Part shown: piece after piece, positions 1 to 64,000 of the stretch
Layout: the number at the start of each line of letters is the position of its first letter
Position numbering within the stretch: the stretch's first letter is position 1
Position numbers and translations under genes: made by a program
Notes under the pieces: model-generated
What the model was told of the DNA's origin: nothing
Databases searched by the model: none
What the model saw: only the letters and a program-made list of their open reading frames with translations
Assembly: GCA_013202715.1 (NCBI GenBank)
Contig: JABMRF010000023.1
Span: 2,327 to 66,326 of the forward strand
Length of the DNA: 64,000 nt
Direction: 5' to 3'
From: Candidatus Kuenenbacteria bacterium
Lineage (GTDB): Bacteria; Patescibacteriota; Patescibacteriia; UBA11705; JABHMO01

Positions 1-1140
1 GTAAATCCTGTTAGATCTGTAAAAACAACTGTGCCTTCAATTTCTTCTGCAACTAATTTACCTCGAATCATTTTCTCAGCAACGTGCTGAGGCACCATTG
101 TATAAAGAAGTTTTTCAGTTTCACCGCGCCAATGTTCAGCCTCACCCTTTGCTTCGTTCAACTGACGGGTTCTCTCAACCACTTTATCTTCCAAAGTTTC
201 TACGTAATTTCGAATTGTTGAAAGTTGCGACTCAATCCCCTCTCGATAAGCCTTTTTCGAAATAAAAGAATGAATGGTCAGCTGATAAATCTTGCGCATG
301 AAGCTGAGAGGCTGCCATTCTATTTTGTAAACAAAATAAGGCGCATTAAAAATCTGTTCTTTTTTTAATTCAAGTTTTTCATTAATTTTTAAATCTTTGG
401 TAATTAAAATTCCAATTTTAAATGTATCCAGTTTGTCGTTTGTATCTATTTCACGATATTTTCCGATAAAAAGTGGCTCTCCGTTTGCAAGCTCTGACAA
501 CAAAACAACGCGATGACCTATTTCGAGATCATCAATAAAAATTTTATTATTCTCCCATCGAATCGATTCCCCAGAAAAACGACCAACTTTTTCCAATAAA
601 CGCTCCAAATTATATTCAAAAAGAGGCTCTTCCACTTTTGCATACGGTAAATGCCAAATCTTCGGAACGCCGGCCAAAATTCCTTTTATAAATGAATCGC
701 TAGCAAAATCATCAACAGGATTAACATTATTTTTAAATTTAATTTTTATATAACAGTGATCCTTACCCGGTTTGCAGACAATCAAATCCTTGGTGCGATT
801 AAAAAACTCGTTATATTTTCCAACTTGTTTGTAAACTTCGATCGGACCGAAAATCACACTACCAAATACTTTTTGCAAATATTTAAATGCACCCCAGGAC
901 TCCAGTTCCTGAGCTGACAGGCCCATTTTGTACGGCGCTTCCGGATCTTTTAGAAGTTCTATCGCACGTTGAATAATTTGAGCATAAACTTCCAAGGGAA
1001 TCCAGTTATGCTCATCTTTCAAATACTCAACCGAATAAGGTAAATCTTCCAACAACAAAGCATCGCTACCGACAATTTGTTGCACATAGCGAGCGATAAT
1101 TGTTACATTTCGACAACAGACGTTGTTTTCTTGGGGCATA
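1..1140 (-). CDS. Class III adenylate/guanylate cyclase with a ~290-aa N-terminal domain of unknown type (partial; C-terminus lies outside the window)
   Basis: Minus-strand translation from ATG at 1138-1140 is open to the window edge (the stop lies off-window, so the ORF is absent from the track). It ends ...LYTMVPQHVAEKMIRGKLVAEEIEGTVVFTDLTGFT, the start of a class III nucleotidyl-cyclase catalytic domain, preceded by a coiled-coil (VETLEDKVVERTRQLNEAKGEAEHWRGE). Confidence 0.8.
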
Positions 1141-1145
1141 TAATA

Positions 1146-1210
1146 ATGCGAATATGAGGACTTATGCGAATAAAATAACCTGTAATTCGCATATTCGTGG
1201 CATTCGCATC
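1146..1210. promoter_or_regulatory. Nested operator-like palindromes (4 copies of TGCGAATA/TATTCGCA half-sites) in the divergent cyclase / 1338 promoter region
   Basis: atgcgaatatg ... tatgcgaata ... attcgcatattcg ... cattcgcatc. Two direct plus two inverted copies form nested inverted repeats with a ~12-bp spacer. Confidence 0.4.
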
Positions 1211-1337
1211 AATCTAGTTCACTTCAATCTTACCCAATTTTCGTGATTTAGTCAAAAGCTTACTTGACTATCTCAAAATAATAAACTAAACTCAAACTGT
1301 TCATGAATCGGTCGTTTCACAGCAAAAGGAGGTTGAG

Positions 1338-2402
1338 ATGAACAAAGTCTTTGATGCAAAAAAACTTCTTGTGGATGTTTTCAATCCACTAAAAACCGAC
1401 GTTGTCGCGTTTTTGATTGATCTACCGCATCAAACGTGCGCGGACAATGAAGATTGGCAAGACAGAAGAAAAATGGCTCTTGAGTGGCATCGAGCTATGA
1501 GAGAGCTGGCGCTGGATCGCGGGTTTACAGTTATTCCACCGGTCTATTTTCCAGCAACCGGCATAAACAGTGGACCGTTGCCAGACGAAATCGTTCAAAT
1601 CCTAAGGGGTTGTACACTGGGAATTGCCATGACTGAATTTTCCGCATCCGGTCCGCTTGCAAACCTTTGCAAAGAAGATGAGATTCTCCGTGTGGCTTCC
1701 ATGCCCGGTGTATTGCGCCGAATGGAACGCTCTGCGCTTGGTGCGGATTACAGCATAGTCCAGGATCGGTGCCGACTGCTCGGCAAAATCATGCAGGACG
1801 CGGTCAGTTGCCGAGTAAAATTTTCCAGTTCCAGCAATCACGAGTGTACTTTTGATCTACGTTTCCGCGATGCGCACGAAGACAACGGCCTTTTGCACTT
1901 CGGAAAAAGTGGCATCATCAACCTTCCTTCCGGCGAAGTTTACAAGACTCCGTATGAAGGAGAAAATTCTGATGAAGTTTCTGAAACCAACGGTTATCTA
2001 CCGGTGACATTCAACGGTGAAACGGTTATCTTCGAAGTTCGTGAAAACAAAATTGTTGACGTCACCGGCCACATGGACGGCGTCAGACATTTCCTGGCCT
2101 TCTTCGAGGCTGACCCTGCTCGCAGAAACATTGCTGAATGTGCCTTTGGTGTCAACGACGACGCCATCGTCACCGGCAATGTGCTCGAAGATGAAAAAGC
2201 CGGCTTCCATTGGGCGTACGGCCTCAGCACCCATCTGGGCGGAACTGTAGGACCAGATGCTTTCAATTCACCTGAAACTCAGGTTCACGAAGATTACGTT
2301 TACGCCAAAGAAAGTCCGATCCAGGTTACGAGTGCCGTACTTATCGGCAAGTCCGGCGCAGAAGTAGTTATCATAGAGGATGGCGAGTACGTCATTTTCT
2401 AG
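1338..2402 (+). CDS. Putative M29-family aminopeptidase (aminopeptidase T/S-like)
   Basis: 354-aa ORF with a strong SD (aaaggaggttgagATG). The C-terminal block AECAFGVNDDAIVTGNVLEDEKAGFHWAYGLSTHLGG resembles the M29 'aiGtNp...DEK.G..H.A.G' region. Recalled from memory, not searched. Confidence 0.4.
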   Translation: MNKVFDAKKLLVDVFNPLKTDVVAFLIDLPHQTCADNEDWQDRRKMALEWHRAMRELALDRGFTVIPPVYFPATGINSGPLPDEIVQILRGCTLGIAMTEFSASGPLANLCKEDEILRVASMPGVLRRMERSALGADYSIVQDRCRLLGKIMQDAVSCRVKFSSSSNHECTFDLRFRDAHEDNGLLHFGKSGIINLPSGEVYKTPYEGENSDEVSETNGYLPVTFNGETVIFEVRENKIVDVTGHMDGVRHFLAFFEADPARRNIAECAFGVNDDAIVTGNVLEDEKAGFHWAYGLSTHLGGTVGPDAFNSPETQVHEDYVYAKESPIQVTSAVLIGKSGAEVVIIEDGEYVIF

Positions 2403-2410
2403 AAAAAATA

Positions 2411-2436
2411 ACCACCGAAACAGTTCGGTGGTTTTT
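2411..2436 (+). terminator. Rho-independent terminator after 1338..2402
   Basis: accaccgaaacagttcggtgg hairpin followed by ttttt. Confidence 0.6.
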
Positions 2437-2479
2437 AAATTAAAAATGCCCAAACAACGTTATGTCTGGGCTTTTTTCA

Positions 2480-2872
2480 TTAATATTGAGCAGGTGGGAA
2501 CGACCGACGAGCTTCAGAGGTTTCCTCACCCTTGGGCTTTGGCTTGGGCAAGAGCGCCTCCTGCTTTTCGCCGGCTCTGTCAGAGTACACATCGCACTCC
2601 TCGAAGAGACTGCAGTCGAGGTAGTATACCGCCTCATCTCCAGCATCATTTTTGACTTTCACTTCAGAATAGGCAAAGAAGTTCTTGTCTACCGAAACGA
2701 TCTTTTCAGCTGAATCGTCAGTCTCCTGAATGGCGCTCAGAGCATCAGCTCGAGAAAACCAACGATTTGCCATTACTGTTGGACCAACGAATATAACACA
2801 ACTTCCGATGCATAGAATTGCCATCACGATCATCATCTCAGCCAAAGTAAAACCGGCTTCTCCCCTTCGCAT
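2480..2872 (-). CDS. Prepilin-type (type IV pilin/pseudopilin-like) protein
   Basis: N-terminus MRRGEAGFTLAEMMIVMAILCIG is a class III signal peptide with G|FTLxE and a hydrophobic helix. C-terminus ...RRSFPPAQY. Confidence 0.7.
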   Translation of the reverse strand: MRRGEAGFTLAEMMIVMAILCIGSCVIFVGPTVMANRWFSRADALSAIQETDDSAEKIVSVDKNFFAYSEVKVKNDAGDEAVYYLDCSLFEECDVYSDRAGEKQEALLPKPKPKGEETSEARRSFPPAQY

Positions 2873-2915
2873 CTCTTCCTCCTTGTGCGCGTTAAAACGA
2901 AAACACTAAACCACG

Positions 2916-3230
2916 TTACCAATTGTCGCTACTGCCCATCGGATCACTGAATGGATCCAGTGGATTATCAAGCTTTAGCGGATCCTTGATCGGATTCAGA
3001 GGATCTTGGAACATTCCCCAGCCACCATTGTCGTTATTTGGAGTCTGAGGTTGACTATATTCGGACGTGACTGCATTGTTTTTTGGAACCAACTGAACTT
3101 CTCCAGCTGCTATTTTGAAAACAAAAATAATGAACGCCCAGAGCAAAAACAAAACAAAAAGGGCCAAAAAAACATTCCAACTTGTCAGCCATCGCTTCCA
3201 GTCTTTTTTCATTTTTTCCTCCCAATTCAA
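2916..3230 (-). CDS. Small membrane protein (hypothetical)
   Basis: 104 aa with a single TM (LALFVLFLLWAFIIFVFKI) and a Pro/Asp-rich C-terminus. Confidence 0.4.
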   Translation of the reverse strand: MNWEEKMKKDWKRWLTSWNVFLALFVLFLLWAFIIFVFKIAAGEVQLVPKNNAVTSEYSQPQTPNNDNGGWGMFQDPLNPIKDPLKLDNPLDPFSDPMGSSDNW

Positions 3231-3301
3231 AGAACTATCGATTAGACTAATTTAGCAAATAAAAAACAGGCTGTCAAGTGAAGCCTGATTTAAATTAAAT
3301 T

Positions 3302-4075
3302 TCACCCCACTTCAGTGGGCTACGCACGTTATTAAATACCACGAACAGCGATTAACCACGCGCCGGGTATCGTATCCGGTTAAAACCGGGCAAAATTTAT
3401 TTTATTTTTTCTACCTTTTCCATATCTGCCACAAACGCCTCCTCTGTTTCTAAATCAATATCCAGTGCAATCGTATTAAGAATCAAATTATCAATATATT
3501 CCAATCCATACCTCTTAACCAATTCTTGATAACTTGAAAATCCGTATTGATACAACTTTAACAAATTTTTTACTAAACCATGTTTGTACGGGTTTCCCAA
3601 TATATAACCCAAGACATTAAAAAATGATTTTTCTGTTAAAATTTGTTTTGCCCATCTTTCATTCCACATTCCTCTTCTTTCAAATCCTTGCTTTCGATTT
3701 AACAAAAACGTACTTCCTCCATTTACAATTTGTAAAAATTTTGGAACATCACGCCAATGAGAACTTTTAATTAATATATGATAATGATTAGATAAAATCA
3801 CATACCCATAAATTTTTATACCGAATTTCTTTTGAGCTTTTCTAATTTGCAACTTAATTATCTGTTTTGCGTAATCCTCAACAAAAAACTTGTAGGCTCC
3901 AATAGTCCTACAAGTTATAAAATAAATATTTCCCGTATAATACACGTACCCCATATAGACTAATTTTTATTTACCCCACTTCAGTGGGATACGCACGCCA
4001 CGCACGTTCTTAAATACCACGAACAGCGATTAACCACGCGCCGGGTATCGTATCCGGTTAAAACTGGGCAAAATT
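3302..4075 (-). mobile_element. IS200/IS605-like (RAYT-type) element: HUH transposase flanked by two ~95-bp structured direct repeats
   Basis: Near-identical copies of accccacttcagtggg(c/a)tacgcacg...ttaaataccacgaacagcgattaaccacgcgccgggtatcgtatccggttaaaac(c/t)gggcaaaattta lie at 3302-3395 and 3968-4075, bracketing the tnpA-like ORF. Confidence 0.7.
3397..3954 (-). CDS. tnpA: IS200-like / REP-associated tyrosine transposase (HUH Y1 transposase)
   Basis: HUH motif in YVILSNHYHILIKS, C-terminal Tyr-containing region, ~185 aa, consistent with IS200 TnpA/RAYT. Confidence 0.75.
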   Translation of the reverse strand: MGYVYYTGNIYFITCRTIGAYKFFVEDYAKQIIKLQIRKAQKKFGIKIYGYVILSNHYHILIKSSHWRDVPKFLQIVNGGSTFLLNRKQGFERRGMWNERWAKQILTEKSFFNVLGYILGNPYKHGLVKNLLKLYQYGFSSYQELVKRYGLEYIDNLILNTIALDIDLETEEAFVADMEKVEKIK

Positions 4076-4824
4076 TACTCTAAAAACACCAGCCCAGCCA
4101 TAATCGCAATACCCAAAATCAACATTAATAATTGATATAGAGAATTACACCACTTACATTCCTTGTGAAGCTCGGGAATCAAATCAGATCCGGCAATATA
4201 GACAAATCCACCACCGGCGATTGCTAATAAAACCAATTCAAGTCCAGGAACTGAATTTGAAATTAATAAAGTAATCACCGCGCCCAGGATTGCCAAGGCT
4301 GCTGAGAGAAAATTAAAAAGTAATGCTTTCGCTTTTGAAAATCCGGCGTAAAGCAAAACGCCGAAGTCGCCAATCTCCTGCGGGACTTCGTGAAGGATTA
4401 CAGCCACAGTTGTCGCAATTCCAACAGGAAGACTAACCATAAAAGCGGCCGCAATAATTACGCCGTCCAGAAAATTATGAAATCCATCACCAACCAAATT
4501 TGTAATGGCGAGCGGTTTAAGCTTGTGCTCATGGCTATGATCAACGTGATGGCAGTGATGCCAGTGCACAAACTTTTCTATTATAAAAAAGATAACTATG
4601 CCAAGCAGAAAATATAATCCAATTTGATATGAAAAACCGTGTTCCTCAGTTATTTTCGGAATAATGTGCAAAAACACATCGCCAAGTAGCGCACCGACAG
4701 AAAAACTTACAAAGTATAATAAAAAATGTTCAAGTTTATTCTTTTTCACAACCAAAACCAAGGCTCCGACAAAGGAGATCAGACTAACAATGCAAACACT
4801 TGTAATTGTATATAACCAAATCAT
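4075..4824 (-). CDS. ZIP-family metal (zinc) transporter
   Basis: Multi-TM protein with a His-rich loop (HWHHCHHVDHSHEH) and ZIP signature HEVPQEIGDF. Confidence 0.85.
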   Translation of the reverse strand: MIWLYTITSVCIVSLISFVGALVLVVKKNKLEHFLLYFVSFSVGALLGDVFLHIIPKITEEHGFSYQIGLYFLLGIVIFFIIEKFVHWHHCHHVDHSHEHKLKPLAITNLVGDGFHNFLDGVIIAAAFMVSLPVGIATTVAVILHEVPQEIGDFGVLLYAGFSKAKALLFNFLSAALAILGAVITLLISNSVPGLELVLLAIAGGGFVYIAGSDLIPELHKECKWCNSLYQLLMLILGIAIMAGLVFLE

Positions 4825-4826
4825 AT

Positions 4827-5942
4827 TTAACTTTTTTTCTTTTTAACTTTAACTAAAAAGTGAGCAGCAATAACCGTCGCAATTGGCACTGCTAATATAA
4901 GCCCAATACTACCGGTCAAAGTTCGCACGATCTCTGTGGCAATAACCTCATTATTTAAAACCTGAGATAAACTTACGGAAGAATCAGACCTTGTACTAAA
5001 TAATAGCAACAATGGAAGTGATGCGCCAGCGTAGGCAAGAAACAGAGTATTGGTCATCGAACTGATATGATCCACGCCAACCTTGATCCCCCGCTTAAAA
5101 AGCTCGTAATGAGTGAGGTGATGACTGGCCAACTTAATTTGCTCAATCGTAGAAATCTGACTGATAACAACGTCATCCAAAACACCCAAAGTACCAATTA
5201 TTATTCCAGCTAGCAATAAGCCTTGAAAATTAATCGCAATTCCGCCAGCTCCAACCAAAAACATAGCATCATCCTGCGCTAAACCGGACAAGGCGGTTAG
5301 CTTTGTAAATATTATTGATAATATTCCGGTTATTACTAAACTTATCGCAATGCTCACAACCGCGATATGGGCTTTACGTTTGATTCCCCAAGTAATATAC
5401 ACAATTGCGCCCAAAATCGCAACTGACCCAATAATTGAAACCAAAAGCGGACTGTGCCCGGCCATAATCAAAGGAATTATAAACCACATTATTATTAAAA
5501 ATGTCACAACTAAGCTGATCAACGCTTTGACGCCCTTTCCTTTTCCAACAACGATAATCAAAACCGCAAAAAGCAAAGCCAAAAAATAAAGCCATCCGCG
5601 CCGAACATGATCTGTAACATAATACACCTCTTCTCCGTCTACATTAGTGGAGGCAGTTAGAACGACTTTGTCTCCTTTTTTAGCTGTAACGCTTTTGATG
5701 AGATCAAGGTCATTGATTCCCTCGTAAATAACCTCTTGATCTTCCCATCTCCCCTCTAATCCTATTAGCTTTAAGTTTTGTTGAACAAATTCTGAGCCAT
5801 CCTCACGAGTAACAATATTCTCGTCCATAATTTCAATAACTTTAGCTTCAAAAAGCTGATCTTGGACACTTACTCCCTGCGCAAACACAAAACTTGGCAG
5901 GATTAAACTTACCAAAAATATTAGAATGAATAGTTTTTTCAT
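4827..5942 (-). CDS. Polytopic membrane protein with signal peptide, YibE/F-like
   Basis: Signal peptide, a soluble N-terminal region, then ~8 TM helices. Resemblance to the YibE/F family is recalled, not verified. Confidence 0.45.
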   Translation of the reverse strand: MKKLFILIFLVSLILPSFVFAQGVSVQDQLFEAKVIEIMDENIVTREDGSEFVQQNLKLIGLEGRWEDQEVIYEGINDLDLIKSVTAKKGDKVVLTASTNVDGEEVYYVTDHVRRGWLYFLALLFAVLIIVVGKGKGVKALISLVVTFLIIMWFIIPLIMAGHSPLLVSIIGSVAILGAIVYITWGIKRKAHIAVVSIAISLVITGILSIIFTKLTALSGLAQDDAMFLVGAGGIAINFQGLLLAGIIIGTLGVLDDVVISQISTIEQIKLASHHLTHYELFKRGIKVGVDHISSMTNTLFLAYAGASLPLLLLFSTRSDSSVSLSQVLNNEVIATEIVRTLTGSIGLILAVPIATVIAAHFLVKVKKKKS

Positions 5943-6100
5943 ATGAATAAATTATAGCAAGTTGAGATAAAAAAAGCGAATTAAGCGAACTTAGTGAATT
6001 AAGTTAATTTCCTTTAGGGGAAATTTTTTAATTCCAAGCAATATTCTCTCGATTAACCTGCCTACCGCAGGCAGGCTCGAGATCTGCGAGGAGGAACAAA

Positions 6101-6874
6101 ATGAGAGAAAAGACACTGAGCAAAGAGCAGTTCCTGGCCCAGTACGTGTTCAACCCCAAACTGGCCCGGCACCTCGGGCTGGAGTTGGAGCTCTGGACCG
6201 TTGATCCACAAACTGGGGTACTTATCCCAGCCGCGATTGATGTATTCCAGGAAATCCCTTGTGGGAGTAGATTCAAACCAGAATTACCAGCACACCAGAT
6301 TGAGTACAATTCAGAGCCATGTGAAACAATGCTTGACCTGAAGAAAGATCTGGAACTTGCCTTTGCTGAAATTCGCGGGTTTGAAAAACGGTTCAAATTC
6401 AAAACTGTGTGTCAATCCTTGCCACCAAGTGAGTTTGAACTAACCGTATATCCGAAACCAAGGTATTTGCAAATCATCGAGCAGATTCCCGCTGAGCGCT
6501 TGCGCAATGCGTGGATTGCGGCAACACACATTCACTACGGACTGGAATCTTTTGAACACGGGATCAAACTGCTCAATCACTTCCGAGACAAGATTGATTT
6601 GATCGGTGAGTTGTCCGGCGTAGAGCCAGAGAGAATGGCCATTTACAAAAAAATGGCCGGCACAATTGAACCACCTATCATTGAAGACACTGACCACTTC
6701 TACAAGATCGCGCTTGAACAAGGATTCCTCACAGATCCGCGCCAGTGCTGGTGGTTAGTGAGAATTAACCCAATCGGAACCTTGGAGATAAGAATCTTCA
6801 AGGCAACTAGCGACATCAGCGAGTTGATTGGCTTTGCTGCTCTGGTAAAAGCGTTCATTTCAGAAGCAGGTTAA
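6101..6874 (+). CDS. GCS2/YbdK-like carboxylate-amine ligase (short form)
   Basis: N-terminal LGLELELWTVD (cf. GvEeEf.lvD) and ATHIHYGLE (cf. HvHvGv) motifs. SD gaggagg. At 257 aa it is shorter than typical family members. Confidence 0.4.
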   Translation: MREKTLSKEQFLAQYVFNPKLARHLGLELELWTVDPQTGVLIPAAIDVFQEIPCGSRFKPELPAHQIEYNSEPCETMLDLKKDLELAFAEIRGFEKRFKFKTVCQSLPPSEFELTVYPKPRYLQIIEQIPAERLRNAWIAATHIHYGLESFEHGIKLLNHFRDKIDLIGELSGVEPERMAIYKKMAGTIEPPIIEDTDHFYKIALEQGFLTDPRQCWWLVRINPIGTLEIRIFKATSDISELIGFAALVKAFISEAG

Positions 6875-6881
6875 ATCACAA

Positions 6882-6911
6882 TCCCCCAATCACATCGTTG
6901 GGGGATTTTTT
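6882..6911 (+). terminator. Rho-independent terminator
   Basis: tcccccaatcacatcgttggggga + tttttt. Confidence 0.65.
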
Positions 6912-7039
6912 ATTTATCCCGCAAATGGCGGGATTGACAAACAAAAGAAATGAAGCTAAAGTATCCATGAAAGCAAATTTAATAAAAGCCCTTCTTCGCT
7001 CTATACTTTGTCAGAGCTACGAAGGACGCAGGAGGCAAC

Positions 7040-7234
7040 ATGAACCCAGTAATATCGATTTTGCTTATCATTGCTTTTTATTACTTTGCTTCACTATCCT
7101 CAAGACTTCTTGGCGAAAGTCAGGCAGATCCAGCTTCCATAGTGCTTAAACAAAAGGCCCACTCAGCACTTACAGTCGCAATTATTATATTATTGATATT
7201 GGTCTGGCAGGTGATCGTAATTGTGACCTCGTGA
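7040..7234 (+). CDS. Small 2-TM membrane protein (hypothetical)
   Basis: 64 aa, SD aggagg 8 nt upstream, followed by terminator ttccccaactacattgttggggaa+T8 at 7268-7299. Confidence 0.4.
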   Translation: MNPVISILLIIAFYYFASLSSRLLGESQADPASIVLKQKAHSALTVAIIILLILVWQVIVIVTS

Positions 7235-7367
7235 CTTGCCTTATTCGTGACAATTTGAACAACACAATTCCCCAACTACATTGTTGGGGAATTTTTTTTG
7301 ACATTTCGCAAAGAATAAACTAACCTCTAATTAGTAGCCCTTTTCAATAAACACCGGAGGTAAACAC

Positions 7368-8144
7368 ATGTTTTCCAGTCAGACAGCAAAAGAATTGCTT
7401 GGACAAGAAGCTTGGGAAGAGGGAAAGGTAATCCCACTCATGGAGGGTCCGTACCGCTACCGCATCATAGTGCATTGCTCCGTTCATGGAAGACAAAAGA
7501 CACAGTTTTCAAACGGAATGCAAAATTACTTTAGCTACATCGAGCTGCTGAACAATGCAGGCCAGTGGATTGAGTCGGGCGCAAACATGGTTCCTGTTTT
7601 GCCTGACGGGCGATTTATCATGGTTGTAGAACAGCGGCCCGCACAAAGTCGGTACAAAACTAACAAAAAGGCCTTGATTCAAGGTAAAACCATTGACCTA
7701 GACGTCTTCGGACCGCACAGCTCTCTGGAATTTCCCGGCGGAGCGGTTGATCCCGGTGAAGGCTTGAAAGCAGGATTTCTGCGTGAACTTCAAGAAGAAA
7801 CTGGAGTAAAAGAACAGACCGCTCTATGCTACCAGAGGATTGCCCCCTGCAATGGCTTTGGCTCAGAGCTTGCGCTCCATACACATTGGGGCGTCATCTA
7901 TCTGTCCGGGCTTAGGTTTGAGAGAGAAGTCGACACAGACGGAGGCCTGAGTGTCATGGCACTGACCAGAGGAGAAGTACAGGCCAACATCTGGAGTGGT
8001 GTTATCACTTCAGGGCAAGGTGGCCTCACTTGCTGGTCATTTTTACAGGAAGTTGAGCAAATCAAAGAAGATCCTGAATTGCAAAAGTATCTGATCGACA
8101 TTGGATATCTCTCGGTGGAAGAGCTTCAGCTAACCAACCTATAA
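7368..8144 (+). CDS. NUDIX hydrolase
   Basis: Nudix box PGGAVDPGEGLKAGFLRELQEETGV. SD ggagg. Terminator ccccctcatcacaggggg+T7 at 8152-8177. Confidence 0.8.
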   Translation: MFSSQTAKELLGQEAWEEGKVIPLMEGPYRYRIIVHCSVHGRQKTQFSNGMQNYFSYIELLNNAGQWIESGANMVPVLPDGRFIMVVEQRPAQSRYKTNKKALIQGKTIDLDVFGPHSSLEFPGGAVDPGEGLKAGFLRELQEETGVKEQTALCYQRIAPCNGFGSELALHTHWGVIYLSGLRFEREVDTDGGLSVMALTRGEVQANIWSGVITSGQGGLTCWSFLQEVEQIKEDPELQKYLIDIGYLSVEELQLTNL

Positions 8145-8225
8145 AACATTTCCCCCTCATCACAGGGGGATTTTTTTGTCCACCCTTGCTAATCTTATTA
8201 TTTCCAGTAAAATGGAAGCAAGCCT

Positions 8226-9410
8226 ATGAAGAAAATTATCAAAATCATAATCGTCATAATACTGATCGGACTGATCGGCTGGTTTTCTGTCGAAAAATTC
8301 AAGGATTTTCAAAAAAATAAAGAAGTACGCGCAGCCAAGCAGGCCATAGATGATAAAATAGATCAATTGATTACCGCGCGCCAAAATGCTGATGTAAACG
8401 CAGAAGACGATCCATTTGGCGATAAAGATAGTCTAAAAATACTTTTACTTGGACTCGATTCTCGAATTGGTGACAAAAACGGTCATTGTGATGCAATTCA
8501 ATTTATTGAAATAAACAAAAAAACAAACCAAATCAATATTACCGCCGTTCCACGCGGAACGTATTCCCCTCTTCCGGAATACAGCCCTATTCCAAGTGAG
8601 TACTATATTTCAAAGGCATGTGAAGTTGGCGGACTGGAATATGGGATTGAACAGATTGAAAAAATTCTTGGTCAAAAAGCTGACTATCTGGTTATGGTTG
8701 GCTTTTCAGAAGCAATCGGAATCTTTCGCAATCTAAATCTACCAACAACTGAGACTCTGCAATGGCTTCGAAATCGTCAGAGCTTTGCGATTGGCGAACC
8801 GCAACGGGCGCATAATCATTCGACTTTTATTAAACAAATGATTGTCAAATTCGCACCAAAAAATAATTCTAAGCTGGACACCACTTGGCAATATTTAATT
8901 TACAAGTTACTAAAAACTGACTTATCATTCACACAAGTCAGATTCATTGCCGACACCGTTCAAAGCATAAAACCTAACGAGTATCCGCAGCGGATTCAGA
9001 CGCACATGAGACCAAGCTATGAAATACAAGAAATTAAGTACGACGAAGTCGCTCCTGGCGAACAAGTCAAAAAGCTGCTTGGCTCAATTGTAGATATTTT
9101 GCCGGAAAATGATTATAGCAACGAGAGCTTGGCCGACATCCAGGGTAGATTATTAAAAAAAATAAACCAAAACATTGATGACAAGGAATTCGTACGCTGG
9201 GCATATGACAATCATCTATGGTTACAAATCGAAGATGATCAAGTTCGGCAAGAAACTCACTTTTCTTTATTAAACAAACATCTAGAAAGCTATGATTCAA
9301 ATGAGGACAAAGAACTTCTGATTAGTGAATATATCATTGCTATGCAAGCGCTGAATTTAGTCGAATGGAAAGACAAAGGCAAGGAACTGTTATTTGAACT
9401 TCAGAAATAA
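8226..9410 (+). CDS. LytR-CpsA-Psr (LCP) family cell-envelope protein
   Basis: N-terminal TM anchor, then ILLLGLDSR...DAIQFIEINKKTNQINITAVPRGTY, which is typical of the LCP domain. Confidence 0.6.
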   Translation: MKKIIKIIIVIILIGLIGWFSVEKFKDFQKNKEVRAAKQAIDDKIDQLITARQNADVNAEDDPFGDKDSLKILLLGLDSRIGDKNGHCDAIQFIEINKKTNQINITAVPRGTYSPLPEYSPIPSEYYISKACEVGGLEYGIEQIEKILGQKADYLVMVGFSEAIGIFRNLNLPTTETLQWLRNRQSFAIGEPQRAHNHSTFIKQMIVKFAPKNNSKLDTTWQYLIYKLLKTDLSFTQVRFIADTVQSIKPNEYPQRIQTHMRPSYEIQEIKYDEVAPGEQVKKLLGSIVDILPENDYSNESLADIQGRLLKKINQNIDDKEFVRWAYDNHLWLQIEDDQVRQETHFSLLNKHLESYDSNEDKELLISEYIIAMQALNLVEWKDKGKELLFELQK

Positions 9411-9418
9411 GCTCCGCC

Positions 9419-9447
9419 TTGACTTTCTCAATTATTTGCGATAGTAT
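9419..9447 (+). promoter_or_regulatory. Sigma70-type promoter (TTGACT-17-TAGTAT) upstream of tRNA-Gln
   Basis: ttgact at 9419-9424, 17-nt spacer, tagtat at 9442-9447. Confidence 0.5.
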
Positions 9448-9519
9448 ATTATTAGTTGTTTTGAGTTTTTATTTCAAAATTTAATTATTTATTGTTCATT
9501 CTTCATTGTTAATTATTAT

Positions 9520-9593
9520 TCGGGGATCGTCTAATGGTAGGACACCTGGTTTTGGTCCAGGCAATCTAGGTTCGATTCCTAGTCCCCGAGCCA
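9520..9593 (+). tRNA. tRNA-Gln (anticodon TTG)
   Basis: Manual fold gives acceptor TCGGGGA/TCCCCGA, D-arm GTCT/GGAC, anticodon stem CCTGG/CCAGG with loop TTTTGGT (anticodon TTG), T-arm CTAGG-TTCGATT-CCTAG and an encoded CCA. Terminator hairpin at 9667-9699. Confidence 0.85.
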
Positions 9594-9839
9594 TGAACCA
9601 CTCGCTTCTTTTAAGGAAGGGGGTGGTTTTTGTTTCTAAAGAAGCTCGGGTTCATGGCAAGCAAAAAAAAACGATGAACTTATGTTCGTCGTTTTTTTTT
9701 ATTCTACAATCCTTGTCGACCATGCTCGTCATAATTTTTTGTTTTTTGCTATGAGACAATGTTTGCTTTTAAAAATCTTGACGAGTGGGGATAACATTTT
9801 TCTGGAAGAGAACGAAATAAATTGGCACAATGGTAATAT

Positions 9840-10382
9840 ATGTATAATGGCAGAGAACGAAAATTAAACCGTGCTAAATCTATTGATTATTCATTGCCGG
9901 GATTTTATTATTTAACGTTTTTAACAAAAAATCGGCTTGAATGGTTTGGAGAAATTAAAAACAACAAAATGGTTTTGAATGAATGGGGAAAAATTGTTTG
10001 CCGTCAATTATTATGGCTGGAACAACAATATGATCATGTGCGTTTGGATGAATGGATCATAATGCCAAATCATGTACATGTGATCGTCGAAATCCTTCAC
10101 GCATCGAACCCCACGCCTGTAAGGAACGGTCGCGACCGTTCCTTACAGGCGTGGGGAGACCGTGACCGTCGAGTACAGGAAAAAAAGAGAAAACCCATCC
10201 CCGAATTAATCGGTGCATTAAAAACCACATCATCCAAATGGATACATCGGAATGGTTTGTTTGAATTCAAATGGCATAAATCATATCATGACCGTGTCCT
10301 GCGCAGTCAATCCGAATTGGAACACGCTCGCTGGTATATTCGCACCAATCCTGGTCGCTGGCATCGCGACCGCAACAATTAA
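9840..10382 (+). CDS. tnpA: IS200-like / REP-associated tyrosine transposase (HUH), adjacent to tRNA-Gln
   Basis: HUH motif IIMPNHVHVIVEI and C-terminal WHKSYHDRVLR...WYIRTNPGRW, as in RAYT/IS200 TnpA. Contains an in-frame palindromic insert (see repeat 10112..10160). Confidence 0.8.
   Translation: MYNGRERKLNRAKSIDYSLPGFYYLTFLTKNRLEWFGEIKNNKMVLNEWGKIVCRQLLWLEQQYDHVRLDEWIIMPNHVHVIVEILHASNPTPVRNGRDRSLQAWGDRDRRVQEKKRKPIPELIGALKTTSSKWIHRNGLFEFKWHKSYHDRVLRSQSELEHARWYIRTNPGRWHRDRNN
10112..10160. repeat. REP-like 44-bp perfect palindrome embedded in-frame in the transposase gene
   Basis: ccacgcctgtaaggaacggtcgcgaccgttccttacaggcgtgg. A related copy, aggaacggtcacgaccgtcccct, lies at 30776-30808. Confidence 0.7.
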
Positions 10383-10453
10383 TCCCGCCGTTAGCGGGAT
10401 TAAAAAAGAAAGCTCTTTCCAAAAAGCTTTCTTCACTTCATTATTTTCAACTA

Positions 10454-11836
10454 TTACTTTATAATCACAAAATCTTTCTTAATTCCCATTTCTACCATTA
10501 TGAGATCATCCCAGGCATATCTGTCTTTACCTTCCAAAACAAGATCCAGATTACGTTCAAACCAGGGCTGAAGATTTTCGTAGCCGTGATTTGAAATAAT
10601 ATAACGCACAGAGCTTTGTAATTTGTAATAGTCGTCTTTCGGAACTAGCTTTTCACCGGTAGAAATTTTGTCGTCAACTAAAATCTGATGTTTTTCCAAT
10701 AATGCCTGCAGTTGATTTAATTGAGAGTTTTTCGAAATTTCAAACATTCCCCACGGGCCGAATAAACTTAGAATCAAAATCACGCAAATTGAAATTGGAA
10801 TAATTTTAATGGAAGCTTTTTTCCAAATCGCAAACAATAGGCCGATTCCCAAAAGCCAAATACCCATTAAGACAACCAAGTATCTGCGCTCAGTCACACC
10901 ATAATCATTGATCCTGATCTTAATCGCCCAGAACAAAATTCCGGTCAGAGGAACAATGGCAATAAACAGCGCGCGATAAAATATCCGTAGCCATTTACTT
11001 TTATTTTTGTACGCCCAAATAATTAAACAAGTAATAATTCCGAAAATCGAAAAACCAATAATTAACGAAGCGACAATCCCCTTTGGCCATTCACCTGTAA
11101 ATAAAATTTTTATTGAATACACATAAACGATCAAAAAGTACAAACAAACGATTGGGACTAACAAATACTTGCCAATTGCCTTGATCCAAACCGGAGGCTC
11201 TGACTTCTCTGCCAAAGATCTTATTTTCTTCGGAACAAATAACAAGAAAAAATGCACAGCAGCAAATACTACTAAAATAATCCAGATTGTGAAAAATATA
11301 TTTTCGGAGAGATTGAAAACAAACAACTTTGAGACGGCCAGCAAAGCAATTGACAGAGCGCCAAACACAAAGCCGGAAATGGCGCCCGTGATCACAAACA
11401 TAATAGCCAGATTTTTTACAAAATGCCAAAAATACTCGTCATTATTTTTGGTTAAATAGCCGATAAATAAAACACTTAAGCAAAAACAGCCGAATAGTAT
11501 CATGTAACGCGCAACATCGCGAGTCAATTCATCATTGTTCACACCGGGTAAAATAAAATAATACAATCCCAAGAAAACAATTCCTGTAGCGCGAACCAAC
11601 CACTTTTGCCACAACTTCCAATTTTGCTGTTCCAAAAATAAAGCTATTGCTAAAAATAACAGTATTCCCAAAAGGCAAAGCAAAAACAGCTTCATCATAA
11701 CCGGATATTCATATTCAAATAAGACCCAGCAGACACCGAGAATTGTTCCGAAAAGTGAACTTAGGCTGACCAGTGGAAACCGGAAAACTGTGCTGATTAA
11801 ATTTTGTAGATTGAAGTTTTGTTTCAGGGTAGTCAT
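10454..11836 (-). CDS. Large polytopic membrane protein (hypothetical)
   Basis: 460 aa with more than 10 predicted TM helices and a soluble C-terminal ~90 aa. Confidence 0.55.
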   Translation of the reverse strand: MTTLKQNFNLQNLISTVFRFPLVSLSSLFGTILGVCWVLFEYEYPVMMKLFLLCLLGILLFLAIALFLEQQNWKLWQKWLVRATGIVFLGLYYFILPGVNNDELTRDVARYMILFGCFCLSVLFIGYLTKNNDEYFWHFVKNLAIMFVITGAISGFVFGALSIALLAVSKLFVFNLSENIFFTIWIILVVFAAVHFFLLFVPKKIRSLAEKSEPPVWIKAIGKYLLVPIVCLYFLIVYVYSIKILFTGEWPKGIVASLIIGFSIFGIITCLIIWAYKNKSKWLRIFYRALFIAIVPLTGILFWAIKIRINDYGVTERRYLVVLMGIWLLGIGLLFAIWKKASIKIIPISICVILILSLFGPWGMFEISKNSQLNQLQALLEKHQILVDDKISTGEKLVPKDDYYKLQSSVRYIISNHGYENLQPWFERNLDLVLEGKDRYAWDDLIMVEMGIKKDFVIIK

Positions 11837-11946
11837 ATGCTTTTGTAAATAATAAAACTATATCAATACCATATCAATTTTGCCAAGGATAAGCAAGTTA
11901 CCACTAATTCGTATTACTTGCTAAGATACTAAATTTAGAGCAGCTC

Positions 11947-11975
11947 TTGACAAATAATAAAATTTATACTATAAT
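11947..11975 (+). promoter_or_regulatory. Consensus sigma70 promoter TTGACA-17-TATAAT for 12094..12621
   Basis: ttgaca 11947-11952, exact 17-nt spacer, tataat 11970-11975. A hairpin (ggtcagttattcacggtgaatggctgac) sits at the predicted TSS. Confidence 0.6.
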
Positions 11976-12093
11976 ACCTGGTCAGTTATTCACGGTGAAT
12001 GGCTGACAAACCGAGCTTACTTTTCTACTGCAAATCCTTTGTGGAAAACAAAGAGAGCTTGCTGATTGAAAAGTAAAAAATGGAGGTTGTGTT

Positions 12094-12621
12094 ATGGAAG
12101 GTGTCATTGCTATCATTGTAATTGGAGTTATTGTTGTTGCCGTATCTATTTTTGCAATCCGTTTCAAAAGAAGTCTTAACAGCATGATGTATGATTCACG
12201 CGTGGTAATTGAAAACGCATTTGCCGCGGCAAAGGACAAACTGAACGAAAAGACATTTGTTATCGCCATTCACACGACAAAGTCGGCCAGAACCGACATT
12301 GAAAACATTGTCATTCAAGAACTCAAGAAACTGGGTGCCAAGATTCTACTGCTGACAAACGCGGAATGGAAAACCCTGCGAAGTGGTGACCTCGCAATTC
12401 TCAAAAACGATAAGGCCGAATTGGCAATTATCGGTTGCGTGAGGCAAAACTTCTACGACAAAGACTTTTTCAGTTTTCACAAGAATGAAGCAGAAAAACC
12501 CGTCCTTGATTTCAAAGTCGTAAATAAGGATGGTGAAATCATCCACCTGGATGTCGTTGAATCCTTTTTCGAACAGCTGACCGCCAGAGCTGCGGCCGCT
12601 TCCATCGCCAACGCATTGTAA
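12094..12621 (+). CDS. Membrane-anchored hypothetical protein
   Basis: SD ggagg, an N-terminal TM helix (VIAIIVIGVIVVAVSIFAI), 175 aa. A terminator hairpin follows at ~12635-12665. Confidence 0.5.
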   Translation: MEGVIAIIVIGVIVVAVSIFAIRFKRSLNSMMYDSRVVIENAFAAAKDKLNEKTFVIAIHTTKSARTDIENIVIQELKKLGAKILLLTNAEWKTLRSGDLAILKNDKAELAIIGCVRQNFYDKDFFSFHKNEAEKPVLDFKVVNKDGEIIHLDVVESFFEQLTARAAAASIANAL

Positions 12622-12713
12622 ATAAAACCTTCCGCCCCGGGACAATACTCGCGGCGGATTTTTTTATTTAAAAACAAAAAGCCCCTGAACTATTCAGGGA
12701 CTTTTCATTATTC

Positions 12714-12902
12714 TTACTTAGCAGCAAAAAGATTGCAATGGCCTTCCGGCGGACAAGCGCCAAACGCTTCAAGAGCTGCTTCAAATGTTTTGTCTTCCGG
12801 AACGCAGGCAGTCTTGCCACCTTGCTCCTGAAACAATTTACAGTTCTTACATTGAGTTGCTTCATCCTTCCAACTGTCAACAAAATTTACATCATCAGAC
12901 AT
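12714..12902 (-). CDS. Small Cys-rich protein, possibly HiPIP-like iron-sulfur protein
   Basis: 62 aa. C17-x2-C20-x11-C32-...-C57 with CKNCKLFQ...GKTACVP...EGHCNLFAAK resembles the HiPIP pattern CxxCxF...C...GWCxxW. Recalled similarity only. Confidence 0.35.
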   Translation of the reverse strand: MSDDVNFVDSWKDEATQCKNCKLFQEQGGKTACVPEDKTFEAALEAFGACPPEGHCNLFAAK

Positions 12903-12974
12903 ATTGATTTAGCGAGAGAGACAATGCAAGCAAGAAAATTCTATTATCATGCCAACTTGCCAACTCGCAGTTAC

Positions 12975-13190
12975 TTAATCTTTGGAAATTTTAGTTAAAA
13001 AATGATCAATGGCTTCGGCCTTGATAAGATTCAAACCCGTACCATCTTTTCTTTTAACAACGATCAGCTTGTCTCCTTTATCAATCCCCAACTCTCTTCG
13101 AAGATCAATCGGGATTGCAAGCTGACCCTTGTCAGTCAAAGTTACCATACCGTAAAATAATTTTTTTTTTGTACAAACACCTTTTTTCAT
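12975..13190 (-). CDS. AbrB/MazE/SpoVT-family DNA-binding protein
   Basis: VTLTDKGQLAIPIDLRRELGIDKGDKLIV is a swapped-hairpin AbrB-type motif. 71 aa. Confidence 0.65.
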   Translation of the reverse strand: MKKGVCTKKKLFYGMVTLTDKGQLAIPIDLRRELGIDKGDKLIVVKRKDGTGLNLIKAEAIDHFLTKISKD

Positions 13191-13271
13191 ATTTTTGCTT
13201 GCCCTGAACCGTCTAAGAAAGACGAAGACTGGTTTAGGGTTTATTTAAGATTTGTAAGATATTACATACTT

Positions 13272-13300
13272 ATCTTACTACACTTTTCAAAATCTGTCAA
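13272..13300 (-). promoter_or_regulatory. Near-consensus promoter (TTGACA-17-TAAGAT) for the AbrB-like / Cys-rich protein pair
   Basis: Minus strand reads ggtcTTGACAgattttgaaaagtgtagTAAGAT. It shares the extended -35 context ggtcttgaca with the promoter at 17105-17133. Confidence 0.5.
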
Positions 13301-13426
13301 GACCCTGAGCGACGATAAGGAGTCGAAGAGCAAGTGTTTTCGAGCTTTTTGTCTAAATTAACAAGAATCAATCAAAAAACCCCGCCTCGAGCACTGTCGA
13401 GAGGCGAGGTTCTTTATATTTACTAA

Positions 13427-14416
13427 TTATTCTAAAGTTTTCAACACCGCCACCCTCTGCTCGTCAGTTAAACCAAGTGACTTTAACTTGTCATCCGCCT
13501 CTGCCTTTTCAATTTCTTGTAACTCTGCATAAACTCCTGCCACAGCCATAGTTTTATCCTGCAAAACTCTACCAAGTTTTCTCAATTCAACAGGAACTTC
13601 GACTTTCTTTTTAGCTTCCGGTTTTTCATAAACATACTCGTCGCCCTTCAAAACAATGCCCGCAGCTTGATCACCGCCTCTTCTTCCCTGGATCGCGCCA
13701 AGTAGTGCCGGCAATGCTTTTTCCAATTCATTCAAAGTAGCAATTTGTTTATCAGCTTTTTTCTTAATTTCTTGGACCTTTGGATCTTCCATGTCGCTGT
13801 CTTCATCGTAACCTGCGCCTTTATCCGCTCGATTCAACGCAAAAATCATGCGCATTTTTTCGATCAATTCATCATCACCAGGAATTCCCTCCGCCAGCGC
13901 GACAAATTTATCATAAGATTTTAATCCCTTACCTTTTGGTTCTTTTTCTTTCTCAAAATTGTTTACCAAATTCAGGGCTGCAACGTGCAGACCCGCCATC
14001 TTCGCTACAAAATCTATTTCTTCTAAACTTAATTCAAAATGTTTTGGCAAAAGCTCTCTCAGCATTCTCTCACTTTCTCCTTCATGCCCAACATACTGCC
14101 GTTTTTCCGCATCTTTTGGATGAACTTGCTGCCCTTCCGGCGAAGCCTTTCCAAGATCATGCGTTTTTCCGGCTAATATTAAAAGATTACGTTTTTTTTC
14201 CGGCAACCCAGCCACAAATTCATCTGACTCCAAGTTGCTGACCAGTTTTTTGGTATGATCATCCAAAGTTAATGAATGATAATCACTACGCTGGTCAAGT
14301 CCTTTCATGGCAGCTACTTCCGGAATTGCCGCTTCTAATTGTTCATAACTGGCATCTGCGCCAAATTTTTTGTCTTCAGGAGTTGGTGTGCCTCCCCCCA
14401 TCATTTTTTCTGACAT
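13427..14416 (-). CDS. HD-domain metal-dependent phosphohydrolase with N-terminal MSEKMMGGG-TPTPE motif
   Basis: Ordered H...HD...H...H...D motifs (YHSLTLDDH, KTHDLGK, VGHEGES, AGLH, LNRAD) resemble the CCA-enzyme-type HD domain. N-terminus MSEKMMGGGTPTPE. Confidence 0.5.
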   Translation of the reverse strand: MSEKMMGGGTPTPEDKKFGADASYEQLEAAIPEVAAMKGLDQRSDYHSLTLDDHTKKLVSNLESDEFVAGLPEKKRNLLILAGKTHDLGKASPEGQQVHPKDAEKRQYVGHEGESERMLRELLPKHFELSLEEIDFVAKMAGLHVAALNLVNNFEKEKEPKGKGLKSYDKFVALAEGIPGDDELIEKMRMIFALNRADKGAGYDEDSDMEDPKVQEIKKKADKQIATLNELEKALPALLGAIQGRRGGDQAAGIVLKGDEYVYEKPEAKKKVEVPVELRKLGRVLQDKTMAVAGVYAELQEIEKAEADDKLKSLGLTDEQRVAVLKTLE

Positions 14417-14430
14417 AAAATTATAATTAT

Positions 14431-15840
14431 TTATTTTTTAAAGTCTTCAAATACTTTTTTGAAGTCTTCTTCATTTAATAAAGAAGTTCTGGAAGCTGCA
14501 ATCAAAGAGCCGCCAGCCACTAACACTGTTGGATCTTTGGTAATAATATCATCTGCATCAACTTCACCTGAAGCAACTTTGTCATTTAGGCCAAAAAACG
14601 CTTCTCTATCCGCTTGCCCTTCCCAACCGTCAACCATTTTTTGTTCATCTTCAGTTTTTTCCGGCTTGGCAATAATCGCATCTCTTTTTTGTTTTTCCGC
14701 TTTTATTAAAGCTAGACAAATTGCGCTCAAATCCATAACATTGGCCATGTCAGGTGTAATCCCAATATCATAATTATCGCCAAATGCTCTGTCTTCACCC
14801 GCGTAAACCGCAACAACTGTGTCTGGGCTAACTCGGTTGTAAGCCATATTTGTAAAGACAAGCGGTTTTTTGCTGGAGCCAATCACAACATTCACCTCAA
14901 TATCATTTCCTTCTTTGTCTTTAATTATCATTTTCCCTTTTTCCGCCTTTTCAAACTCCTCTAAAAATTCTTCAAATGCTGCTTTTAAATTTTCCCGACC
15001 CTGACCAACCACTTCTTGCAATTCCGGAGACAACTCAAGTTTTGTAACATCAGTCGCTATATCAAAATTTGAATCTTTAATTTTTTCAGCATTGGCCGCA
15101 TTAATCAATTCAAAAATCATTTCATTACGCATGTTTTCATATTTTGCCTGAATTTCTTGAAGTTTTTTTACTCCCTCTGCGTTCAATCTCCCGTCTTCAC
15201 CTTTCATTTCCGGATTACCAAAAACTTCCTTACCAAGCTCTGCCCGGCCTCTGTCGCTAAGCAAACTTTTGATCGCGGAAGCCGTTCCCGGTAAACTGGA
15301 GGCATATTGTTCAGGATCAAGTCTGCTCAATCCATAATCTTCAATATTGGTAACTTTTGCCAGATCCTCAGCAATCACCGGCATTTCACCATTTTCAATT
15401 AAACTGCGGGTCAAATATGATGAAGCAATAGCGTCTAAATCACTCTCAAAATGAGTTTCAACTTTGGTAATGCTTTTTTCTTTAATTAACTGCAAAACCG
15501 CATCAGGATAATCAAAAACCATTTGAGTTGAACACTTTCTTGAATCAACTCCTTTGGCGCTAAAAAAAGCATCTATAGAATGGTGATCAATTGCACCGGC
15601 CAAGATACTTTCTTTATAAATATTATCAATGTCTTCCTGACTAAATTCTGTTTTATCTTTGTGTTTTTTCAAAAATTCTGTAAACACACCTGTGTCAGTA
15701 ATCAAAGACCCTTGCGCTAATTTTTCTTCAAGGTTAATTATAGCGCCCTTTGGCAAAGACGGTAGACACCCTTCATATTTTATAGGTGTAAATTCTTGTT
15801 TTTCCGGAGTTGGTCCGGCTCCCATCATTTTTTCTGACAT
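14431..15840 (-). CDS. Hypothetical protein, possible DHH/DHHA1-like phosphoesterase, with N-terminal MSEKMMGAGPTPE motif
   Basis: 469 aa. Its first 20 nt (ATGTCAGAAAAAATGATGGG) are identical to the 13427..14416 gene. Contains AIDHHSID, ESDLDAIASS and C-terminal VLVAGGSLIAAS (cf. DHHA1 GGGHxxAAG), but motif order is atypical. Confidence 0.45.
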   Translation of the reverse strand: MSEKMMGAGPTPEKQEFTPIKYEGCLPSLPKGAIINLEEKLAQGSLITDTGVFTEFLKKHKDKTEFSQEDIDNIYKESILAGAIDHHSIDAFFSAKGVDSRKCSTQMVFDYPDAVLQLIKEKSITKVETHFESDLDAIASSYLTRSLIENGEMPVIAEDLAKVTNIEDYGLSRLDPEQYASSLPGTASAIKSLLSDRGRAELGKEVFGNPEMKGEDGRLNAEGVKKLQEIQAKYENMRNEMIFELINAANAEKIKDSNFDIATDVTKLELSPELQEVVGQGRENLKAAFEEFLEEFEKAEKGKMIIKDKEGNDIEVNVVIGSSKKPLVFTNMAYNRVSPDTVVAVYAGEDRAFGDNYDIGITPDMANVMDLSAICLALIKAEKQKRDAIIAKPEKTEDEQKMVDGWEGQADREAFFGLNDKVASGEVDADDIITKDPTVLVAGGSLIAASRTSLLNEEDFKKVFEDFKK

Positions 15841-15878
15841 AAAATTTGTGTTATTTTTTGTAATTTATTACTTATATT

Positions 15879-16367
15879 TTATTCTTTCATCGCTAACATT
15901 TTAGTAAAAGCTCTTTTCATAGCTTTTTTAATTTCACCAGTACTAGTTAATCTAAACCCCCATCCATCATGACCGGTTGAATAACCTATTGTTTCACCAA
16001 AAAAACTGACTTCTCCTTCTTCATGATCATCATAATCTTCTGAAGACTTTGTTACGCTTCTGTTCAACAAAGAACTTGCATCAACTTTTACATTCATCTT
16101 CCGAGCTACCAAACTAAAAATACTTTCCAACTCATCCTCCAAGTGAAAACCCATACCAAAAGAACTACGCATTTCTTCAAATGCCTCCAATTCTTTATCT
16201 GCCCAATCAGCTATTTGGTCAATGTTTTTCACTGAAAACTCGACTTTATTGAATTCATCTTCATCTAAACATAAACCTAAATCATCATAGCTTTCTTCAG
16301 CTACTTCTTTTTCATGTTCATTCTCTACCTCCGGGCTTGGATCATTACCCATTGTAGGATCTTTCAT
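15879..16367 (-). CDS. Acidic hypothetical protein with N-terminal MKDPTMGNDPSPE motif
   Basis: 162 aa, pI-acidic, and shares the MG..[ST]PE N-terminal motif. 15-bp gap to the upstream gene, consistent with an operon. Confidence 0.45.
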   Translation of the reverse strand: MKDPTMGNDPSPEVENEHEKEVAEESYDDLGLCLDEDEFNKVEFSVKNIDQIADWADKELEAFEEMRSSFGMGFHLEDELESIFSLVARKMNVKVDASSLLNRSVTKSSEDYDDHEEGEVSFFGETIGYSTGHDGWGFRLTSTGEIKKAMKRAFTKMLAMKE

Positions 16368-16382
16368 AAATTTTAATTATTT

Positions 16383-16844
16383 TTATTCGTTTAATACTTT
16401 TTCCGCTTCTTGATTTTCATCTTCTAATCCTTTGATTCGTTTTTTTCTTTCTTCAATTCTACTTCGAATTAGCTCCATTGCTTTTTCCTTGCTTATAAAA
16501 GATACTTCTTTCTCGTCAACATCATAATTGGCTTCAACCTCTCTATATAGCCACAATTCATCAGATAACTTTTTTAATTCATCTACGTGATTATTCCCGC
16601 CGTCCCCAACGTCCAAAGAGGGAATATTGTCACAATCAAATTCAAAAAAATTGTCTAACTCATGAATTGCATCACTATCCTCTGCTGGAAATCGCCCCAT
16701 GTCGTCACTTGAAGGATATTTTCCATTGTTTCTTTTTAACATCTCATGAAAATCACGCTCCAATCCTCTGGCGCGACCAATTAGCTCTTTATTTTGTTCT
16801 TCCTCATTTGAAGAAGGTGTTTGGTTCCAATTTTCTACTGACAT
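16383..16844 (-). CDS. Acidic coiled-coil hypothetical protein, first gene of the four-gene operon
   Basis: 153 aa, D/E-rich. Lies immediately downstream of a long leader driven by the consensus promoter at 17105-17133. Confidence 0.45.
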   Translation of the reverse strand: MSVENWNQTPSSNEEEQNKELIGRARGLERDFHEMLKRNNGKYPSSDDMGRFPAEDSDAIHELDNFFEFDCDNIPSLDVGDGGNNHVDELKKLSDELWLYREVEANYDVDEKEVSFISKEKAMELIRSRIEERKKRIKGLEDENQEAEKVLNE

Positions 16845-16937
16845 AGATTTGTTTGTTAATTGTTAAGTATACCCCTATTCTACCATCTATTTAAAATAAA
16901 TGAAAAGCCCCTCTTTTTGTTGGACTCTTCACTCTTT

Positions 16938-17099
16938 GGAAGCTATGAATAACATAGTTTCTACTGCAATTCCCAAATTTTTACTGCAAATTGGTAAAAG
17001 CTTGTCAGCGTAATTTTATCATTATGCTTCCTCGCTTTTAACAATTTTCGTTTTAAAATTTGAAAATTTCGTTACGAAGCTATGTTATTCATATCTTCC
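16938..17099 (-). promoter_or_regulatory. 5' leader inverted repeat (20 bp, 1 mismatch, arms ~120 bp apart)
   Basis: ggaagctatgaataacatag (16938-16957) and its reverse complement within cgaagctatgttattcatatcttcc (17075-17099). The downstream arm sits at the predicted TSS. Confidence 0.45.
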
Positions 17100-17104
17100 T
17101 ATAC

Positions 17105-17133
17105 ATTATAGCAAACTTTTTAGATTTTGTCAA
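17105..17133 (-). promoter_or_regulatory. Perfect consensus sigma70 promoter (TTGACA-17-TATAAT) driving the 16844->13427 operon
   Basis: Minus strand reads ggtcTTGACAaaatctaaaaagtttgcTATAAT. The TSS is ~250 nt upstream of the first start codon, so the leader is long. Confidence 0.6.
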
Positions 17134-17288
17134 GACCTTGAGCCTGCCTGACAGCAGTCAGGCTTGTCGAAAGGTCAAGCTAATTTGATAAATTTTGACC
17201 TCTGGATAACCTCCTTTTATTTGAGATAGAATTATGATAAGATGTAGTTGTGTGATTTACTTGCAACTTTACAAAAAGGGAGGTCAAT

Positions 17289-17873
17289 ATGGATACTGAT
17301 TTCATTGATGGAATATCTGAGGAATTTGCAACAGCAATATACACAGAAATGAAGTTATCGTTGTTTGACGATATCGAACCAAAAACTGCTATTTGGCTTT
17401 TACAGCAATTCACGCGAAAAACCTATTCGCTGGACGAAACAATGATGATGGAAGGAGAGGTCGGCAATGAGCTCTTCATCCTTCTTTCCGGTGAGGCTGC
17501 TATCAAGGTGGGCGGAGACACCGTGCACAAGTTCAAAAAAGGAGCTATCATCGGTGAAAGTGGCTTAGCCAAAAAAACCGTTCGGCGTACCGCGACCGTC
17601 TTGGCTGGAAGCAGTAAAATTCAAGTCCTGGTACTTACACGAGAAAAACTTGATGACATCAAAATCGCAATGCCACTTATCTACGCAGAAATCTGCAGGA
17701 ACATTGCGGACATGACCATTGAAAAGCTGGGCTTTGCAAATGACACAATCCAGCGAAAAATTGAAGAAACAACCGTAGCGAAAAGAAAAACCGTAGAAGC
17801 AACAAGGGAACTTGAACACAGAAATTGGTTGAGTCGACTGGCTGCCACACTTGGCTTCAGTCAAGGACAATAG
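17289..17873 (+). CDS. Cyclic nucleotide-binding (CRP/FNR-like) protein
   Basis: cNMP-binding fold GEVGNELFILLSGEAAIKVGG...KKGAIIGESGL...RRTATVLA, plus a short C-terminal region that could be a degenerate HTH. SD agggagg. Terminator at 17888-17919. Confidence 0.65.
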   Translation: MDTDFIDGISEEFATAIYTEMKLSLFDDIEPKTAIWLLQQFTRKTYSLDETMMMEGEVGNELFILLSGEAAIKVGGDTVHKFKKGAIIGESGLAKKTVRRTATVLAGSSKIQVLVLTREKLDDIKIAMPLIYAEICRNIADMTIEKLGFANDTIQRKIEETTVAKRKTVEATRELEHRNWLSRLAATLGFSQGQ

Positions 17874-17944
17874 TTTCTTTTGAAAATTAGAAGGCGCTCC
17901 TCACCGAGTCGCCTTTTTTCTTTGGTAAAAATATGGTAAAATGT

Positions 17945-18008
17945 AACTAGTCAATAGTCTAGAGTCCGTTAGGTAACTTTTGACTTTTGACCCTAGACTC
18001 AAGACTAA
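17945..18008. repeat. Palindromic intergenic element (MITE-like family; modules agtctagagtc / gacttttgac)
   Basis: actagtcaatagtctagagtccgttaggtaacttttgacttttgaccctagactcaagact. Same family as 22603-22676, 36988-37060, 48925-48999 and 53565-53600. Confidence 0.7.
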
Positions 18009-18014
18009 AAAAAT

Positions 18015-19352
18015 ATGAACAACCAAAAAGCACACGTAATCGCCGTAGACATGGGTTACGGTCATCAACGCGCTGCATTTCCTTTGCGTAAATTGTCTCA
18101 CAACAAAAAAATCATTAATGCCAATGACTATAAAGGAATTCCAGCTTCTGATCGAAAGGTCTGGAGACAAAGTCGCAAAGGCTATGAATTTATTTCTCGA
18201 TTCAAAAAAACTCCAGTAATCGGAGAGATTGTTTGGGATTTATTTGACAAACTTCAGGCCATTCCCCCATTTTATCCCAAAAGAGATCTGTCCGAGCCAA
18301 CAATACAGGTTAAATCTACCATCTCTCTAATTAAGAGAAAAAAGTGGGGCAAACATCTAATCGACAAACTTGCGAAAAATCCTCTTCCCTTGGTTTGCAC
18401 ATTTTTCATACCTGCTTTCATGGCAGAAATTTTTGATTATCCCGGTGAAATTTATTGTCTTGGAACTGACACCGACCTCAGCCGTGCCTGGGTGCCACTG
18501 AATCCAGCGAAAAGTAGAATTAAATACTTGGCGCCAAACCATCGCGTTGAAAAGAGACTGCAGCTCTATGGTGTCAAACCGGAAAATATTTTCATAACTG
18601 GCTTTCCCCTACCGGACGAGCTCGTTGGTGGAGAAAAAGAAACAACGTTGCGGAAAGAACTTGGCTACCGATTGTTTACTCTTGACCCACAAAAAGTTTA
18701 TCTGGACAGATACAAAGAAACCGTTTCGCATCATCTGGGCGAGCACAATTTCCCAAAGAAAAAACATCACCCACTCACACTCATGTTTGCAGTTGGTGGC
18801 GCAGGCGCACAAAGAGAGCTTGGTATTGAAATTGTCAAAAGTTTACGAAAAAAAATCCGCCAAAAACAAATCCGCGTCATATTAGTCGCCGGCATTCACA
18901 ATAATGTTAGCAAATATTTCAAACAGGAAGTAAGAAAGCTTGGACTTGGCGATGAACTAAATAAAAGCATTAAAATTATTTACAGTCAAACAAAAGATGG
19001 CTATTTTAAAAAATTTAACAAAGCAATCAGTCACACCGACATTCTCTGGACAAAACCGAGTGAACTGAGTTTCTATACCGCTCTCGGATTGCCGATCATC
19101 ATGGCTCCGCCAATCGGTTCACAAGAACTTTTCAACCGAAGATGGCTCCGAGCAATTGGCTCTGGAATCAACCAGGAAGATCCTCGCTATACTGACCAAT
19201 GGCTTTTTGACTGGCTGAACAATGGCTGGTTTGCGGAGGCGGCTATGCAAGGATTTTTGGAAGCCTCAACCAGCGGAGCGGAAAACATTCGAAAGATTTT
19301 GGCACACAAGGAAAAGGAAATCAGTGAAATCAAGAAAATTTTGCAGTATTAG
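18015..19352 (+). CDS. GT28-family glycosyltransferase (MGDG synthase / MurG-like)
   Basis: N-terminal HVIAVDMGYGHQRAA (cf. G-GH-RA of the MGDG synthase N-domain). 445 aa. Confidence 0.45.
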   Translation: MNNQKAHVIAVDMGYGHQRAAFPLRKLSHNKKIINANDYKGIPASDRKVWRQSRKGYEFISRFKKTPVIGEIVWDLFDKLQAIPPFYPKRDLSEPTIQVKSTISLIKRKKWGKHLIDKLAKNPLPLVCTFFIPAFMAEIFDYPGEIYCLGTDTDLSRAWVPLNPAKSRIKYLAPNHRVEKRLQLYGVKPENIFITGFPLPDELVGGEKETTLRKELGYRLFTLDPQKVYLDRYKETVSHHLGEHNFPKKKHHPLTLMFAVGGAGAQRELGIEIVKSLRKKIRQKQIRVILVAGIHNNVSKYFKQEVRKLGLGDELNKSIKIIYSQTKDGYFKKFNKAISHTDILWTKPSELSFYTALGLPIIMAPPIGSQELFNRRWLRAIGSGINQEDPRYTDQWLFDWLNNGWFAEAAMQGFLEASTSGAENIRKILAHKEKEISEIKKILQY

Positions 19353-19402
19353 ATAATAAAAAGAAGGCCTCGCGATGCAGGGTCTTCTTTTTATTTTAAA
19401 TT

Positions 19403-20341
19403 TTATAATTCAACAGCTTCAACTTTCACACCCTTACCTTTATCGTATACAAACTTAACATTATATTTTTTTTCAGGGTCTGTGGTTGAAATTAATTTTC
19501 GGAGTTCATCCGCAACATTTAAACCATCCCTACTAATTCTAACTTCTTCAAACGCATAAGAAATACCTTTTAGCGCAGCCATAATGCCACCACCTCCTGA
19601 ATGATGTCTACTTATGTACTCAAAGTGATCTGGAATCGGTGGTAATTCAAATTTATTTGGATCAATTCTTTCCGGATTAATTCCACCAACCGCATCTTGC
19701 AAAGCAAAAAACGCTCGTCTTTCTTCAATAGTTTTTAATTCTCCAAACCCACCAACTTCTACTACCCCTTTATCAGAATATCTTTCAATTTTTACTTTCA
19801 TTCCATCAACTTCACCAATAGAGCCAATTTCTGGCACTTTTATTTTATCATCAGCTTTTAATCTTTTTAATTCTTTTCTAATCTTTTTTTCAACAAAACT
19901 CAAACAATGTTGCTGTAATTCATCATACGAATCATCTTCTCGACTAAGATATTGCTCACCATATTCTGGGCGCATCATTCGATAATAAGGATCATGAACT
20001 CCCTGGGCCACAAAGCCAGTTCCAGCCAAAGTCCAACGCTTTTCAATAGCATGTTTTATTCCTTCTAAGGCAAACAACATTCTAACATATAATTCTGGAT
20101 CATTTCTAGTTCCTTCCCAAACCTCCTTGCGTAAAGCTTGACGCGCTTGTTTTTCTGCTGGAGACAATGGCGCAATCCTGCCCAAAACTGCATCTTGCCA
20201 GGCAATTTCTAAAATATCATCAACATTAGAATCCGGATTTGTTAAGGCTGATTCGATCTCTTTATCATATCTTTGTTGCCAAGCTCCAGCGTTTTGTTTT
20301 AATTGTTCTGGAGAAAGGTCTCCCCCCATTTTTTCTTGCAT
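19403..20341 (-). CDS. Hypothetical protein with N-terminal MQEKMGGDLSPE motif
   Basis: The track ORF extends to 20428 and overlaps pyrG by 79 bp. Internal ATG at 20339-20341 gives MQEKMGGDLSPEQ..., matching the motif family at 13.4-16.4 kb, and leaves an 8-bp gap to pyrG. Confidence 0.5.
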   Translation of the reverse strand: MQEKMGGDLSPEQLKQNAGAWQQRYDKEIESALTNPDSNVDDILEIAWQDAVLGRIAPLSPAEKQARQALRKEVWEGTRNDPELYVRMLFALEGIKHAIEKRWTLAGTGFVAQGVHDPYYRMMRPEYGEQYLSREDDSYDELQQHCLSFVEKKIRKELKRLKADDKIKVPEIGSIGEVDGMKVKIERYSDKGVVEVGGFGELKTIEERRAFFALQDAVGGINPERIDPNKFELPPIPDHFEYISRHHSGGGGIMAALKGISYAFEEVRISRDGLNVADELRKLISTTDPEKKYNVKFVYDKGKGVKVEAVEL

Positions 20342-20349
20342 ATTTTTAT

Positions 20350-22038
20350 TTAATAATTCACAATCTGCAATTCCCCATCTTCCGTTTCTACGCCTCTGCT
20401 CCCATCTACTCCATTCTTCCCCATACATGCTTTCACAAACTCGTTAAAAAGCGGATGCCCTACGAGTGGCCTTGATTTGAACTCCGGATGAAACTGAGTT
20501 GCTACGAAAAACGGATGATCTGGAAGTTCGATTATTTCCACCAATCGGTCATCAGGTGATTTTCCGGCAAATACTAAACCGGCTTGTTCCAGTTGCTCCC
20601 GGTATTCATTATTTACTTCGTAGCGATGTCGGTGTCTCTCAGAAATTTCTTTTTTATTGTAAGCTTTGAAACTTATTGAATTTTCACTCAATACGCAGGG
20701 AAATGCGCCCAGTCGCATTGTTGAACCATAACGGTTGTGCTTAATATTTTCAACCTGATCAGGCATGATGTGAATGACCTGCTCCTTCGAATCAGAATCA
20801 ATTTCTTCCGAGGTTGCATTTGTAATTCCGCAAACATTCCTGGCAAATTCAATTGTAGCAAGCTGAAGTCCGTAACACAAACCAAAAAATGGAATCTTAT
20901 TTTCTCGTAAATATTTGATTGTTAAAATTTTTCCTTCAATACCGCGTGAACCAAATCCGCCCGGCACAATCACGCCATCATATTTTTTCAATTCCTCAAG
21001 TTTTTCTGGCTCTTTTTCATAAACCTCGGAATTAATCCATTCAATTTCAGGCTTTCTGTTGTGAAACCAACAAGCATGCTTGACCGCTTCGATTACGGAA
21101 ATATATGAATCTTTGAGAACAAAATCTCCAGTTTTGAAATACTTACCAACAATACCGATTTTAACCGGCTGATCCACAGTTTCAATTGTATTTACTAAAC
21201 TCTGCCAGTCAGCTAATCCGGGTGCGCCCATCTTCGGTCCCCAGCCAAACAGTTTAAGTATTTTATTACCAACCTCTTCCGCTTCAAAATTAATCGGAAT
21301 CTCATAAATTGATTCCACATCGGGTGCAGAAATAATATGGTCAGGAAAGATACTACCGGAAATTGCAATTTTTTGCTTACGAATTTTGTCCAATGGCTTT
21401 TCCGCGCGACACAAAACAAAATCAGCCCGAATACCGGCTGAATTTAAAGTTCTGATAGCGTACTGAGTTGGTTTGGTTTTCATTTCCCCCACTTTTGATG
21501 GAACTGGCAAAAATGAAACCAGTACAAAAATCACATCATGAAAATTCTGCATTTTCATCATTCTCGCGGCTTCGAGAAACAACATATTTTGATATTCACC
21601 AATTGTACCACCGACCTCAATTAACATTATCTCAGTTTCACTTTTTTTTGTAGCATCGGTAATGCGTCTAATAATTTCTTCTGGAATATGCGGAACCACC
21701 TCAACACATTTTCCTCCATATTCCAAATTGCGTTCACGCTCAATTACCGTCTGATACACCCGACCGGTCGTCATGTAGTTGTCTGACAAAATATTTTTAT
21801 CAAGAAATCTTTCGTAATTACCAAGGTCTTGATCAGTTTCGTCACCATCCTCAGTGACAAAAACTTCCCCATGTTCAGTGGGGTTCATTGTTCCGGCGTC
21901 AACATTAATATACGGGTCTATTTTGATCGCTGAAACTGAATATCCTTTCCCCTGCAAAACCCGACCAATGGACGCGGCGGCAATACCTTTTCCAACGCCA
22001 CTCATAACCCCCCCGACGACAAAAATATACTTAGACAT
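20350..22038 (-). CDS. pyrG: CTP synthase
   Basis: MSKYIFVVGGVMSGVGKGIAAASIGRVLQ...NPTEHGEVFVTEDG and a C-terminal glutamine amidotransferase domain. Confidence 0.97.
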   Translation of the reverse strand: MSKYIFVVGGVMSGVGKGIAAASIGRVLQGKGYSVSAIKIDPYINVDAGTMNPTEHGEVFVTEDGDETDQDLGNYERFLDKNILSDNYMTTGRVYQTVIERERNLEYGGKCVEVVPHIPEEIIRRITDATKKSETEIMLIEVGGTIGEYQNMLFLEAARMMKMQNFHDVIFVLVSFLPVPSKVGEMKTKPTQYAIRTLNSAGIRADFVLCRAEKPLDKIRKQKIAISGSIFPDHIISAPDVESIYEIPINFEAEEVGNKILKLFGWGPKMGAPGLADWQSLVNTIETVDQPVKIGIVGKYFKTGDFVLKDSYISVIEAVKHACWFHNRKPEIEWINSEVYEKEPEKLEELKKYDGVIVPGGFGSRGIEGKILTIKYLRENKIPFFGLCYGLQLATIEFARNVCGITNATSEEIDSDSKEQVIHIMPDQVENIKHNRYGSTMRLGAFPCVLSENSISFKAYNKKEISERHRHRYEVNNEYREQLEQAGLVFAGKSPDDRLVEIIELPDHPFFVATQFHPEFKSRPLVGHPLFNEFVKACMGKNGVDGSRGVETEDGELQIVNY

Positions 22039-22145
22039 GCGAAAACTAAGTTAATAAAAGTTAATGTAAGATAATTGAAGTTGCCTAAAAAGTACATCAG
22101 CTCAATTAACTTTCTTTTATTAACTCTAATTAGCTCTAATTAACA

Positions 22146-22598
22146 TCAATTAACTTTCTTAACAACTACCTTAAACTCACTCTTAATTCCCGCATCAACC
22201 ATTACCGGCACTTTATATTCACCCAATTTTTTAATCGCATCACTAAGCTCGATTTGCTTTGGCTTGAGATCAATTCCTTTTTCAGCTAAAGCAGTAATCA
22301 GTTTATCTTTTGAAATCCCGGCAAACAAAGTATTATTTTCATCAGCTTTTTCTTCAAAAACCACTTCAGTTGACCGCAATTGATTTGCCAGATCTTTTGA
22401 CCCCTTTGTTTTGGTTTTCTTCTCTTTTCCCTTTTTCTCATCTGTCATTTCAACAGAATATTTTTTTACATTGTGTTCTGTTGCTGGGACTGCTAATTTT
22501 TGCGGAAATAAAAAGTTTTGAGCGTAACCGTTGGCAACATTTTTAATTTCACCCTTGCGACCCATTTTTTCAATGTGTTTTAGTAATACTACTTGCAT
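22146..22598 (-). CDS. rplI: 50S ribosomal protein L9
   Basis: [37 protein letters not shown] matches the L9 N-domain. Confidence 0.9.
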
Positions 22599-22602
22599 AC
22601 AT

Positions 22603-22676
22603 TAGTCTAGAGTCTTGAGTCAAAAGTCTAGAGTCAATTCACTACTTTTGACTTTTGACCATTGACTTTTGACTTT
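22603..22676. repeat. Palindromic intergenic element (MITE-like family)
   Basis: tagtctagagtcttgagtcaaaagtctagagtcaattcactacttttgacttttgaccattgacttttgac. Confidence 0.7.
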
Positions 22677-22729
22677 AAAAAACGAAGGATTTCCCCCGTT
22701 CTTAAATTTATTAATAATACTTGTTAATC

Positions 22730-23959
22730 CTACTTTGCTAGTAAAATCTCTACCGCTTTATCCAATTGCGGATCTTTTTCTGCTAAAAAATCTTCCTTAG
22801 TCAAATCAATTTCAACATCAGGGATAATCCCCTCTTCATTAATATTCTTTCCCTTTGGTGTCAACCATTTTGCAATTGTTATTTTAATGGAAGAGCCATC
22901 AGGTAATTTTTTCAAAGCCTGGACAGAACCCTTGCCAAAACTGGTCATACCAACAATTTTTGCAATGTTATAGTCCTGAAACGCACCGGCTACAATTTCC
23001 GAGCCAGAGGCGCTTCCCTGATTGATCAGAATAACAGTTTTGTAATCTTTCAATGCAGCTGATTTTCCAGCTGAATATTCGATCTCCCGACCATCACCAA
23101 ATTTTTCAATGGCTATTAATTCATTCTCAATCCACATTGAACTAATATCGAGCGCTGTTTCGAGCAGTCCGCCAGGATTATTTCTCATATCAAAAATAAT
23201 TCCCTTTGGCTTTCTGTTTTTAACTTCTAGAACAAACTCATTGAATAATTTATTTGTATCGCCGTTGAAGGCGTTAACCTCTAGATAAACCAGGCCGTCA
23301 TTTCTGAATTCCCATTTTACACTTTTCAATTCAATCACACCTCGGACAATTGTAATTTCCTGCGCTACTTCTTCACCCCGAACTATTAATAATTTGACCG
23401 GAGTTCCCTTTTCACCACGAATCAGATGAACAACTTCATCCAGCCCCATACCGAAAATTTCTTGATCATCAACGGCAAAAACCTTGTCCCCGGCCATTAC
23501 CCCAGCCTTGTCAGCCGGTGTATCTGGCAGAGGCGCAATAATAGTAACTATCCCGTCCTTGATTCCAATCTCCGCTCCAATTCCTTGAAATTCACCTGCA
23601 ATCTGATCATCAAAATCCTTTGCAGTTTGTGGCTCAAAAAGTACGGTATATGGATCATCAAGTCCAGCCACAAATCCTTTCAATGCTCCGTAATATAAAT
23701 CTTCTTCACTAATTTTATCTTTATCTACAAAATCATTTTGAATTATTGTCCAGACCTGTTTTATTAAACCACTATCAAAAACCTCAGGCAGTTTAGTTTG
23801 TTTATATAAATCTGGATTTACTTTATAATTAATTTTCCCGTCAGTTAATTTTCCGATAATAAACCCACCGGCAAAAAATACTCCCAATATTACCAAAATA
23901 AACAGAACGATAATTGTCTTTTTTACATTTTTGTTTTTGTTTTTATATCCATTTTCCAT
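22730..23959 (-). CDS. ctpA: C-terminal processing protease (S41 family)
   Basis: PDZ domain (GIGAEIG...PADKAGVMAGDKV) and S41 catalytic region (RNNPGGLL, GSASGSEI). Confidence 0.85.
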   Translation of the reverse strand: MENGYKNKNKNVKKTIIVLFILVILGVFFAGGFIIGKLTDGKINYKVNPDLYKQTKLPEVFDSGLIKQVWTIIQNDFVDKDKISEEDLYYGALKGFVAGLDDPYTVLFEPQTAKDFDDQIAGEFQGIGAEIGIKDGIVTIIAPLPDTPADKAGVMAGDKVFAVDDQEIFGMGLDEVVHLIRGEKGTPVKLLIVRGEEVAQEITIVRGVIELKSVKWEFRNDGLVYLEVNAFNGDTNKLFNEFVLEVKNRKPKGIIFDMRNNPGGLLETALDISSMWIENELIAIEKFGDGREIEYSAGKSAALKDYKTVILINQGSASGSEIVAGAFQDYNIAKIVGMTSFGKGSVQALKKLPDGSSIKITIAKWLTPKGKNINEEGIIPDVEIDLTKEDFLAEKDPQLDKAVEILLAK

Positions 23960-23982
23960 AACTTCATTTTTATTGTTAAAAT

Positions 23983-25233
23983 CTACACTCTTTTGATGTC
24001 CGCGCCCAAATTCTGCAAACGCTCTTCAATCTTTTCGTAACCGCGATCAATCTGGTAAATATTATCAATCTGTGTTTCGCCCTCAGCGATCAGACCCGCC
24101 AAAATGAGAGCAAATCCAGCTCTGAGATCAGGACTTTCCAGATGGCGACCAAATAATTTACTTGGGCCGTTAACAATCACCCGATGAGGATCGCACATAA
24201 TAATATTCGCGCCCATCTGTTTCAATTTATCTGTGTAAAAAAGGCGACCTTCAAAAATTGTTTCATGCACTAAACTTATTCCTTCGGCTTGAGTAAGTAA
24301 AACTGTAAATGGCTGTTGGAGGTCGGTAATAAATCCTGGATATTCGTGAGTTACAACATCTACTGATTTAACTTTTTGGGTCTGGCAAACTTCTACCCAG
24401 TCTTTTCCTAATTCATAGTCAACCCCCATCTTATCAAACGTACTCCACAAAGCCTCCAAATGATCGGGGCGACAATTAGTCACTCGAATTGGATCTCCGC
24501 ACAGAGCACCAAGGATTGCAAAACTTCCTGCTTCAACTCGGTCAGGAATGACTTCATATATATTAGCTGATAGTTTCTTAACTCCCTCAATTACAATTGT
24601 ATGTGTACCCGCACCTTCGATTTTCGCGCCACATCGGTTTAAATATTCTGCCAAGGCCGGTATTTCCGGCTCACATGCTGCATTTTTCAAAATTGTTTTA
24701 CCCTCCGCTAGTGTCGCGGTCATCATCAAAACTTCAGTAGCAGTAACTGAAATTTTTGGAAAAATAAAAGTCATACCTTTCAGCTTTTCAGCCCGAAAAT
24801 GATAATGATCCTGATTCTCTATTACTTCAGCTCCAAATTTTCTAAACCCGTCAATAAAAATATCAATCGGTCGCTGGCCAATCGCGCATCCACCTGGATG
24901 AGGTAAACGAACTTCACCATTGCGAATCAACATCGGACCAATTAGCAAAACGGCTGCCCGAATTTTCTTTACCAAATCAGCATCTAAGTCCGTTTGCTTA
25001 ATGTCTTTTGTTTGCATTTCAATCTCTCCATTTTCGCGAGCAAATGAGCTACCAACACTTTGACATAACTCAAGAAGCCGGTTTATCTCCTCGATATCCG
25101 GAACGTTTTTGATGATAATTTTGTCCTCAGACAAAAGTGAAGCTGCAATTATCTTCAAAGCCGCATTTTTGGCTCCATTTACAGATATTTCGCCTTTTAA
25201 TTTTTTATTTCCCTGAATGATGAATTTAGCCAT
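23983..25233 (-). CDS. murA: UDP-N-acetylglucosamine 1-carboxyvinyltransferase
   Basis: MAKFIIQGNKKLKGEISVNGAKNAALKIIAASLLS. Start moved to the MAKF Met; the track ORF begins 4 codons earlier. Confidence 0.93.
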   Translation of the reverse strand: MAKFIIQGNKKLKGEISVNGAKNAALKIIAASLLSEDKIIIKNVPDIEEINRLLELCQSVGSSFARENGEIEMQTKDIKQTDLDADLVKKIRAAVLLIGPMLIRNGEVRLPHPGGCAIGQRPIDIFIDGFRKFGAEVIENQDHYHFRAEKLKGMTFIFPKISVTATEVLMMTATLAEGKTILKNAACEPEIPALAEYLNRCGAKIEGAGTHTIVIEGVKKLSANIYEVIPDRVEAGSFAILGALCGDPIRVTNCRPDHLEALWSTFDKMGVDYELGKDWVEVCQTQKVKSVDVVTHEYPGFITDLQQPFTVLLTQAEGISLVHETIFEGRLFYTDKLKQMGANIIMCDPHRVIVNGPSKLFGRHLESPDLRAGFALILAGLIAEGETQIDNIYQIDRGYEKIEERLQNLGADIKRV

Positions 25234-25293
25234 ATTTAGATACAATTAACCTATTTTCAATGGTATCATACTTTAATAAAAAAGAAAATACTC

Positions 25294-25322
25294 TTGATTT
25301 TTCTATATAAATCTGGTAGAAT
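25294..25322 (+). promoter_or_regulatory. Promoter TTGATT-17-TAGAAT for 25376..26725
   Basis: ttgatt 25294-25299, 17-nt spacer, tagaat 25317-25322. Confidence 0.5.
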
Positions 25323-25375
25323 GCATTCAGTGTGATATGAGCACCAAATGCCCCAATTTTACTATTTAATTACGT

Positions 25376-26725
25376 ATGAATTTAGTAACTCGTCGAGTAA
25401 TAGCCACAATATTTATCCTAACCTTTGCGGTCTGCGCACCGATCTTAATTTTTTATACCGCAGGCTATCGTTATAATATAAAAAAAACAAAAATTCAAAA
25501 GTCCGGCGCTTTAGTTGTTGATACTGCTCCAAACGGAGCACAACTGTATTTGAATAATAAAAAGTTAAATAAAAAAACCCCGGTCCGTCTTAATAATCTA
25601 CTGCCAGATGAATATTTCATTGAACTTAAAAAAGAAAACTACTACGACTGGTCAAAAAAGTTATCCGTCAGAAGCCAGGAAACAACTTTTGCCGAAGACA
25701 TTATTTTGTTCCAAAAATCCGAACCTGAACTGATTAGTGAAAAAAACATAGCCTGGCTGAACTTTAGCCCGGACAACAAATTTGCGATTTATACAGTTAC
25801 TGACTTTTCACAGGATTATTTATATTTACTAAATCTAAGCAATAAAAAAAGTTATTTATTATTCAATAATAACTCAAACCTTACCGATCCGTCAGTAATC
25901 TGGGCAAAAAACAATTCATTCATATTATTTAACACAAAAGAACATTCAACCATTCTACCGACCTCAACAGCAACAGAAGTGAAGCCATTTGATTTGAATG
26001 ATCAAAATATAAAAGGGGAAAATTTTAAATGGAGCAAAAAAGACTCAAATATTTTATATTTCGAAACCGGTAACCAAGTCTTTGAGCTCAATGTACTATC
26101 GAAAAAAACCGAGCCAATTTTTTCTCTAGAAACTTCAGAAAAACTCTTTGATTATTACATGAATGATAAAGAAATTTTCATCATAAAACAAACAAACAAC
26201 AAAACTCTTCTTTCAAAATACCATCTAACAAATGACAACAAAAATTTACTTTTCAAAACAATTGAGTTAAAAAATTCAGCTTATAAATTCGATAACTTAT
26301 ATAATTCAAAACTGGGTTTCAATGACATTAACAATAATATTTTTTATCTTGTTAACAATGACCTTGATAAGATCCTTACCAATAAACAAAACGTTGAGCA
26401 CGCTGAATTACACGAAGATGCGAATTTATTACTCTTGCAAACAAATCAGGAGCTATCCTTTTTGGAATTATCAGCACCAACAATTGTTGAAAGAAACATT
26501 ACTCGCTACAGTCAGGGTCTTGAAAACGCCAAATGGCACAAATTTTCAAACTATACAATCGCCTTGCAAAACAATAAACTTCATATTATTGAACTTGACG
26601 ATCGTGATGGACACTTTTTCATTACTCTTCCATTTAAAAATGTAACCAGTTTTGGAATTGACTCAAATTCTGAAAACATCTTCTTTGTTCAAGACGGTTT
26701 TTTATGGAGCCTTTCCTTGGAATAA
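25376..26725 (+). CDS. Membrane-anchored PEGA-domain protein with beta-rich C-terminal region
   Basis: N-terminal TM, then PNGAQLYLNNKKLNKKTPVRLNNLLPDEYFIELKKENYYDW (PEGA-like). 449 aa. Terminator hairpin at 26753-26780. Confidence 0.5.
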   Translation: MNLVTRRVIATIFILTFAVCAPILIFYTAGYRYNIKKTKIQKSGALVVDTAPNGAQLYLNNKKLNKKTPVRLNNLLPDEYFIELKKENYYDWSKKLSVRSQETTFAEDIILFQKSEPELISEKNIAWLNFSPDNKFAIYTVTDFSQDYLYLLNLSNKKSYLLFNNNSNLTDPSVIWAKNNSFILFNTKEHSTILPTSTATEVKPFDLNDQNIKGENFKWSKKDSNILYFETGNQVFELNVLSKKTEPIFSLETSEKLFDYYMNDKEIFIIKQTNNKTLLSKYHLTNDNKNLLFKTIELKNSAYKFDNLYNSKLGFNDINNNIFYLVNNDLDKILTNKQNVEHAELHEDANLLLLQTNQELSFLELSAPTIVERNITRYSQGLENAKWHKFSNYTIALQNNKLHIIELDDRDGHFFITLPFKNVTSFGIDSNSENIFFVQDGFLWSLSLE

Positions 26726-26824
26726 TTATTACAACTTAGAATAAATAAAAACGCTTTCAAATCAATGAAAGCATTTTTTATTTGTCTTCTTTTTTATTAT
26801 TCACTAATCCCTAATCTCTATTCT

Positions 26825-27703
26825 CTAGTTACCCTTTGCCTGCCAGTAGACATGCGTTAGATAACTGCGCATAAAAGTGTTTACCGCGCCTCGTAATATT
26901 AGAAGAGCCAAAAGTATCAAAATTATTCCAAGAGTTACAGCTATCGTCAAACCAACTGGCCCAGCAGTAAAACTAAGGATAAGACCCAACAGAATAAATG
27001 GAATCACGAGAATTAACAATGCAACAATTACGCCAATACTGATACCTATCCATAATGCGATTTCCATCAATTTAACAACCAGTAACGCGCCAATATTAGC
27101 CCTAAACAATTGCCATCCTTTTTTAATAGAAGACCAGGCTTTTTCATTTTCTAAAACTGCAAAACAGTAGGAATAATGACGGAAGACAAAAATAAGCAAG
27201 TTATAAATAATCATCAGAACAGTTACAATAACGATTCCAATCCAGATTGTTCCGCCTTCACGTGCAAAAACAAAGATTAAGCCTAAAACTAAAAAAACTA
27301 AATTCAAAATTCCAAATAAAATTTCCATCAACAAAATTCTCCCAATTTTATTGAACCCACTCTTAAACAATTCAACAAATTTAACTGGGCTTCCAGCTTT
27401 AACTTTACTCAACCCAATCAAGATACTGGCATTTGCCCAAAAACCAATTAATACCAACGCTATTCCTAAAAGAGCAAGGCCAATGACCATGGCAATAACA
27501 CCTGGCTCAGAAAGACTAACACCAAGATTACCCATTGCTTCATTAAACGAAAAACCTTGTAAAGCTTCCGTGTCTTCTCTTGTTGGAATATTATAAATAG
27601 CACCTCCGCCACCGATAAATATTCCAAAAATCCAAAGAATTTTATTTTTTATTGTCCACTTCCATGATTTTCCTAAAATCTCACTATAAGCAATTTTAAG
27701 CAT
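26825..27703 (-). CDS. Polytopic membrane protein (hypothetical)
   Basis: 292 aa, ~6 TM helices, Gly-rich segment GIFIGGGGAIYNIP. Confidence 0.5.
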   Translation of the reverse strand: MLKIAYSEILGKSWKWTIKNKILWIFGIFIGGGGAIYNIPTREDTEALQGFSFNEAMGNLGVSLSEPGVIAMVIGLALLGIALVLIGFWANASILIGLSKVKAGSPVKFVELFKSGFNKIGRILLMEILFGILNLVFLVLGLIFVFAREGGTIWIGIVIVTVLMIIYNLLIFVFRHYSYCFAVLENEKAWSSIKKGWQLFRANIGALLVVKLMEIALWIGISIGVIVALLILVIPFILLGLILSFTAGPVGLTIAVTLGIILILLALLILRGAVNTFMRSYLTHVYWQAKGN

Positions 27704-27760
27704 ACATTTTTCTTTTTATTTTTAAATCTTTTATCGTATCTATTATAGCAGATTATTATT

Positions 27761-29653
27761 TCAATTGATACCACCAGAGATCTTTGTATTAAATCCCATT
27801 TTCTTTTGATACTCGAGAGTTGCTACAATATTTCCAGCTTGCAACAGAGATTCAAAGGTGCCGGTATCGAGCCAACGACCACGAATCAGACGAACATCCA
27901 GCTCATTAATTGTCAAATATGCTTTGTGTACTTCAGTAATATCAGTTTCTGGGCGCCAGGTCGGCTTTATTCCCTTTGCAATATTAGCAACTCGACTGTC
28001 AAAAATATATATTCCTGGAATCGCATAATTACTTTTTGGCTCTTTTGGTTTTTCTTCAATCGACAGCACCTGCTTATTGATATCAAACTCAACCACTCCG
28101 AAACGCTCTGGATCCGGAACTTCAACGGCAAAAATGCGTCCACCTTTATCAAAGGATTTAATATCTTCAGTAAAATCATGATCAAAAAACAGATTATCAC
28201 CCAAAATTAAGGTTACATTATCATCACCAATAAAATTCTCACCGATAATAAATGCTTCCGGCAATCCTTTTGGCGCATCCTGAATTTCATAGGTAATTTT
28301 CACACCCCATTCTTTTCCTGAACCAAGCAATTGCAAATACTGGCCAGCATACTCCGGAGCAACAATTATCAAAATATCTTTAATCCCGGACTTAATTAGT
28401 GTTTCCAGCGGATACATGACCATTGGTTTGTTATAAATCGTCAATAGCTGCTTGCTGGTAATTTTTGTTAACGGATGCAGGCGAGTACCCTTTCCTCCTG
28501 CCAAAATAATACCTTTCATATTTTTTTGTGTGTCACTCTGCCTGCCCGCCGTAGTTTTAACGGAGGTGGGAGCGAACGAACGCGGTGAGTGAGTCGAAGA
28601 GTTAGAAACTACATTAATTTTTTGCTCGACTTGCTGAACATGTTCCACAAAAACTTTTTCAACCGGCGACTCCGGCGCAACAAGTTCTTCGTTTACAAGA
28701 GGAGCTGGGTCAACCTTTTCTTCTTCCATTCTAAACCCGTCTGACAAATGGATCTCTGGTGCTTTCTCGATTCGATCAACTTTATTTCCGCCAGGGGCGG
28801 AAACTTTTTCAACCGCCCCAATTTCATCCAAAAATGATTGGAGCGCATCTTGCCAACTTCTCATTTTTGGCAGTTTTGAATTAATTAAACTGGAAAACAT
28901 CGGTCTTTTCGCTGAGCGAGGAAATACACTACAAGCAACTGGGTTTATTTTCACAGTTTTGTTAGCTCGTTCAAAAATTTCACAAGCAAATTCACACCAG
29001 GTACAGGCGCCTTCATTTGTGACGTGATAAATCCCAGGAGCATAATCTCCTTCGACCAATAATTTGGTTTGTTCAGCCAGATCAACGACGTAGGTTGGAC
29101 TGCTCACTTCTTCGTCAACAATATCCAGCTCCTCTTTTTCATCAGCCAACTTTAACATTATTTCCACAAAACTTTTTTTTGCTCCTTCAATCAAGGCTGA
29201 TTTCCCAAACAAACGAGAAGTTCTGATTAAAAAAGTCAAATCATTATGCTCTAAAATCTCTTCGCCTAAATATTTTGATTCACCGTATTTTGAAATCGGT
29301 GCCGGCAAATCATATTCTAGATAACCTTCTTGCTTTTGACCGTCAAAAACATAGTCCGTACTGTAGTGAATTAAAAAAGCGCCAACCTTATTGGCAGCCT
29401 TGGCTAGATTAATCGGCCCTTGATGGTTAATTTTTTTTGCTAATTCAAACTTTTCTTCGCAATCATCAACTGCGTTGTAAGCTGCAGAATTAATAATTAA
29501 TTCCGGCTGTAGTTCCCTGATCTTCTGGTTAACCGCTTTTTCATCAGTTATATCTAATTCTTCCCTGTCCCAAAGCGTTAATTCATAATTACTAAATACT
29601 TTGGCTAATTCTTGACCGAGCATCCCCTTTGATCCGATGATTAACAGTTTCAT
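27761..29653 (-). CDS. Fused dTDP-4-dehydrorhamnose reductase (RmlD) / glucose-1-phosphate thymidylyltransferase (RmlA)
   Basis: N-terminal ~290 aa MKLLIIGSKGMLGQEL...NSAAYNAVDDCE (RmlD). A ~90-aa low-complexity linker. C-terminal 252 aa MKGIILAGGKGTRLHPLTKITSKQLL...GRWLDTGT (RmlA). One continuous 630-aa ORF. Confidence 0.8.
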   Translation of the reverse strand: MKLLIIGSKGMLGQELAKVFSNYELTLWDREELDITDEKAVNQKIRELQPELIINSAAYNAVDDCEEKFELAKKINHQGPINLAKAANKVGAFLIHYSTDYVFDGQKQEGYLEYDLPAPISKYGESKYLGEEILEHNDLTFLIRTSRLFGKSALIEGAKKSFVEIMLKLADEKEELDIVDEEVSSPTYVVDLAEQTKLLVEGDYAPGIYHVTNEGACTWCEFACEIFERANKTVKINPVACSVFPRSAKRPMFSSLINSKLPKMRSWQDALQSFLDEIGAVEKVSAPGGNKVDRIEKAPEIHLSDGFRMEEEKVDPAPLVNEELVAPESPVEKVFVEHVQQVEQKINVVSNSSTHSPRSFAPTSVKTTAGRQSDTQKNMKGIILAGGKGTRLHPLTKITSKQLLTIYNKPMVMYPLETLIKSGIKDILIIVAPEYAGQYLQLLGSGKEWGVKITYEIQDAPKGLPEAFIIGENFIGDDNVTLILGDNLFFDHDFTEDIKSFDKGGRIFAVEVPDPERFGVVEFDINKQVLSIEEKPKEPKSNYAIPGIYIFDSRVANIAKGIKPTWRPETDITEVHKAYLTINELDVRLIRGRWLDTGTFESLLQAGNIVATLEYQKKMGFNTKISGGIN

Positions 29654-29791
29654 ATAGCAAATAAATTAAGAATAATCTAAATCCAGTTTAATCAAATTTA
29701 AGGCAAAAGTCAAATTCACCCTGCCAACGGCGAGAAAAAAAATGCCCCGCCTTTTGAGAAAGACGGGGACAAAGGTTCAAGGAATTAAGGA

Positions 29792-30520
29792 TCAACTGCG
29801 CACAGGCTCCCATGCATTGTCTGTTTCGCCTGAAGGACGAGGCATACGAAAGAACACGCGCCGGATGAATTTCCATCCGCGATTGAACGTAAAGGCATTT
29901 ACCATCCACCCATCACCATGCCACTCAACGTAAACCGTGCGAAGCACACCGGTATTGTCACGAACATAAAAAATATTCGGTTGCACATTCGTAAGAAGAG
30001 CCCCTTCGTCATCTTTCCCTTTCTGCAAAAGCATGAGATACCAAATCTCGGAAAGAGTAGTTTCTGCCATTTCCGCGCCACCGAGCTCTGACAGAATCTC
30101 TTCATCGTCCGCATCCCGCGTCAACGTTGAGTAGGCCAGAATCGACCCATCGAAAGAACCGACATCCATCGAGCCGAACCACGACTTGAAACTTTCACGA
30201 ACGTCGCAAATCCTCACGCGTCTACTGTACCATGGAATATCCTTCTTGAAACAATCGAGCGAGTTGAACGTCTCTTCGGTGGCAGGCACGGAGACCAACC
30301 CCACCTCCATCGGAACATGAGCAAATAATACCTTCTTCTTTTTCTCCGCTTCATCGAGCAATTCGATAAAGTTAGCCTCCGCAATCATGACCTGTAGCCA
30401 CCTGACCACATCCGCAAGCTTACGCGTTTTGGACATGATCATTTCCAGAATTGACGCTTGTTGTCCGACAAAAGTCTTGTACAGATTCTTTTCTTTGCCA
30501 CTACCCATGGCGTCCTCCAT
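29792..30520 (-). CDS. Hypothetical protein on a GC-rich (~52%) island
   Basis: Local GC is ~52% versus ~38-40% for the flanks. The product has no recognisable motif. Start set at MEDAMGSG; the track ORF extends further 5'. Confidence 0.45.
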   Translation of the reverse strand: MEDAMGSGKEKNLYKTFVGQQASILEMIMSKTRKLADVVRWLQVMIAEANFIELLDEAEKKKKVLFAHVPMEVGLVSVPATEETFNSLDCFKKDIPWYSRRVRICDVRESFKSWFGSMDVGSFDGSILAYSTLTRDADDEEILSELGGAEMAETTLSEIWYLMLLQKGKDDEGALLTNVQPNIFYVRDNTGVLRTVYVEWHGDGWMVNAFTFNRGWKFIRRVFFRMPRPSGETDNAWEPVRS

Positions 30521-30775
30521 TGAAAGAGCTACAAACCCGGCGACTATGAATCGCCGTTTTCCCCACCTGCCGATATGGCAGATTATCAAGGGAAAAGATC
30601 GCTGATTATTTATAATAACAATCAAGGATCTTTCCCTTTGATTTGACTGAGAACTATATCACACTCATTACCCTTTGTCAACCCCTACATCGGCGGGATC
30701 AATAGTATCGAAACACTCCCCTCTTTCTCCGTCAACGACCTCGAGCATAGCCGAGAGGTCAAACAAAAAAGCACT

Positions 30776-30808
30776 CAGTAGGAACGGTCACGACCGTCCC
30801 CTACTGAA
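30776..30808. repeat. REP-like palindrome, second copy of the motif inside the 9840 transposase
   Basis: cagtaggaacggtcacgaccgtcccctactg. Confidence 0.6.
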
Positions 30809-30893
30809 TGCTTTTTCTATATCTAAATTGTCTTTATGCTTTAATCTTTATTCTTTTGTCTTTCTTTGCTCTTTGCCCCTTGGTCCTTGCTCC

Positions 30894-31904
30894 TTATTTC
30901 CTATTGTACCACTGCTCATAATAATCTTTGTAATCCCCAGACTTAATCCTCTGCCACCAACCACCATTATTCGCATACCAATCAATTGTCTGCTTGATCC
31001 CCTGCTCAAAATTCATTTTTGGTTGCCACCCTAGCTCGGCTTGAACCTTGTGTGAACGAACTGCGTAACGCCGATCATGACCCGGGCGATCCTTTACATA
31101 TTCAATCATTTCTTCACCAAATCCCATACCCTGTAAAATTGCCATTGTTAATTCGTAATTTGATTTTTCAGAATCTCCGCCAATACAATAAGTATGACCA
31201 ATCCTTCCACCACGAATAACTAAATCAACCGCTTCGCAATGGTCATCAACGTGAATCCAATCACGAACGTTCTTGCCGTCTCCGTAAAGTGGGACTTTTT
31301 TTCCTTCCATTAGATTCGTAATGAAAAGTGGAATAACTTTTTCTGGAAATTGAAACGGGCCATAATTATTTGAGCAATTTGAAATTGTAATCGGCAAGCC
31401 ATAAGTGTGATAATATGCTCGCACCAAATGATCTGATGCGGCCTTGGAAGAAGAGTACGGACTTTTCGGGTCATATGGAGTTTCTTCATGAAATGCTTTG
31501 TTTTCATCTTCCAGTGATAGTGAACCAAAAACCTCATCTGTAGAAACATGGTGAAATCTTTTGTTCCCAAGCTGACGAGCAACTTCGAGAAGTGAATGAG
31601 TTCCAAGCACATTTGTCCGAACAAAAGAAAATGGATCCAAAACTGATCGGTCGACATGAGACTCTGCCGCGAAATGCACAATAATGTCACAATCAACAGC
31701 AATATGCGCTACCAATTCGGAATTTAAAATATCCCCCTTCACAAACTTATAGTTTGGGTGATTTTCAAAGTCTTTTAGATTTTCCAAATTACCCGCATAA
31801 GTCAAACTATCCAGATTGATAACCTGGTCCTGCGGATATTTATTCAAAACATAGCGGATAAAATTCGATCCGATAAATCCTGCTCCTCCGGTCACTAATA
31901 GTTT
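30894..31904 (-). CDS. rmlB: dTDP-glucose 4,6-dehydratase
   Basis: MKLLVTGGAGFIGSNFIRYV...Y..SK and C-terminal ...DRRYAVRSHKVQAELGWQP. Confidence 0.92.
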   Translation of the reverse strand, partial: KLLVTGGAGFIGSNFIRYVLNKYPQDQVINLDSLTYAGNLENLKDFENHPNYKFVKGDILNSELVAHIAVDCDIIVHFAAESHVDRSVLDPFSFVRTNVLGTHSLLEVARQLGNKRFHHVSTDEVFGSLSLEDENKAFHEETPYDPKSPYSSSKAASDHLVRAYYHTYGLPITISNCSNNYGPFQFPEKVIPLFITNLMEGKKVPLYGDGKNVRDWIHVDDHCEAVDLVIRGGRIGHTYCIGGDSEKSNYELTMAILQGMGFGEEMIEYVKDRPGHDRRYAVRSHKVQAELGWQPKMNFEQGIKQTIDWYANNGGWWQRIKSGDYKDYYEQWYNRK

Positions 31905-31987
31905 CATATTTTTTCTAATCATTATTCACAACTTACTAATTACAACTTACTACTTTATTTCAAATAATGCAAATCAATTTTTGACAA

Positions 31988-32015
31988 CCAAAAAGCTCCC
32001 CTTAGGGAGCTTTTT
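31988..32015 (-). terminator. Terminator hairpin for 32019..33998
   Basis: aaaaagctccccttagggagctttttg. Confidence 0.6.
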
Positions 32016-32018
32016 GTA

Positions 32019-33998
32019 TTATTCTAAATCTTCTCCTTTTTGACCTCTCACAAACTTTCGTTCAGTTGCCCTATTCTTTGTTCTATTTTTAACTTTTTTA
32101 CTTCGCCCTTTCTCTATCTTTGGCCTGAACTTTGGTGATTCATCCGGCCGTTGATCAACCTCTTGGTCAGCTGGCGCTCGATGATAGGATTTGGTTCTTG
32201 ATTTTCCTACTTTTTCAAATTTTCCTTTTGTCTTTCTGCCCTTTTTCAAAGTTTCTCTACCCATTGATTGTCGTTGCTCAGTTAATGTTCCTGATTTGGT
32301 TGATTTAATAAATTCTGGCGGTGGTGGTGGTGGTGGATCAGGTGGGTCATGAATCGAATCATCATCATCATCATCTTCTTCTTCTTCCTTGTCTTTATCG
32401 GGTGGCGGTGGAAAATCTTCTTTTTTCCCTTTCGGCGGGAATTCTCCATAATTCTGAGGATCTACAACTCCATGCTCATCAATTATGATTGCTTTGTCTT
32501 TTCGATGAGTCACAAAGGTTTCTTCTTCCGGTGTTTCATCTTTTGGAACTGATGGCAATTTAATTCCAATTTCCCCTGTTTCAAGTTCAAACTTATATCT
32601 ATCGTGGACAGGCTTTGGAGTTGGCCTTGGTACTGGGACAGGTTCTGGCTCCGGCTCCTGTTCAAGATCAAATTCAATTTCTGGCACTACAATATCTACC
32701 TCTTTTTCTTCCAATGGTGGCTCCGGCGGAATTTCCCTAACAATGTCATCAGCTTCAAAAGCAACCACAAGTGCAACATCAACCCCTCGACGACTTTCAA
32801 ATACTTGGTTAAGTAAATTTCTTTCCTCCTCTGTTAATTTTTCCAAATTCAAATGTCCACGATTATAATTTCTAATAAATGTATGTAACTGTTCATCGTT
32901 TAAGCCAAATTCTTTTTTTAATAATTCATCAACTCCGTCTTTTTCCAACCATTCTCCATCAACATCAGCACCAACCTTGTCTTCATCCCCTCTCATAATT
33001 TCAAAATCTTTTATGCCCAGTTCATCTAAAACTTCTCTCACAGTTGCTTCTCCAAGATCTCCGCGACCATGCTGCAGCTCACGGTTTTTATCAAGATTTC
33101 CCTCCGAACTACCCTTACCTGTCAACTTAACATAAACTGCTTTAATCTCTTCAACAGATTTGCCCTGTTCCTCTGCTTGCGTTCTTAGTTCTGTTCTAAA
33201 ATACTCCTTTAATGCCTCCTTTTGTTCCGGAGATATTTTTTTTGCTTCATATCTTTTTGACCAATCCACTTTTAGATCAAACTGATCCCCTTTGGAAAAT
33301 AATGTCTCAGGATTTGGCAGGGTTTCAGTTGAAGGATCATTTCCCGTCCGCATTGACTCTTGATCAATCTTCACCGTTGTTTTATTAAGTTTAACTCTTG
33401 GTTTTATTTTCAAATCTTTTCCGGCCAATGGATCAACTTCCACTGCTTCTTCTGGCTCAGCCTCTCCAATCCCCTCTTCCTTTGATACTTTTATCCCCTT
33501 TGGGTATTTGACCGTAAACTCATGACCTTCTGCCTCTTCCAGATTTTGAGCCGGTGCCTGTTCACTTGAAGATTGTTCATCTCTTTGAGTAGCCTCTACA
33601 TCTGGTATCGGAGTGACCATCAGCATTATGGCCGCCAAGGCGCCTCTTAACCACTTATTACCCGGTAAATTGGATAATGTTTTTAAAAATTTTTTAAATC
33701 CCTTAACGTCTTCTGCTGTTTTTAATTCTTTAAGACGCAATTCTTGCATTTGCTCGACAAACTTATTCGCGTCTGCTTCAGATATATTTTTTTCCCTAAA
33801 CGCTTGCCTCCACTGTTCAGGGGATAATCTCAAAGCCAGCTCCTTGTAGTCCTCAGAAGTCAATTGTTTTCCTTTTGGTAAAGTTTCAATTGGTTGCGCA
33901 CCTTCTTTGTAATACTGAGGATATTCTAAATCCAATTCCTCCTCTCCGCCTGCCGGCGCGCGATTTTCGTCAATTGATTGTTGGTCAAGATTTGCCAT
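32019..33998 (-). CDS. Large low-complexity protein: acidic/Pro-rich core with a Lys/Arg-rich basic C-terminal tail
   Basis: 659 aa with EPEPEPVPVPRPTPKPV, EEEEDDDDDDSIHDPPDPPPPPPPE and a basic tail KGRKTKGKFEKVGKSRTKS...KKVKNRTKNR. No signal peptide. Confidence 0.5.
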   Translation of the reverse strand: MANLDQQSIDENRAPAGGEEELDLEYPQYYKEGAQPIETLPKGKQLTSEDYKELALRLSPEQWRQAFREKNISEADANKFVEQMQELRLKELKTAEDVKGFKKFLKTLSNLPGNKWLRGALAAIMLMVTPIPDVEATQRDEQSSSEQAPAQNLEEAEGHEFTVKYPKGIKVSKEEGIGEAEPEEAVEVDPLAGKDLKIKPRVKLNKTTVKIDQESMRTGNDPSTETLPNPETLFSKGDQFDLKVDWSKRYEAKKISPEQKEALKEYFRTELRTQAEEQGKSVEEIKAVYVKLTGKGSSEGNLDKNRELQHGRGDLGEATVREVLDELGIKDFEIMRGDEDKVGADVDGEWLEKDGVDELLKKEFGLNDEQLHTFIRNYNRGHLNLEKLTEEERNLLNQVFESRRGVDVALVVAFEADDIVREIPPEPPLEEKEVDIVVPEIEFDLEQEPEPEPVPVPRPTPKPVHDRYKFELETGEIGIKLPSVPKDETPEEETFVTHRKDKAIIIDEHGVVDPQNYGEFPPKGKKEDFPPPPDKDKEEEEDDDDDDSIHDPPDPPPPPPPEFIKSTKSGTLTEQRQSMGRETLKKGRKTKGKFEKVGKSRTKSYHRAPADQEVDQRPDESPKFRPKIEKGRSKKVKNRTKNRATERKFVRGQKGEDLE

Positions 33999-34021
33999 AT
34001 AAACGAATTATTACATTTTTT

Positions 34022-34228
34022 TTATTTGTTTCCTGATATCTTCCTCACTTTTTTCAATTTTTTTTCATCTTCTTTTTTTATTTTTTCTTTTTTTTTCCAA
34101 AATGAAAACTTCGTTAAAATTTCTTTCAGCCAAACAGAAGTATAAGCCTTTCCGACTGGATCTTTGATTAATTTTTCATATTCAGCCTTTTCTTCAGGTG
34201 TTGCACTAAAATCATTATTGTTTGTCAT
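34022..34228 (-). CDS. Small basic protein (hypothetical)
   Basis: 68 aa with a K-rich C-terminus. Weak support. Confidence 0.3.
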   Translation of the reverse strand: MTNNNDFSATPEEKAEYEKLIKDPVGKAYTSVWLKEILTKFSFWKKKEKIKKEDEKKLKKVRKISGNK

Positions 34229-34230
34229 AT

Positions 34231-34779
34231 TTAACTATCTAAAAATAATTGTAATTTACAAAAACAAGCCATAGTCGGACCGTCAGTAATTTCACCGGCC
34301 TTGATCATGTTTCCCAATTGCTCAAGAGTAACTTTTTTCGTTTCCAAAAACTCATTATAATCAGGCTTAATTTCCTTGGTAGTGGGTTCAACCTCACGAG
34401 CAACATAGACATGACCACGTTGGTTGGAATAACTATTCGCCGTATAAAACTCACCAATCTTTTCCCAATTGTCCGATTGCAAACTAACCTCTTCCGCCAT
34501 TTCCCGTTTCGCAGCCGCCAGAGGGGTTTCATTTTTTTCAATATCAATTCCACCCGATGGCAGTTCCCAGGTATATTCTTTGGTAGGATATCGATATTGG
34601 CCGACTAGATAAACTTCATTATCTTTTGTAAGTGGAATAACAATGACAAAATCTGCATAATCCATTACAAAATATTTGCATTCATTTCCATCAGGCAATG
34701 CAACATCATCCTCCAATATTTTATACCAGGGATTTTCGTGAACAAGTTTACTTTTAATTGTTTTCCAGAACTTTTCCAT
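34231..34779 (-). CDS. NUDIX hydrolase (ADP-ribose pyrophosphatase-like)
   Basis: Nudix box LPSGGIDIEKNETPLAAAKREMAEEVSL. Confidence 0.8.
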   Translation of the reverse strand: MEKFWKTIKSKLVHENPWYKILEDDVALPDGNECKYFVMDYADFVIVIPLTKDNEVYLVGQYRYPTKEYTWELPSGGIDIEKNETPLAAAKREMAEEVSLQSDNWEKIGEFYTANSYSNQRGHVYVAREVEPTTKEIKPDYNEFLETKKVTLEQLGNMIKAGEITDGPTMACFCKLQLFLDS

Positions 34780-34782
34780 ACT

Positions 34783-36555
34783 TTATTCAAACAGTAATTT
34801 CAAATTTGGATACTGCTGTCTTAACTTGTCCTGTTCAGTCACAGAAATATCTTTGCTAAAATAAATAACACCGCCGATAGATTTCGGAAGTTTTAATCCT
34901 TCTACCGAGGTAAGGCTACCAAGATCAAGATTACCGCCAATAGATTCCGGAAGTTTTAGTCCTTCTGCCGAGGTAAGGCTACCAAGAGTAAGCCAACCGC
35001 CAATAGATTCCGAAAATTTTAGTCCTTCTGCCGAGGTAAGGCTACCAAGTTCAAGATCGCCGCCAATAGACCCTGGAAGTTTTAATCCTTCTGCCGAGGT
35101 AAGGCTACTAAGCTCAAGATAGCCGCCAACAGATTCCGGAAGTTTTAGTCCGTCTACTGAGGCAAGTCGACTAAGATCAAGATCGCCACTAATAGCTTCA
35201 GGAAGTTTTAACACTTTTGCCGAGGAAAGAAGATCAAGCACAAGATCGCCGTGATGATACTTTATGTTTCCACTCAAAGCTATTGCTTTTGTTGTACTGA
35301 TTTGAAACTTTGGTATGCCAAGAATATGGGACAGATCCGCTCTCATATCCCTACCAGAAAAAATTTCACATATTCGCGGATCTTTTTCATAACCAAATCC
35401 TTCAATCTTGCCGTCAAACTCATAGAGAAAGCGGAGATCGTCCATGGATAGTTCTTCGCTAGCATTATTTTTTGCTTCCAACTCTGTCAACCGCTTCATA
35501 GCTGCTGATTTACTTTTGTATCTCTCCCCCTCCTTTCCGAATTTATTGAGCTTGTCATCTAATATATCTGTATTTGCAATATGTGGATCAAGATTTTGTT
35601 GAGCTGCCACTCCTCTTACTTCGGCAATATTTTCGCCTTCCATACGAATAGCAAGCCTAGGTATTATTGGATTACCTTGTTTATCATGAGAATAATAGAC
35701 ATAAAAGTCTCCGTTCTCGAGCTGTGCTTCTGCGGTACTTTCTCCAGCTGTACACCAACCTGTTCCATGTCCTTGGAGCGATTCTACCAATGGCATATGA
35801 TCCGCTCCCTCATTGTATTTAATCCAGTCACCCGTGGTTATCATCAGTTCGCTTTCTTCTGCTGGCGTAACTTTTTCAATTGCCCAGGCATAAAGCTTAC
35901 CAAAATTCGCGCCCTGCAACAGTTTCTTGAATTCTGGATCATCTTCTGCTAACGAGACATTTTCTTTATTAATTTTTTTTGCCATTGCATCCACAACGTA
36001 AGCCAAAGCTTCTCTATTTAGATCAGGAAATGGAGCTACTGTATCTTTTCTTCTTTTACCAAAAACTTGCTTTTCTTTGTCAAAAGTTGATAATTTTACC
36101 ATACCGGTAAAAGCCCAGTATTTTGCCCAGGTTGGAAAACTAATTGAGTCTTCTGAGGTAAAATAGTCAAGCCAATTGTCCAAGGTTGATTTCTGGTCAG
36201 CAACAATGACCTCTTCTGCCTGCCGCCGTACTTCATCAGTAATTTCAACATCACCATGTCCCAGCTCTCTCGCTAATCTTCTTTGGGTTTCATAGTAGCT
36301 GTCAGGAATATTTTCAGGTTTAATGACAAGTGATTTGTAGTAACTTTGCTTGATTCTATCCAAAACGCGTGGGTCATCTCTGTGGCCCATGTGAGTTTTT
36401 TCAATAACGCCTAGCCAGTCAGAAATTTTTTCTGCCGGTTTTTGAGATGATTTTTCACCCTTTTTCCTTTTTCTTGATTTCTCGTGTTCTACTGGAGGAG
36501 TGGTATGAAGATTGGGATTTCTTTCGTGCAAAAATTGTGGACCTTGCATACTCAT
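34783..36555 (-). CDS. Hypothetical protein with C-terminal tandem 22-aa LRR-like repeats
   Basis: C-terminal x6 repeats of GLKLPESIGGxLxLGSLTSAE. The N-terminal ~400 aa match no known domain. No signal peptide. Confidence 0.55.
   Translation of the reverse strand: MSMQGPQFLHERNPNLHTTPPVEHEKSRKRKKGEKSSQKPAEKISDWLGVIEKTHMGHRDDPRVLDRIKQSYYKSLVIKPENIPDSYYETQRRLARELGHGDVEITDEVRRQAEEVIVADQKSTLDNWLDYFTSEDSISFPTWAKYWAFTGMVKLSTFDKEKQVFGKRRKDTVAPFPDLNREALAYVVDAMAKKINKENVSLAEDDPEFKKLLQGANFGKLYAWAIEKVTPAEESELMITTGDWIKYNEGADHMPLVESLQGHGTGWCTAGESTAEAQLENGDFYVYYSHDKQGNPIIPRLAIRMEGENIAEVRGVAAQQNLDPHIANTDILDDKLNKFGKEGERYKSKSAAMKRLTELEAKNNASEELSMDDLRFLYEFDGKIEGFGYEKDPRICEIFSGRDMRADLSHILGIPKFQISTTKAIALSGNIKYHHGDLVLDLLSSAKVLKLPEAISGDLDLSRLASVDGLKLPESVGGYLELSSLTSAEGLKLPGSIGGDLELGSLTSAEGLKFSESIGGWLTLGSLTSAEGLKLPESIGGNLDLGSLTSVEGLKLPKSIGGVIYFSKDISVTEQDKLRQQYPNLKLLFE
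34861..35235. repeat. Six near-identical tandem 66-bp repeats inside the CDS (encode the LRR-like units)
   Basis: Repeats of ...gccaatagattccggaagttttagtccttctgccgaggtaaggctaccaag... with only a few substitutions per unit. Confidence 0.8.
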
Positions 36556-36571
36556 ATATGTGTTATCTTAT

Positions 36572-36979
36572 TTATTTCAAAATTTTTCTTATTTTCTCTG
36601 CCACTTGCTCAATCTCCCCGTCTTGATACGGCTCCCCTACAAAATGCTCATGCCCATCATCCTCTTTCCTTGGAATAATATGAAAATGTAAATGAGGAAC
36701 TAACTGACCTGCAACTGAGCCATTATTTACAAGTAAATTAAAGCCTTTATAATCCAAAGACTCACAAACTCCTTTTGCTATTTTTGGAATAATGCTGATC
36801 AGAGTCCGCAAATCTTCACCGGACGTATCCAATAAGTTTTCAGAATGATTTTTGGAAATGACCAAGGTGTGGCCAGAATTATCAGGATTGATCTCTAAAA
36901 AAGCAAGAACATCTTTATCCTCGTAAACTTTATGCGCTGGAATTTCTCCATTTACAATTTTACAAAACAAGCAATCGGT
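36572..36979 (-). CDS. HIT-family (histidine triad) nucleotide hydrolase
   Basis: MTDCLFCKIVNGEIPA...HLHFHIIPR (HxHxHxx). Start set at the MTDC Met. Confidence 0.9.
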   Translation of the reverse strand, partial: TDCLFCKIVNGEIPAHKVYEDKDVLAFLEINPDNSGHTLVISKNHSENLLDTSGEDLRTLISIIPKIAKGVCESLDYKGFNLLVNNGSVAGQLVPHLHFHIIPRKEDDGHEHFVGEPYQDGEIEQVAEKIRKILK

Positions 36980-36987
36980 CATATATA

Positions 36988-37060
36988 TAGTCAAAAGTTT
37001 TAAGTCAATAGTCTAGAGTTGCTTACAACTTTTGACTTTTGACTTTTGACTCTAGACTTG
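36988..37060. repeat. Palindromic intergenic element (MITE-like family)
   Basis: tagtcaaaagttttaagtcaatagtctagagttgcttacaacttttgacttttgacttttgactctagact. Confidence 0.7.
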
Positions 37061-37678
37061 TTAAATCCCCTTTTTAAACAAACTAATGGCCGCAAATAAT
37101 AAGCTAACGTAAAGTAATACCTGCGCCATAAAAATCATCATTGGCATATGCAAGAAAAAACCGAGCATCAAAAATCCGGCACCAAAACAATGAAAATTCA
37201 TTTTAATTTTCCCCCAAACATTGGCCTGGATAAGAGCATCCTTGTCCTTCAATCTATAAAAAGTTCCGCCCAAAATAAAAGCCAGCTCAAAGGCCAGCAA
37301 CAATATAGTGAGTGGTAGATTAATTTTTAAAAGTAAAACTGCAACCACGATTCCAATCAGCAATTTGTCAGCAATCGGATCCCAAACCTTTCCCCAAGCT
37401 GTAATTTGGTTTCGCACCCGAGCCATTGAGCCATCCAGCATGTCAGTCGTCGCGAGGACAATAAACAGAACGAGAGCAATCATATATTCTTCGCCCAACA
37501 ATAAAACGATCAGTATTGGGGAAAAGATCAACCTTATAAAGGTTAAATGATTTGGCCGGATTGATTTCGGAAAAAACGGCAGAACGTACTTGAGCACGTG
37601 ATCATAAGGTGCAAAAATAATTTCCTCATCAAGAAGAAATTCTTCTTCTTTGTGGTCATTAAAAAATTTCATAGACAA
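37061..37678 (-). CDS. CDP-alcohol phosphatidyltransferase family protein
   Basis: TDMLDGSMARVRNQITAWGKVWDPIADK matches D-x2-DG-x2-AR...G-x3-D-x3-D. Multi-TM. Confidence 0.8.
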   Translation of the reverse strand: MSMKFFNDHKEEEFLLDEEIIFAPYDHVLKYVLPFFPKSIRPNHLTFIRLIFSPILIVLLLGEEYMIALVLFIVLATTDMLDGSMARVRNQITAWGKVWDPIADKLLIGIVVAVLLLKINLPLTILLLAFELAFILGGTFYRLKDKDALIQANVWGKIKMNFHCFGAGFLMLGFFLHMPMMIFMAQVLLYVSLLFAAISLFKKGI

Positions 37679-37755
37679 GCTTATTAAAACAATATAGCAA
37701 TTTAACAGTTAGACAATAAAATGCCGCGTAGCGGCATCCCGCTACGCGGGACAAT

Positions 37756-38211
37756 TTATCTGTTTTCAGTTTCCCAGTCAAAACCAATTCTCGAATCATC
37801 AAAATCAATTCTTTCCTCATCAGGATTGTTCGGATCATAGGCTTCACTGGTATGATAAAATAATCCAACTTTTTTATTTCCCAAAACTCGGTAACCGTGC
37901 GCAACGCCCGGTGGGATTGAAATCACGACCGGATTGTCTTCACCAGCACAAATAACCTGTGTTTTTCCTTTTGTGGCAGAACTCTCTCTTAGGTCGTGAA
38001 GAACAACTTGAGCCATCCCTTTCACAACGAACCAAACATCCCATTGTCTTTTGTGCCAATGAAAAGCTTTGATCACACCTGGGTGTGTTTCTGTATAGCT
38101 GGTTTGTTTTACTGTCTGAAATGTTTCCTCCCCCTCCTTGATAACTTCTGCAAAAAATCCTCGGTCATCGCAGAATTTTTTCAGTTGTTTGATTTTTACA
38201 TCTTGAATCAT
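37756..38211 (-). CDS. rmlC: dTDP-4-dehydrorhamnose 3,5-epimerase
   Basis: RGFFAE...HWH...WFVVKG...DLR..S.T.G...PPGVAHGYRVL, a cupin of the RmlC family. A small hairpin (ccgcgtagcgg/ccgctacgcgg) lies downstream. Confidence 0.88.
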   Translation of the reverse strand: MIQDVKIKQLKKFCDDRGFFAEVIKEGEETFQTVKQTSYTETHPGVIKAFHWHKRQWDVWFVVKGMAQVVLHDLRESSATKGKTQVICAGEDNPVVISIPPGVAHGYRVLGNKKVGLFYHTSEAYDPNNPDEERIDFDDSRIGFDWETENR

Positions 38212-38220
38212 AATTTTTTA

Positions 38221-40329
38221 TTAATTTCCGCCTACGTTAATTCCGCTGATAAAATTCGCTGTAAAGGCAAATTTTTCACCTAGCAGATTTGCGTACTTAT
38301 CAAAAATTCGGACGTGTGGCGCGCCACTTGGTCCGGCACCGGTTATAATATCAGTCTTGCCGTCCCGATTGTAGTCAAATCCGGCAACTGATACTCCACC
38401 ACGAAAATTTGTACCGTAAGCCATGAAACTTGCTAAACGAACACCGGCAGAATTAAACGCTTGGACATGCGGACCACCGCCATTGCCAGCACCTGTTATT
38501 ATATCTAAAATACCGTCATTGTCAATGTCTCCAAGACCAATATTCACTCCGCCTAAAAATTGTGGGGAATAAACTACGTGACTGGTTTTCAAGTTTCCCT
38601 GGCCATCAAAGATTTTAACTTTTGGCAAAATTCCGTGGCGCGGAGCGACGATTATCTCAATTTCATTATCGCCATCAACATCACCGACGGCAACATTCAA
38701 TCCTTCTTTGTAACTCTTATTAAAAGCATAAAATTCTTTTTTTAATTTTCCATCCTGATCAAATATTTTTATGACCGGATCATAATTCGATTGAGGAGCA
38801 ACTACAAGTTCCACTTTCCCGTCATTATCCACGTCACCGGCAGAAACATTTACACCACCACGAAACTCAGTTGGAAACGCGAGAAAACTGCTGAACATTT
38901 TTTCATTCATATCCACAGCCCGCACATAAGGTTTGTCACCCTTGACCGTTCCGGTTACAATATCTTGTAATCCATCGAGGTTTAAATCAGCCAATTGAAA
39001 ATTCATCCCATGATATTTTGAGCTGGAAAAAAGACTGATCGTTTTCTGCACATTGAACTCGGAATCAAAAACCGTAATGCTGGCACTTTTGTCAGACTGC
39101 CCGGAAACAAAAATCTGGGCGTTTGTATTTATATTTACTATTGGAGTTGATACTACCGGTGGAGTAGTTGTAGCGGGAGCCGGAGTGCTTACGGCCGGAG
39201 GAGTACTTACTACTGACGTTGAGCTTCCTCCGATGGCTCTTTCGATCGCTTTTCTAATATTTAATAATCCTTTACCCGCTTTATTTTTGTACTTTAAATC
39301 TTGTAAAAACAGAACACTGCTCTCTTCTGTTATAATCTCAATAATCTGTTTCGGAGTTAATGACGGATCAACTGATTTCAACAAGGCCGCAGCGCCAGAT
39401 ACCAATGCGACAGAAAAAGAAGTTCCGTTCCAGCCCTCAGAATAATACTCCTTGAAATCATTATAACTATTATCCTGATAAAGCAAGCTCACGACATCTT
39501 CGCCAGGAGCGGCAATATCAATACAACCCTCTCCATAATTTGAAAATGCAGCCACATTGTGTTTTTTTGTACTTGAGAGTACACCCAAAATCCTGTTTAC
39601 AGAAAACTCTTGGTCATAACAAATTGGATAAATAGGATTATTGGTCATATCTGACCCAGAGACTACTCCAGTGTCAGTTACATTTCCGGCCGCAGCAACA
39701 ATTAAAACTCCATTATTATAAGCATTAACAATACTCCCCCTTAATTTCTCACTATATTCATAACCTCCAAAACTAAAATTAATAATATCAGCTCCGTTTG
39801 CAACTGCATAATCAACCGCCTCGGAAACATTAGTAGAATTACCATAACCCGTTGCATCCAAAACAAGCAGTGGCATTATTTTTACATTGTTTGTAATTCC
39901 TTTTATTCCCTGACCATTGTCATGAATTGCAGAAATTATCCCGGCGACAAAAGTTCCATGATTCACTGCATCGGCATTATAACCACCGGTTAATGTTGGA
40001 TTTGGACTATAATATGAATCAACAAAATTCCAGCCATTTACATCATCAATATATCCATTGTTATCATTATCAACTCTATCACCGACAACCTCATTTGTAT
40101 TTTTCCAAATATTTCCTTTGATATCCGGATGGTTCAAGTCGATTCCAGTATCCAAAACGGCAACCACAACTGAACTGTCTCCCTTTGTAGTTTCCCACGC
40201 TTGCGGTGCTTTGATAGTATCCAAATACCACTGTTTATAATAATAGGGATCGCCAGCTGCTAAACCGGTTTGAGCCATTATAAAACTTAATAAAAACAGA
40301 ACAAAACTACCTTTTAGTAACTTTTTCAT
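38221..40329 (-). CDS. Secreted subtilisin-like serine protease (S8) with C-terminal FG-GAP/VCBS-like repeats
   Basis: Signal peptide. Catalytic triad contexts VLDTGID, HGTFVAG, GTSFSVA. Five or more FG-GAP-like repeats (DLNLDGLQDIVTG, DVDNDGKVELVVAP, DIDNDGILDIITGAG, DYNRDGKTDIITGAG). Confidence 0.9.
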   Translation of the reverse strand: MKKLLKGSFVLFLLSFIMAQTGLAAGDPYYYKQWYLDTIKAPQAWETTKGDSSVVVAVLDTGIDLNHPDIKGNIWKNTNEVVGDRVDNDNNGYIDDVNGWNFVDSYYSPNPTLTGGYNADAVNHGTFVAGIISAIHDNGQGIKGITNNVKIMPLLVLDATGYGNSTNVSEAVDYAVANGADIINFSFGGYEYSEKLRGSIVNAYNNGVLIVAAAGNVTDTGVVSGSDMTNNPIYPICYDQEFSVNRILGVLSSTKKHNVAAFSNYGEGCIDIAAPGEDVVSLLYQDNSYNDFKEYYSEGWNGTSFSVALVSGAAALLKSVDPSLTPKQIIEIITEESSVLFLQDLKYKNKAGKGLLNIRKAIERAIGGSSTSVVSTPPAVSTPAPATTTPPVVSTPIVNINTNAQIFVSGQSDKSASITVFDSEFNVQKTISLFSSSKYHGMNFQLADLNLDGLQDIVTGTVKGDKPYVRAVDMNEKMFSSFLAFPTEFRGGVNVSAGDVDNDGKVELVVAPQSNYDPVIKIFDQDGKLKKEFYAFNKSYKEGLNVAVGDVDGDNEIEIIVAPRHGILPKVKIFDGQGNLKTSHVVYSPQFLGGVNIGLGDIDNDGILDIITGAGNGGGPHVQAFNSAGVRLASFMAYGTNFRGGVSVAGFDYNRDGKTDIITGAGPSGAPHVRIFDKYANLLGEKFAFTANFISGINVGGN

Positions 40330-40485
40330 AATTTATCTTAAATTTAATTTAATATTTACCCTAAATTAAGTATAACAAGGGCTGATTACATTATAGCAGA
40401 ATAAAATGAATTTTATAAGTACTTGACAAATCCTTATAAATTTGCAATAATATGGGGTGATGCTAATAATTCTGGGAGGTGAATC

Positions 40486-41310
40486 ATGTCATCAACTGAC
40501 AAAAGCACAGGAAATCTTTGCTTTCTGTCAGAATATGACAGATCGCACATTGAAGAAAAAGACCAGGTCACGTCTCCAGAGGAAGGAGTTGTTCTCAACT
40601 TTGGAATTGGAATAAGAATCCAGGGATACAAACCTAGAGTAGAGGAAACTTCATCGCAGGCTGAGCAGGTTCTGGATGAATATATTGAAAGCTTGCGCTA
40701 CAAAACGGACGTAAAAACCTGGGCAGGGAAAAAACTTGTAATGCCCGTTATTTCTTCCAAGGGAATTAAGGTTTTGCGTCAGGCTATCAAACAGCTGCTT
40801 TTGCTGTTTCCAATCATGGACACCATTGAAATGGTGCGATGTGAATTCGACGCAAAGCTTCTTCCAGGCGGTGCACCAAAACCTCTCAAGCGAAATATTG
40901 CTGAAGAGGAAAGAACCCTTTGGGAGACGACAAGGATAACCGGTAATCGCTTGATTCCGGGCTTTGATCTGGATAAAGCATTGAGCCATTTTACCGTTCC
41001 TGTTGATGAAAGGAAAAAACGCGTTTTCTTTTTGAAGCCGGAACATAAAATCGACATGAACACTCCCGCAGTGCCATATGAACAGGCACAGGCAGAAGTT
41101 TTCTTCTGGCTCATCGTACGTATGTTCAGGTATCAGCATGAGATCAATTCAGCAGAAAGAAAAAAGCAACGCATGCTGGAAAGGCGGCATCAAGAGTTAG
41201 TAACTTTATTGACTGCTAAGGTCAATGTTCCCAAAGAAAAAAATCTCCTCAAGAGACTTCTCCAGGAGATCATAACTCCATTCCGAAGGAATTGGAAAAT
41301 CAGCGACTAA
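40486..41310 (+). CDS. Hypothetical protein
   Basis: 274 aa, SD gggagg, -35 ttgaca at 40423. A GC hairpin terminator follows at 41312-41345. No recognisable domain. Confidence 0.55.
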   Translation: MSSTDKSTGNLCFLSEYDRSHIEEKDQVTSPEEGVVLNFGIGIRIQGYKPRVEETSSQAEQVLDEYIESLRYKTDVKTWAGKKLVMPVISSKGIKVLRQAIKQLLLLFPIMDTIEMVRCEFDAKLLPGGAPKPLKRNIAEEERTLWETTRITGNRLIPGFDLDKALSHFTVPVDERKKRVFFLKPEHKIDMNTPAVPYEQAQAEVFFWLIVRMFRYQHEINSAERKKQRMLERRHQELVTLLTAKVNVPKEKNLLKRLLQEIITPFRRNWKISD

Positions 41311-41509
41311 AAAGCCCCTCGCAACGCAGGGGCTCTTTTTTTTCCATGGAACGCGCAAAACCTCCCCCAACCCCCTCCTTTTAAAGGAGGGGGCTAAGAC
41401 CAATTTGCAAATAAACCTAGAGATGCAAAAGTCCTCCTCTTGGCAAGGGGAGGATTTAGATGGGGTTATGTGTTAGATTTAGCCCGGCGTTACCCCGAAG
41501 ACTTCGATC

Positions 41510-43252
41510 CTAAACCTTCTCTGCATTCTCCTTTACCACCAACTCTACAAACTCTTCAGTCGGACGAGGACCAAGATCACCTTCCCCTCTTTTCCGAACC
41601 GCAACAGTTTTATCGGCAACTTCTTTTTCACCGACAACTAATATATATGGGATTTTGGTTTTTTCTCCGTTTCTAATTCGCTTTGGTAAAGATTCACTAT
41701 CATTATCAACATAAACACGCAACCCTTTAGCAACTAAATTCTCTTTTACTTCTTTTGCGTACTCATCAAATTTTTCTGATACCGGTAATATTCTAATTTG
41801 CTCTGGTGACAACCATACTGGAAATGCGCCACCATAATGCTCAATTAAAATTCCAGTAAATCTCTCAAAAGAACCAAAGATAGCAGCATGAATCATAGCT
41901 GGAGTTTGCGACTTACCGGTTTTATCAATATACTCAATACCAAACCGTCCTGCTAATTGAAAATCAAGCTGGATAGTAGCAACCTGCCAGGTACGACCGA
42001 AAACATCTTTCATATTAACATCTATTTTCGGGCCATAAAAAGCACCGTCCCCTTCCTTGATCCCATAAGTTTCAATACCTTCCTTTTCTAATGCTTTACG
42101 CAAATCAGATTCGGCTACATCCCAGGTTTTAGCTTCACCCATAAAATCATCTGGCCTGGTCGAAAGAAAAAATTCTGGTTCAAGATTAAAAACAGCATAA
42201 TACTCTTTTACCATACGAATAAGACTGGCAATTTCTTCTTCAACCTGGTCGTAAGTCATAAAAATATGCGCATCATCTTGTGTAATTCCTCTAACTCTAA
42301 ACAAACCATTTAATTCTCCTGATTTTTCATTACGGAATACTCGCCCGATTTCAGTATATCGCAAAGGCAACTCTCGATAAGAACGAGGCTTTGTCTTATA
42401 AATCAAAATATTAAACGGGCAATCCATTGGCTTCAAACAATAAGTCTGATCCTCTACATCAAATACAAACATATCATTTTTATAATGATCCCAGTGTCCT
42501 GAAGTAATCCACATATCATTCTTAGCCATCATTGGAGTTTGAATTTCGACGCTACCATATTTTTTACGTAATTCTTTTCCAAGCTTCTCTAATTCATTCC
42601 AAATGACCATACCTTTTGGATGCCAAAACACCATACCTGGAGATTCAGGGTGAAAAGAAAACAAATCCAACTCTTTACCTAATTTCCGATGATCTCTTTT
42701 TTCCGCTTCTTCAAGCATTTTAAAATAATCTTCAATTTCTTCTCTGGTTTCAAATGCCAGGCCGTAAATTCTCTGCAACATTTTATTTTTCTCATCGCCT
42801 CTCCAATACGCGCCGGCCACTTTTTGCAATTTAAAAGCGCCAACTTCTTTTGTTGAAGCAGTATGAGGGCCTCGACACATGTCCACAAAAACTTCCTTGC
42901 CTTCCTTATCAATGTTTTTGTAAAAACTGATTTCTTTTTCACCTTCTTTTTCAAGATCATCGATCATTTCTACCTTGTAAGGGTTATCAGCCACCAGCTT
43001 TTTTGCTTCTGCAATTGATAAACTGAACTGTTCAAACTTTTGATCTCTACCAACCAATTTCCGCATTTCTTTTTCAATCTTTTTTAGATCTGCTTTGGAA
43101 AATGATTCTTCTCCGAGATCAAAATCATAGTAAAAGCCATTTTCAATTGCCGGCCCGATTGCCAGCTTCACATTTGGGTAAAGCTTCAATACTGCCTGCG
43201 CCATTACGTGACTAAGTGAATGTCGCATTACTTCTAATTGTTCTTTGTCCAT
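41510..43252 (-). CDS. thrS: Threonyl-tRNA synthetase (lacks N-terminal TGS domain, keeps editing-domain HxxxH)
   Basis: MDKEQLEVMRHSLSHVMAQAV... class II aaRS core and anticodon-binding domain. 580 aa. Confidence 0.95.
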   Translation of the reverse strand: MDKEQLEVMRHSLSHVMAQAVLKLYPNVKLAIGPAIENGFYYDFDLGEESFSKADLKKIEKEMRKLVGRDQKFEQFSLSIAEAKKLVADNPYKVEMIDDLEKEGEKEISFYKNIDKEGKEVFVDMCRGPHTASTKEVGAFKLQKVAGAYWRGDEKNKMLQRIYGLAFETREEIEDYFKMLEEAEKRDHRKLGKELDLFSFHPESPGMVFWHPKGMVIWNELEKLGKELRKKYGSVEIQTPMMAKNDMWITSGHWDHYKNDMFVFDVEDQTYCLKPMDCPFNILIYKTKPRSYRELPLRYTEIGRVFRNEKSGELNGLFRVRGITQDDAHIFMTYDQVEEEIASLIRMVKEYYAVFNLEPEFFLSTRPDDFMGEAKTWDVAESDLRKALEKEGIETYGIKEGDGAFYGPKIDVNMKDVFGRTWQVATIQLDFQLAGRFGIEYIDKTGKSQTPAMIHAAIFGSFERFTGILIEHYGGAFPVWLSPEQIRILPVSEKFDEYAKEVKENLVAKGLRVYVDNDSESLPKRIRNGEKTKIPYILVVGEKEVADKTVAVRKRGEGDLGPRPTEEFVELVVKENAEKV

Positions 43253-43315
43253 ATAATTATTTGTATTATGGTAAACGTATTATGTATTACGTATTATGTA
43301 TTACGTATCATGGGT
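43253..43315 (-). promoter_or_regulatory. thrS 5' leader with tandem CATAATAC/CGTAATAC octamer repeats abutting the start codon
   Basis: Gene-sense: acgtaatacataatacgtaatacataatacgtttaccataatacaaataattatATG. No SD. A ~40-nt copy is repeated upstream of 43373..43729 (43730-43785). Confidence 0.5.
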
Positions 43316-43372
43316 TAATTAAAATTTTACTGCACTTTTTATCAGACCATTAGTTATCTTATGAATTAAGAT

Positions 43373-43729
43373 TTAAATTGGCTCGGTGTGTTCAAGAAAA
43401 ATTCTTTTTTCAAAACCACCTCTAGTTTTTTTTCGCTTTTGCTTTATTTCATCAACTTCTTCTTGTGTGATGTCATTAGCTTTCATTATGGCCTCCAAAA
43501 CTTCTAATACATCTCCTATTTCCTTCATTCTCTCTTCTTTATCCTTGGCTCCTTGTACTTCATTTACTTCTTCAAGAAGTTTTATCAATAAAGCTTGTTT
43601 GTATTCTTCCTGTTCTAATATCCTCGTCTCTGCCATATGATCATCAGCTTCAATTATTTCAGGAATTTTATCCCGAACTAATTTTTTATAAACCTTTCTG
43701 TTTGGATTTTCTCCTTTGAATTCATGCAT
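43373..43729 (-). CDS. MazG-like / HisE-like nucleoside triphosphate pyrophosphohydrolase (small all-alpha NTP-PPase)
   Basis: KLVRDKIPEII...LEEVNEV...EIGDVLEVLEAIMKANDITQEEV...KRKKTRGGFEKRIFL. Confidence 0.6.
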   Translation of the reverse strand: MHEFKGENPNRKVYKKLVRDKIPEIIEADDHMAETRILEQEEYKQALLIKLLEEVNEVQGAKDKEERMKEIGDVLEVLEAIMKANDITQEEVDEIKQKRKKTRGGFEKRIFLEHTEPI

Positions 43730-43785
43730 ATAGGTATTTGTATTATGGTAAATGTATTATGTATTATGGATTACGCTTATAGCAT
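43730..43785 (-). promoter_or_regulatory. Duplicate of the thrS-type leader upstream of 43373..43729
   Basis: Gene-sense: ...ccataatacataatacatttaccataatacaaatacctatATG. ~40 nt are shared with the thrS leader. Confidence 0.5.
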
Positions 43786-43788
43786 TCT

Positions 43789-44226
43789 TCATTTCTCTAG
43801 AAGAAAAGTCGACGGCCCGTCATTTACAAGCTTCACCTGCATGTAAGCGCCAAATTCCCCACTTTCAACTTTAATATTTTTGGTTTTTAATTTTTCAATA
43901 AATTTATTGTACAGTTCCTCCGCTTTTTCAGGTCCGGCAGATGCAAAAAAGTCAGGTCGCCTTCCCTTTTCGCAATTGCCGTACAGCGTGAATTGCGAAA
44001 TCACCAGAACTTCACCGTCAACTTCTAACAAGGACTTGTCAAAATGTTTATCTTCAACAGGAAATACTCGCATATTAATTAGTTTTTCAACCAAGAAATC
44101 AACTTCCGCTTCAAAATCTTCTTTTCCAACTCCCAGGAAAACTAAAAGTCCGCTGCCGATTTGTCCGACAACTTTACTCTCAACTTCAACTGAAGCTGAA
44201 GTTACTCTTTGTAATAAAATTTTCAT
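43789..44226 (-). CDS. dtd: D-aminoacyl-tRNA deacylase
   Basis: MKILLQRVTSASVEV...GLLVFLGV...VISQFTLYG...RPDF...GEFGAYMQVKLVNDGPSTF. Confidence 0.9.
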   Translation of the reverse strand: MKILLQRVTSASVEVESKVVGQIGSGLLVFLGVGKEDFEAEVDFLVEKLINMRVFPVEDKHFDKSLLEVDGEVLVISQFTLYGNCEKGRRPDFFASAGPEKAEELYNKFIEKLKTKNIKVESGEFGAYMQVKLVNDGPSTFLLEK

Positions 44227-44620
44227 ATTAAATAATTTCCGCCCCACTTTCTGCGACCGACGTAATTTTATATGAAGGCGGTAGTGGGCTTTTCTGAACT
44301 ATGCGTTGAACTGACTAGAAGTCAGGCAGAAATTTTTTTATTCAAACAAAAACCCAAGGCATATACCTTGGGACCTGAACAAATTCAGGCGGTTCCACCC
44401 AAGTTCTTCGGACAAACAAACGCCAAAGCTCTTAATTTATTAAATTGTCCTCACAAACTTAGTTAACCACGACAGTTAAATCCACAAAGGTATCTGGTTG
44501 GTAGCCAGACCAATCATCTGTGATTATATTAAGTATAACATTACTAAAATGAATGTCAACAAAAAAACCAGGCTTATTAAACCTGGTTGTGTTCGATTTC
44601 ACAAGACTTCTCTAGGAAGT

Positions 44621-46054
44621 CTAAAGAATGAAACAATCAAGACAAAGGCGCCTCGCTGAAAACATAAACTCCTTTGCTACGTCCGAAGGCAGATTAAACC
44701 TACAGCTATCAACGCCTAGCAATTCAGCAATCTCTTCATCAGTTCTAATTTTACCGTCAGGGCCAAGCGCAACGAGGTCATTCTTCACTCTATTGGCTTT
44801 TCCCCACGGACAAACATTGACCAATTTCGGACTAGAAATTCTAGCGTGGACTTCTCTAAGGCCAATCGCTTTCAACTTTGGTAGCAAATCACCAGAGGTT
44901 TGTGTGCCTCGAACAATAGAATCATCATAAAAAGCCACAACCGCATTTTCGTAATTTCCTTCCAAAATCGGCAGTAACTTTTTCAATGCTTCCAGTTTTC
45001 TTCTTTCTCTGTCAACTTCTGTGAAACTTCTGCCAGCATAAGGATACTTGCACAAAATTTCGTCATAAAACGGGATTCTTGCTCCAGGATTTTCTCTTGC
45101 ATTACGAACGTATTCTTGGTGAGCACCAATTGCGTGAAACCGACCTGAGTCTGGTACAGGAATTATCACGTCCGGAAAAAACCCTTGTTCAATATCAAGT
45201 CTAGCCAGTCTTGCTCCCAATCGTCTCCTGGCTTCAGCTGCAGACAATCCCTCCATAACTGCACCGGGATTACTGGTATAAATCCATTTAAAAGAACACG
45301 GCTGGGATTCCTCAGCTCTGTCTAATGCAATTTTGCCAAGCAATCTGCAACTACCGCTCTCAAGTACAACCACTTCTCCTGGATCAAGGTCTCGTTGATA
45401 AACAAAGCCTTGATTATAAATTCCACAGGAATCTGAAACAGCTACAATTGAACCATCTTTTTCACCGATTACAACTGATTCGTGAGCATCATGACCTCTT
45501 GCTACATAAATTCCATTCGCTGTAAGAATTGCAATAGCGTAAGATCCTCTCATTTTTTCAGCCATATGACCGATACCATTCATAAAGTTCCAATCGTGAT
45601 CTTTTTCATGATCCCAAGTTGCGTCAACAATCAGCTGAGCCAAGAGAAAAGCGTCATCGTCTCTCTCAAAAACTCGGTTTTGCCCAATAAAATAACTAAG
45701 CAGTTCTTCTCTATTACCTATTCTACCAGCAAAGCAAATAGCAAAAGGAGGAAAGCAGGATGACTTTGCAAAATACGGTTCACGAACACTTGAGCTGATG
45801 TGTCCGAGGCCCAGAGGACCTGAAAACCCCGCTAAATCATTAGCAAAGGTTTCCCTCAGAAGACCGCGATGAGTTCTAAGTAGAAACTCACCACCATTAT
45901 CAACAGTAACTAAACCTGCATACTGCTGACCAAAGTGTTGTTGGTAAAAAGTTGTCCAAAATAGATCCTGAACAAAAGATTGATCCCGTTCTTCATCAGG
46001 ACTATCCTGACAATAACGCTTCGGATCAATACTCATTGCCACAATTCCGCTCAT
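44621..46054 (-). CDS. Amidophosphoribosyltransferase (PurF) homologue with Ser replacing the N-terminal nucleophile Cys
   Basis: SD gtggaggctttgATG gives MSGIVAMS... Conserved PurF blocks CSFKWIYTSNPG, IPVPDSG, YAGRSF, VVAFYDDSIVRGTQTSG, REVHARISSP. Position 2 is Ser, not Cys. Confidence 0.75.
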   Translation of the reverse strand: MSGIVAMSIDPKRYCQDSPDEERDQSFVQDLFWTTFYQQHFGQQYAGLVTVDNGGEFLLRTHRGLLRETFANDLAGFSGPLGLGHISSSVREPYFAKSSCFPPFAICFAGRIGNREELLSYFIGQNRVFERDDDAFLLAQLIVDATWDHEKDHDWNFMNGIGHMAEKMRGSYAIAILTANGIYVARGHDAHESVVIGEKDGSIVAVSDSCGIYNQGFVYQRDLDPGEVVVLESGSCRLLGKIALDRAEESQPCSFKWIYTSNPGAVMEGLSAAEARRRLGARLARLDIEQGFFPDVIIPVPDSGRFHAIGAHQEYVRNARENPGARIPFYDEILCKYPYAGRSFTEVDRERRKLEALKKLLPILEGNYENAVVAFYDDSIVRGTQTSGDLLPKLKAIGLREVHARISSPKLVNVCPWGKANRVKNDLVALGPDGKIRTDEEIAELLGVDSCRFNLPSDVAKEFMFSARRLCLDCFIL

Positions 46055-46154
46055 CAAAGCCTCCACTTTGGCAAAAAGAAGAAAACACGGAACAAATTAA
46101 TTTTAACTCTATGAAGCGATAATGTCAAATCTCGATTATGATTTAATAAATAAA

Positions 46155-46190
46155 AAAGGAGCCTCGCATTGCGGGGCTCATACTTTGCTA
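46155..46190 (-). terminator. Terminator for 46192..46605
   Basis: Minus strand: gagccccgcaatgcgaggctcc + tttttt. Confidence 0.55.
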
Positions 46191-46191
46191 T

Positions 46192-46605
46192 TTAGTACTG
46201 TCCTGGAGGAAACCCCCTCTTTGGTTCTTCATCACTCTTAACGTCTGGCACTGAGTGCTCACCCGATGTGGCATTGTCTCTGACAGCCTTGATGAATCCG
46301 GCGCCACCTCTACTACCATGAAAGAGCACTGATGCTTCATCATAGCCAGACAGCTTCATCAAACCCTTAATCTGAGTACGTAATCTAATGATGTCTTGCT
46401 CGGCCAACACAATATAAGTATCATTATCAAAACTCTTCTTTTCAACTGCTCTAAATCTCAGACCAGTAAAAACCACAGCAACCACAAAGAGAATAGCAAG
46501 GCAAATAAAATAGGTCTTGTATACACTCAACAAACCGCGCATTCGATTCCATTCAACCACATTGACTTTGACAAATTCCTGACCTTTTATTTCCGTTGGC
46601 CCCAT
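46192..46605 (-). CDS. Single-TM hypothetical protein ending in ...RGFPPGQY
   Basis: 137 aa with TM helix YFICLAILFVVAVVFTGL. The C-terminal octapeptide matches that of 2480..2872 (RRSFPPAQY). Confidence 0.5.
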   Translation of the reverse strand: MGPTEIKGQEFVKVNVVEWNRMRGLLSVYKTYFICLAILFVVAVVFTGLRFRAVEKKSFDNDTYIVLAEQDIIRLRTQIKGLMKLSGYDEASVLFHGSRGGAGFIKAVRDNATSGEHSVPDVKSDEEPKRGFPPGQY

Positions 46606-46630
46606 GCTTCTCCTCCTGTTATTTATTGGC

Positions 46631-46930
46631 CTAATTAATCAAAACATCAGTTGATGGAACCTTTGCTACTTCAGCTAATTCTTCTGCATCTGCAGTCTCG
46701 CTATCAAAGCAAGTCTCACAGAGAAGAACCAGTTTTCTGATTTTCTCGTCAAAGGTCACGAGAAAATCACTATCCGGAACACAAAGAGCGACTTTATTAC
46801 ATCTACTACAGCGACAATATTTAAATCCGCGCTTTGCTCTGGCTTCACTTGAAATATCAGGTTGCCAAAAAGGATTTTTACGGGTGCCAACACCATCAGA
46901 AGATCGTTCTTGTTTTTCTTTTTTTGGCAT
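46631..46930 (-). CDS. Small Cys-rich (zinc-ribbon-like) hypothetical protein
   Basis: CRCSRCNKVALCVPD...LLCETCFD. Promoter TTGACA-17-TAAATT at 46969-46997 on the minus strand. Confidence 0.45.
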   Translation of the reverse strand: MPKKEKQERSSDGVGTRKNPFWQPDISSEARAKRGFKYCRCSRCNKVALCVPDSDFLVTFDEKIRKLVLLCETCFDSETADAEELAEVAKVPSTDVLIN

Positions 46931-47048
46931 TACAACCTCACTGCCTATGCACTGTTACCACAGATATAAATTTAGCTCAAATTAATGGCTTTGTCAAGTC
47001 TATTTTCTGATAAAAAAGAGCCAGTCGTTGACTAGCTCATTATTCATT

Positions 47049-47480
47049 TTACCTTTTAACCTCTTTTGTTTTATCAATTACAAGTACATGTGGCTGAATA
47101 TAATGGTATTCCACTACTTCATAAACCTTGTACCTGACCTTCCCCTTTTTTTTATCCAACTCCGTTGACTCATACTCCAAGATGTATTTCGGAAGATAAG
47201 CTAACTCTTCATACTCGAACAGCTTAACCATTACCGAAATTGGGCTCAGCTTACCAAACGGAGCTGAACATTCAACTTCGACTTTTGCTTCCTTGCCAAA
47301 TTCTTTTTTAGCAAATTTCCAGGCTTTCTCTCTGGCTTTCTCCATAAGACCACTGAGTCGCTGAATCATCTTTGTATCAGAATCACACGGAAACCCCGTC
47401 GGGCAAATCATCAACGCCTTTGCCTCTGCCGCAAAACCCATCACCAAAACCATCGCCAAAATTCCAATCAGCTTTTTCAT
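47049..47480 (-). CDS. Secreted hypothetical protein
   Basis: Signal peptide MKKLIGILAMVLVMGFAAEA, strong SD gaggagg, promoter TTGACA-17-TAAAGT at 47529-47557. Confidence 0.55.
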   Translation of the reverse strand: MKKLIGILAMVLVMGFAAEAKALMICPTGFPCDSDTKMIQRLSGLMEKAREKAWKFAKKEFGKEAKVEVECSAPFGKLSPISVMVKLFEYEELAYLPKYILEYESTELDKKKGKVRYKVYEVVEYHYIQPHVLVIDKTKEVKR

Positions 47481-47610
47481 TTTTCATCCTCCTCTAAAAT
47501 TAGAACCTTAAAAAACTGACCCTTTCACACTTTAACTTATATTCTTTAAGATGTCAATCTATTTTCACAACCAAAAGAACGCCACTTCCGCAACGTCCTT
47601 CATATCTTTT

Positions 47611-47655
47611 TCCGCGTCAATCCGCGTTAGATCCGCGTTAATCCGCGGTATTAAC
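47611..47655. promoter_or_regulatory. Array of four ATCCGCG units at 10-11-bp spacing
   Basis: ttccgcgtca|atccgcgttag|atccgcgttaa|tccgcggtatt. Lies ~60-100 nt upstream of the 47049..47480 promoter and overlaps the 3' end of 47638..48780. Confidence 0.5.
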
Positions 47656-48780
47656 GATTACAATATTAATATGATCTTTCAGCTTTGGAACTTTTTTCAC
47701 CCAGAATGGTGATAGTTCAACTGAAACTGATTCAATTTCACTATAATTTGCCAAATACAGTTCAACTCCCTTTGGACTAAGGCCAACCATTTTATCTTTT
47801 TGGAAAATCTGACTATCTGCTTTAATAACCGCTTCACCTGCTACATGAACTTTAACATTGGCCGTTTTTTTCTCATTATCAAAATTCTGAACTTTGTATG
47901 AAAACTTATCCATACTTAAGTTGAGCAATTCCTGTCCCTGTGGAACGACCTGCTGTAGTCTGTCTCCAGCCATCTCAACTACTTTATTCGGATCAAGACC
48001 GATCATGACCAGTTGGAGCTTTGAGCTGACTTCAAATGTATCCTGCTGTGCGCCAACTTCAGCGTCAACCGTTTCTTCAACTACAGTTTTTGAGACAACC
48101 AGGGTTACATAATCCATACTTGGAAGCTGTTTCTTGAACTCTTCAATTCCTTTGTTATATAAAACCTCTGTTAAATCAGTTTTTGCTTTTTTAATATCAG
48201 CATCCTGAATAATTTTCACAGAATCGCCAGTGCTTTTCAATACTCCCTTGCTTTCAGCAAAGACTTGTGACTGTAATCCTTCCCAAAGACCCGGAATTGT
48301 AAACTTGGTTGGCTGCAATTCGTCAAAAGAATTGGGGTCATCAGCATAAACGTCCGCCTCAAGTTGTCCATTTGCCGGAATGTTCACACTTTCCATTAAT
48401 CTTATCAAAATACCATCAGCAGTCAGCAGTCGCGTGGTTTTTACCAAACTCTGCGCATCTGCTCTTTGGTTAATTAAAGTCACTTTACCAATCGCGTTTC
48501 CTTCTAAAATCATCGTGCCGGTAGCTACGCCGTTTCCTGCTCCTTCGACTTCAGTTTCAAACAACACTCCCTGAAGAGCACTCCCCTCAACTGCGCCGTC
48601 ACTGACCACATCAGAAACAAAATCAGTTTCTACAGATGATCCAATTGGCTGAACCTTGATAACTGCCCGACTGGCTGAAAAATATAAAATTATACCGACC
48701 AGCAAAACCGTTACAATAACAAAACCTAAAACTATCTTTTTGTACCCCTCCGCTACTCTTGAGTGCTTCTTAATATACAT
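47638..48780 (-). CDS. Membrane-anchored hypothetical protein
   Basis: 380 aa with an N-terminal TM (IVLGFVIVTVLLVGIILYF). No recognisable domain. Confidence 0.55.
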   Translation of the reverse strand: MYIKKHSRVAEGYKKIVLGFVIVTVLLVGIILYFSASRAVIKVQPIGSSVETDFVSDVVSDGAVEGSALQGVLFETEVEGAGNGVATGTMILEGNAIGKVTLINQRADAQSLVKTTRLLTADGILIRLMESVNIPANGQLEADVYADDPNSFDELQPTKFTIPGLWEGLQSQVFAESKGVLKSTGDSVKIIQDADIKKAKTDLTEVLYNKGIEEFKKQLPSMDYVTLVVSKTVVEETVDAEVGAQQDTFEVSSKLQLVMIGLDPNKVVEMAGDRLQQVVPQGQELLNLSMDKFSYKVQNFDNEKKTANVKVHVAGEAVIKADSQIFQKDKMVGLSPKGVELYLANYSEIESVSVELSPFWVKKVPKLKDHINIVIVNTAD

Positions 48781-48924
48781 AGAGAAAATAAGGCGAAACG
48801 AGGCGGAACAGGATAACAGGACTCAAAAGACTTTTGCCTTGTAAACCCGTTCCCTTGTATAGCCATGTATAGCCTTGTTTTATTATATTTCCATTTTAAC
48901 AGAATTCCGGGGAAATGCAACAAC

Positions 48925-48999
48925 TCAAGTCAAAAGTCTTGAGTCAATAGTCTAGAGTCGTCTCACAACTCTTGACTTTTGACTTTTGACTCTAGACTG
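48925..48999. repeat. Palindromic intergenic element (MITE-like family), overlaps the dnaE stop
   Basis: caagtcaaaagtcttgagtcaatagtctagagtcgtctcacaactcttgacttttgacttttgactctagactg, with a perfect inverted agtctagagtc/gactctagact. Confidence 0.75.
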
Positions 49000-51900
49000 C
49001 CTTCACCGCTCCGAGTCCCAACAGTTCCTCAATCTTTGCTTTGCTTTCACCGTTAATATCGATCTGAAAATTTGTTTTTACAAGTTTATCTTCAATTTTC
49101 AAAATGACCTGGTACCGACCTGGGATACCCATGAAAAGCATTTTGACTCTATTGGCAAATTCATGAGTTGCGCCGGAAGGATAATTTATTATTGCTCGCG
49201 GAAGATTTGCTCGCCTTCCACCTGAACCGAAACGCGGTCGAGGTGCTGCCGGAGCCGAACCTGTAAGTTCGTGAATAACTGCATCTAAATTTTCATCTTC
49301 GATCGTCCAAACATTATTTGCTAATATTTTTATTTCTTCATCCTTGTCAGAAATAGTTCCTTCAATAATCATTATTTTCCCTTCTTTCCAAACACCTTCA
49401 TATTGTTTGTACAATCTAGGAAAAATCAAAACTTCCACAGCCTTCAGAGAGTCTGCCAAAGTAAGGAACACCATCGGATCACCTTTTTTCGTTGTAATTT
49501 TCTTGAGAGTTGAAACCACGCCACCAATTCGGACAACTTCCCCACCCTTGTCAGTACTCAAATCAGACAAAGGAACTATTATACCGGACAACTGATTTTG
49601 ATAATTTTTAAATGGATGCTCTGAGACATAGAGGCCCAAAAATTCTTTTTCCCAGGCCAAAATCTGTTTTTGGCCAATATCTTTTGCATCGCGCAAGAGA
49701 AGTCGAGGCATACTGCCTTCGGAATCTCCATTTAGACTAAAAATATTTATTTGTTTCGTGGCTTTGCTTGCCTCGATTTCTTTGACAAACAAAATCATTT
49801 TATCAACATTTTCCAAAAGTTTGCTCCGCCTGCCAAAAATATCCATCGCCCCACTTTTGATCAAGCCCTCCAAAGACTTTTTATTCAAAGCTCTATTTCC
49901 AATCCTACTCAAAAAACCTTCTATCTTTTCGTACGGACCGTTTTCTTTTCGTTCATGAATAATTTCTTTGGCCACATTTTCTCCTACATTTCGAATTGCG
50001 TTCAGACCAAACCTGATCCTTGGCTTTTCTTCTGCCAGAGACTCCGCCACTACAGTGAAGGTTGAAAAACTTTCATTAACACTTGGCGGCATGATCTCAA
50101 TTCCCATTTGCTGACATTCGTCAATTTCAATTGCGACTCGGTCAAAATTTCCCTGATCTGAAGTTAGAAGAGAAGCCATGAATTCAGTCGGATAATTTGC
50201 CTTCAAATATGCGGTTTGATAAGCAATCAGCGCATAACACGCGGCATGTGATTTATTAAAACCATATTCAGCAAATTTTTCCATGGCCAAAAAGGTTTGC
50301 TGGGCAATTTCTTTGCTAATACTATTTTTCTGACATCCATCAATAAAAACCACCTTCATTTTTTCCATCAACTCTGCGATTTTTTTACCCATCGCTTTGC
50401 GCAGAGTGTCAGCCTGCCCGCCTGTAAATCCGGCCATATCTTTGGAAAGTTGCATCACCTGTTCCTGATATACAATTACGCCATGAGTATTTTTGAGTGC
50501 GCTCTCCATGAGTGGATGAAAATATGAAATGCTTTTTAAACCATGTTTTCTGGAAATAAACTCGTCAACCATACCTGAATTTAGAGGTCCCGGTCGATAC
50601 AGAGAAACCATAGCAATCAGATCTTCAAATTCAGTTGGCTTCAATTGACGAAGATATTTTTTCATTCCACTGGATTCAAACTGAAAAACGCCAGTAGTGT
50701 AACCGTCCCGAAATAATTTGTACGCTTTCGGATCATCTATCAGCAAATCATCAATATTTATTTTTTTACCATGTATTTTTTCAATAATGTCACACGCCCT
50801 CTCAATAATTGTTAGATTTTTCAAACCCAAAAAATCCATTTTTAACAACCCCAAGTCTTCCACGGGATGAAGTGAGTATTGAGTAATGATCGCTTCTTCC
50901 TGATCACGCGCATACTGAACTGGGCAATAATTTGTAATTTCTTCACGTGTAATAACCACGCCACAGGCGTGGGTAGACGAATGACGAGCAACGCCCTCCA
51001 ATTTTCTAGCAAAATCCAAAAGTCGTTTGGCATCATCACTACTTTCGTAAAGTTGTTTGACTTCCACGACCTTGGTTATAGCTTCGCTCAGCTTTGTGCC
51101 CATTGGAATTAATTTTGAGATCTTGTCACAAAAAGTATAAGGCATATCCAGAACACGCCCTACATCGCGGACTGCAGCACGCGCAGCCATTGTTCCGAAA
51201 GTTATAATCTGCGCCACATGATTTTTGCCATATTTTTCTTCTACATATTGCAAAACTTCCTCTCTCCTCTCGTCAGCAAAATCAATATCAATATCAGGCA
51301 TAGAAATTCGATCCGGATTCAAAAACCGCTCAAACAATAATTCATATTTCAGCGGTTCTAAGTTTGTCACGCCCAAAAGATAAGAAATAATACTACCGGC
51401 AGCTGATCCACGGCCCGGTCCTACGACGATGCCCTTGCTTTTTGCCCATCTAATAAAGTCGTAAACAATTAAAAAGTATGATGAATAGCCGGTGCGCTGA
51501 ATAACACTAAGTTCAAACTCAGCCCGGTCAATTACTTTTTTTTCAAATTCACCTAACTGCTCTTTTTTGTAATCAAAATCATACCTTCGGGAAATGTTGC
51601 TATAACAAAGATCCCGCAAGTATTCAAAATCCGTTTTTCCTTTCGGAACTTCAAAATGAGGTAGTTGAATTTCACCAAGCGGAATTTCCAAACTGCATTT
51701 TGCCGCAACTTTATTTGTGTTTTCTAAAACCTCTAGATTGCCACGAAAGTTATCTGCCATCTGCTGGTAAGTATACAGGGAAAAATCCTCACCAAGGTAA
51801 CTCATTCGATCTTTATCGGTGATAACTTTTTTTGTTTGCAGACAGATAAGAATATCGTGCGCTTCTGCATCTTCTGAATTTAGATAATGAGTGTCGTTTG

Positions 51901-52507
51901 TGGCCACTATCGGGATATCAAGCTTTTTTCCAAGTTCAAATATCTTATTATTAACAATTTTTTGCTCCGGAATGTTTGGGTGATGCTGAACTTCCAGAAA
52001 AAAATTATCTTTTCCAAAAACATTCAGATATTTCTTTATTACCAGTTCAATTTTTTCATCTTCAAGTCCGTTTTTTATTGCTGATGGAATCTCCCCTGCC
52101 AGACAAGCTGATAAAGCAATGATACCGGTACTATATTTTCGTAAAAGCTCCCAGTCAATTCTTGGCTTGTAATAAAATCCTTCCAAATGAGCAAAAGAAG
52201 TCAATTTAATCAGATTTTTATACCCTTCATAATCTTTTGCCAATAAAATCAAATGATGACGCTTTTCATCACCGGCATCTTTTTTCTTGCGGTCATTAAC
52301 AATATACGATTCAACACCGACAATTGGTTTAATTCCTGCGGCTTTGCATTTTTGATAAAACTCAATCGCGCCGTACATCACACCATGATCAGTTAGTGCC
52401 AGAGCTGTCATGCCTTCTTCTTTTGCTTTATTAACAAGGTCGTCGATCTTGATCAGACCGTCGAGCAAAGAATAGTGGCTATGGACATGGAGAGGAGTAT
52501 ATTTCAT
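48992..52507 (-). CDS. dnaE: DNA polymerase III alpha subunit
   Basis: PHP domain MKYTPLHVHSHYSLLDG..., polymerase core, 1171 aa. Confidence 0.97.
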   Translation of the reverse strand: MKYTPLHVHSHYSLLDGLIKIDDLVNKAKEEGMTALALTDHGVMYGAIEFYQKCKAAGIKPIVGVESYIVNDRKKKDAGDEKRHHLILLAKDYEGYKNLIKLTSFAHLEGFYYKPRIDWELLRKYSTGIIALSACLAGEIPSAIKNGLEDEKIELVIKKYLNVFGKDNFFLEVQHHPNIPEQKIVNNKIFELGKKLDIPIVATNDTHYLNSEDAEAHDILICLQTKKVITDKDRMSYLGEDFSLYTYQQMADNFRGNLEVLENTNKVAAKCSLEIPLGEIQLPHFEVPKGKTDFEYLRDLCYSNISRRYDFDYKKEQLGEFEKKVIDRAEFELSVIQRTGYSSYFLIVYDFIRWAKSKGIVVGPGRGSAAGSIISYLLGVTNLEPLKYELLFERFLNPDRISMPDIDIDFADERREEVLQYVEEKYGKNHVAQIITFGTMAARAAVRDVGRVLDMPYTFCDKISKLIPMGTKLSEAITKVVEVKQLYESSDDAKRLLDFARKLEGVARHSSTHACGVVITREEITNYCPVQYARDQEEAIITQYSLHPVEDLGLLKMDFLGLKNLTIIERACDIIEKIHGKKINIDDLLIDDPKAYKLFRDGYTTGVFQFESSGMKKYLRQLKPTEFEDLIAMVSLYRPGPLNSGMVDEFISRKHGLKSISYFHPLMESALKNTHGVIVYQEQVMQLSKDMAGFTGGQADTLRKAMGKKIAELMEKMKVVFIDGCQKNSISKEIAQQTFLAMEKFAEYGFNKSHAACYALIAYQTAYLKANYPTEFMASLLTSDQGNFDRVAIEIDECQQMGIEIMPPSVNESFSTFTVVAESLAEEKPRIRFGLNAIRNVGENVAKEIIHERKENGPYEKIEGFLSRIGNRALNKKSLEGLIKSGAMDIFGRRSKLLENVDKMILFVKEIEASKATKQINIFSLNGDSEGSMPRLLLRDAKDIGQKQILAWEKEFLGLYVSEHPFKNYQNQLSGIIVPLSDLSTDKGGEVVRIGGVVSTLKKITTKKGDPMVFLTLADSLKAVEVLIFPRLYKQYEGVWKEGKIMIIEGTISDKDEEIKILANNVWTIEDENLDAVIHELTGSAPAAPRPRFGSGGRRANLPRAIINYPSGATHEFANRVKMLFMGIPGRYQVILKIEDKLVKTNFQIDINGESKAKIEELLGLGAVKAV

Positions 52508-52591
52508 AATATAATTCAGATAGTTATCAAGGTCATTTTAGCACAGAATTTGCGTTCTCCAAAATCGGGAGTTATCCACCTTCATTAATCC

Positions 52592-52701
52592 AAAAGGGGG
52601 CTCCATAGTCCTGTTCGGAGCGAAGCGGAGAATTACTTTAAAGGGGGCTCCATAGTCCTGTTCGGAGTGAAACGGAGAACAGGCTGTGGAGCCCCCTTTT
52701 T
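52592..52701. repeat. Duplicated half-site plus ~20-bp-stem hairpin upstream of dnaE
   Basis: gggggctccatagtcctgttcggag occurs twice (52596-52620, 52644-52668). The second copy pairs with gaacaggctgtggagccccc (52676-52696), followed by ttttt. Confidence 0.6.
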
Positions 52702-52775
52702 GAAAACTTTGTGTGGCTTTTTGAGTTTCATGCAAACAAAAAATCGCCCGAATTTTCGAGCGACCAATTTCAAAT

Positions 52776-53189
52776 TTACTGTTTTTCAACCGTTAAAATC
52801 AATCCGGCTGTGAAGGTACGTTCATTAACGTTCACATCAATTTTGGCGAATGAGATCACTTTATAATGTTTCCCAACTTCGATCAATGCTTTGGCCAAGA
52901 TTTCACGACAGTCCTTTCCCCAATAAAGAGAATCATAACCCGGCCATACATAAAAATCATTGTATCCGCATTTGATTATGTTCGCATTGACAAAGGCCAA
53001 GCCGTCATGATATTCAACTGTATACTGCGGCATGCTCTTCTGCCGATCAAGTCGCTCTTGCTTTTCCTGCTCTACCATTTCCTTCTGCTGTTGCTTCTCT
53101 TCTCGCTGAGCGATTTCATCTTCTGTTAAGTCTCGACAACCGCTGAGAGTAAAACAAATCATCAACGCAAGATATAGCCATTTTTTCAT
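52776..53189 (-). CDS. Lipoprotein (hypothetical)
   Basis: MKKWLYLALMICFTLSGC lipobox. Start set at that Met. Confidence 0.55.
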   Translation of the reverse strand: MKKWLYLALMICFTLSGCRDLTEDEIAQREEKQQQKEMVEQEKQERLDRQKSMPQYTVEYHDGLAFVNANIIKCGYNDFYVWPGYDSLYWGKDCREILAKALIEVGKHYKVISFAKIDVNVNERTFTAGLILTVEKQ

Positions 53190-53199
53190 TTTAACACCT

Positions 53200-53421
53200 C
53201 TATTCGTCCGCTGCGATAACATCTTGTGTTGTCACAGAGTCTGTTGTTGATTGAACTTGCTCAATTGATTGAGCATCTGTGTCTTTCAACGTAACTTCAA
53301 TATGATAGGCAACGGCAAACACTGTCATTATGATTGCTACAAAAATGAGAACTAACATTGTAAGAACAAAACCAAAGTTCTCAAAAATTTTCTTTAAATC
53401 AAATTTTTTCCTTTCCGGCAT
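53200..53421 (-). CDS. Small single-TM protein (hypothetical)
   Basis: 73 aa with TM helix GFVLTMLVLIFVAIIMTVFAVAY. Confidence 0.4.
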   Translation of the reverse strand: MPERKKFDLKKIFENFGFVLTMLVLIFVAIIMTVFAVAYHIEVTLKDTDAQSIEQVQSTTDSVTTQDVIAADE

Positions 53422-53539
53422 CTTTTTCTCCTCTCATTAGCTAAAATTCAAAGATCAACCTCAATAGATCAATTTAGCAGACAATACATATTTTGTCAAC
53501 CTGTATACGAATTTTTGTCTTAAATTTACAAAAAAAAAA

Positions 53540-53568
53540 CAGACATATATGTCTATTTTTTTAACTTT
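53540..53568. terminator. Bidirectional terminator hairpin
   Basis: aaaaaaaaacagacatatatgtctattttttt. Confidence 0.6.
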
Positions 53569-53600
53569 CGACTTTTGACTCTAGACTCTAGACTATTCCA
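53565..53600. repeat. Half-copy of the MITE-like palindromic element
   Basis: ctttcgacttttgactctagactctagact. Confidence 0.5.
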
Positions 53601-55566
53601 GCCAAACCGTAAATACCTGATCTTTGGTTAAAACCTCAACGTGCTTCAAGTTATTCTTGTTGATATGCAAACCCTTATCTTTGGAAAGTATTCTCTGCTG
53701 AAAATTAAGGTCCAGCTGGAGATTCATTTTCATAATCCCGGGCTGTTTTTGGACAAGCAGAGAATATTCTTTTTCACTCAAAACTGAATTCGGCAGTTTA
53801 TATTTCCAGCTTATAACTTTTGAGCTTTGCGGTTCCACTTCGAAAAATAGTCCGTAAGCAGCTTTGTTAAACTGGTGCTCTTCTGTAATATCTTCTACCA
53901 GATTTAATTCCTTACTGCCGGCCTTGACTGAAATCAGCTCACTTCCTTCCGGTACATACAAACGAGTGAAACTTCGGTAACGAGTTGTTTTCCAGCTGAA
54001 CGTTCCCAGATTTTGATAATTAACATTTGTGGTGGCGATCAATTCACCCATTTCATTTTGCTCGATCTGATGGAGCATGGTTCGATCCATCACTGAGTCA
54101 GTTTTCAGAGCTGCCAAGTTCGCATCCACAAGCATTACATAGTCACCTACAAAAGATTGATTCACTTCACCGGCCCAGCCATTTTCAAGAGCCATAGCTT
54201 GCAGTTTGGGTTCATTAAAGTAGAGCATCATCTGCTTTTCTGTAACTTGCTCAGAAATTATATCAATCAATTCTGGCCACTGATCCATTGGTAATGTAAA
54301 TAAACGAGTAATGATCTGCTGGCCAAGGTCGCCGATAATATCTTTTCTCTCATCGGTCGGAATTCCTTGTTTATAATATCCATATTCCACTTGATATTGA
54401 AGTTGCTCCCAGAAATTTTCTTTGTTAAATGTTAATTCCGCAACTTTGAAATCACCAAGAACGCCGAGCATCTCCTCAATCACCGTTGGTGTAATAGCAA
54501 TCACACCATCAAGCTCTTCCGGCCCGCCCTGTTTCTTATAAAACCACTCAACTTTTTCCGCTGAATATGGAAAATCCGGCCACCAGTTTGAATCACGAAA
54601 ATACCAGTGCGGTTGGTTCATAAATTCTTTCATTGGTTCCGGTGATGGGATTCGAATCTTGTCATGAATTGGTTTGTCAAAATTGTAACTGTTGTCGGTA
54701 AAAAAATTCTTTATCTCTGCATTTTCAATATTTAAAATCCCGTATGTGCCAATAAATCCACCGGCCGGTCTCATCTCACGATTGTTTTCCAAAATGAATA
54801 GGTAAGTTTTTTCTTCTGGATAGCCTGAGAAGGCAGGTAAAAGTTTTGCCACGGTAACTAAGTTGCCAAAAGCTTTTTCAGTTTTTGGAATCTTCTGCTG
54901 AAGTGGATTGATCACCTGATCAAAAATAAACAAAGGCTGATGTCTGTTAATTTCCTTTAATTTATTTGAGGCAACTTCAAAGTCTTTTTGCACGCTTTGC
55001 AGTTCATCCACTGAATTTGTTAGAATTTTTAATATTTGAGCCTTTTTTTCAGGAGTAATGTCCAGCCAGACCAGAGTTTTACTTTGCAGGGTATCATTAA
55101 TTTCCTCACCTATATCAGTTAAGTTTTTTAATGAGCCAGCTAAAAGTTCTCCAATGGAAAATATTTCCTGCGCTACTATCAACTGATCTTTTGCCAATTC
55201 GTTTTTGAACACTGCAGCTTTGCTCGCCATATCAAGCCCAAGATTTGCATCCGCAAAATTATCCTTGGCCAGCTGAAGCTCCTCTGCCGCCAAATCAAAT
55301 TTTTGCTCGCCAATGAACTTTTCCGCAGCCATCAGATGATTCTGACCTTCCATTCCATGTGCGTAAACCGTTTTCAGAGACGCATAATACGGCGCCAAAG
55401 AGATTCCAGCTGCAGCACCCACCACTATTGCCAAAACTAAACAAAGCACAATCAAGTATGGCAAAAGTTTCAGCGGGATCAACAAAATCTGGCCCACAGT
55501 TACTGCGTGCTTTTTGTAATCCTTTTTTTCCTGCTGAATGAAGTTTTGTTTTTCACCATCGATCAT
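53593..55566 (-). CDS. DUF4012-like membrane-anchored protein (cell-envelope associated)
   Basis: N-terminal TM, large coiled region, motif ENNREMRPAGGFIGTYG. DUF4012 assignment is recalled, not searched. Confidence 0.55.
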   Translation of the reverse strand: MIDGEKQNFIQQEKKDYKKHAVTVGQILLIPLKLLPYLIVLCLVLAIVVGAAAGISLAPYYASLKTVYAHGMEGQNHLMAAEKFIGEQKFDLAAEELQLAKDNFADANLGLDMASKAAVFKNELAKDQLIVAQEIFSIGELLAGSLKNLTDIGEEINDTLQSKTLVWLDITPEKKAQILKILTNSVDELQSVQKDFEVASNKLKEINRHQPLFIFDQVINPLQQKIPKTEKAFGNLVTVAKLLPAFSGYPEEKTYLFILENNREMRPAGGFIGTYGILNIENAEIKNFFTDNSYNFDKPIHDKIRIPSPEPMKEFMNQPHWYFRDSNWWPDFPYSAEKVEWFYKKQGGPEELDGVIAITPTVIEEMLGVLGDFKVAELTFNKENFWEQLQYQVEYGYYKQGIPTDERKDIIGDLGQQIITRLFTLPMDQWPELIDIISEQVTEKQMMLYFNEPKLQAMALENGWAGEVNQSFVGDYVMLVDANLAALKTDSVMDRTMLHQIEQNEMGELIATTNVNYQNLGTFSWKTTRYRSFTRLYVPEGSELISVKAGSKELNLVEDITEEHQFNKAAYGLFFEVEPQSSKVISWKYKLPNSVLSEKEYSLLVQKQPGIMKMNLQLDLNFQQRILSKDKGLHINKNNLKHVEVLTKDQVFTVWLE

Positions 55567-55688
55567 ACTTTTAACTTTTACCTTTCAACTTTTAACTTCT
55601 TCCATTATAGCAACATTTCTAACAAAAAAACAGGATTCTCCCCTGTTTTTATATTTTTGTATTTAATTGTGGTTTTTCACTTTGCATT

Positions 55689-56483
55689 TTACATTTTAAT
55701 ACCTTTCCACTTGAGCATATACTTCATCCAGCTGGAAATATGAATCCTGGTCAACTTATTAAACAAAGCGTTAACACCACCGCTATCCGCTGACTGTCTG
55801 CGATGCAAATGAATCACTTCCGCATCAGACAAATAAACATTTTTGTATCCGGCCTTTCTAATTCGACGACACAAATCTGTATCTTCGAAATACATAAAAA
55901 AACGGTCATCAAAAACACCGACTTCATCAATAACTTTTTTCGGAACTAACAAACATGAACCCTGGATCCAGTCAACCTGCCGAGTCGTGGCATGATCCCA
56001 GTCTTGCATTAAAAATCGACTTAATTCTTTTTTAGCCCAGAATAATTTGCCAAGAAAAGTTCTTCTGTAAATCGGGGTCAAAAAATTGTGCCAGCGGTAA
56101 CAAGTGTACTGCAGGCTTTTGTCAGGATTTAGTAATCGCGGAGCAACAAGCCCGACATCAGGCTTTTCATTGATATAGTTATAAAGTTTTTGCAGTGAAT
56201 CCTTTACCACAAAAATATCAGGATTCAAAATCAGAACGTGTTTTCCTTGAGCCTCTTTAATTCCGGCGTTATTTCCTGCGCCCATTCCAAGATTTGCACC
56301 GGTCTGAATAAATCTAACTTGCGGATATTTTTCAGACAACATTTTTTCAATTTCATCATTTGAATTGTTATCAACCACAATTACTTCATAAGGAACATCA
56401 AATTCAGATTCCAAAATGGACTTGATGCAATTCTTCACCAAGCCTCTCATTTTATAATTTAGAATGATAATCGATAGTTCCAT
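55689..56483 (-). CDS. Family 2 glycosyltransferase
   Basis: MELSIIILNYKMRGLVKNCIKSIL...VIVVDNNSND...LNPD (GT-A fold with DxD). Confidence 0.85.
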   Translation of the reverse strand: MELSIIILNYKMRGLVKNCIKSILESEFDVPYEVIVVDNNSNDEIEKMLSEKYPQVRFIQTGANLGMGAGNNAGIKEAQGKHVLILNPDIFVVKDSLQKLYNYINEKPDVGLVAPRLLNPDKSLQYTCYRWHNFLTPIYRRTFLGKLFWAKKELSRFLMQDWDHATTRQVDWIQGSCLLVPKKVIDEVGVFDDRFFMYFEDTDLCRRIRKAGYKNVYLSDAEVIHLHRRQSADSGGVNALFNKLTRIHISSWMKYMLKWKGIKM

Positions 56484-56522
56484 GATTTAGTGATTAGAGA
56501 ATAGTGAATAGAGATTAGGAAA

Positions 56523-57500
56523 TCACCCAAGCCATTTTTCTAATACATCCCCTTTTGCTTTCGCATTACGCCAAATCACCTGACGCTTCAGCTTTAACTG
56601 TTTTCTATTTCTTAGCACATCTCCCAAAGCTCGCAGAGTACCGAATTCGAAAACCAAAATATAGAAAAACTTTGTAAGTTCGTAAAAAAATACCCGCCAA
56701 CTGAATTTCGGAAGACATTTAATTAAAAAATATAAATGATTTCGATATGAATAAAAATTAGCAAACTTAGATTTTTTTCGCCGGTTTTTGGCAACCTGAA
56801 TTTTTGTTAATTTATCAACTGTAGTAGTAACGGTCCGGTCATGATAAGCAATAGCTGCTGGGACTTTCCAGGCTCTCCAACCACCAATTTGCAATCGAAA
56901 AGCCAAATCAACATCTTCCTTGTAACTAAAAAATGATTCGTCAAAAAACTCTTTTTGGTAGATAATTTCTTCCAACGCCTTGCGTCTATAAAATGGAATA
57001 GCGCCCGACACACCAAAAATTTCCTCAGCAAGATTATGCTGGCCTTCGTCAACTTCCCCACTGCCGAGATCAACCACTCTGAAATTTTTAAAACTCTTCA
57101 AGCCCAATGAATCAATATAATTAGTTTGCTGACCGTCCTGCAACCGTAAAATCTTTCCGGTCGCAGAGCCAGCCATTGGATTTTTGTCCATAAACTCAAC
57201 CATTTTTTCCAAAAAATCTTTTGCCAAAACAACATCCTGATTCAGGCAAACAACATAGTCTGATCTTGTCCAGTGAATCGCCTGGTTATGCACCTTGGCA
57301 AAACCAAGGTTTTCTTTGTGCTTGATTACCTTCAAATGCGGGAATCTCTCATTGATCAGCTCCAAAGTCTTGTCATGAGACCCATTATCAAGAATAATAA
57401 TTGAATAGTCTGTAAATGTCTGAGCCAAAACGCTGCGCAGACAATTTTCAATGTAGCGTTCACCGTTCCAGGTAACTAGATTTATAGAGACTTTAGGCAT
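56523..57500 (-). CDS. Family 2 glycosyltransferase
   Basis: VSINLVTWNGERYIENCLRSVLAQTF...IILDNGSHD...LNQD. Confidence 0.85.
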   Translation of the reverse strand: MPKVSINLVTWNGERYIENCLRSVLAQTFTDYSIIILDNGSHDKTLELINERFPHLKVIKHKENLGFAKVHNQAIHWTRSDYVVCLNQDVVLAKDFLEKMVEFMDKNPMAGSATGKILRLQDGQQTNYIDSLGLKSFKNFRVVDLGSGEVDEGQHNLAEEIFGVSGAIPFYRRKALEEIIYQKEFFDESFFSYKEDVDLAFRLQIGGWRAWKVPAAIAYHDRTVTTTVDKLTKIQVAKNRRKKSKFANFYSYRNHLYFLIKCLPKFSWRVFFYELTKFFYILVFEFGTLRALGDVLRNRKQLKLKRQVIWRNAKAKGDVLEKWLG

Positions 57501-57523
57501 AGATTTTGTAGATTGCCAAGTTA

Positions 57524-57569
57524 GCGTATCTTGTAAGGGTTCAAAATTTTGAACCCTTACAAGATACGC
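57524..57569. terminator. Perfect 19-bp-stem hairpin between GT2 genes
   Basis: gcgtatcttgtaagggttc aaaatttt gaacccttacaagatacgc. Confidence 0.6.
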
Positions 57570-57591
57570 TCGCTTGGCTCGCTAACTCGCA

Positions 57592-59079
57592 TTACCTACT
57601 TTTTGGAGTTACAAAAAACCCTAAATGATATTTCTTCGGTAGCATCAGACGCGTTTGCGCTTCAGTTGCCGGAATTGAACCGAAGATAATTAATGTTATC
57701 GGTAATAATATCCATTGCAAAAACATGACCAGATACTTCCAACGAGGATGACCCTCTGGCCTCGGAGGTAAAATAAACAAACTGATGATTGCGGAAAATA
57801 GTATTCCAACCATCGCTGCAGCCATCAGCCATTCCAAAACAAAAGGTGCGTTTTGAACAATTACTGATGAGGACTCTTCTCCTCGACCGGCAACCCAGAG
57901 CGGTAATCTACCCAAAACGAAAATCAAAATCGGCGCAGTGGCCCAGGAGTACATTCCTTCTGTTAAGTTCCAAGTGTATTTTAACTTTTTGTACCACGGA
58001 ATTTCCTTGTTCTTGTGAAACTTATTCATCATGTACGGAAAATGCTCCACGCCCCAAGCCCATCGTCTTTGCTGTTTGTAAAGATTTTTAAATCCTTTCC
58101 AGTAATCTTTATCCATCACCGTGTCCATTGAAACTGGGATATACATTGGTTCCACTGCATATTTGCCGCCATATTTAAAAAAGCATTGTAAAAAGATACG
58201 AGAATCATCAGTCACAATATCCTTTTGCCAAAAACCTACATCAGCCAGCGCTTTAAAACTCATTGAATGAGAACTGAAAGTATATAATCTTTCCGGCCGC
58301 ATCAAATCCATTAACAACCAAAAAATTGTTCCAAAGGCAGTGACACGCATCGCTGCTGGCGCGTCCCAAATATTGTTATTATAATTAACTGCCGGCTGAT
58401 ATGAAACTTTCGTTGGATTTGGATGAGTTAAATATCGATAAGTTAGATGCGCAAAATATTGTTTGTGTACGCAGGTATCACTATCAAAATAAGAAACAAT
58501 CAAATCTTCATAATCATATCCGAGCTCGTTAATAAATTTTTGCGACTTGTGCCCCATCCAGTTGGCGTTCGCACCCTTGCCTTTCAATTCGCCCGGCAGG
58601 CCGTCCGGATGAATAGTGAATTTCAATTTGTGAAACTTATCGCCAAATTCTTTTTTTATCTGCGCCGCTTTGGGCCGAAAATCTTTTTCAATTCTTCCCT
58701 CTCCACCGAGAATCACAATCATCTTATCGAGCGGGTAGGAACTATTACAAAGACTGTTAAAAGTTGTGCGCAAGACTTCAATCGGCTCCCCGTAAGTCGG
58801 CAAATAAATAATATGAAATTTTTTGTCCCAACCGGGAATTTTTTTCACTCTTTCCAGCCAATCAATGGCCTCTGTTTTTTTGTATTTGAAATATGAGTAA
58901 CTGCCATAAAAAATAAAGTGCAATACTCGGAGTAGCCAGTACAAATCAAAAGCGATTATAAAGTAAATAACCCAGAGAGGCTTTATAAATGACAAAACAA
59001 TGGACAATACAAAAGTCGTCCAGATCAAAAGACCTGGAATTGTCTCTAAAATTCTTAACCTTGTGGTTCGTTTTTCCAT
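57592..59079 (-). CDS. Membrane-embedded processive family 2 glycosyltransferase (cellulose/chitin synthase-like, QxxRW)
   Basis: N- and C-terminal TM helices, DSD/DxD, and the QQRRWAWG motif typical of processive beta-glycan synthases. Confidence 0.75.
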   Translation of the reverse strand: MEKRTTRLRILETIPGLLIWTTFVLSIVLSFIKPLWVIYFIIAFDLYWLLRVLHFIFYGSYSYFKYKKTEAIDWLERVKKIPGWDKKFHIIYLPTYGEPIEVLRTTFNSLCNSSYPLDKMIVILGGEGRIEKDFRPKAAQIKKEFGDKFHKLKFTIHPDGLPGELKGKGANANWMGHKSQKFINELGYDYEDLIVSYFDSDTCVHKQYFAHLTYRYLTHPNPTKVSYQPAVNYNNNIWDAPAAMRVTAFGTIFWLLMDLMRPERLYTFSSHSMSFKALADVGFWQKDIVTDDSRIFLQCFFKYGGKYAVEPMYIPVSMDTVMDKDYWKGFKNLYKQQRRWAWGVEHFPYMMNKFHKNKEIPWYKKLKYTWNLTEGMYSWATAPILIFVLGRLPLWVAGRGEESSSVIVQNAPFVLEWLMAAAMVGILFSAIISLFILPPRPEGHPRWKYLVMFLQWILLPITLIIFGSIPATEAQTRLMLPKKYHLGFFVTPKSR

Positions 59080-59265
59080 AGTAAATCCTTCTCAGGATAT
59101 CATAATTCTTAAAGGAAATCAAGGGGTAAAAACATAGGGCTTCAGCTCCACCTGGCCATCAAACGGCCAGGCTAGCTGGTTCCAAACCCCCGTAAACGGG
59201 GCTTGCTGTGAATCCAAGCGAACATAGAGAGCAAGTGGTTCATGGCTACTATTCTTCCATTTTTT

Positions 59266-59297
59266 TTATCCGCTTTAGATCCGCGTTTATCCGCACT
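59266..59297. promoter_or_regulatory. Array of three ATCCGC(G) units (10-11-bp phased) ~190 nt upstream of the GT2 synthase gene
   Basis: tatccgcttta|gatccgcgttt|atccgcac. Confidence 0.45.
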
Positions 59298-59344
59298 TTT
59301 AAGCTAATTTAGCCAAAAAAACAGGTTCTCAATAGCCTCCATTT

Positions 59345-59475
59345 GCGCGGAGTTCTAATTACCCCCCACTTAAGTGGGGGCTACCAGCAGTTAACGGTTT
59401 CCGGCTTTAGCCGGGATGAGTGCGCGCAAGCGCGCCGGATTTCCTCGTCCCCCACTGAAGTGAGGGGTAATAAAA
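59345..59475. repeat. GC-rich structured element with two cccccacttNagtggggg hairpins (resembles the IS200-like end repeats)
   Basis: ccccccacttaagtgggggctaccagcagttaacggtttccggctttagccgggatgagtgcgcgcaagcgcgccggatttcctcgtcccccactgaagtgagggg. Compare ccccacttcagtggg at 3305 and 3975. Confidence 0.5.
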
Positions 59476-59517
59476 AACGGCTTTCGCCGTTTGAACACAC
59501 CAATTCAAAAAAAACGT

Positions 59518-60681
59518 CTATCTCACCAATTCAAAAATAGTATAAACAATCCCGAGCACAAACATCACTATGAGCAAACTGCCCAGCACCTTATATTTAG
59601 GCATTGAAAATTCCGGTTTTTGATCGCCATACTTTTTCGCTTTCCAATACATTAGAACCAAAATTATTCCAGTTAAACCAAAAGTTAAGCTACCGGCAAT
59701 TCCCATTACTGTGATAAAATCTCTGGCACCGCTCAAGAATACCAACAACGGAACAACAATCACGGCCAGCCAGGCCCAAATCTTTTTTAATTTGAAATCA
59801 AACTGAAAAAACTCCCGCATTGTTTCACCGATTGTAAGAAAACTCGTTCCCATTGCAAAAAAAGCAAACAAATTTCCAAAGACCAGCATGTAGCGACCCA
59901 CCTTTTCACCAAGTCCGATTGTAGCCACTTCTGTTGTGGCCAATCCTGTTACACCGACGACAATGATGGCAAACAAAGTATAAATTGCAATCGGAATTAC
60001 GCTGGCAACAACAACGGCCTTTTTGACTTTGTCTTGCCGCTTGCGAAGTATTTCACGCAATGGAACGATTGAGGCTGCCCCGCCAAAAGAAAATAAAATA
60101 ACACCGTACGGAATAAAAATATTATTCAAATTGGTATATGTTAAATTCGGTAATTCAATTGAAGAACTGCTAAATCCAAATATTATGAAAATAATAACAA
60201 TAAAAATAGCCACCATCCACAATTCAAAAACTTTAACCACACCCAAACCAATTAACAAAATCAAAGCGCAAACTGCAAAAAATACTAGACTGTAAATAAA
60301 TTCACTTCCGCCAAACAATGCAGATAAAACTTTTCCCTGCCCGATCAAATAAGCGGTCAGCGCGCCATATCCTCCGATCAAAATTGAAATAGTTGCCAGC
60401 CGATACATAAAATTGCCCAAATATTTTTTTGCGTAACCGGCAATCTGATGACGAAATCTGGTTCGAAGTACAACCTCTGCAAACATTAAATTTAATAATA
60501 GAGCTGCTACCCCCAAAACAATTAAAAGAAAAAAACCAGGTCCAACTCCGACCTGGGCGATTACAAATGGGACACCTAAAATTCCAGCGCCAATAATTGT
60601 GCCAACCATTGTCGCCACAGCCTCCCAAAAACTGATCTTTTCTTTTTCCTCCCTATTCATATTATTTAATGGAAATGACAA
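59518..60681 (-). CDS. Amino acid permease (aromatic/hydroxy amino acid transporter-like)
   Basis: 11 TM helices. The N-terminal WEAVATMVGTIIGAGILGVPFVIAQ resembles the Trp/Tyr permease family. Terminator aacggcgaaagccgtttttt on the minus strand at ~59470-59500. Confidence 0.7.
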   Translation of the reverse strand: MSFPLNNMNREEKEKISFWEAVATMVGTIIGAGILGVPFVIAQVGVGPGFFLLIVLGVAALLLNLMFAEVVLRTRFRHQIAGYAKKYLGNFMYRLATISILIGGYGALTAYLIGQGKVLSALFGGSEFIYSLVFFAVCALILLIGLGVVKVFELWMVAIFIVIIFIIFGFSSSSIELPNLTYTNLNNIFIPYGVILFSFGGAASIVPLREILRKRQDKVKKAVVVASVIPIAIYTLFAIIVVGVTGLATTEVATIGLGEKVGRYMLVFGNLFAFFAMGTSFLTIGETMREFFQFDFKLKKIWAWLAVIVVPLLVFLSGARDFITVMGIAGSLTFGLTGIILVLMYWKAKKYGDQKPEFSMPKYKVLGSLLIVMFVLGIVYTIFELVR

Positions 60682-60896
60682 ATAAAGTTAACTTTTTCAT
60701 TCAACTCAGATATATTTTCCATTTTTCCACCTTTGACAATACATTCTAATTTATCAAACAAAGACGGCTCTCCCTTTAAATAAACAATTCGCTCCGGCGA
60801 GTTGACATTAGAATAAATAAAAAACATGCCGGTGACTACCATAAGTATAAATACGATAAGAATTAAATATTTTGCCTGCCAGCGCATATTAATCAA
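60666..60896 (-). CDS. Small membrane protein (hypothetical)
   Basis: 76 aa, one TM. Overlaps both neighbours by a few nucleotides. Confidence 0.3.
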   Translation of the reverse strand: MINMRWQAKYLILIVFILMVVTGMFFIYSNVNSPERIVYLKGEPSLFDKLECIVKGGKMENISELNEKVNFICHFH

Positions 60897-62322
60897 TCTT
60901 AATTATTTCAACCAGATTTAATTGACCGCTCCGGCCAACCGGCGATCCGCCGACAATAATTATCTGATCTCCTTTTTTCGCAAATTTATTTTCTTTTAAA
61001 TAATTAATCCCCATACCAATTAATTTTTCAATTGTTTTGCACGGTGGTAATACAAACGGAATCGCGCCCCAGGTCAGGCTGAGCTGACGCTTGACCCTAT
61101 CATCCTCACACGCAACCAGTATCGGCAATTCCGGCCGATAACGACTGACCAGTCGAGCAGAATTTCCAGTAATGGATCCGATCAAAATCAACTTGGCATC
61201 GACATGCATTGAAAGCATTTTTGCCACACTACCGATCGCCTCACTTGTCGGGACGATCTTTTTTGTTTTCTCCTGAAGAGACAAATCATCATAAGCTGAT
61301 TTTTCAGTTTTAACAACCGTTTTCTTCATATAATCAACCGCTTCTGCTGGAAATTTTCCAACTGCCGTTTCACCGGAAAGCATAATAGCATCTGTATGGT
61401 CAATTACAGCATTGGCAACATCACTTATTTCCGCCCGCGTTGGCCGAGGATTAGTAATCATTGATTCGAGCATTTGCGTAGCCACAATGACGGGTTTAGC
61501 AGCTTCCAAACATTTATCAATCAACATTTTTTGCATCAGCGGAACATCTTCTGCCGGCAATTCGATCCCAAGATCACCGCGCGCAACCATCACTGCGTCC
61601 GTTGCTTTTACTATTTCATCAATATTATCAATTGCTTCTTTTCGTTCAATTTTCACAATGACTTTTACCGGAGAAACGTTCTTTATTTTTAATTTTTTTT
61701 CATACTTTTCAATCAGATCCTTCAATTCATAAACTTCCTTTGCTGTTCGAACAAACGACAGTGCCACATAGTCAACATCATTTTTAATACCGAACAATAA
61801 ATCTTCTTTATCTTTTACTGACAATGAAGGCACAGTTACATTTGTATCCGGCAAGTTCATTCCTTTATGAGAAGTAACCGTTCCGCCATTTACAACTTCG
61901 CAAACCATCTCTTTTCCTCTCACTTTTTTAATTAATAAGTTTATTATTCCATCTGCAATCAAAACTCTTTGGCCGGCGGCAACATCTTCATGCATTTTTT
62001 CATAAGTAACCGGAATTTTGCCGTTCTGAAAAGCTGTATCTGTGGTCAAAATAACTTCCTGACCTTTTTTTAGTTCAATACCCTTTTCAGGCAAATCACC
62101 AAGTCTAATTCTCGGCCCTTGCAGATCCAATAAAATTGCAATCGATTGATTCAATTCATTTGCTACAGATCTGATATTTTTTATTACTTTTAAATGAGCC
62201 GAATGAGTTCCGTGAGAAAAATTTAAGCGAGCCACATTTAACCCATTCCGAATTAACTTTTTTAAAATCGGTTTTTTATCAGAGGCTGGGCCAATTGTAC
62301 AAACAATCTTTGTCCGTTTCAT
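60889..62322 (-). CDS. pyk: Pyruvate kinase
   Basis: MKRTKIVCTIGPASDKK...NFSHG... Start set at the ATG (62320-62322) rather than the track's upstream GTG. Confidence 0.95.
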   Translation of the reverse strand: MKRTKIVCTIGPASDKKPILKKLIRNGLNVARLNFSHGTHSAHLKVIKNIRSVANELNQSIAILLDLQGPRIRLGDLPEKGIELKKGQEVILTTDTAFQNGKIPVTYEKMHEDVAAGQRVLIADGIINLLIKKVRGKEMVCEVVNGGTVTSHKGMNLPDTNVTVPSLSVKDKEDLLFGIKNDVDYVALSFVRTAKEVYELKDLIEKYEKKLKIKNVSPVKVIVKIERKEAIDNIDEIVKATDAVMVARGDLGIELPAEDVPLMQKMLIDKCLEAAKPVIVATQMLESMITNPRPTRAEISDVANAVIDHTDAIMLSGETAVGKFPAEAVDYMKKTVVKTEKSAYDDLSLQEKTKKIVPTSEAIGSVAKMLSMHVDAKLILIGSITGNSARLVSRYRPELPILVACEDDRVKRQLSLTWGAIPFVLPPCKTIEKLIGMGINYLKENKFAKKGDQIIIVGGSPVGRSGQLNLVEIIKID

Positions 62323-62328
62323 ATTAAT

Positions 62329-62367
62329 CACGGATTTAACGGATCAAACGCGGATTTAACGGAAATT
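62329..62367. promoter_or_regulatory. ATCCG(C)G repeat array immediately upstream of the pyk start codon
   Basis: Gene-sense: tttccgttaaatccgcgtttgatccgttaaatccgtgattaatATG. Nearly identical to the 35 nt preceding the yraN-like start (63163-63195). Confidence 0.5.
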
Positions 62368-62403
62368 ACTTCCAAATGATCCACATTAACCGTTTAATCT
62401 AAT

Positions 62404-62742
62404 TTAGATATTTATTTTTTTTGTATATTTGTGTAAAAATGGAATTTTCCAATATTCTCCTTGCCAAACCCTGACAATTCCCACAATGGAAACTGCAAGA
62501 AAAACAAATGAAGCCAGGATCCAGACCATCTGTCCCAAAATTGGAATAATATTTACAAACCAGACAATAATTTCTGCGAAAAATAAAACTAGCCCCTGCT
62601 TGGCATGAAAGGTTACAAACTTGTCATCTCTTTTTAGCAAAATCGGAATTAAACATAGGATTCCGAGATAACTGAGGGCCGCTAATATTTTGTTTTCTGA
62701 AATTTCTTGCTTTGAACCTAATTGGTCTTCCATATTTTTCAA
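62404..62742 (-). CDS. DUF4870-like small membrane protein
   Basis: ALSYLGILCLIPILLKRDDKFVTFHAKQGLVLF, a typical TM2/DUF4870-like motif (recalled). Confidence 0.55.
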   Translation of the reverse strand: MKNMEDQLGSKQEISENKILAALSYLGILCLIPILLKRDDKFVTFHAKQGLVLFFAEIIVWFVNIIPILGQMVWILASFVFLAVSIVGIVRVWQGEYWKIPFLHKYTKKINI

Positions 62743-62783
62743 TTTAGTTTATAAGTGTGGCTTTTATTTTTTCATTTTTCATT

Positions 62784-63158
62784 TTAAAGTTCTACATTTT
62801 CATAATGAATATATTTTGGGGTTAAATCAAAGATTTCAATAACTAAAATATCAAATCGAGGAAAAAAATCATCATATTTTTCATTTGATGTTCGAAAATG
62901 ATTGATAGTCTTGCTAATCTTTTGCTTTTTGGAATAGTTAACGGCTTGCTCTCCGTAACCAAAGGCATTTGTGGTTCTGGTCTTTACTTCTACAAACACT
63001 AAGTCTTTATTTTTTGTAAAGATTAAATCTATTTCGCCGACATTTTTTTGCAAATTCGCCCGCCAGTTCTTTTCAATCAGAATATGATCTTTTTCTTCAA
63101 AAAATTTCAAAGCAAGTTCCTCTCCCCACTGTCCTAATTTCTTCTTGTAACCCTTCAT
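62784..63158 (-). CDS. YraN-like (UPF0102) endonuclease-fold protein
   Basis: MKGYKKKLGQWGEELALKFFEEKDHILIEKNWRANLQKNVGEIDLIF...LVFVEVKTR. Start moved to the internal Met; the track ORF's N-terminal extension covers the upstream repeat array. Confidence 0.7.
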   Translation of the reverse strand: MKGYKKKLGQWGEELALKFFEEKDHILIEKNWRANLQKNVGEIDLIFTKNKDLVFVEVKTRTTNAFGYGEQAVNYSKKQKISKTINHFRTSNEKYDDFFPRFDILVIEIFDLTPKYIHYENVEL

Positions 63159-63162
63159 ATTG

Positions 63163-63195
63163 ACCGCGGATAAAACGGATCGAACGCGGATTAAA
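63163..63195. promoter_or_regulatory. ATCCGCG repeat array immediately upstream of the yraN-like start codon
   Basis: Gene-sense: aatccgcgttcgatccgttttatccgcggtcaatATG. Confidence 0.5.
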
Positions 63196-63253
63196 ACGAA
63201 ATTTACTAAAACATTTTTCTTAAGGCCGCAATATTCGCAAAATCCGCGCTTAG

Positions 63254-63490
63254 TTAAAGTAAAAAGCCTACCATCCATTCGATCACTTTGCCGTGTAAAT
63301 TTGTAATTATCAAAAAACCAATAGCAATAAGCATGATCCCGACAAACTTTAAAAAAGAATAAGTTCCGCCTGGAAAATATTTATCGGCAAAACTAATTGA
63401 TCCAACCAAATCATTAACTGTTCGCGGTTTCTTTACTACCAAAAAGCCAATTACGCACATAATGGCGCCAAGTATAAATCGTCCAATCAT
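63254..63490 (-). CDS. Small 2-TM membrane protein (hypothetical)
   Basis: 78 aa with two hydrophobic helices. Confidence 0.4.
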   Translation of the reverse strand: MIGRFILGAIMCVIGFLVVKKPRTVNDLVGSISFADKYFPGGTYSFLKFVGIMLIAIGFLIITNLHGKVIEWMVGFLL

Positions 63491-63677
63491 AAATTTTGTA
63501 ATTAATTATATTCTTTTAACATTATACCATATTTTAGGAAAACAAAAAAACCGTGAAGTATATATTCACTACGTTTTTATAACTTCACGATAAACCGCAA
63601 TTTTAAAATGGCCTACAAAGAATGGTTTACCATGAAGTCATGCGCCGACTGCCACAAGCAGACAAGCATGTACTTCA

Positions 63678-63763
63678 TGGTGCCCAGGGCGGGACTTGAA
63701 CCCGCACGCCCCGAAGAGCCATGGCCCTCAACCATGTGTGTATACCAATTCCACCACCTGGGC
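63678..63763 (-). tRNA. tRNA-Leu (anticodon GAG), type II with long variable arm
   Basis: Minus strand: GCCCAGG acceptor, 3-bp D-stem, anticodon stem CATGG/CCATG with loop TTGAGGG, long variable arm, T-arm GCGGG-TTCAAGT-CCCGC, discriminator A plus CCA. Confidence 0.8.
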
Positions 63764-63900
63764 GAATTAAAATTCAAAACCGGAAACACAAAACCCAAAG
63801 GAAATCTTAAATTCCAAATTAAAAACCTAAAGACGTTCTTTTCAATTTTGGATTTTTTAATTTTTAATTTCCTTTGGACTTTGAATTTTGTATTTTGGAT

Positions 63901-64000
63901 TTTATTCAACAGTTATTGCCTGTACCGGACAAGCATCCTTCGCCTGGTTAATTGCTTCTTCTTTTCCAGTAAAATCTCCGGCAATTACTTCTGCCTTATT
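63901..64000 (-). CDS. Ferredoxin-like protein (C-terminal fragment; 5' end outside the window)
   Basis: Minus-strand translation ...IRAEVIAGDFTGKEEAINQAKDACPVQAITVE* contains a CPV.AI 4Fe-4S ferredoxin motif. Confidence 0.35.

Follow-up and report, generated by a model that had tools for sequence, protein, structure and literature searches.

The window, by which we mean the whole 64-kb stretch of DNA that was analysed, probably carries two genuine cAMP-signalling genes that are physically and transcriptionally separate, namely a class III cyclase subject to control in its mRNA leader and a stand-alone cyclic-nucleotide-binding protein, with an HD-domain operon as bystander and no four-part regulon; we hold this reading with moderate confidence. 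The earlier note had taken four parts as one set, a grouping that came apart because the cyclase and the binding protein lie 16 kb apart and are transcribed separately, and because the cyclase is widespread whereas the binding protein was found in just three 90% clusters. Its assumption of a reduced genome is consistent with NCBI, where entries identical to the cNMP-binding and HD proteins carry the name Candidatus Kuenenbacteria bacterium (Patescibacteria/Parcubacteria group). Judged by its sequence, the cAMP-making enzyme of this tiny-genome Patescibacteria/CPR bacterium is apparently functional.

A class III cyclase with all six catalytic residues

The cyclase gene and the parts of its product that fall within the window are as follows:
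1..1139, minus strand: 5' part of the cyclase gene, 379 codons by translation, continuing past the window start
1..35, minus strand: start of the catalytic domain, 11 residues (GTVVFTDLTGF), including metal-binding Asp375
36..302, minus strand: residues 280-368, signalling helix of ~70 residues and cyclase transducer element (AF2, Pfam)
303..614, minus strand: residues ~176-279, all-beta middle domain with the motif G-x-I-[YF]-x-A-P-[YF]-F (AF2)
615..1139, minus strand: residues 1-175, N-terminal pocket domain of H-NOX/V4R-type fold (AF2, Foldseek)

The nucleotidyl cyclase previously placed at 1..1140 was confirmed, with its true ATG at 1139 rather than 1140, in a minus-strand reading frame that is open at the window start and reaches just 11 residues into the catalytic domain. 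We took the remainder from contig L001 (1 mismatch in 1400 nt against the window), where the intact gene (L001:1852-3465, minus strand) encodes 537 aa and Pfam Guanylate_cyc covers residues 370-535 (E=1.2e-24). The earlier note asked whether catalytic residues are lacking in the full sequence; all six are there (D375, D419, K415, D478, N485 and R489), and they are invariant in an alignment of the cyclase clade, such that the predicted enzyme looks catalytically complete. The specificity residues, for which a check outside the window had been proposed, are Lys/Asp (Lys415/Asp478), and because of this pair ATP is indicated as the substrate. In the alignment K415 takes the place of a Glu in the guanylate cyclase Cya2 (2w01), and the bacteriophytochrome-adenylate cyclase fusion 6fht likewise has a Lys there.

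PDB comparison gave Synechocystis Cya2 (2w01) and Pseudomonas CyaB (3r5g) as the nearest solved catalytic domains. Relative to bacterial class III cyclases with N-terminal sensors, which include these two and the mycobacterial Rv1625c-type enzymes, the catalytic domain is homologous (E=1e-24 to 1e-25), shares all six canonical residues and likewise follows a helical linker plus transducer element, and the protein is expected, like those enzymes, to work as a homodimer; Cya2, in contrast to the Lys/Asp of the window cyclase, has Glu/Gly and produces cGMP.

A putative sensor module with an H-NOX/V4R-like fold

The ~290-aa N-terminus had been described as uncharacterised, which stands insofar as it matched no Pfam or NCBIfam family, but "unrecognised" no longer applies, since in the model residues 1-175 form a recognisable H-NOX/V4R-like pocket fold without heme ligands. 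The AF2 model of this domain (pLDDT 90) matched H-NOX 2o09 in a Foldseek search of the PDB (target TM 0.65, probability 1.0, E=2.5e-3), along with sGC beta 9p2r_B, VirS 8rcw and, more weakly, PoxR/MopR; the H-NOX fold matches had probability 1.0 and target TM 0.60-0.65, with modest E-values of 2e-3 to 5e-2 for the sensor fold matches. Sampled as 275 representative relatives, the family has the signature V-S/C-C9-R10-N, Y18, W46, R58, D65, G153, P159 and W162. The same module fronts histidine kinases, GGDEF/HD-GYP proteins and cyclases, a distribution expected of an input domain. Members of this fold class are known to bind hydrophobic ligands, among them heme, phenols and palmitate (PMC10933270).

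Behind the pocket lies the middle beta-domain (AF2 sub-model pLDDT 88), which about 40 out of 150 representatives of the family possess and which has no convincing relatives in the PDB (best E=0.2, probability 0.11). It is followed by a helix modelled as a single element over residues 280-348, where the match of Pfam HNOBA to residues 315-357 is limited to the C-terminal helix of the profile (positions 175-216, E=1.6e-5). Neither the pocket domain nor the orphan beta-domain matched a Pfam family, and the module they form is unlike the described cyclase inputs (GAF, PAS, CHASE, HAMP, BLUF and 6TM).

Animal sGC shares with the window cyclase the order of H-NOX-fold pocket domain, middle domain, long coiled coil and class III catalytic domain, and one could read the cyclase as a bacterial sGC counterpart that senses NO or O2 through heme. 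This parallel is strengthened by Foldseek matches to full-length sGC beta and alpha chains and to many H-NOX domains (9p2r_B, 6jt0_A, 2o09 and 1u55 among them) and by the HNOBA match on the helix preceding the catalytic domain, yet we consider a heme-based sensor very improbable. The pocket domain has neither the proximal His nor the Y-x-S-x-R propionate triad, the latter being missing in either plausible register, and the 300-residue family alignment contains no His conserved at a frequency of ≥20% except at the non-equivalent position 136. Likeness to sGC and H-NOX is absent at the sequence level (hhalign against an H-NOX sequence, probability 0.3), the middle domain is all-beta rather than the PAS domain of sGC, the specificity residues are of the ATP type instead of Glu/Cys, and a homodimer is predicted where sGC is a heterodimer. 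The fold class is also common to V4R, TRAPPC3 and AraC N-terminal domains (PF12625; VirS 8rcw, PoxR 5frw), and several sensor-family members gave weak Pfam V4R and Arabinose_bd matches, all below gathering thresholds. Many members have Cys at positions 9, 148 and 174, recalling the Cys-bound Zn site of V4R domains (PMC10933270), and the cyclase clade retains Cys9 alone; the output is a cyclase here, as against a sigma-54 activator or AraC HTH in the V4R/AraC-type proteins.

We propose that the pocket domain binds a small, probably hydrophobic, non-heme ligand in a cytoplasmic, probably homodimeric adenylate cyclase. The orphan beta-domain, the coiled-coil helix of ~70 residues and the transducer element would in turn relay the signal from the pocket to the catalytic dimer, which would make cAMP with the Lys415/Asp478 pair, metal Asp pair, Asn and Arg seen in the sequence.

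A repeat array in the cyclase leader

Upstream of the start codon we found two further features:
1140..1220, minus strand: cyclase mRNA leader, ~80 nt, with four copies of ATGCGAAT (1146-1153 and 1164-1171 on the plus strand, 1185-1192 and 1202-1209 on the minus strand)
1227..1255, minus strand: cyclase promoter read from the sequence, TTGACT (1255-1250), 17 nt, TAAGAT (1232-1227)

The palindromes reported earlier in the promoter region are real, as four copies of ATGCGAAT, but they lie downstream of the promoter, in the leader. Orthologues in L010, L011, L012, L013 and L014 are preceded by the same TTGAC(T/A/G)-17-TAA(G/A)(A/C)T, and cyclase expression would be set by this conserved promoter together with the leader. 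Across the 64 kb there are 6 copies of ATGCGAAT (3.5 expected for the whole window), with 4 of them inside 64 nt as nested inverted repeats reaching to within 4-6 nt of the AUG, before which no Shine-Dalgarno sequence was found. The leader RNA has an MFE of -21.5 kcal/mol, and the four copies may fold as a nested hairpin that buries this start region. L010 and L070 carry an expanded version of the array; in L010 a CGAAT/ATTCG core recurs in 9 units, spaced roughly 8-9 or 17-18 nt, with varying flanking bases. The leader had no match in Rfam, and in the sole informative comparison for covariation (window against L010) the inner stem showed one wobble-compatible and one disruptive change, so the RNA structure is without covariation support.

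The copies could alternatively serve as a DNA operator array, in which at least two dimer sites past the promoter would be occupied by an unnamed repressor and no RNA hairpin would be involved, a reading we regard as a serious if less probable contender. RNA pairing alone does not need one 8-mer four times in both orientations, L010 keeps its core at regular spacing despite the varying flanks, and placement at +10 to +75 fits a roadblock repressor. Against this, a nearby candidate DNA-binding protein was not found, the 64 kb show no enrichment of the motif outside this array, and the hairpin, which adjoins the Shine-Dalgarno-less start codon, has a significant folding energy in both genomes (z=-3.0 in the window, z=-3.6 in the other).

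A stand-alone cyclic-nucleotide-binding protein

The second cAMP-signalling gene comprises:
17289..17873, plus strand: stand-alone cyclic-nucleotide-binding protein, 194 aa (Pfam cNMP_binding, E=3.3e-9), with the binding domain at about residues 23-140
17553-17600: phosphate-binding cassette of this protein, G89-E90...R100-T101-A102

What had been called a CRP-like cNMP-binding protein does have the binding domain but is not CRP-like. The cassette is intact with its cNMP-contacting Arg and Glu, and its E90, R100 and T101 have aligned counterparts in PKG cassettes. PDB matches comprise binding domains of PKG and PKA as well as the stand-alone domain 3gyd (query 7-139, E=6e-4), a structural-genomics entry of 187 aa with similar size and single-domain architecture. 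CRP/FNR factors have a homologous domain with the cassette Glu and Arg-Thr/Ser, but where they carry a C-terminal winged helix-turn-helix this protein has an unrelated 54-residue tail. The NCBIfam CRP match (CRP positions 14-127) is confined to the half that binds nucleotides, HTH families gave no match at E≤0.1, and even at E≤10 Pfam matched nothing in the last 70 residues, tail included. Because it has no helix-turn-helix, its sequence marks it as a stand-alone receptor and not a CRP-type regulator, and the EMSA proposed for the two promoter regions is left without a rationale. Arg-Thr-Ala cassettes cannot tell cAMP from cGMP. The protein would read the cAMP signal and, instead of binding DNA, use its conserved C-terminal helix to contact other proteins. 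A tail sequence specific to a small Kuenenbacteria group sets it apart from other stand-alone domain proteins, and with three clusters set against a widespread cyclase the protein is therefore not a general CPR effector.

The HD operon as a probable bystander

Divergent from the binding protein is an operon with these features:
13427..14416, minus strand: divergent HD-domain protein, 329 aa (sub-threshold Pfam HD)
14431..16844, minus strand: three upstream genes encoding acidic proteins of 469, 162 and 153 aa
17105..17133, minus strand: consensus sigma-70-type promoter, TTGACA-17-TGnTATAAT (12/12 matches)

The divergent arrangement with the minus-strand genes at 13427-16844 is as previously described, but "phosphoesterase operon" is not borne out, the three upstream genes matching no family in Pfam, NCBIfam or PADLOC; those for the 469- and 162-aa proteins are conserved in L006. 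The operon leader is ~255 nt long with an inverted repeat. Pfam HD on the 329-aa protein fell under the cut-off of 22 (20.5 bits, E=6e-4), although some close relatives have precomputed PF01966 matches, and its family is confined to CPR. The suggestion that it acts as a phosphodiesterase found no backing: the best models are of the Cas3-type HD nuclease (NCBIfam cas3_HD, 1.8e-7; PADLOC Cas3, 6e-9), and relatives in L023 and L024 sit in unrelated neighborhoods where neither cyclase nor cNMP-binding genes occur. In the region we found no cAMP phosphodiesterase, and the HD protein and its operon would be bystanders unrelated to the cAMP genes.

Regulon and defence readings

These results bear on a cAMP regulon of four parts, with cAMP made by the cyclase and degraded by the HD hydrolase and a CRP-like factor that binds both the 1.15-kb palindromes and the 17.1-kb divergent promoter region. 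The cyclase, the cNMP-binding domain and the palindromes are all real, and HD-superfamily enzymes include cyclic-nucleotide phosphodiesterases, but the regulon is highly unlikely given the tail without HTH or other domain, the partial CRP match and the Cas3-like HD protein with its unrelated neighbors; moreover, a search that allowed 1 mismatch found no ATGCGAAT between the divergent genes (16845-17288). Less probable still is a Pycsar-type anti-phage system, with an infection-triggered cyclase and an effector activated via its cyclic-nucleotide-binding domain. In PADLOC the catalytic domain was matched by PycC models (best E=1.8e-18) and the binding protein by PycTIR and Effector models (E=1.1e-14), and PycTIR 8jsj was among the PDB matches of the binding protein; these PADLOC matches, however, span generic cyclase and binding domains only, and Pfam Guanylate_cyc scores better. 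The genes are on opposite strands and in no common operon, a killing domain, whether TIR or transmembrane, is absent from the binding protein, and the cyclase has a 370-residue sensor and a purine Lys/Asp pair and, unlike mobile defence islands, is conserved vertically.

Conservation of the cyclase across CPR classes

Cyclase orthologues with 42-79% identity were found in Falkow-, Nomura-, Adler- and Saccharibacteria MAGs, and the cyclase is a vertically conserved gene of CPR classes with fixed synteny. Its conservation over at least four CPR classes, every time convergent with a PlsC-type acyltransferase-HAD gene, is new here.

A predicted cAMP source and receptor in a CPR genome

As read from sequence, this CPR genome appears to encode a genuine cAMP source and a genuine cAMP/cGMP receptor, the source having an unnamed sensor of H-NOX/V4R fold and a synteny conserved across the CPR. 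The earlier note had proposed a cyclic-nucleotide set of four parts, of which those that called for a transcription factor and a phosphodiesterase found no support (no HTH in the one, Cas3-type models closest to the HD domain of the other).

The cyclase reading frame starts at 1139 on the minus strand and runs out of the window after 379 codons, and the entire gene is present on L001, a contig reached via the neighbouring 354-aa protein, whose sequence departs from that of the window at a single base in 1400. The full-length protein has 537 aa (numbering below is that of the full protein) and matches Pfam Guanylate_cyc (PF00211) over residues 370-535 (E=1.2e-24, 87 bits, cut-off 21.9), with a match to HNOBA limited to 315-357, the helix preceding the catalytic domain; its nearest solved sequences in the PDB are the bacterial class III cyclases Cya2 (2w01), the 6fht fusion and CyaB (3r5g). 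In class III cyclases two Asp serve the metals, a Lys/Asp pair the adenine, and an Asn with an Arg the transition state. An alignment of the clade (the cyclase and five orthologues, 28-48% identity) revealed that D375 (FTDLTGF), K415, D419 (FMGDG), D478, N485 and R489 (VNLASR) are invariant, with K415 aligning with a Lys of 6fht and with a Glu of the guanylate cyclase Cya2. The substrate-specifying residues, which lie outside the window, are thus K415/D478, the Lys/Asp (ATP) type and not Glu/Cys or Glu/Gly (GTP). Since the full sequence keeps all six catalytic residues, the class III assignment of the earlier note stands; by homology and by its catalytic and specificity residues we class the protein as a nucleotidyl cyclase of the adenylate cyclase type, and the six invariant residues, read by the class III rules, predict an active homodimeric enzyme.

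The cyclase sensor resembles H-NOX and V4R domains in fold

The cyclase N-terminus had been described as uncharacterised, which holds insofar as its 370 residues match no Pfam or NCBIfam model, but not for its fold, which is recognisable as H-NOX/V4R in an AF2 model. A word-indexed homologue search with the first 300 aa gave no relatives, and an exhaustive HMMER search with the N-terminal region gave 275 representatives. The match covers residues 1-172 and lies at the N-termini of the other proteins, which are up to 1466 aa long; in about 40 of the 150 family representatives listed it extends through residue 290. Downstream of this module, 47 family proteins carry HisKA/HATPase, PAS, GAF, GGDEF, HD-GYP, receiver or cyclase domains, which is the spread expected of an input domain. 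The 'Diguanylate cyclase-like sensor domain' PF24820 is also seen in family members, and was rejected as a name for the module because it sits on their downstream PAS regions. The input module is unnamed in family databases, yet other bacteria have it at the front of hundreds of histidine kinases and cyclic-di-GMP enzymes, and to identify its ligand would be to define an input domain new to bacteria.

The AlphaFold model of the N-terminal part, built on the family alignment, has a pLDDT of 90, and the Foldseek matches of residues 1-175 comprise over 30 H-NOX chains (target TM 0.53-0.65, E=2.5e-3 to 5e-2, probability about 1.0), full-length sGC subunits and the N-domain of the AraC-type VirS; PoxR and MopR, both V4R sensors, match less strongly. 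This placement agrees with sub-threshold matches among the cyclase's relatives to V4R (PF02830; E=1e-5 to 0.1) and Arabinose_bd (PF12625; E=2e-3 to 0.3); the cyclase itself matches neither, and the Pfam gathering threshold for membership in either was not reached. The modelled residues 1-175 probably adopt the H-NOX fold, and the model suggests a link to H-NOX by fold only. No proximal His is conserved in the helix equivalent to alpha-F in the family alignment, and the heme-propionate motif Y-x-S-x-R is absent, the end of beta2/start of alpha-G reading F135-K-N-N-V or P141-V-D-D-F in what we take to be the register of Tt H-NOX. Pfam HNOB (PF07700) gave no match at E<=1, and hhalign of the family profile against an approximate Thermoanaerobacter H-NOX sequence showed no relationship (probability 0.3). 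The cyclase is therefore not an H-NOX family member, despite a domain order that parallels soluble guanylate cyclase.

The N-terminal family has a signature of its own (V-S-C9-R10-N, Y18, W46, R58, D65, G153, P159 and W162). Many of its non-cyclase members have Cys148 and Cys174 in addition, which is reminiscent of the way V4R domains hold Zn through Cys (PMC10933270), whereas the cyclase clade retains Cys9 only. For residues 176-279 an all-beta domain is predicted, marked by the motif G-x-I-Y/F-x-A-P-Y/F-F; a separate model of it (pLDDT 88) found no credible Foldseek counterpart in the PDB. Residues 280-348 are modelled as a single long helix. Our literature search found nothing specific on an H-NOX-like cyclase sensor or on cAMP signalling in Patescibacteria.

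Conserved pairing of the cyclase with an acyltransferase-HAD gene

Orthologues of the cyclase at 73-79% identity occur in MAGs of Falkowbacteria and other Patescibacteria, two being labelled by their depositors as 'uncultured Gammaproteobacteria', and those at 42-49% in Nomura-, Adler- and Saccharibacteria MAGs, so that at least four CPR classes retain the gene; the single-copy core genes of oral Saccharibacteria likewise include an adenylate cyclase (PMC9040727). An all-against-all comparison of the reading frames of eight loci revealed only two genes common to all, the cyclase and this one:

L001:249-1700, just left of the window start, plus strand: PlsC-type acyltransferase + HAD-IB fusion gene, 483 aa, convergent with the cyclase

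Its product joins a PlsC-type acyltransferase (H-x4-D, FPEG) to a HAD-IB phosphatase (DxDxT). The gene is convergent with the cyclase in all CPR loci examined (L001, L007, L010-L013, L015-L018; 37-68% identity), the two 3' ends lying no more than about 200 nt apart and overlapping by 4-53 nt in L018, L007 and L015, and among these loci it is the sole adjacency conserved across four CPR classes. Upstream neighbours of the cyclase vary. In L010, L012 and L013 it is directly preceded by YibE_F and ZIP genes, and compared with these loci the window has about 2.9 kb inserted between YibE_F/ZIP and the cyclase (1338-3954), containing an M29-like peptidase, a pilin-like N_methyl protein, a 104-aa ORF and an IS200/Y1 transposase.

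One reading of this pairing, which we hold to be improbable but worth setting out, is that the two genes are a CPR-wide functional pair. The pocket of the cyclase would sense a lipid or other hydrophobic molecule from the host, and cAMP would then tune the acylation and remodelling of membrane lipids in bacteria that have no fatty-acid synthesis of their own. Ligands of the same fold include palmitate (TRAPPC3), phenols (PoxR) and heme (H-NOX), and a UgtP/MGDG-synthase-like glycolipid glycosyltransferase beside the cAMP receptor (see below) would fit the lipid theme. The acyltransferase pairing and the sensor ligand could connect second-messenger signalling with lipid scavenging. In the stripped-down genomes of CPR/Patescibacteria signalling proteins are seldom recognised, so a conserved sensor of any kind offers a way into what these epibionts perceive.

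Repeats in the cyclase leader

The nested palindromes that had been placed in the cyclase promoter region proved to be real repeats that lie downstream of the promoter. The motif ATGCGAAT occurs at 1146 and 1164 (plus strand) and at 1185 and 1202 (minus strand), with only two further copies in the 64 kb; it is not enriched elsewhere in the window, is absent from the 17.1-kb intergenic region, and among relatives is found in L010/L070 only. Comparison of five close orthologous loci revealed a conserved cyclase promoter, TTGAC(T/A/G)-17-TAA(G/A)(A/C)T (window 1255-1227, minus strand), and because the repeats are located between this promoter and the AUG they belong to the leader. The divergent M29-like gene is absent from L010, and the repeats are not regulatory DNA shared with that gene.

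The repeats might act as an operator array or as RNA. Reuse of a single 8-mer argues for a motif recognised by a protein, but the position in the leader and the start codon, which has no Shine-Dalgarno sequence (neighbouring genes have strong ones), lean the other way. As RNA the leader is predicted to form a nested hairpin (-21.5 kcal/mol, z=-3.0) with only 4 nt between its base and the AUG, and the array is longer in the leaders of L010 and L070, where it has 5+4 CGAAT/ATTCG units (z=-3.6, -38.6 kcal/mol); those of L011, L012 and L014 are short and repeat-free, and that of L013 is structured differently. Given position and missing Shine-Dalgarno sequence, we lean slightly toward a putative translational hairpin. 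Rfam gave only noise for the cyclase leader and for the intergenic region 16845-17288, and in a single metagenome scan with the leader core all but one of 46 stretches proved to be chance matches (45), with no further variants. Upstream of the Adlerbacteria orthologue (cyclase 48% identity; L007:5830-5930) are two direct and two inverted 7-mers, TAAGGTC/GACCTTA, unlike the window's in sequence, and their region has a predicted fold no better than shuffles (z=+0.4).

A cyclic-nucleotide-binding protein that ends without a winged helix

The 194-aa protein (17289-17873, plus strand) matches Pfam cNMP_binding (PF00027) over residues 44-124 (E=3.3e-9) and, in the PDB, the binding domains of PKG and PKA and the stand-alone domain 3gyd. 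Its phosphate-binding cassette is intact, G89-E90-S-G-L-A-K-K-T-V-R99-R100-T101-A102 aligning with G-E-x-A-L ... R-S/T-A of PKG, so that the contacting Glu and Arg are in place and the cNMP-binding assignment of the earlier note is upheld. The same cannot be said of the label CRP-like. The protein shares with CRP/FNR factors the N-terminal cyclic-nucleotide-binding domain, but not the C-terminal winged helix-turn-helix: the NCBIfam CRP match (E=3e-6) covers CRP positions 14-127 only, the whole protein matches neither HTH_Crp_2 nor any Pfam family besides the binding domain at E<=0.1, and its last 70 residues match none at E<=10. For these reasons annotation as a CRP-type regulator is not warranted. 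A Pycsar defence system was considered and rejected, as 16 kb separate the cyclase gene from the binding gene, which lies on the other strand and not in one operon with it, and as the 194-aa protein has no TIR, transmembrane killing or any further domain.

Only three 90% clusters of this protein were found. Behind its gene come a terminator-like hairpin with T6 (17893-17919) and, as read from the sequence, an extended -10 (17934-17942) of the next gene (18015-19352, plus strand). The latter encodes a DUF6938 protein that resembles the processive diacylglycerol beta-glucosyltransferase UgtP (PDB 9wde, E=3.8e-5) and MGDG synthase, and it is likewise adjacent in L006, the 73%-identical relative. 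With it, the cAMP genes have two neighbours related to lipids. A small membrane-anchored protein of 175 aa (12094-12621, plus strand) has a homologue at L006:2333-2932, directly upstream of the cNMP-binding gene; it occupies the place of the window's 153-aa gene, a sign that the surroundings of the binding-protein gene have been rearranged locally.

The HD operon is not tied to cyclic nucleotides

Divergent from the binding-protein gene is the minus-strand operon (13427-16844) of the 329-aa HD protein (13427-14416), which had been put forward as a possible phosphodiesterase within a phosphoesterase operon. Neither description withstood the searches. The HD protein has only a generic, below-cut-off match to Pfam HD (E=6e-4), its best specific models are of Cas3-type HD nucleases, and no phosphodiesterase-type subfamily (HD-GYP, PgpH-type, class I PDE) was matched; in the PDB it shows a single weak similarity (E about 0.08), with a segment of the Aquifex poly(A) polymerase (A-adding enzyme) entries. 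The family is CPR-restricted, and two more distant relatives (P0166, P0186) have unrelated neighbours, with no cyclase or cNMP-binding genes among them. The three upstream genes (469, 162 and 153 aa) match no family. In the 469-aa protein the strings 'DHH' and 'DLDAIAS' stand in the wrong order for a DHH phosphoesterase, and searches of DHH models, PDB sequences and defence models gave no match to the protein, so this candidate was rejected. No tie of the operon to cyclic nucleotides emerged, and a phosphodiesterase annotation of the HD protein is not warranted.

Around their start codons (14360-14440 and 15784-15864, minus strand) the HD gene and the 469-aa gene have about 50 nt in common, so that both proteins have the N-terminus MSEKMMG-G-TPE, and the 162-aa protein starts with a related MGNDPSPE. 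Duplication of a start region could account for this, as could an N-terminal tag common to the proteins. Transcription of the operon is served by a perfect promoter:

17133-17105, minus strand: operon promoter TTGACA-17-TGnTATAAT, leader of about 255 nt

Within the leader, a 24-nt inverted repeat of 92% complementarity (16938-16961 / 17076-17099) would bring the leader's 5' end together with a stretch some 95 nt ahead of the start codon, and a palindrome lies at about 17134-17176 between the divergent promoters.

Genomic setting

The NCBI entries identical to the 194-aa and 329-aa proteins are from Candidatus Kuenenbacteria bacterium, of the Parcubacteria/Patescibacteria group, which makes the earlier description of a reduced genome a reasonable one. 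The window has a G+C content of about 39%, with a GC skew that falls steadily along it, and its genes other than the cAMP-related set have ordinary housekeeping and cell-envelope functions. A second Y1_Tnp-like gene lies at 9840-10382, adjoined by a tRNA (9520-9590). Between a GCS2-like gene and a NUDIX gene, a 64-aa ORF (7040-7234) is bracketed by two very similar terminator-like hairpins:

6880-6907: terminator-like hairpin 1 beside the 64-aa ORF, AATCCCCCAA...TTGGGGGATT
7266-7293: terminator-like hairpin 2 beside the 64-aa ORF, AATTCCCCAAC...GTTGGGGAATT

Follow-up and report, generated by a model that had tools for sequence, protein, structure and literature searches.

An in-frame REP hairpin inside a probable subclass 2.4 RAYT gene of a Candidatus Kuenenbacteria genome

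How does a long perfect palindrome come to be translated within the reading frame of a transposase gene? The question is raised by a 64-kb stretch of DNA (from here: the window) from a Patescibacteria MAG, assigned to Candidatus Kuenenbacteria and bearing HQ571_* locus tags. An initial annotation had placed a HUH transposase gene next to a tRNA-Gln gene in this window and had proposed REP/RAYT-type dynamics, in which a REP-like hairpin had invaded the gene without breaking it. In the reading that we consider very probable, the open reading frame is a RAYT (TnpA_REP) gene that belongs to subclass 2.4 of the TnpA_Y1 proteins, and the palindrome is its cognate double-foot REP, placed in frame in the β3-αC loop and constrained by the recognition of the gene's own product. 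Quentin, Siguier, Chandler and Fichant (BMC Genomics 2018, PMC6006769) introduced this subclass, which corresponds to group 4 in the RAYT scheme of Bertels et al. 2017. The locus is a further example, this one from Patescibacteria, of an arrangement already published for this subclass in 2018.

The identity of the gene was supported at several levels. In a profile search, the reading frame scored 28 bits for the Pfam family Y1_Tnp (PF01797), above its cutoff of 23, in agreement with the initial transposase call. The NCBIfam equivalog NF047646 (REP_Tyr_transpos, REP-associated tyrosine transposase) gave 44.5 bits (E = 1.4e-11) and did not reach its cutoff of 80; this match is split because of a loop insertion. 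TnpA_REP of E. coli (4ER8) was the only PDB sequence match (E = 1.6e-7). The AF2 model of the protein had a pLDDT of 85 and its lowest rmsd to 4er8_A (2.4 Å, TMq 0.56), and Foldseek returned ISDra2, IS608 and 4ER8 with a probability of 1.00. Several of the 118 homologues found for the protein bear the JGI name RayT, and a genome scan returned more than 505 subclass 2.4 genes. Together with the REP-type hairpin, the profile, PDB and fold matches bear out the proposed REP/RAYT-type system. The window contains a single copy of the gene; the copy number of subclass 2.4 per genome is low, with a mean of 1.5 (Quentin et al. 2018, PMC6006769). The tRNA-Gln gene (9520-9593, + strand) does lie 246 nt upstream, as had been stated. 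Among 60 homologous loci there is no case of a tRNA located 3 kb or less from the gene, and this adjacency is therefore incidental. The coordinates of the features are compiled in the table.

Table. Features of the RAYT gene and of the REP-like elements in the window
Feature	Position	Strand	Remarks
RAYT/TnpA_REP-like gene, probably of TnpA_Y1 subclass 2.4 type	9840-10382	+	180 aa, intact ORF
HUH motif codons H78-V79-H80, within MPNHVHVIV	10071-10079	+	H78 and H80 invariant (41 aligned sequences); strand E78-85 of the model
Variable, disordered loop with the REP, residues ~86-119, connecting the HUH strand to the following helix	10095-10196	+	Model and alignment
48-bp perfect palindrome: in-gene REP plus a private 10-bp palindromic extension on each side	10109-10156
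28-bp 'double-foot' REP core GTAAGGAACGGTCGCGACCGTTCCTTAC	10119-10146		V94 to first base of Q103; foot in codon phase 0
W motif W145-H146...D151-R152...R155	10272-10304	+	HMM alignment to 4er8
Y motif Y166-I-R-T-N170-P171	10335-10352	+	I167, N170 and P171 invariant; Y166 at least 90% conserved (alignment)
Extragenic degenerate REP-like hairpin, core GTAGGAACGGTCaCGACCGTCCCCTAC at 30778-30804	30766-30816		Nested in an A-run/stem/T-run terminator-like hairpin
Third REP-like element, 64-bp palindrome, 94% complementary	57515-57578		Intergenic, between ORFs 56523-57500 (-) and 57592-59079 (-)

All residues that define the HUH Y1 superfamily are present, namely H78, H80, Y166 and a polar ligand four residues downstream, N170, and the structural model shows them intact within a predicted Y1 fold. 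The sequence N77-H78-V79-H80 matches the HuH motif NH[IFV]H given for subclass 2.4 (Table 1 of Quentin et al. 2018). In the class-2 signature Y---NP, the metal-ligand position is Y+4 (Quentin et al. 2018, PMC6006769); Y166 would be the catalytic tyrosine and N170 the third metal ligand. Compared with the subclass motif YIxNNP, the sequence YIRTNP of the window keeps Y---NP and has a T at the first N. W145 is invariant in the alignment, while the subclass-consensus WQ is replaced by WH with H146. An H in place of the Q occurs in 9 of 101 clear homologues; the Q belongs to the consensus but is not absolute. In the HMM alignment to 4er8, the equivalents of the W motif in E. coli TnpA_REP are W94, Q95, E100, H101 and R104, which contact the GTAG guide; these roles are from Quentin et al. 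2018 (PMC6006769) and Messing et al. 2012 (PMC3479197). Downstream of the HUH strand, the model lacks secondary structure from residue 86 to 119, and the pLDDT is 50-54 at residues 91-110. This loop is the region of the homologue alignment that varies in length and sequence, and it matches the β3:αC insertion of subclass 2.4.

The palindrome lies in this loop and is translated in frame as N90-PTPVRNGRDRSLQAW-G106. The 44-mer quoted in the initial annotation was found at 10111-10154 with 0 mismatches (100 shuffles gave 0 matches) and is in frame as described, but the perfect palindrome extends to 48 bp. As single-stranded DNA it folds with -30.1 kcal/mol (z = -8.9). Its REP core has the length, register and position of the GTAGGG...CCCTAC cores of the homologues, and in its central 20 nt it does not differ from the homologous loci L001, L004 and L202. 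The 10-bp extensions and a 33-42-nt 3' addition are restricted to the window copy and absent from the closest relatives. With GTAA...TTAC, the foot deviates from the canonical 5' GT[AG]G tetranucleotide of GTAG-type REPs, as defined by Nunvar 2010, Di Nocera 2013 (PMC3733652) and Quentin et al. 2018 (PMC6006769). The homologous site has a GTAG foot in the relatives L201, L202 and L001, and the GTAA of the window is therefore a derived variant. Between the closest relative and the window, one stem pair has changed in a compensatory way (A/T to C/G), and the foot has changed symmetrically from GTAG/CTAC to GTAA/TTAC. Neither the 48-mer nor any 12-mer contained in it recurs elsewhere in the window. 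Within 8801-11400 there is no GTRG-footed hairpin besides the in-gene one, and the locus is not a REPtron as judged over ±1000 nt. An Rfam scan of the window returned two tRNAs only, leaving the palindrome without a known RNA family. An intrinsic terminator inside the RAYT gene was ruled out, with no T-run after the palindrome and no signal in a terminator scan. The GTAA foot, the WH motif, the lack of a flanking REP within 1 kb and the sub-cutoff NCBIfam score are features at odds with the RAYT/REP assignment.

Of 70 homologous genes, drawn from many phyla, 55 have a hairpin in the same loop, in 50 distinct versions ending in GTAG...CTAC; approximately 20% of the homologues are without a strong hairpin. 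Watson-Crick pairing reaches 98-100% at stem positions 6-14, each of which shows 3-4 pair types, and 97.2% of cells are paired in a set of 28 gapless 28-mers, percentages that are partly built in by the hairpin finder used for collecting the hairpins, the informative part being the differing sequences at one homologous site. In the same set, both sides change in 11 of the 14 pairs, one-sided (G.U-type) intermediates are absent from pairs 5-14, and the covariation score is 0.751, compared to 0.220 for shuffled and 0.12-0.17 for slid sequences. The codon phase of the GTAG foot is 0 or 1, with the phase that would create a TAG stop never used, and both stop-free reading frames are found. Because the differing hairpins pair almost perfectly, covary in strictly Watson-Crick manner and both stop-free frames are used, the DNA hairpin is conserved and not the peptide. 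Further copies of the same REP lie some 300 nt to either side of the gene in 22 of the 55 loci (REPtron arrangement); according to Quentin et al. 2018 (PMC6006769), REPs are found near the gene in a 'large majority' only. The REP core is dispersed further, with 133 occurrences in 120 metagenome stretches, mostly on contigs without a detectable RAYT gene. Contigs of the same organism were not detected among the metagenome matches by megablast.

Beyond recognition by the enzyme, the in-gene REP could be a selected cis element instead of a tolerated insertion, serving either as an autoregulatory site for the gene's own product or as a protected 'master copy' that secures the co-inheritance of REP and RAYT and reseeds extragenic REPs after transfer. 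We regard this as possible, although rather doubtful. In its favour, genes encoding proteins of ~50% identity share 20-28 nt of identical REP sequence, the arms stay perfectly symmetric through lineage-specific changes, and the REP is conserved above the surrounding coding sequence. Moreover, it is kept in 25 of 55 loci, and in the window, where the fetched flanks show no other copy. The foot also appears to co-vary with a guide-contacting residue: the fourth foot base is not G in 7 of 8 WH genes vs 4 of 37 WQ genes (the position of Q95 in E. coli TnpA_REP), and genes with GTAA...TTAC feet comprise that of the window and two from Chloroflexota. Precedents exist in HUH Rep proteins with the nick site in their own gene, such as phiX174 gene A and pT181 repC. 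On the other hand, homogenisation against extragenic copies recognised by the enzyme, or a constraint like theirs, would give equal conservation, and a fifth of the genes do without the hairpin. In addition, Quentin et al. (PMC6006769) considered the insertion probably neutral and peripheral.

An action at the RNA level, by which a stable mRNA stem-loop throttles translation or triggers cleavage and thereby keeps the nuclease low, appears improbable. The tnpA gene of IS200 is indeed repressed by mRNA structure. As RNA, the in-gene palindrome folds with -47.4 kcal/mol (z = -8.4), and REPs are widely considered to act as RNA elements (Di Nocera 2013, PMC3733652). However, the palindromes are perfect with loops of 0-1 nt, G.U pairs are missing at the 10 covarying positions and GTAG feet exist on both strands. 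The short loops, the lack of G.U pairs and the feet on two strands thus indicate a constraint on both DNA strands. The stem is also not followed by a T-run that would make it an intrinsic terminator, and it has no Rfam match.

The invasion suggested initially, i.e., the recent insertion of a mobile REP into the transposase gene of this particular genome with the frame kept by chance, is very unlikely. That a REP-type hairpin resides inside an intact frame was correct, and REPs do enter unrelated genes (Di Nocera 2013, PMC3733652). The distance from the HUH motif to the REP varies from 13 to 147 nt, six loops contain two REPs, and the homologues lacking a strong hairpin as well as the window-specific additions around the core would also fit this scenario. 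Yet the closest relatives (62-65% identical), and likewise members of distant phyla, have the core at the homologous position, which refutes local invasion for the core. The hairpin type follows the protein lineage (Mantel r = 0.24, reached by 0 of 2000 permutations), and REP arms are identical between proteins of only 46-70% identity. The enrichment is limited to one loop with 4.6 hairpins per kb, about 24-fold that of the remaining ORF (0.19 per kb; 0.31 per kb in DNA outside the loops). Conservation of the palindrome-encoded residues in homologues had been named beforehand as speaking against an insertion. The consensus peptide VGNGRDRSL is encoded by the hairpin at the same place in homologues of many phyla, so the insertion reading fails. 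Rather than reflecting a local event, the in-loop REP is a trait of this RAYT subfamily that is co-inherited throughout the lineage. Selection on the peptide VGNGRDRSLQ, with the palindrome as a by-product of its codons, can be dismissed: the peptide is conserved in the closest 30 or so homologues, but elsewhere the hairpin is read in another frame into the unrelated RRDVACNVST and GRDRSRPVPT, peptide variants show paired changes (N/R to T/L) by which base pairing is re-established, disorder is predicted for the region and the same DNA also occurs outside genes.

Three REP-like elements exist in the window and none flanks the RAYT gene. The REP population of this genome thus appears small, and three elements in 64 kb are too few to demonstrate the abundance that is a hallmark of REPs. 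The related copy reported near 30.78 kb was recovered as AGGAACGGTCaCGACCGT at 30780-30797, inside an imperfect 51-nt hairpin (-18.6 kcal/mol, z = -9.4), and is a degenerate REP-like relative with GTAG...CTAC feet. This hairpin lies 78 nt past the stop codon of a GDP-mannose-dehydratase-like gene (30894-31922, - strand), where the terminator of this upstream gene would be expected, and lies upstream of a promoter-like site (11/12 matches) for ORF 29792-30625. The third element, which had been missing from the initial annotation, contains a perfect 48-bp part (57523-57570) with the 28-bp core GTAAGGGTTCAAAATTTTGAACCCTTAC. It equals the in-gene copy in the GTAA...TTAC feet, the core length and the length of the 10-bp extensions, but the core sequence differs. 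The other Y1/HUH gene of the window, ORF 3397-3954 (- strand), which is the first one in the counting of the initial annotation, has no in-gene palindrome, and convincing inverted repeats flanking it were not found. With only 19% identity it was rejected as a paralogue of the RAYT gene, and the window holds no other paralogue.

The second copy had also been connected to a '52% GC island' at 29.7-30.6 kb and to its possible horizontal acquisition. We measured 48.6% GC for this region, with 50.2% in its richest 500-bp window, and found 1.4-2.4 kb (up to 50.6%) and 7.2-7.5 kb (48.5%) to be equally rich. ORF 29792-30625 within it is a near-orphan with only 3 homologues among 5.8 billion clusters and has the highest GC3 of the window (z = 2.4), with several other ORFs similar in GC. 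Neither Pfam nor NCBIfam matched this ORF, and PADLOC gave 0 matches for it and two neighbouring ORFs. Given these search results and a GC content shared with other regions of the window, a defence or mobile island was rejected. Nothing joins the 30.78-kb hairpin to an acquisition of this ORF, and horizontal acquisition is unsupported.

Among known systems, subclass 2.4 is the closest. In-frame REPs between HuH and Y are a unique and predominant feature of it (PMC6006769); such in-gene REPs were described by Quentin et al. 2018 (PMC6006769) only and are unmentioned in Corneloup 2021 and Bertels 2017. Shared with the locus in the window are NH[IFV]H, the conserved W, Y---NP, a length of ~190 aa, the variable β3-αC insertion, double-foot REPs and the in-frame REP between HuH and Y. 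The published hosts are Cyanobacteria, Bacteroidetes and 'various phyla' (PMC6006769), whereas a Patescibacteria MAG is the host here. Furthermore, GT[AG]G...C[TC]AC feet and WQ contrast with GTAA...TTAC and WH, and, unlike in the subclass description, no REPs flank the gene and the extended palindrome reaches 48 bp. E. coli TnpA_REP (subclass 2.2; 4ER8; PMC3479197) has in common the HUH motif with a single Tyr and the equivalents of W94 and R104. It is ~14% identical and differs by an inhibitory C-terminal tail and the lack of a β3:αC insertion, and its REPs are imperfect, bulged, single-foot and exclusively extragenic, flanking the gene in BIMEs. The TnpA proteins of IS200/IS605 elements (IS608, ISDra2; subclass 1.1) share the Y1 HUH fold and the principle of recognising single-stranded DNA through a hairpin together with a guide tetranucleotide. 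These elements differ by a Y---Q motif, high copy number, subterminal hairpins at the left and right ends and, often, tnpB; none of these traits is seen at the locus, where the RAYT ORF had no NCBIfam IS200 match, lacked end hairpins in its flanks and occurred only once in the window. Intragenic REPs and Rickettsia palindromic elements (RPEs; PMC3733652) likewise are in-frame palindromes adding an extra peptide in permissive regions. They are scattered over unrelated genes at non-homologous sites, in contrast to the one homologous loop of a repeat-recognising enzyme across phyla seen here.

Returning to the REP as the cognate site of the protein that its host gene encodes, a mechanism can be proposed in which the recognition and cleavage steps for subclass 2.4 are extrapolated from the structure and biochemistry of the E. 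coli enzyme of subclass 2.2. The RAYT protein would act as a single-domain HUH/Tyr endonuclease on single-stranded DNA. The REP has a G+C-rich stem, each strand of which starts 5' with a GT[AG]G-type foot, and is carried by the segment for the disordered surface loop. Once the DNA is single-stranded, the hairpin may extrude, the protein may then bind the stem and the foot tetranucleotide, and foot bases 3-4 would pair with the dinucleotide to be cut. If GTAA acts as GTAG does with CT, the cut dinucleotide here would be TT, which is the switch from CT to TT predicted from the co-variation of foot and guide residue, should it be true. The in-gene copy would persist because the loop accepts any open peptide and recognition by the gene's own product imposes a constraint.

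On its own the locus matters little, as it is a further instance, in a streamlined CPR genome, of the arrangement published in 2018. For annotation, conserved peptides of the "VGNGRDRSLQ" type are translated REPs, which lower profile scores, so that Pfam and NCBIfam matches are partial or below cutoff. The co-variation of Q/H with the foot base is a small new lead and provides a directly testable specificity rule. More generally, the finding bears on the purpose of RAYTs and REPs and on their long-term pairing: an enzyme with its own recognition hairpin in the reading frame, perfectly symmetric across phyla, is a natural system for RAYT-REP co-evolution.

The 180-aa product of the transposase-type ORF matches the Pfam family Y1_Tnp above the gathering score, with the alignment limited to the N-terminal half, and the 100% identical NCBI entry (Candidatus Kuenenbacteria, Patescibacteria/CPR) is labelled "transposase". 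A family profile search of the PDB returned E. coli TnpA_REP (4ER8) as the sole match (E = 1.6e-7). The AlphaFold model (pLDDT 85) adopts the Y1 fold and is closest by rmsd to 4er8_A (2.4 Å); the ISDra2 and IS608 transposases match too. Residues H78, H80 and N170 are invariant in the alignment, and Y166 is kept in at least 90% of the sequences. These data show that the ORF encodes a RAYT-type Y1 HUH enzyme that is intact. In the model, residues 86-119, the REP-encoded stretch included, are unstructured (pLDDT near 50), which shows a cognate-type REP placed in a putatively disordered loop.

Features of the window and of the modelled transposase
Feature	Position	Strand	Remarks
tRNA-Gln	9520-9593		Upstream of the transposase-type ORF
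Transposase-type ORF	9840-10382	+	180-aa product
Perfect palindrome, 48 bp	10109-10156		Within the transposase-type ORF
HUH strand	residues 78-85		AlphaFold model
Loop	residues 86-119		AlphaFold model
Helix	residues 120-137		AlphaFold model
REP-like copy	30778-30804 (core)		GTAGGAACGGTCaCGACCGTCCCCTAC; degenerate
Third REP-like palindrome	57515-57578		64 bp, 94% complementarity; between two minus-strand genes
Heptamer inverted repeats	17950-17998, 22604-22680, 36986-37057, 48928-48997, 53564-53586		

The 44-mer quoted in the initial annotation was found at 10111-10154, with zero chance matches in shuffled sequence; the perfect palindrome is 48 bp long rather than 44 bp. It reads in frame as NPTPVRNGRDRSLQAWG (residues 90-106) within an intact ORF, as had been proposed, and the REP/RAYT-type reading was right in kind. 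The DNA fold has an energy of −30.1 kcal/mol (z = −8.9), and the RNA fold one of −47.4 kcal/mol.

The hairpin had also been thought to have invaded the gene, a view against which conservation of the encoded residues in homologues was to count. In an alignment of 40 homologues the palindrome-encoded residues are conserved, with the consensus VGNGRDRSL after the HUH motif, and by that criterion the palindrome is not a local insertion. Since the back-translation of V-G-N-G-R-D-R-S-L-Q, GTAGGGAACGGTCGCGACCGTTCCCTAC, is a palindrome too, the real question becomes which of the two, peptide or DNA, has been conserved. A genome scan with one genome per species yielded more than 505 relatives, the best 80 loci of which were kept; these span Patescibacteria, Bacteroidota, Chloroflexota, Cyanobacteria, Gammaproteobacteria, Planctomycetota and others. 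Among the 70 genes in which the HUH and W motifs were both locatable, 55 possess a strong hairpin between the two, in 50 distinct versions. Most are 28-29-bp perfect palindromes with loops of 0-1 nt, with 5′ GTAG(G/A)G, 3′ C(C/T)CTAC and a variable interior. Watson-Crick pairing amounts to 98-100% at stem positions 6-14, with three or four pair types at each, and to 97.2% of the cells in 28 gapless 28-mers, percentages that arise partly by construction because the hairpins were chosen by a hairpin finder; the informative point is the presence of differing sequences at one homologous site. In the same 28-mers, 11 of the 14 pairs changed on both sides, double-change cells numbered 103 compared to 24.9 after shuffling, and the covariation score was 0.751, compared to 0.220 for shuffled sequences and 0.12-0.17 for slid partners, while one-sided (G.U-type) states did not occur at pairs 5-14.

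The foot, the tetranucleotide at the stem end, is read in codon phase 0 (Val-Gly...) or 1 (...Arg-Asp/Arg-Gly...), so that the encoded peptides are unrelated between phases (e.g. VGNGRDRSLQ and RRDVACNVST); the phase creating a TAG stop was never seen in the homologue genes. Hairpin density is 4.6 per kb in the loop, compared to 0.19 per kb in the remainder of the same ORFs and 0.31 per kb in DNA outside the loops, and double-foot hairpins, with a foot on both strands, are ~70-fold enriched in the loop. The data show the DNA hairpin to be the conserved object, on both strands. A constraint acting at the DNA level on both strands, rather than on an mRNA structure, is favoured by the zero-length loops, the perfect symmetry and the lack of G.U states.

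We aligned the DNA of the window with its nearest relatives, the loci L201 (encoding P0002, 65% identity), L202 (encoding P0003, 62% identity) and L001. The 28-bp REP core occupies the homologous site in each of the four loci; hence the core was inherited, and the extension alone is local to the Kuenenbacteria genome. That extension, consisting of 10 extra palindromic bp per side (10109-10118, 10147-10156), was found among the four loci in the window only, as was a 3′ addition of 33-42 nt at 10157-10195 that is missing from the closest relatives. Parts of the REP arm recur in the addition (GACCGTGACCGTCG, 10158-10171). Relative to the window, the P0002 gene has one compensatory stem pair, A...T to C...G; compared to L201, L202 and L001, the foot of the window changed symmetrically from GTAGGG...CCCTAC to GTAAGG...CCTTAC. 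Such symmetric changes of both arms suggest selection or templated correction within the palindrome, the latter by analogy with quasipalindrome template switching. Perfect palindromic extensions beyond the feet, private to each copy, are common among double-foot REPs (the window, L015, L020, L033, L053 and others): extensions of at least 4 bp occur in 25 of 133 copies versus 0.5 expected, the longest reaching 19 bp. This suggests insertion into pre-existing hairpins or templated palindrome growth. In Fluviicola chungangensis (L072 2034-2207 and 11066-11233), a pair of paralogous subclass 2.4 genes with 70% core identity is separated by 9 kb, and their in-gene REPs share an identical core with differing private palindromic flanks.

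Similarity of REP arms tracks that of the core proteins (Mantel r = 0.24, reached in 0 of 2000 permutations), and identical arms occur in proteins of only 46-70% identity, in some cases from different phyla, which shows that the hairpin was co-inherited with the protein. In 22 of the 55 loci the same REP recurs no more than 1 kb from the in-gene copy, typically ~300 nt upstream and ~300 nt downstream, immediately outside the ORF; no REP flanks the ORF in the window. In some homologues (P0009, P0011, P0017, P0019) the C-terminal tails are REPs translated in other frames, e.g. CKERSRPFP and VGNGRDRSVP, the downstream flanking REP having been absorbed into the ORF (L206, 1992-2021; L207, 2069-2088). 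Across 120 metagenome stretches the core type of the window, GGAACGGTCGCGACCGTTCC, was counted 133 times: 13 times in a RAYT loop, 5 times at most 500 nt from a RAYT gene, and mostly on contigs without a detectable RAYT. It is a genuine dispersed REP family.

A second palindrome copy near 30.78 kb is indeed related, and it is degenerate. Its core is nested in a longer hairpin (30766-30816) with an A-run and a T-run at its ends. The copy lies 78 nt past the stop codon of a GDP-mannose-4,6-dehydratase-like gene and directly upstream of the next ORF's promoter-like site, and it occupies a terminator position. The neighbouring region 29700-30600, described as an island of 52% GC that was possibly acquired horizontally, measures 48.6%, the 1.4-2.4 kb region being GC-richer, and nothing connects it with the hairpin; an acquired island is, like invasion of the gene, not supported. 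ORF 29792-30625 (-), annotated as a 238-aa hypothetical protein, is a near-orphan without a family match and with three homologues including itself, i.e. two distant ones, among 5.8 billion clusters. Its GC3 (0.54, z = 2.4) exceeds that of all other ORFs in the window, with those at 1338, 6101 and 7368 close behind, and it has a promoter-like site (30681-30653, 11 of 12 matches) and a terminator-like hairpin (29768-29745) of its own; its foreign origin is possible but unproven. The third REP-like palindrome, absent from the initial annotation, contains a perfect 48-bp part (57523-57570) and resembles the in-gene copy in its GTAA...TTAC feet, in the length of its core (28 bp) and in having a perfect extension of 10 bp; the interior of its core (GTAAGGGTTCAAAATTTTGAACCCTTAC) differs. 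A separate intergenic family of ~70-bp inverted repeats of tandem heptamers (ACTTTTG / AGTCAAA, TTGACT-like units; 22 pattern matches versus 2 expected) is unrelated to the GTAG-type REPs. The other Y1 gene, 3397-3954 (-), has a very low GC content (29%) and encodes 185 aa with the motifs NHYH and YILGNP; its product is only 19% identical to that of ORF 9840-10382 and scores 74 bits against NCBIfam REP_Tyr_transpos, slightly below the cutoff of 80. Neither an in-gene hairpin nor convincing flanking inverted repeats were found there.

In the classification of TnpA_Y1 proteins by Quentin, Siguier, Chandler and Fichant (2018; PMC6006769), subclass 2.4, equivalent to Bertels' RAYT group 4, has the HuH motif NH[IFV]H, the W motif WQ, the Y motif YIxNNP, a median length of 194 aa, a beta3:alphaC insertion of variable length and sequence, and "long" or "double foot" REPs with 5′ GT[AG]G plus 3′ C[TC]AC. 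Apart from WH in the W motif and the GTAA...TTAC feet, the Kuenenbacteria locus agrees point by point with this description. In-gene REPs are not mentioned in Bertels 2017 or Corneloup 2021; REPs inside unrelated genes were described by Di Nocera 2013. The REP-in-RAYT arrangement is an already published hallmark of subclass 2.4, of which this locus is therefore another example, from a phylum not highlighted by Quentin et al. 2018.

By analogy with E. coli TnpA_REP (Messing 2012), the enzyme would bind the extruded hairpin plus the foot tetranucleotide on single-stranded DNA, and the foot bases A3 and G4 would pair with the CT dinucleotide to be cut. In that crystal structure, Q95 with R21 is inserted between guide G4 and G5. 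The counterpart of Q95 is the residue following the invariant W, in the window W145-H146 (10272-10277). Where the foot could be scored, both sides showed GTAG...CTAC in 33 of 37 WQ genes; of the 8 WH genes, 7 had a fourth base other than G in one foot or both (Fisher p = 5e-5, uncorrected for phylogeny). Among these WH genes, the window, L020 and L031 have GTAA...TTAC, the whole WHKSFYD lineage (L205-L207) has GTAG...GTAC, and GTAC...CTAC lies next to L209; L208 is the exception. As the WH genes fall into about five lineages, which are not independent, we put forward as a hypothesis, not a result, that the Q95-equivalent residue may co-vary with the fourth foot base. If this rule is true, the enzyme of the window would be predicted to cut TT instead of CT.

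Follow-up and report, generated by a model that had tools for sequence, protein, structure and literature searches.

The four-gene operon described here encodes a putative HD phosphohydrolase, a distant DHH-like enzyme and two small acidic proteins, and three of these products, together with a fifth protein encoded outside the operon, begin with a common short peptide. Judged from its codon usage and distribution, this tag is selected at the protein level and is specific to the module, and it probably serves as an address or docking tag of an undescribed kind. The locus is best explained as a chromosomal module of nucleic-acid or nucleotide phosphoesterases, so far found almost only in CPR bacteria (Patescibacteria), and on sequence comparison its DHH-like and HD enzymes are shown to be functionally linked. 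The analysis covered 64 kb of this uncultured Kuenenbacteria genome (the window, meaning the whole stretch of DNA) and about 20 kb of each relative.

The operon (16844..13427, minus strand) is tightly packed, with gaps of 15, 38 and 14 nt between its genes, and is bounded by a promoter and an intrinsic terminator (Table 1). The original prediction had given the open reading frames and N-termini of g1 to g5 and an exact TTGACA-17-TATAAT promoter, and all were confirmed, with the five genes on the minus strand. This promoter architecture is also present upstream of the orthologous operons in three relatives (L004, L025 and L001), which keep the gene order pyrG, DUF6938 glycosyltransferase, cNMP-binding gene and operon. 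The divergent gene had been called CRP-like, a label which fits its cNMP-binding domain only, as no helix-turn-helix or DNA-binding domain was detected in this protein. The fifth gene, g5, starts 9 nt after pyrG. A Shine-Dalgarno sequence is present in 12 of 54 genes of this genome, its absence being the norm. An S41 peptidase located 6 kb away is a member of a housekeeping syntenic block.

Table 1. Features of the operon and its surroundings, with positions in the window.
Feature	Position	Strand	Basis or remark
Intrinsic terminator stem followed by T-run, closing the operon	13385..13402	-	Sequence
g4 (HD-A), 329-aa HD-superfamily phosphohydrolase	13427..14416	-	Sub-threshold profiles and invariant residues
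Tag of g4, MSEKMMGGGTPTPE	14375..14416	-	N-terminal motif
g3, 469 aa, distant DHH/DHHA1-like fold	14431..15840	-	Family-invariant residues
Tag of g3, MSEKMMGAGPTPE, residues 1-13	15802..15840	-	N-terminal motif, predicted disordered
g2, 162-aa acidic protein, pI 4.4, tiny family	15879..16367	-	ORF, homologue comparison
Tag of g2, MKDPTMGNDPSPE	16329..16367	-	N-terminal motif
g1, 153-aa acidic protein, pI 4.6, N-terminus MSVENWNQTPSS	16383..16844	-	Without tag motif
Leader stem-loop AGAGUGAAnAG..CUUUUCAU, then U-rich tract	16898..16934	-	Comparison of four species
Near-perfect palindromic hairpin, ~162 nt, inserted in 5' leader	16938..17099	-	Folding, arm comparison
Sigma-70-type promoter TTGACA-17-TATAAT	17105..17133	-	12/12 consensus match, TG extension
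cNMP-binding protein, 194 aa, divergent from operon	17289..17873	+	Pfam 3.3e-9
g5, 312 aa, uncharacterised family of about 230 aa	19403..20341	-	Tagged, outside operon
Tag of g5, MQEKMGGDLSPE	20306..20341	-	N-terminal motif

The HD signature noted earlier in one product is that of g4 and is supported by residues invariant across its family, HD-A (H54, H86-D87, H111 and H144), even though the Pfam HD match is sub-threshold (6e-4; 20.5 bits against a cut-off of 22) and the cas3_HD match (1.8e-7) is also under its cut-off. The best PDB relatives of the HD-A profile are the body of a class II tRNA nucleotidyltransferase (3wfo, 1.7e-6) and a Cas3 HD domain (3s4l, 4e-4). With both groups g4 shares the H...HD...H...H pattern, closed by a nearly invariant aspartate (D198), but it is instead a stand-alone protein with a C-terminal extension and the N-terminal tag, lacks a helicase, CRISPR array or nucleotidyltransferase head, and scores under the curated cut-offs. 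The DHH/DHHA1-like product that had been proposed is g3, a distant DHH-like protein by its family-invariant residues (D85-H86-H87, D90, H130, D134, D136, D168, D355 and D436). Its family (the 469 family) has been found so far almost only in CPR. Compared with DHH/DHHA1 phosphoesterases (NrnA/NrN nanoRNases, pAp phosphatase, RecJ and GdpP), g3, a putative enzyme, gave no Pfam or NCBIfam match at threshold and no Foldseek match; its 'DHH' triplet comes before the 'DxD', whereas canonically the two stand the other way round, and it differs by a large helical insertion.

Relatives of the module have as neighbours 2H-SAK phosphoesterases (Pfam PF22547), PolyA_pol/CCA-type nucleotidyltransferases and Methyltransf_32 proteins, and one protein (P0068) is a fusion of the 469 family with 2H-SAK. 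From this neighbourhood and from remote homology we infer that the module may carry out RNA-end-processing chemistry; since a cNMP-binding gene lies next to the operon, the enzyme folds would suit a role in cyclic-nucleotide turnover just as well. Burroughs and Aravind reportedly set out, in 2016, a modular RNA-repair 'syntax' of end-healing enzymes, nucleotidyltransferase and methylase. Distant relatives of the module match this syntax, in that 2H-SAK, CCA-type nucleotidyltransferases and large methyltransferases are found beside them or fused to them. Compared with 'Swiss-army-knife' RNA-repair systems, as cited in PMC7824862, none of the loci examined showed an RNA ligase (RtcB or ATP-grasp), and the enzymes of the window operon are HD and DHH-like only.

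The starts of g2, g3, g4 and g5 share the pattern M-x-[EKD]-[KP]-x(0,1)-M-G-[GAN]-x(1,3)-[ST]-P-E. A six-frame scan of the 64 kb for MG.{1,6}PE gave five matches, which were the four tagged N-termini and one in a non-coding frame (18270). When a looser expression was run on all ORFs of at least 80 aa in 615 kb (the window plus related CPR loci), it matched module proteins alone, namely the 469 family, HD-A, HD-B, g2 and one coiled-coil neighbour. In this sample the tag is confined to one module and is not carried by the roughly 55 other genes of the window. The original prediction is upheld in that the peptide shared by non-homologous proteins is real and non-random, and in that no described signal fits it. 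The tag is acidic, without a basic n-region or hydrophobic stretch, and is predicted to be intrinsically disordered: in the AlphaFold models the pLDDT of g3 is below 50 over residues 1-13, and that of g5 is 63 over residues 1-10.

Over 11 tags the invariant glycine is encoded by GGA, GGG, GGT and GGC and the invariant proline by CCA, CCT, CCG and CCC, so selection acts on the peptide. MMGAGP(T/N)PE is common to the DHH-like protein of the window and a Falkowbacteria HD protein with differing codons, and the HD-B tag keeps its amino acids between L001 and L004 with 7 synonymous differences in 16 codons. The identical first 20 nt reported for g3 and g4 extend a further 6 nt upstream (aattttATGTCAGAAAAAATGATGGG), giving 26 nt including 5' UTR, while g2 and g5 have the peptide in common and not the nucleotide string. 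Recent gene conversion adds to the similarity of g3 and g4 in the window, and the shared string may also have a role at the RNA level.

Homologues without the motif had been named as evidence against a tag; the literal motif is indeed limited to close relatives, being gone at ≤64% identity, but the phenomenon survives more generally, because the N-terminal peptides found in other lineages, though different, are again common to module proteins of one genome (EEDLLKAQQTMGVSPD, GFVPENE and RGxxPxQD). The core M-G-x(2-4)-P-E, with flanking Met and Phe, is that of Kuenenbacteria and Falkowbacteria, and the more general pattern is G-[FYVLM]-x(1-2)-P-[DE]. Examples are MTMEEDLLKAQQTQGVAPD on the 469 family and MSFEEDLLKAQQTMGVSPD on HD-B in L001, MSMENDLLRSQQTQGVAPD on HD-A in L027, SSFNPENE or ESGFVPES, RGFVPENE and GFHGNPE in L019/L034, and ERGHVPQQD on the 469 family with GRGAPPQD on HD-B (E 2e-30) in L038. 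Alignment scores of N-termini within loci (61, 78 and 37) were not reached by the between-locus null, and by the same scoring a shared peptide was undetectable in several distant loci. As compared across these sequences, the tag peptide shifts between lineages yet stays similar among the module proteins of one genome. L014 has a fusion of the 469 family with HD-B in which the G..P[DE] core is gone from the internal copy while the N-terminus of the fusion itself reads RYSPE, which is expected if the tag only brings separate proteins together. An N-terminal zinc ribbon or knuckle replaces the tag in L008, L012 and L034, so that the N-terminus looks like a place into which a small adaptor is fitted. 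Tagging is not obligatory for every component, since the tag is lacking from g1, a gene that L004 and L025 do not have in their orthologous operons, and from the g2 homologues of these two relatives.

Our tentative preference, held at somewhat less than even confidence, is that the tag is a co-evolving docking peptide which would recruit separately encoded enzymes to a common partner. It would act as a short linear motif on the parts of the module (the DHH-like g3, the HD phosphohydrolase g4 and the small acidic proteins), through which several different enzymes could dock at the same site of one partner or hub. The docked enzymes would assemble a multi-enzyme complex for RNA or nucleotide end processing, a 'Swiss-army knife in pieces', by analogy with the PIP-box and clamp-binding motifs that load different enzymes on one ring. 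Like the PIP box of PCNA partners, the beta-clamp motif and the SSB C-terminal tail, the tag is a short disordered terminal peptide with a few invariant residues on unrelated enzymes of one pathway, but its sequence is unrelated to all three and diverges between lineages much faster than the PIP and clamp motifs. Encapsulation peptides of bacterial microcompartments (BMC) and encapsulin cargo-loading peptides are likewise terminal and common to unrelated co-encoded enzymes; in its long form (EEDLLKAQQTMG) the tag could make a short amphipathic helix followed by a linker, like the BMC peptides, whereas the short form is too short for a helix, and no shell genes (BMC, EutN or encapsulin) were found among 29 window proteins searched with Pfam or in the gene calls of related loci.

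A signal for processing or turnover, either a short propeptide cut by a dedicated protease or a degron by which one protease or adaptor co-regulates the abundance of all module proteins, is unlikely but would suit a disordered peptide at the extreme N-terminus whose conserved core of small residues, G-[GAN], could be where a protease cuts. A need for a free N-terminus would likewise account for the decay of the internal copy in the L014 fusion, and the leader and promoter suggest tight regulation of the module. Against this, no peptidase occurs in or beside the operon in any lineage examined, and the strong lineage-specific co-variation of the tag is more in line with a private partner than with a general protease. 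To our knowledge the tag matches no ClpX N-motif, Prp site or double-glycine leader consensus. MSEKMMGG and MSEKMMGA do end in GG or GA at the cut position, as leaders for C39-peptidase ABC export do, but the leader would be 8 residues against about 15-25 and has no hydrophobic register of the LSxxELxxIxGG type, the residues are GN in g2 and GV in the long form, a C39 ABC transporter is absent nearby, and the tagged cargo consists of enzymes of 160-470 aa. Export was among the options offered originally; export, or localisation to the cell surface or a host-contact structure where an episymbiotic CPR cell would scavenge nucleotides, we consider improbable. CPR bacteria depend on scavenged nucleotides, sorting signals are classically recognised as one N-terminal peptide on unrelated proteins, and the failure of known signals to match makes a new route conceivable. 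However, the tag has neither the hydrophobic nor the basic region of such signals and is restricted to one module in the 615 kb scanned, the partner families (CCA-type nucleotidyltransferase, methyltransferase and zinc-knuckle 2H enzymes) are RNA enzymes of a typically cytoplasmic kind, and the operon contains no transporter, C39 peptidase, sortase or pilin-like feature.

The translational-control option is similarly disfavoured at the RNA level by the four-codon use of Gly and Pro and by a Shine-Dalgarno absence that is normal for this genome. In a related reading, which we consider rather unlikely, the similarity would reflect a successful translation-initiation region (5' UTR and first codons) copied between genes by gene conversion, with a functionless peptide. 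It draws on the 26 nt shared by g3 and g4 over UTR and start, a Falkowbacteria 468-aa gene with the same 5' end, two L001 genes whose long tags are nearly identical at synonymous sites over their first 9 codons, and the scarcity of Shine-Dalgarno sequences, which implies that early coding sequence may matter for initiation. Besides the codon evidence, the peptide of g2 and g5, which occurs without the string, and the synonymous divergence of the HD-B tags argue against copying, and the conserved codons (6-13 or 13-18) lie, in the long form, beyond the usual initiation footprint. That acidic, proline-rich N-terminal tails of low complexity resemble one another by chance is effectively refuted: P[DE] is moderately common in the tails of all three families (26-43% against 10% in control proteins), and tails evolve fast, most homologues lacking the literal motif, but between-locus pairs do not match the within-locus scores of 61 and 78, the expression hits none but module proteins in 615 kb, and the peptide is retained between species despite different codons.

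The long structured leader described at the outset is a palindromic insertion rather than a conserved regulatory leader. Its 20-bp inverted repeat is the base (24-nt arms, 92% complementary) of the ~162-nt hairpin, which is single-copy in the window, matches no Rfam family and looks like a MITE or palindromic element. RNA folding of 16845-17100 gave a dG of -76.7 kcal/mol (z = -9.6). The insertion is specific to this genome, being missing from the leaders of the three relatives examined (L004, L025 and L001). The parts of the leader region kept by relatives are the promoter and a short terminator-like hairpin, which in four species comes directly after the promoter; the three leaders folded singly gave z of about -4.3 to -4.9, and covariation is scant because the sequences are alike. 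This conserved stem-loop is similar to a terminator or attenuator, or to a hairpin that stabilises the 5' end.

Four minus-strand ORFs of the window (g1 to g4), which derives from an uncultured Candidatus Kuenenbacteria bacterium (CPR/Patescibacteria) with a G+C content of 38.8%, form one transcription unit with intergenic gaps of 15, 38 and 14 nt. The proteins encoded by g2, g3, g4 and the detached gene g5 begin with MKDPTMGNDPSPE, MSEKMMGAGPTPE, MSEKMMGGGTPTPE and MQEKMGGDLSPE, respectively, and g1 has a different start; g4 is 100% identical to NCBI HQ571_02960. The original prediction of a shared N-terminal motif was correct and far beyond chance, because four of the five matches to MG.{1,6}PE in a six-frame scan of the 64 kb are the N-termini of g2, g3, g4 and g5. 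This peptide, referred to here as the tag, is mobile, module-specific and disordered, and it covaries within a genome between proteins that have no other relationship. The consensus promoter predicted ahead of the operon was also confirmed.

Coordinates of the operon, its leader elements and the separate tagged gene (L004, L025 and L001 are related CPR loci)
Feature	Position	Strand	Description
g1	16383-16844	minus	ORF, untagged start
g2	15879-16367	minus	ORF; tagged
g3	14431-15840	minus	ORF; tagged
g4	13427-14416	minus	ORF; tagged
g5	19403-20341	minus	9 nt after pyrG, separate from operon; tagged
Promoter TTGACA-17-TATAAT, TG extension	17133-17105	minus	perfect match
Intrinsic terminator	13402-13385	minus	other end of the g1-g4 unit
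Conserved stem-loop and U-tract	window 16898-16934; L004 ~9935-9975; L025 ~7983-8020; L001 ~9933-9970		12-13-bp stem
Near-perfect palindromic hairpin, ~162 nt	16938-17099		between promoter and conserved stem; window genome alone, absent from L004, L025 and L001

The literal motif occurs in the closest relatives only, namely the Falkowbacteria locus L025 (MSEKMMGGSSAPE and MQSMKEPMMGAGPNPE), L004 (MTEPMMGAVSTPA) and the related proteins P0002 and P0003. Homologues at 64% identity or less are without it, which for the literal pattern is an outcome that the original note had named as refuting. The wider phenomenon holds in that shared peptides recur in other lineages, but their sequences differ from the literal motif. 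In L001 the DHH-like protein, a relative of g3, begins with MTMEEDLLKAQQTQGVAPD and a member of HD-B, the second HD family of these loci, with MSFEEDLLKAQQTMGVSPD; the corresponding pair in L038 begins with MPFSERGHVPQQD and MIETGRGAPPQD. HD-B starts with MSMENDLLKAQQNMGVSPD in L004, and HD-A, the family of g4, with MSMENDLLRSQQTQGVAPD in L027. L019 and L034 carry MSEYESSFNPENE or MHEQESGFVPES, MRDV(Q/R)GFVPENE and MSEYGFHGNPE, and L014 carries MNERYSPEQ and MENLGYNPEAG. Each tag variant has a narrow phyletic range; what the variants share is an N-terminal tail, acidic and disordered, that contains G-(hydrophobic or small)-x(1-3)-P-[DE]. When within- and between-locus comparisons of N-termini were set against each other, the scores for the window (61), L001 (78) and L019 (37) were above those of all between-locus pairs; all-against-all comparison within loci is dominated by signal peptides and is informative for the top pairs alone. 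The Kuenenbacteria-type core, [MQ]G[GAVNI].{1,4}P[DE] inside residues 1-28, was matched by module proteins alone among all ORFs of at least 80 aa in the 615 kb of window and loci. A degenerate DNA pattern of the long form of the tag recovered just two already-known organisms from metagenome contigs, and no new tagged families.

Selection on the tag is mainly at the peptide level, because the codons of its invariant residues are diverse (all four GGN codons for Gly and all four CCN codons for Pro in 11 tags from four genomes), g2 and g5 have the same peptide from a different nucleotide string, orthologous tags differ at synonymous sites but conserve their residues, and starts lacking a Shine-Dalgarno (SD) sequence are the norm here (one is recognisable in 12 of the 54 window genes of at least 100 aa). 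The 5' ends of g3 and g4 are nevertheless identical over 26 nt, 6 of them UTR, and some within-genome homogenisation has therefore occurred. This identity fits the idea that the tag is a copied translation-initiation region, but the codon diversity speaks against it and we consider it quite unlikely; if true, it would show how SD-poor genomes may equalise expression inside operons. The SD-like GGGGGGAGG within the g4 tag was ruled out as the driver of a later start, there being no in-frame start codon downstream. Several window genes (e.g. 4827-5942, 41510-43252 and 43373-43729) have a TATAAT-like box about 10 nt or less from the ATG, which suggests leaderless mRNAs. At the protein level the tag is predicted to be disordered: in AlphaFold models, residues 1-13 of g3 have pLDDT values below 50 against a mean of 93 for the whole model, and residues 1-10 of g5 average 63 against 92. 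Phosphorylation of an [ST]-P site was ruled out, as Ala or Asn replaces Ser/Thr in several tags (GVAPD, SAPE, PNPE) and the lack of an invariant Ser/Thr argues against such a site.

The tag is a real finding that is unexplained by any described signal. Sec, Tat and lipoprotein signal peptides have a basic n-region, a hydrophobic h-region of ~10-15 residues and a cleavage site or lipobox, whereas the tags lack any hydrophobic run and are acidic or polar, and the genuine signal peptides of the same loci look quite unlike them. Tagged proteins partly resemble the type IV prepilin leader (G, then F/M-T-L-x-E and a hydrophobic helix) in having a Gly followed 5-6 residues on by a Glu, but they have neither the hydrophobic helix nor an N_methyl match; the true N_methyl proteins of the window lie at 2480-2872. 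Double-glycine leaders of C39 ABC exporter substrates are 15-25 aa long with a hydrophobic register, end in GG, GA or GS and go with an adjacent C39-ABC transporter. In the tagged proteins at most 8 residues stand ahead of GG/GA, which is GN in g2 and GV in the long form, and no transporter is encoded in the operon or its neighbours. BMC and encapsulin shell families were found neither among the 29 window proteins scanned nor in the related loci. An export signal is very unlikely for an acidic tag without a hydrophobic core that is confined to one module and has no transporter at hand. The terminal position would also suit a shared degron or propeptide, an unlikely reading with no linked protease to support it, and chance resemblance is hardly conceivable. 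The best explanation, which we hold tentatively, is that the tag may be a short linear motif through which these proteins dock on one shared partner, and the lineage-specific drift of tags would reflect co-evolution with it. Terminal peptides shared for docking or targeting are already known in general, and the tag is a new form of them.

The tagged enzymes are new, distant members of already known superfamilies. g4 and 44 database relatives constitute one family within the HD superfamily, and the HD-domain signature (H...HD...D) claimed for one of the products was upheld by H54, H86-D87, H111 and H144, which are invariant in 35 family members including HD-B, and by the nearly invariant D198. 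The Pfam model PF01966 gave 20.5 bits with g4 (cut-off 22) and has a precomputed match on 17 homologues; the cas3_HD match was, like that of Pfam HD, below threshold. Among solved structures, those closest to this family come from a class II tRNA nucleotidyltransferase (body region, E 1.7e-6) and from Cas3 (HD domain, 4e-4). Searches of Pfam, NCBIfam, PADLOC and PHROGs returned weak HD/Cas3-HD matches for g4 alone and nothing for g1, g2, g3 or g5. g3 and its 49 relatives, the 469-aa family, are without a Pfam or NCBIfam model. Its description as DHH/DHHA1-like would suit the invariant Asp/His residues (D85-H86-H87, H130-x3-D134-x-D136, D168, D355 and D436), and a C-terminal VAGGSLIAAS is present, but Pfam DHH (PF01368) and DHHA1 did not match g3 at gathering score; the sole DHH-type match, to a fusion protein of L014, was weak at E 0.045 (14.5 bits, cut-off 28.1). 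The motif order also departs from the canonical I (DxD), II (D), III (DHH), IV (GGGH), in that the DHH triplet is ahead of DxD. Judged from these residues, the Asp/His clusters fit a metal-dependent phosphoesterase, though in non-canonical order, and g3 is labelled DHH-like, not a member of the DHH family. Foldseek gave no match for g3 in the PDB.

The remaining products are less widespread or less characterised. g1 (pI 4.6) and g2 (pI 4.4) are small, very acidic proteins with relatives undetected outside a few close genomes (three proteins came out of the g2 homologue search), and g1 is specific to the window genome. The family of g5 (~230 aa, 89 representatives) is uncharacterised, and no structural relative was found. 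The named sources of relatives are all CPR (Kuenen-, Falkow-, Peregrini-, Parcu-, Moran-, Uhr- and Magasanikbacteria), and a few MAG contigs are labelled otherwise. A prophage or mobile-element origin was ruled out, as no relatives were found in IMG/VR, PHROG matches were not meaningful and housekeeping synteny is kept (EPSP synthase, S41 peptidase, L9, pyrG).

The DHH-like and HD enzymes are one module, whose two uncharacterised phosphoesterase families lack Pfam models and comprise ~45-50 clusters each at 90% identity. In L001 and L004 the gene for HD-B (393/394 aa, 28% identity to g4) follows the DHH-like one, and in L014 (9881-12412) the two are naturally fused in an 843-aa protein whose linker, at the HD-B tag site, retains EKDELTAEQR, part of the long tag, the G..P[DE] core being gone. 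In more distant loci the DHH-like gene adjoins 2H-SAK phosphoesterases (L007, L008, L015, L034), several of which begin with a CCHC zinc knuckle, and in the protein P0068 the 469-aa family is fused to 2H-SAK. Further neighbours are PolyA_pol/CCA-type nucleotidyltransferases (L007, L032), Methyltransf_32 proteins of 770-810 aa (L032, L034, L038), HD_4, large coiled-coil proteins and proteins of 65-76 aa. Several 2H-SAK proteins, and also L008 and L012, have a zinc ribbon or knuckle instead of the tag in the N-terminal slot. Such starts, on 2H-SAK and some DHH-like proteins of distant lineages, were seen at L034 7457-8359, L008 7267-7959 and 8010-9458, L015 12306-13184 and L012 7640-9166, an example at the tag position being MSESACRVCGKEGHRTGEC with CX2CX4HX4C spacing. 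Another shared N-terminus is seen in L020 (10797-12923), where neighbouring module genes from two families (306 and 398 aa) both begin MSLEKP(S/L)Q, a start not found on the DHH-like protein of that locus.

Burroughs and Aravind reportedly set out in 2016 a gene 'syntax' of RNA end-healing and repair systems, in which a ligase, a nucleotidyltransferase, end-modifying enzymes and a scaffold are combined. The distant loci resemble it in co-encoding end-healing phosphoesterases, a nucleotidyltransferase and a methylase, whereas 2H-SAK, PolyA_pol and Methyltransf_32 are missing from the window's own operon and an RNA ligase (RtcB or ATP-grasp type) is missing among the called genes of all loci examined; the syntax is cited here via PMC7824862. 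It is possible, though doubtful, that CPR use undescribed private, fast-co-evolving N-terminal address peptides with a G-phi-x-P-[DE] core, by which DHH-like, HD, 2H and other separately encoded enzymes would be assembled on a common hub into a modular machine for the repair or processing of RNA ends, re-tooled by moving a tag of 15-20 residues to a new protein. Transfer of the tag onto g2 and g5 would seem to have re-tooled the machine in the window genome. If the docking or address peptide is true, it would reveal how an enzyme module that is little understood and almost confined to CPR is organised, and provide a clean natural case of a short linear motif co-evolving with its receptor and hopping between unrelated proteins. 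The majority of genes in CPR genomes are unannotated, and the tag of the local DHH-like protein would then be a sequence handle for further members.

Nucleotide-messenger turnover remains an alternative chemistry for the module, because the divergent cNMP-binding gene (17289-17873) is kept as operon neighbour in close relatives. The product of this gene had been called CRP-like; it has a cNMP_binding domain alone, and the C-terminal HTH expected of CRP/FNR proteins was not found in its ~70-aa C-terminus. The same neighbourhood of the window holds a class III nucleotide cyclase-like gene (3-1139, HNOBA match), which has a homologue with Guanylate_cyc in L025 (18339-19970). These genomes therefore have cNMP signalling, possibly tied to the phosphoesterase operon.

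The consensus promoter is kept in L004, L025 and L001, and in all four genomes AGAGUGAA(A)AG...CUUUUCAU and then a U-rich tract follow about 10 nt or less past it. The conserved 12-13-bp stem resembles an intrinsic terminator or 5' stabilising hairpin, and its role could be that of attenuator, 5' stabiliser or very short sRNA; across the four genomes its sequence conservation is high and covariation minimal. Two tRNAs alone reached the Rfam gathering score in the window, with nothing meaningful in 16700-17400 at E <= 10. What had been described as a long structured leader is a recent palindromic insertion and not a conserved riboregulator, because the large hairpin is found in the window alone. 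The window has one copy of this palindrome, possibly a MITE or an element mobilised by a Y1 transposase. IS200-like Y1 transposase genes (Pfam Y1_Tnp) are located at 3397-3954 and 9840-10382, and L025 has one Y1 transposase gene near its module copy.

A 15-mer that takes in the -35 box, CTCARGGTCTTGACA, has exactly two occurrences, one in the operon promoter (17128-17142) and one at 13295-13309 in the promoter of an AbrB/MazE-like gene (12975-13190) just past the operon terminator, which hints at co-regulation of the two. An intergenic sequence, GACTC[A/T]AGACT, has 11 occurrences with at most one mismatch against 0.63 expected, often in tandem (17956-18006, 22604-22635, 37048-37058, 48935-48998, 53577-53594). 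It is found just ahead of the starts of a glycosyltransferase gene, L9 and a gene for a 1171-aa product, and may serve in regulation or as part of the 5' UTR. A Cys-rich ORF of 62 aa (12714-12902; MSDDVNFVDSWKDEATQCKNCKLF...CVPE...CPPEGHC), with no Pfam match, is flanked by the AbrB-like gene and a gene for a 175-aa membrane protein.
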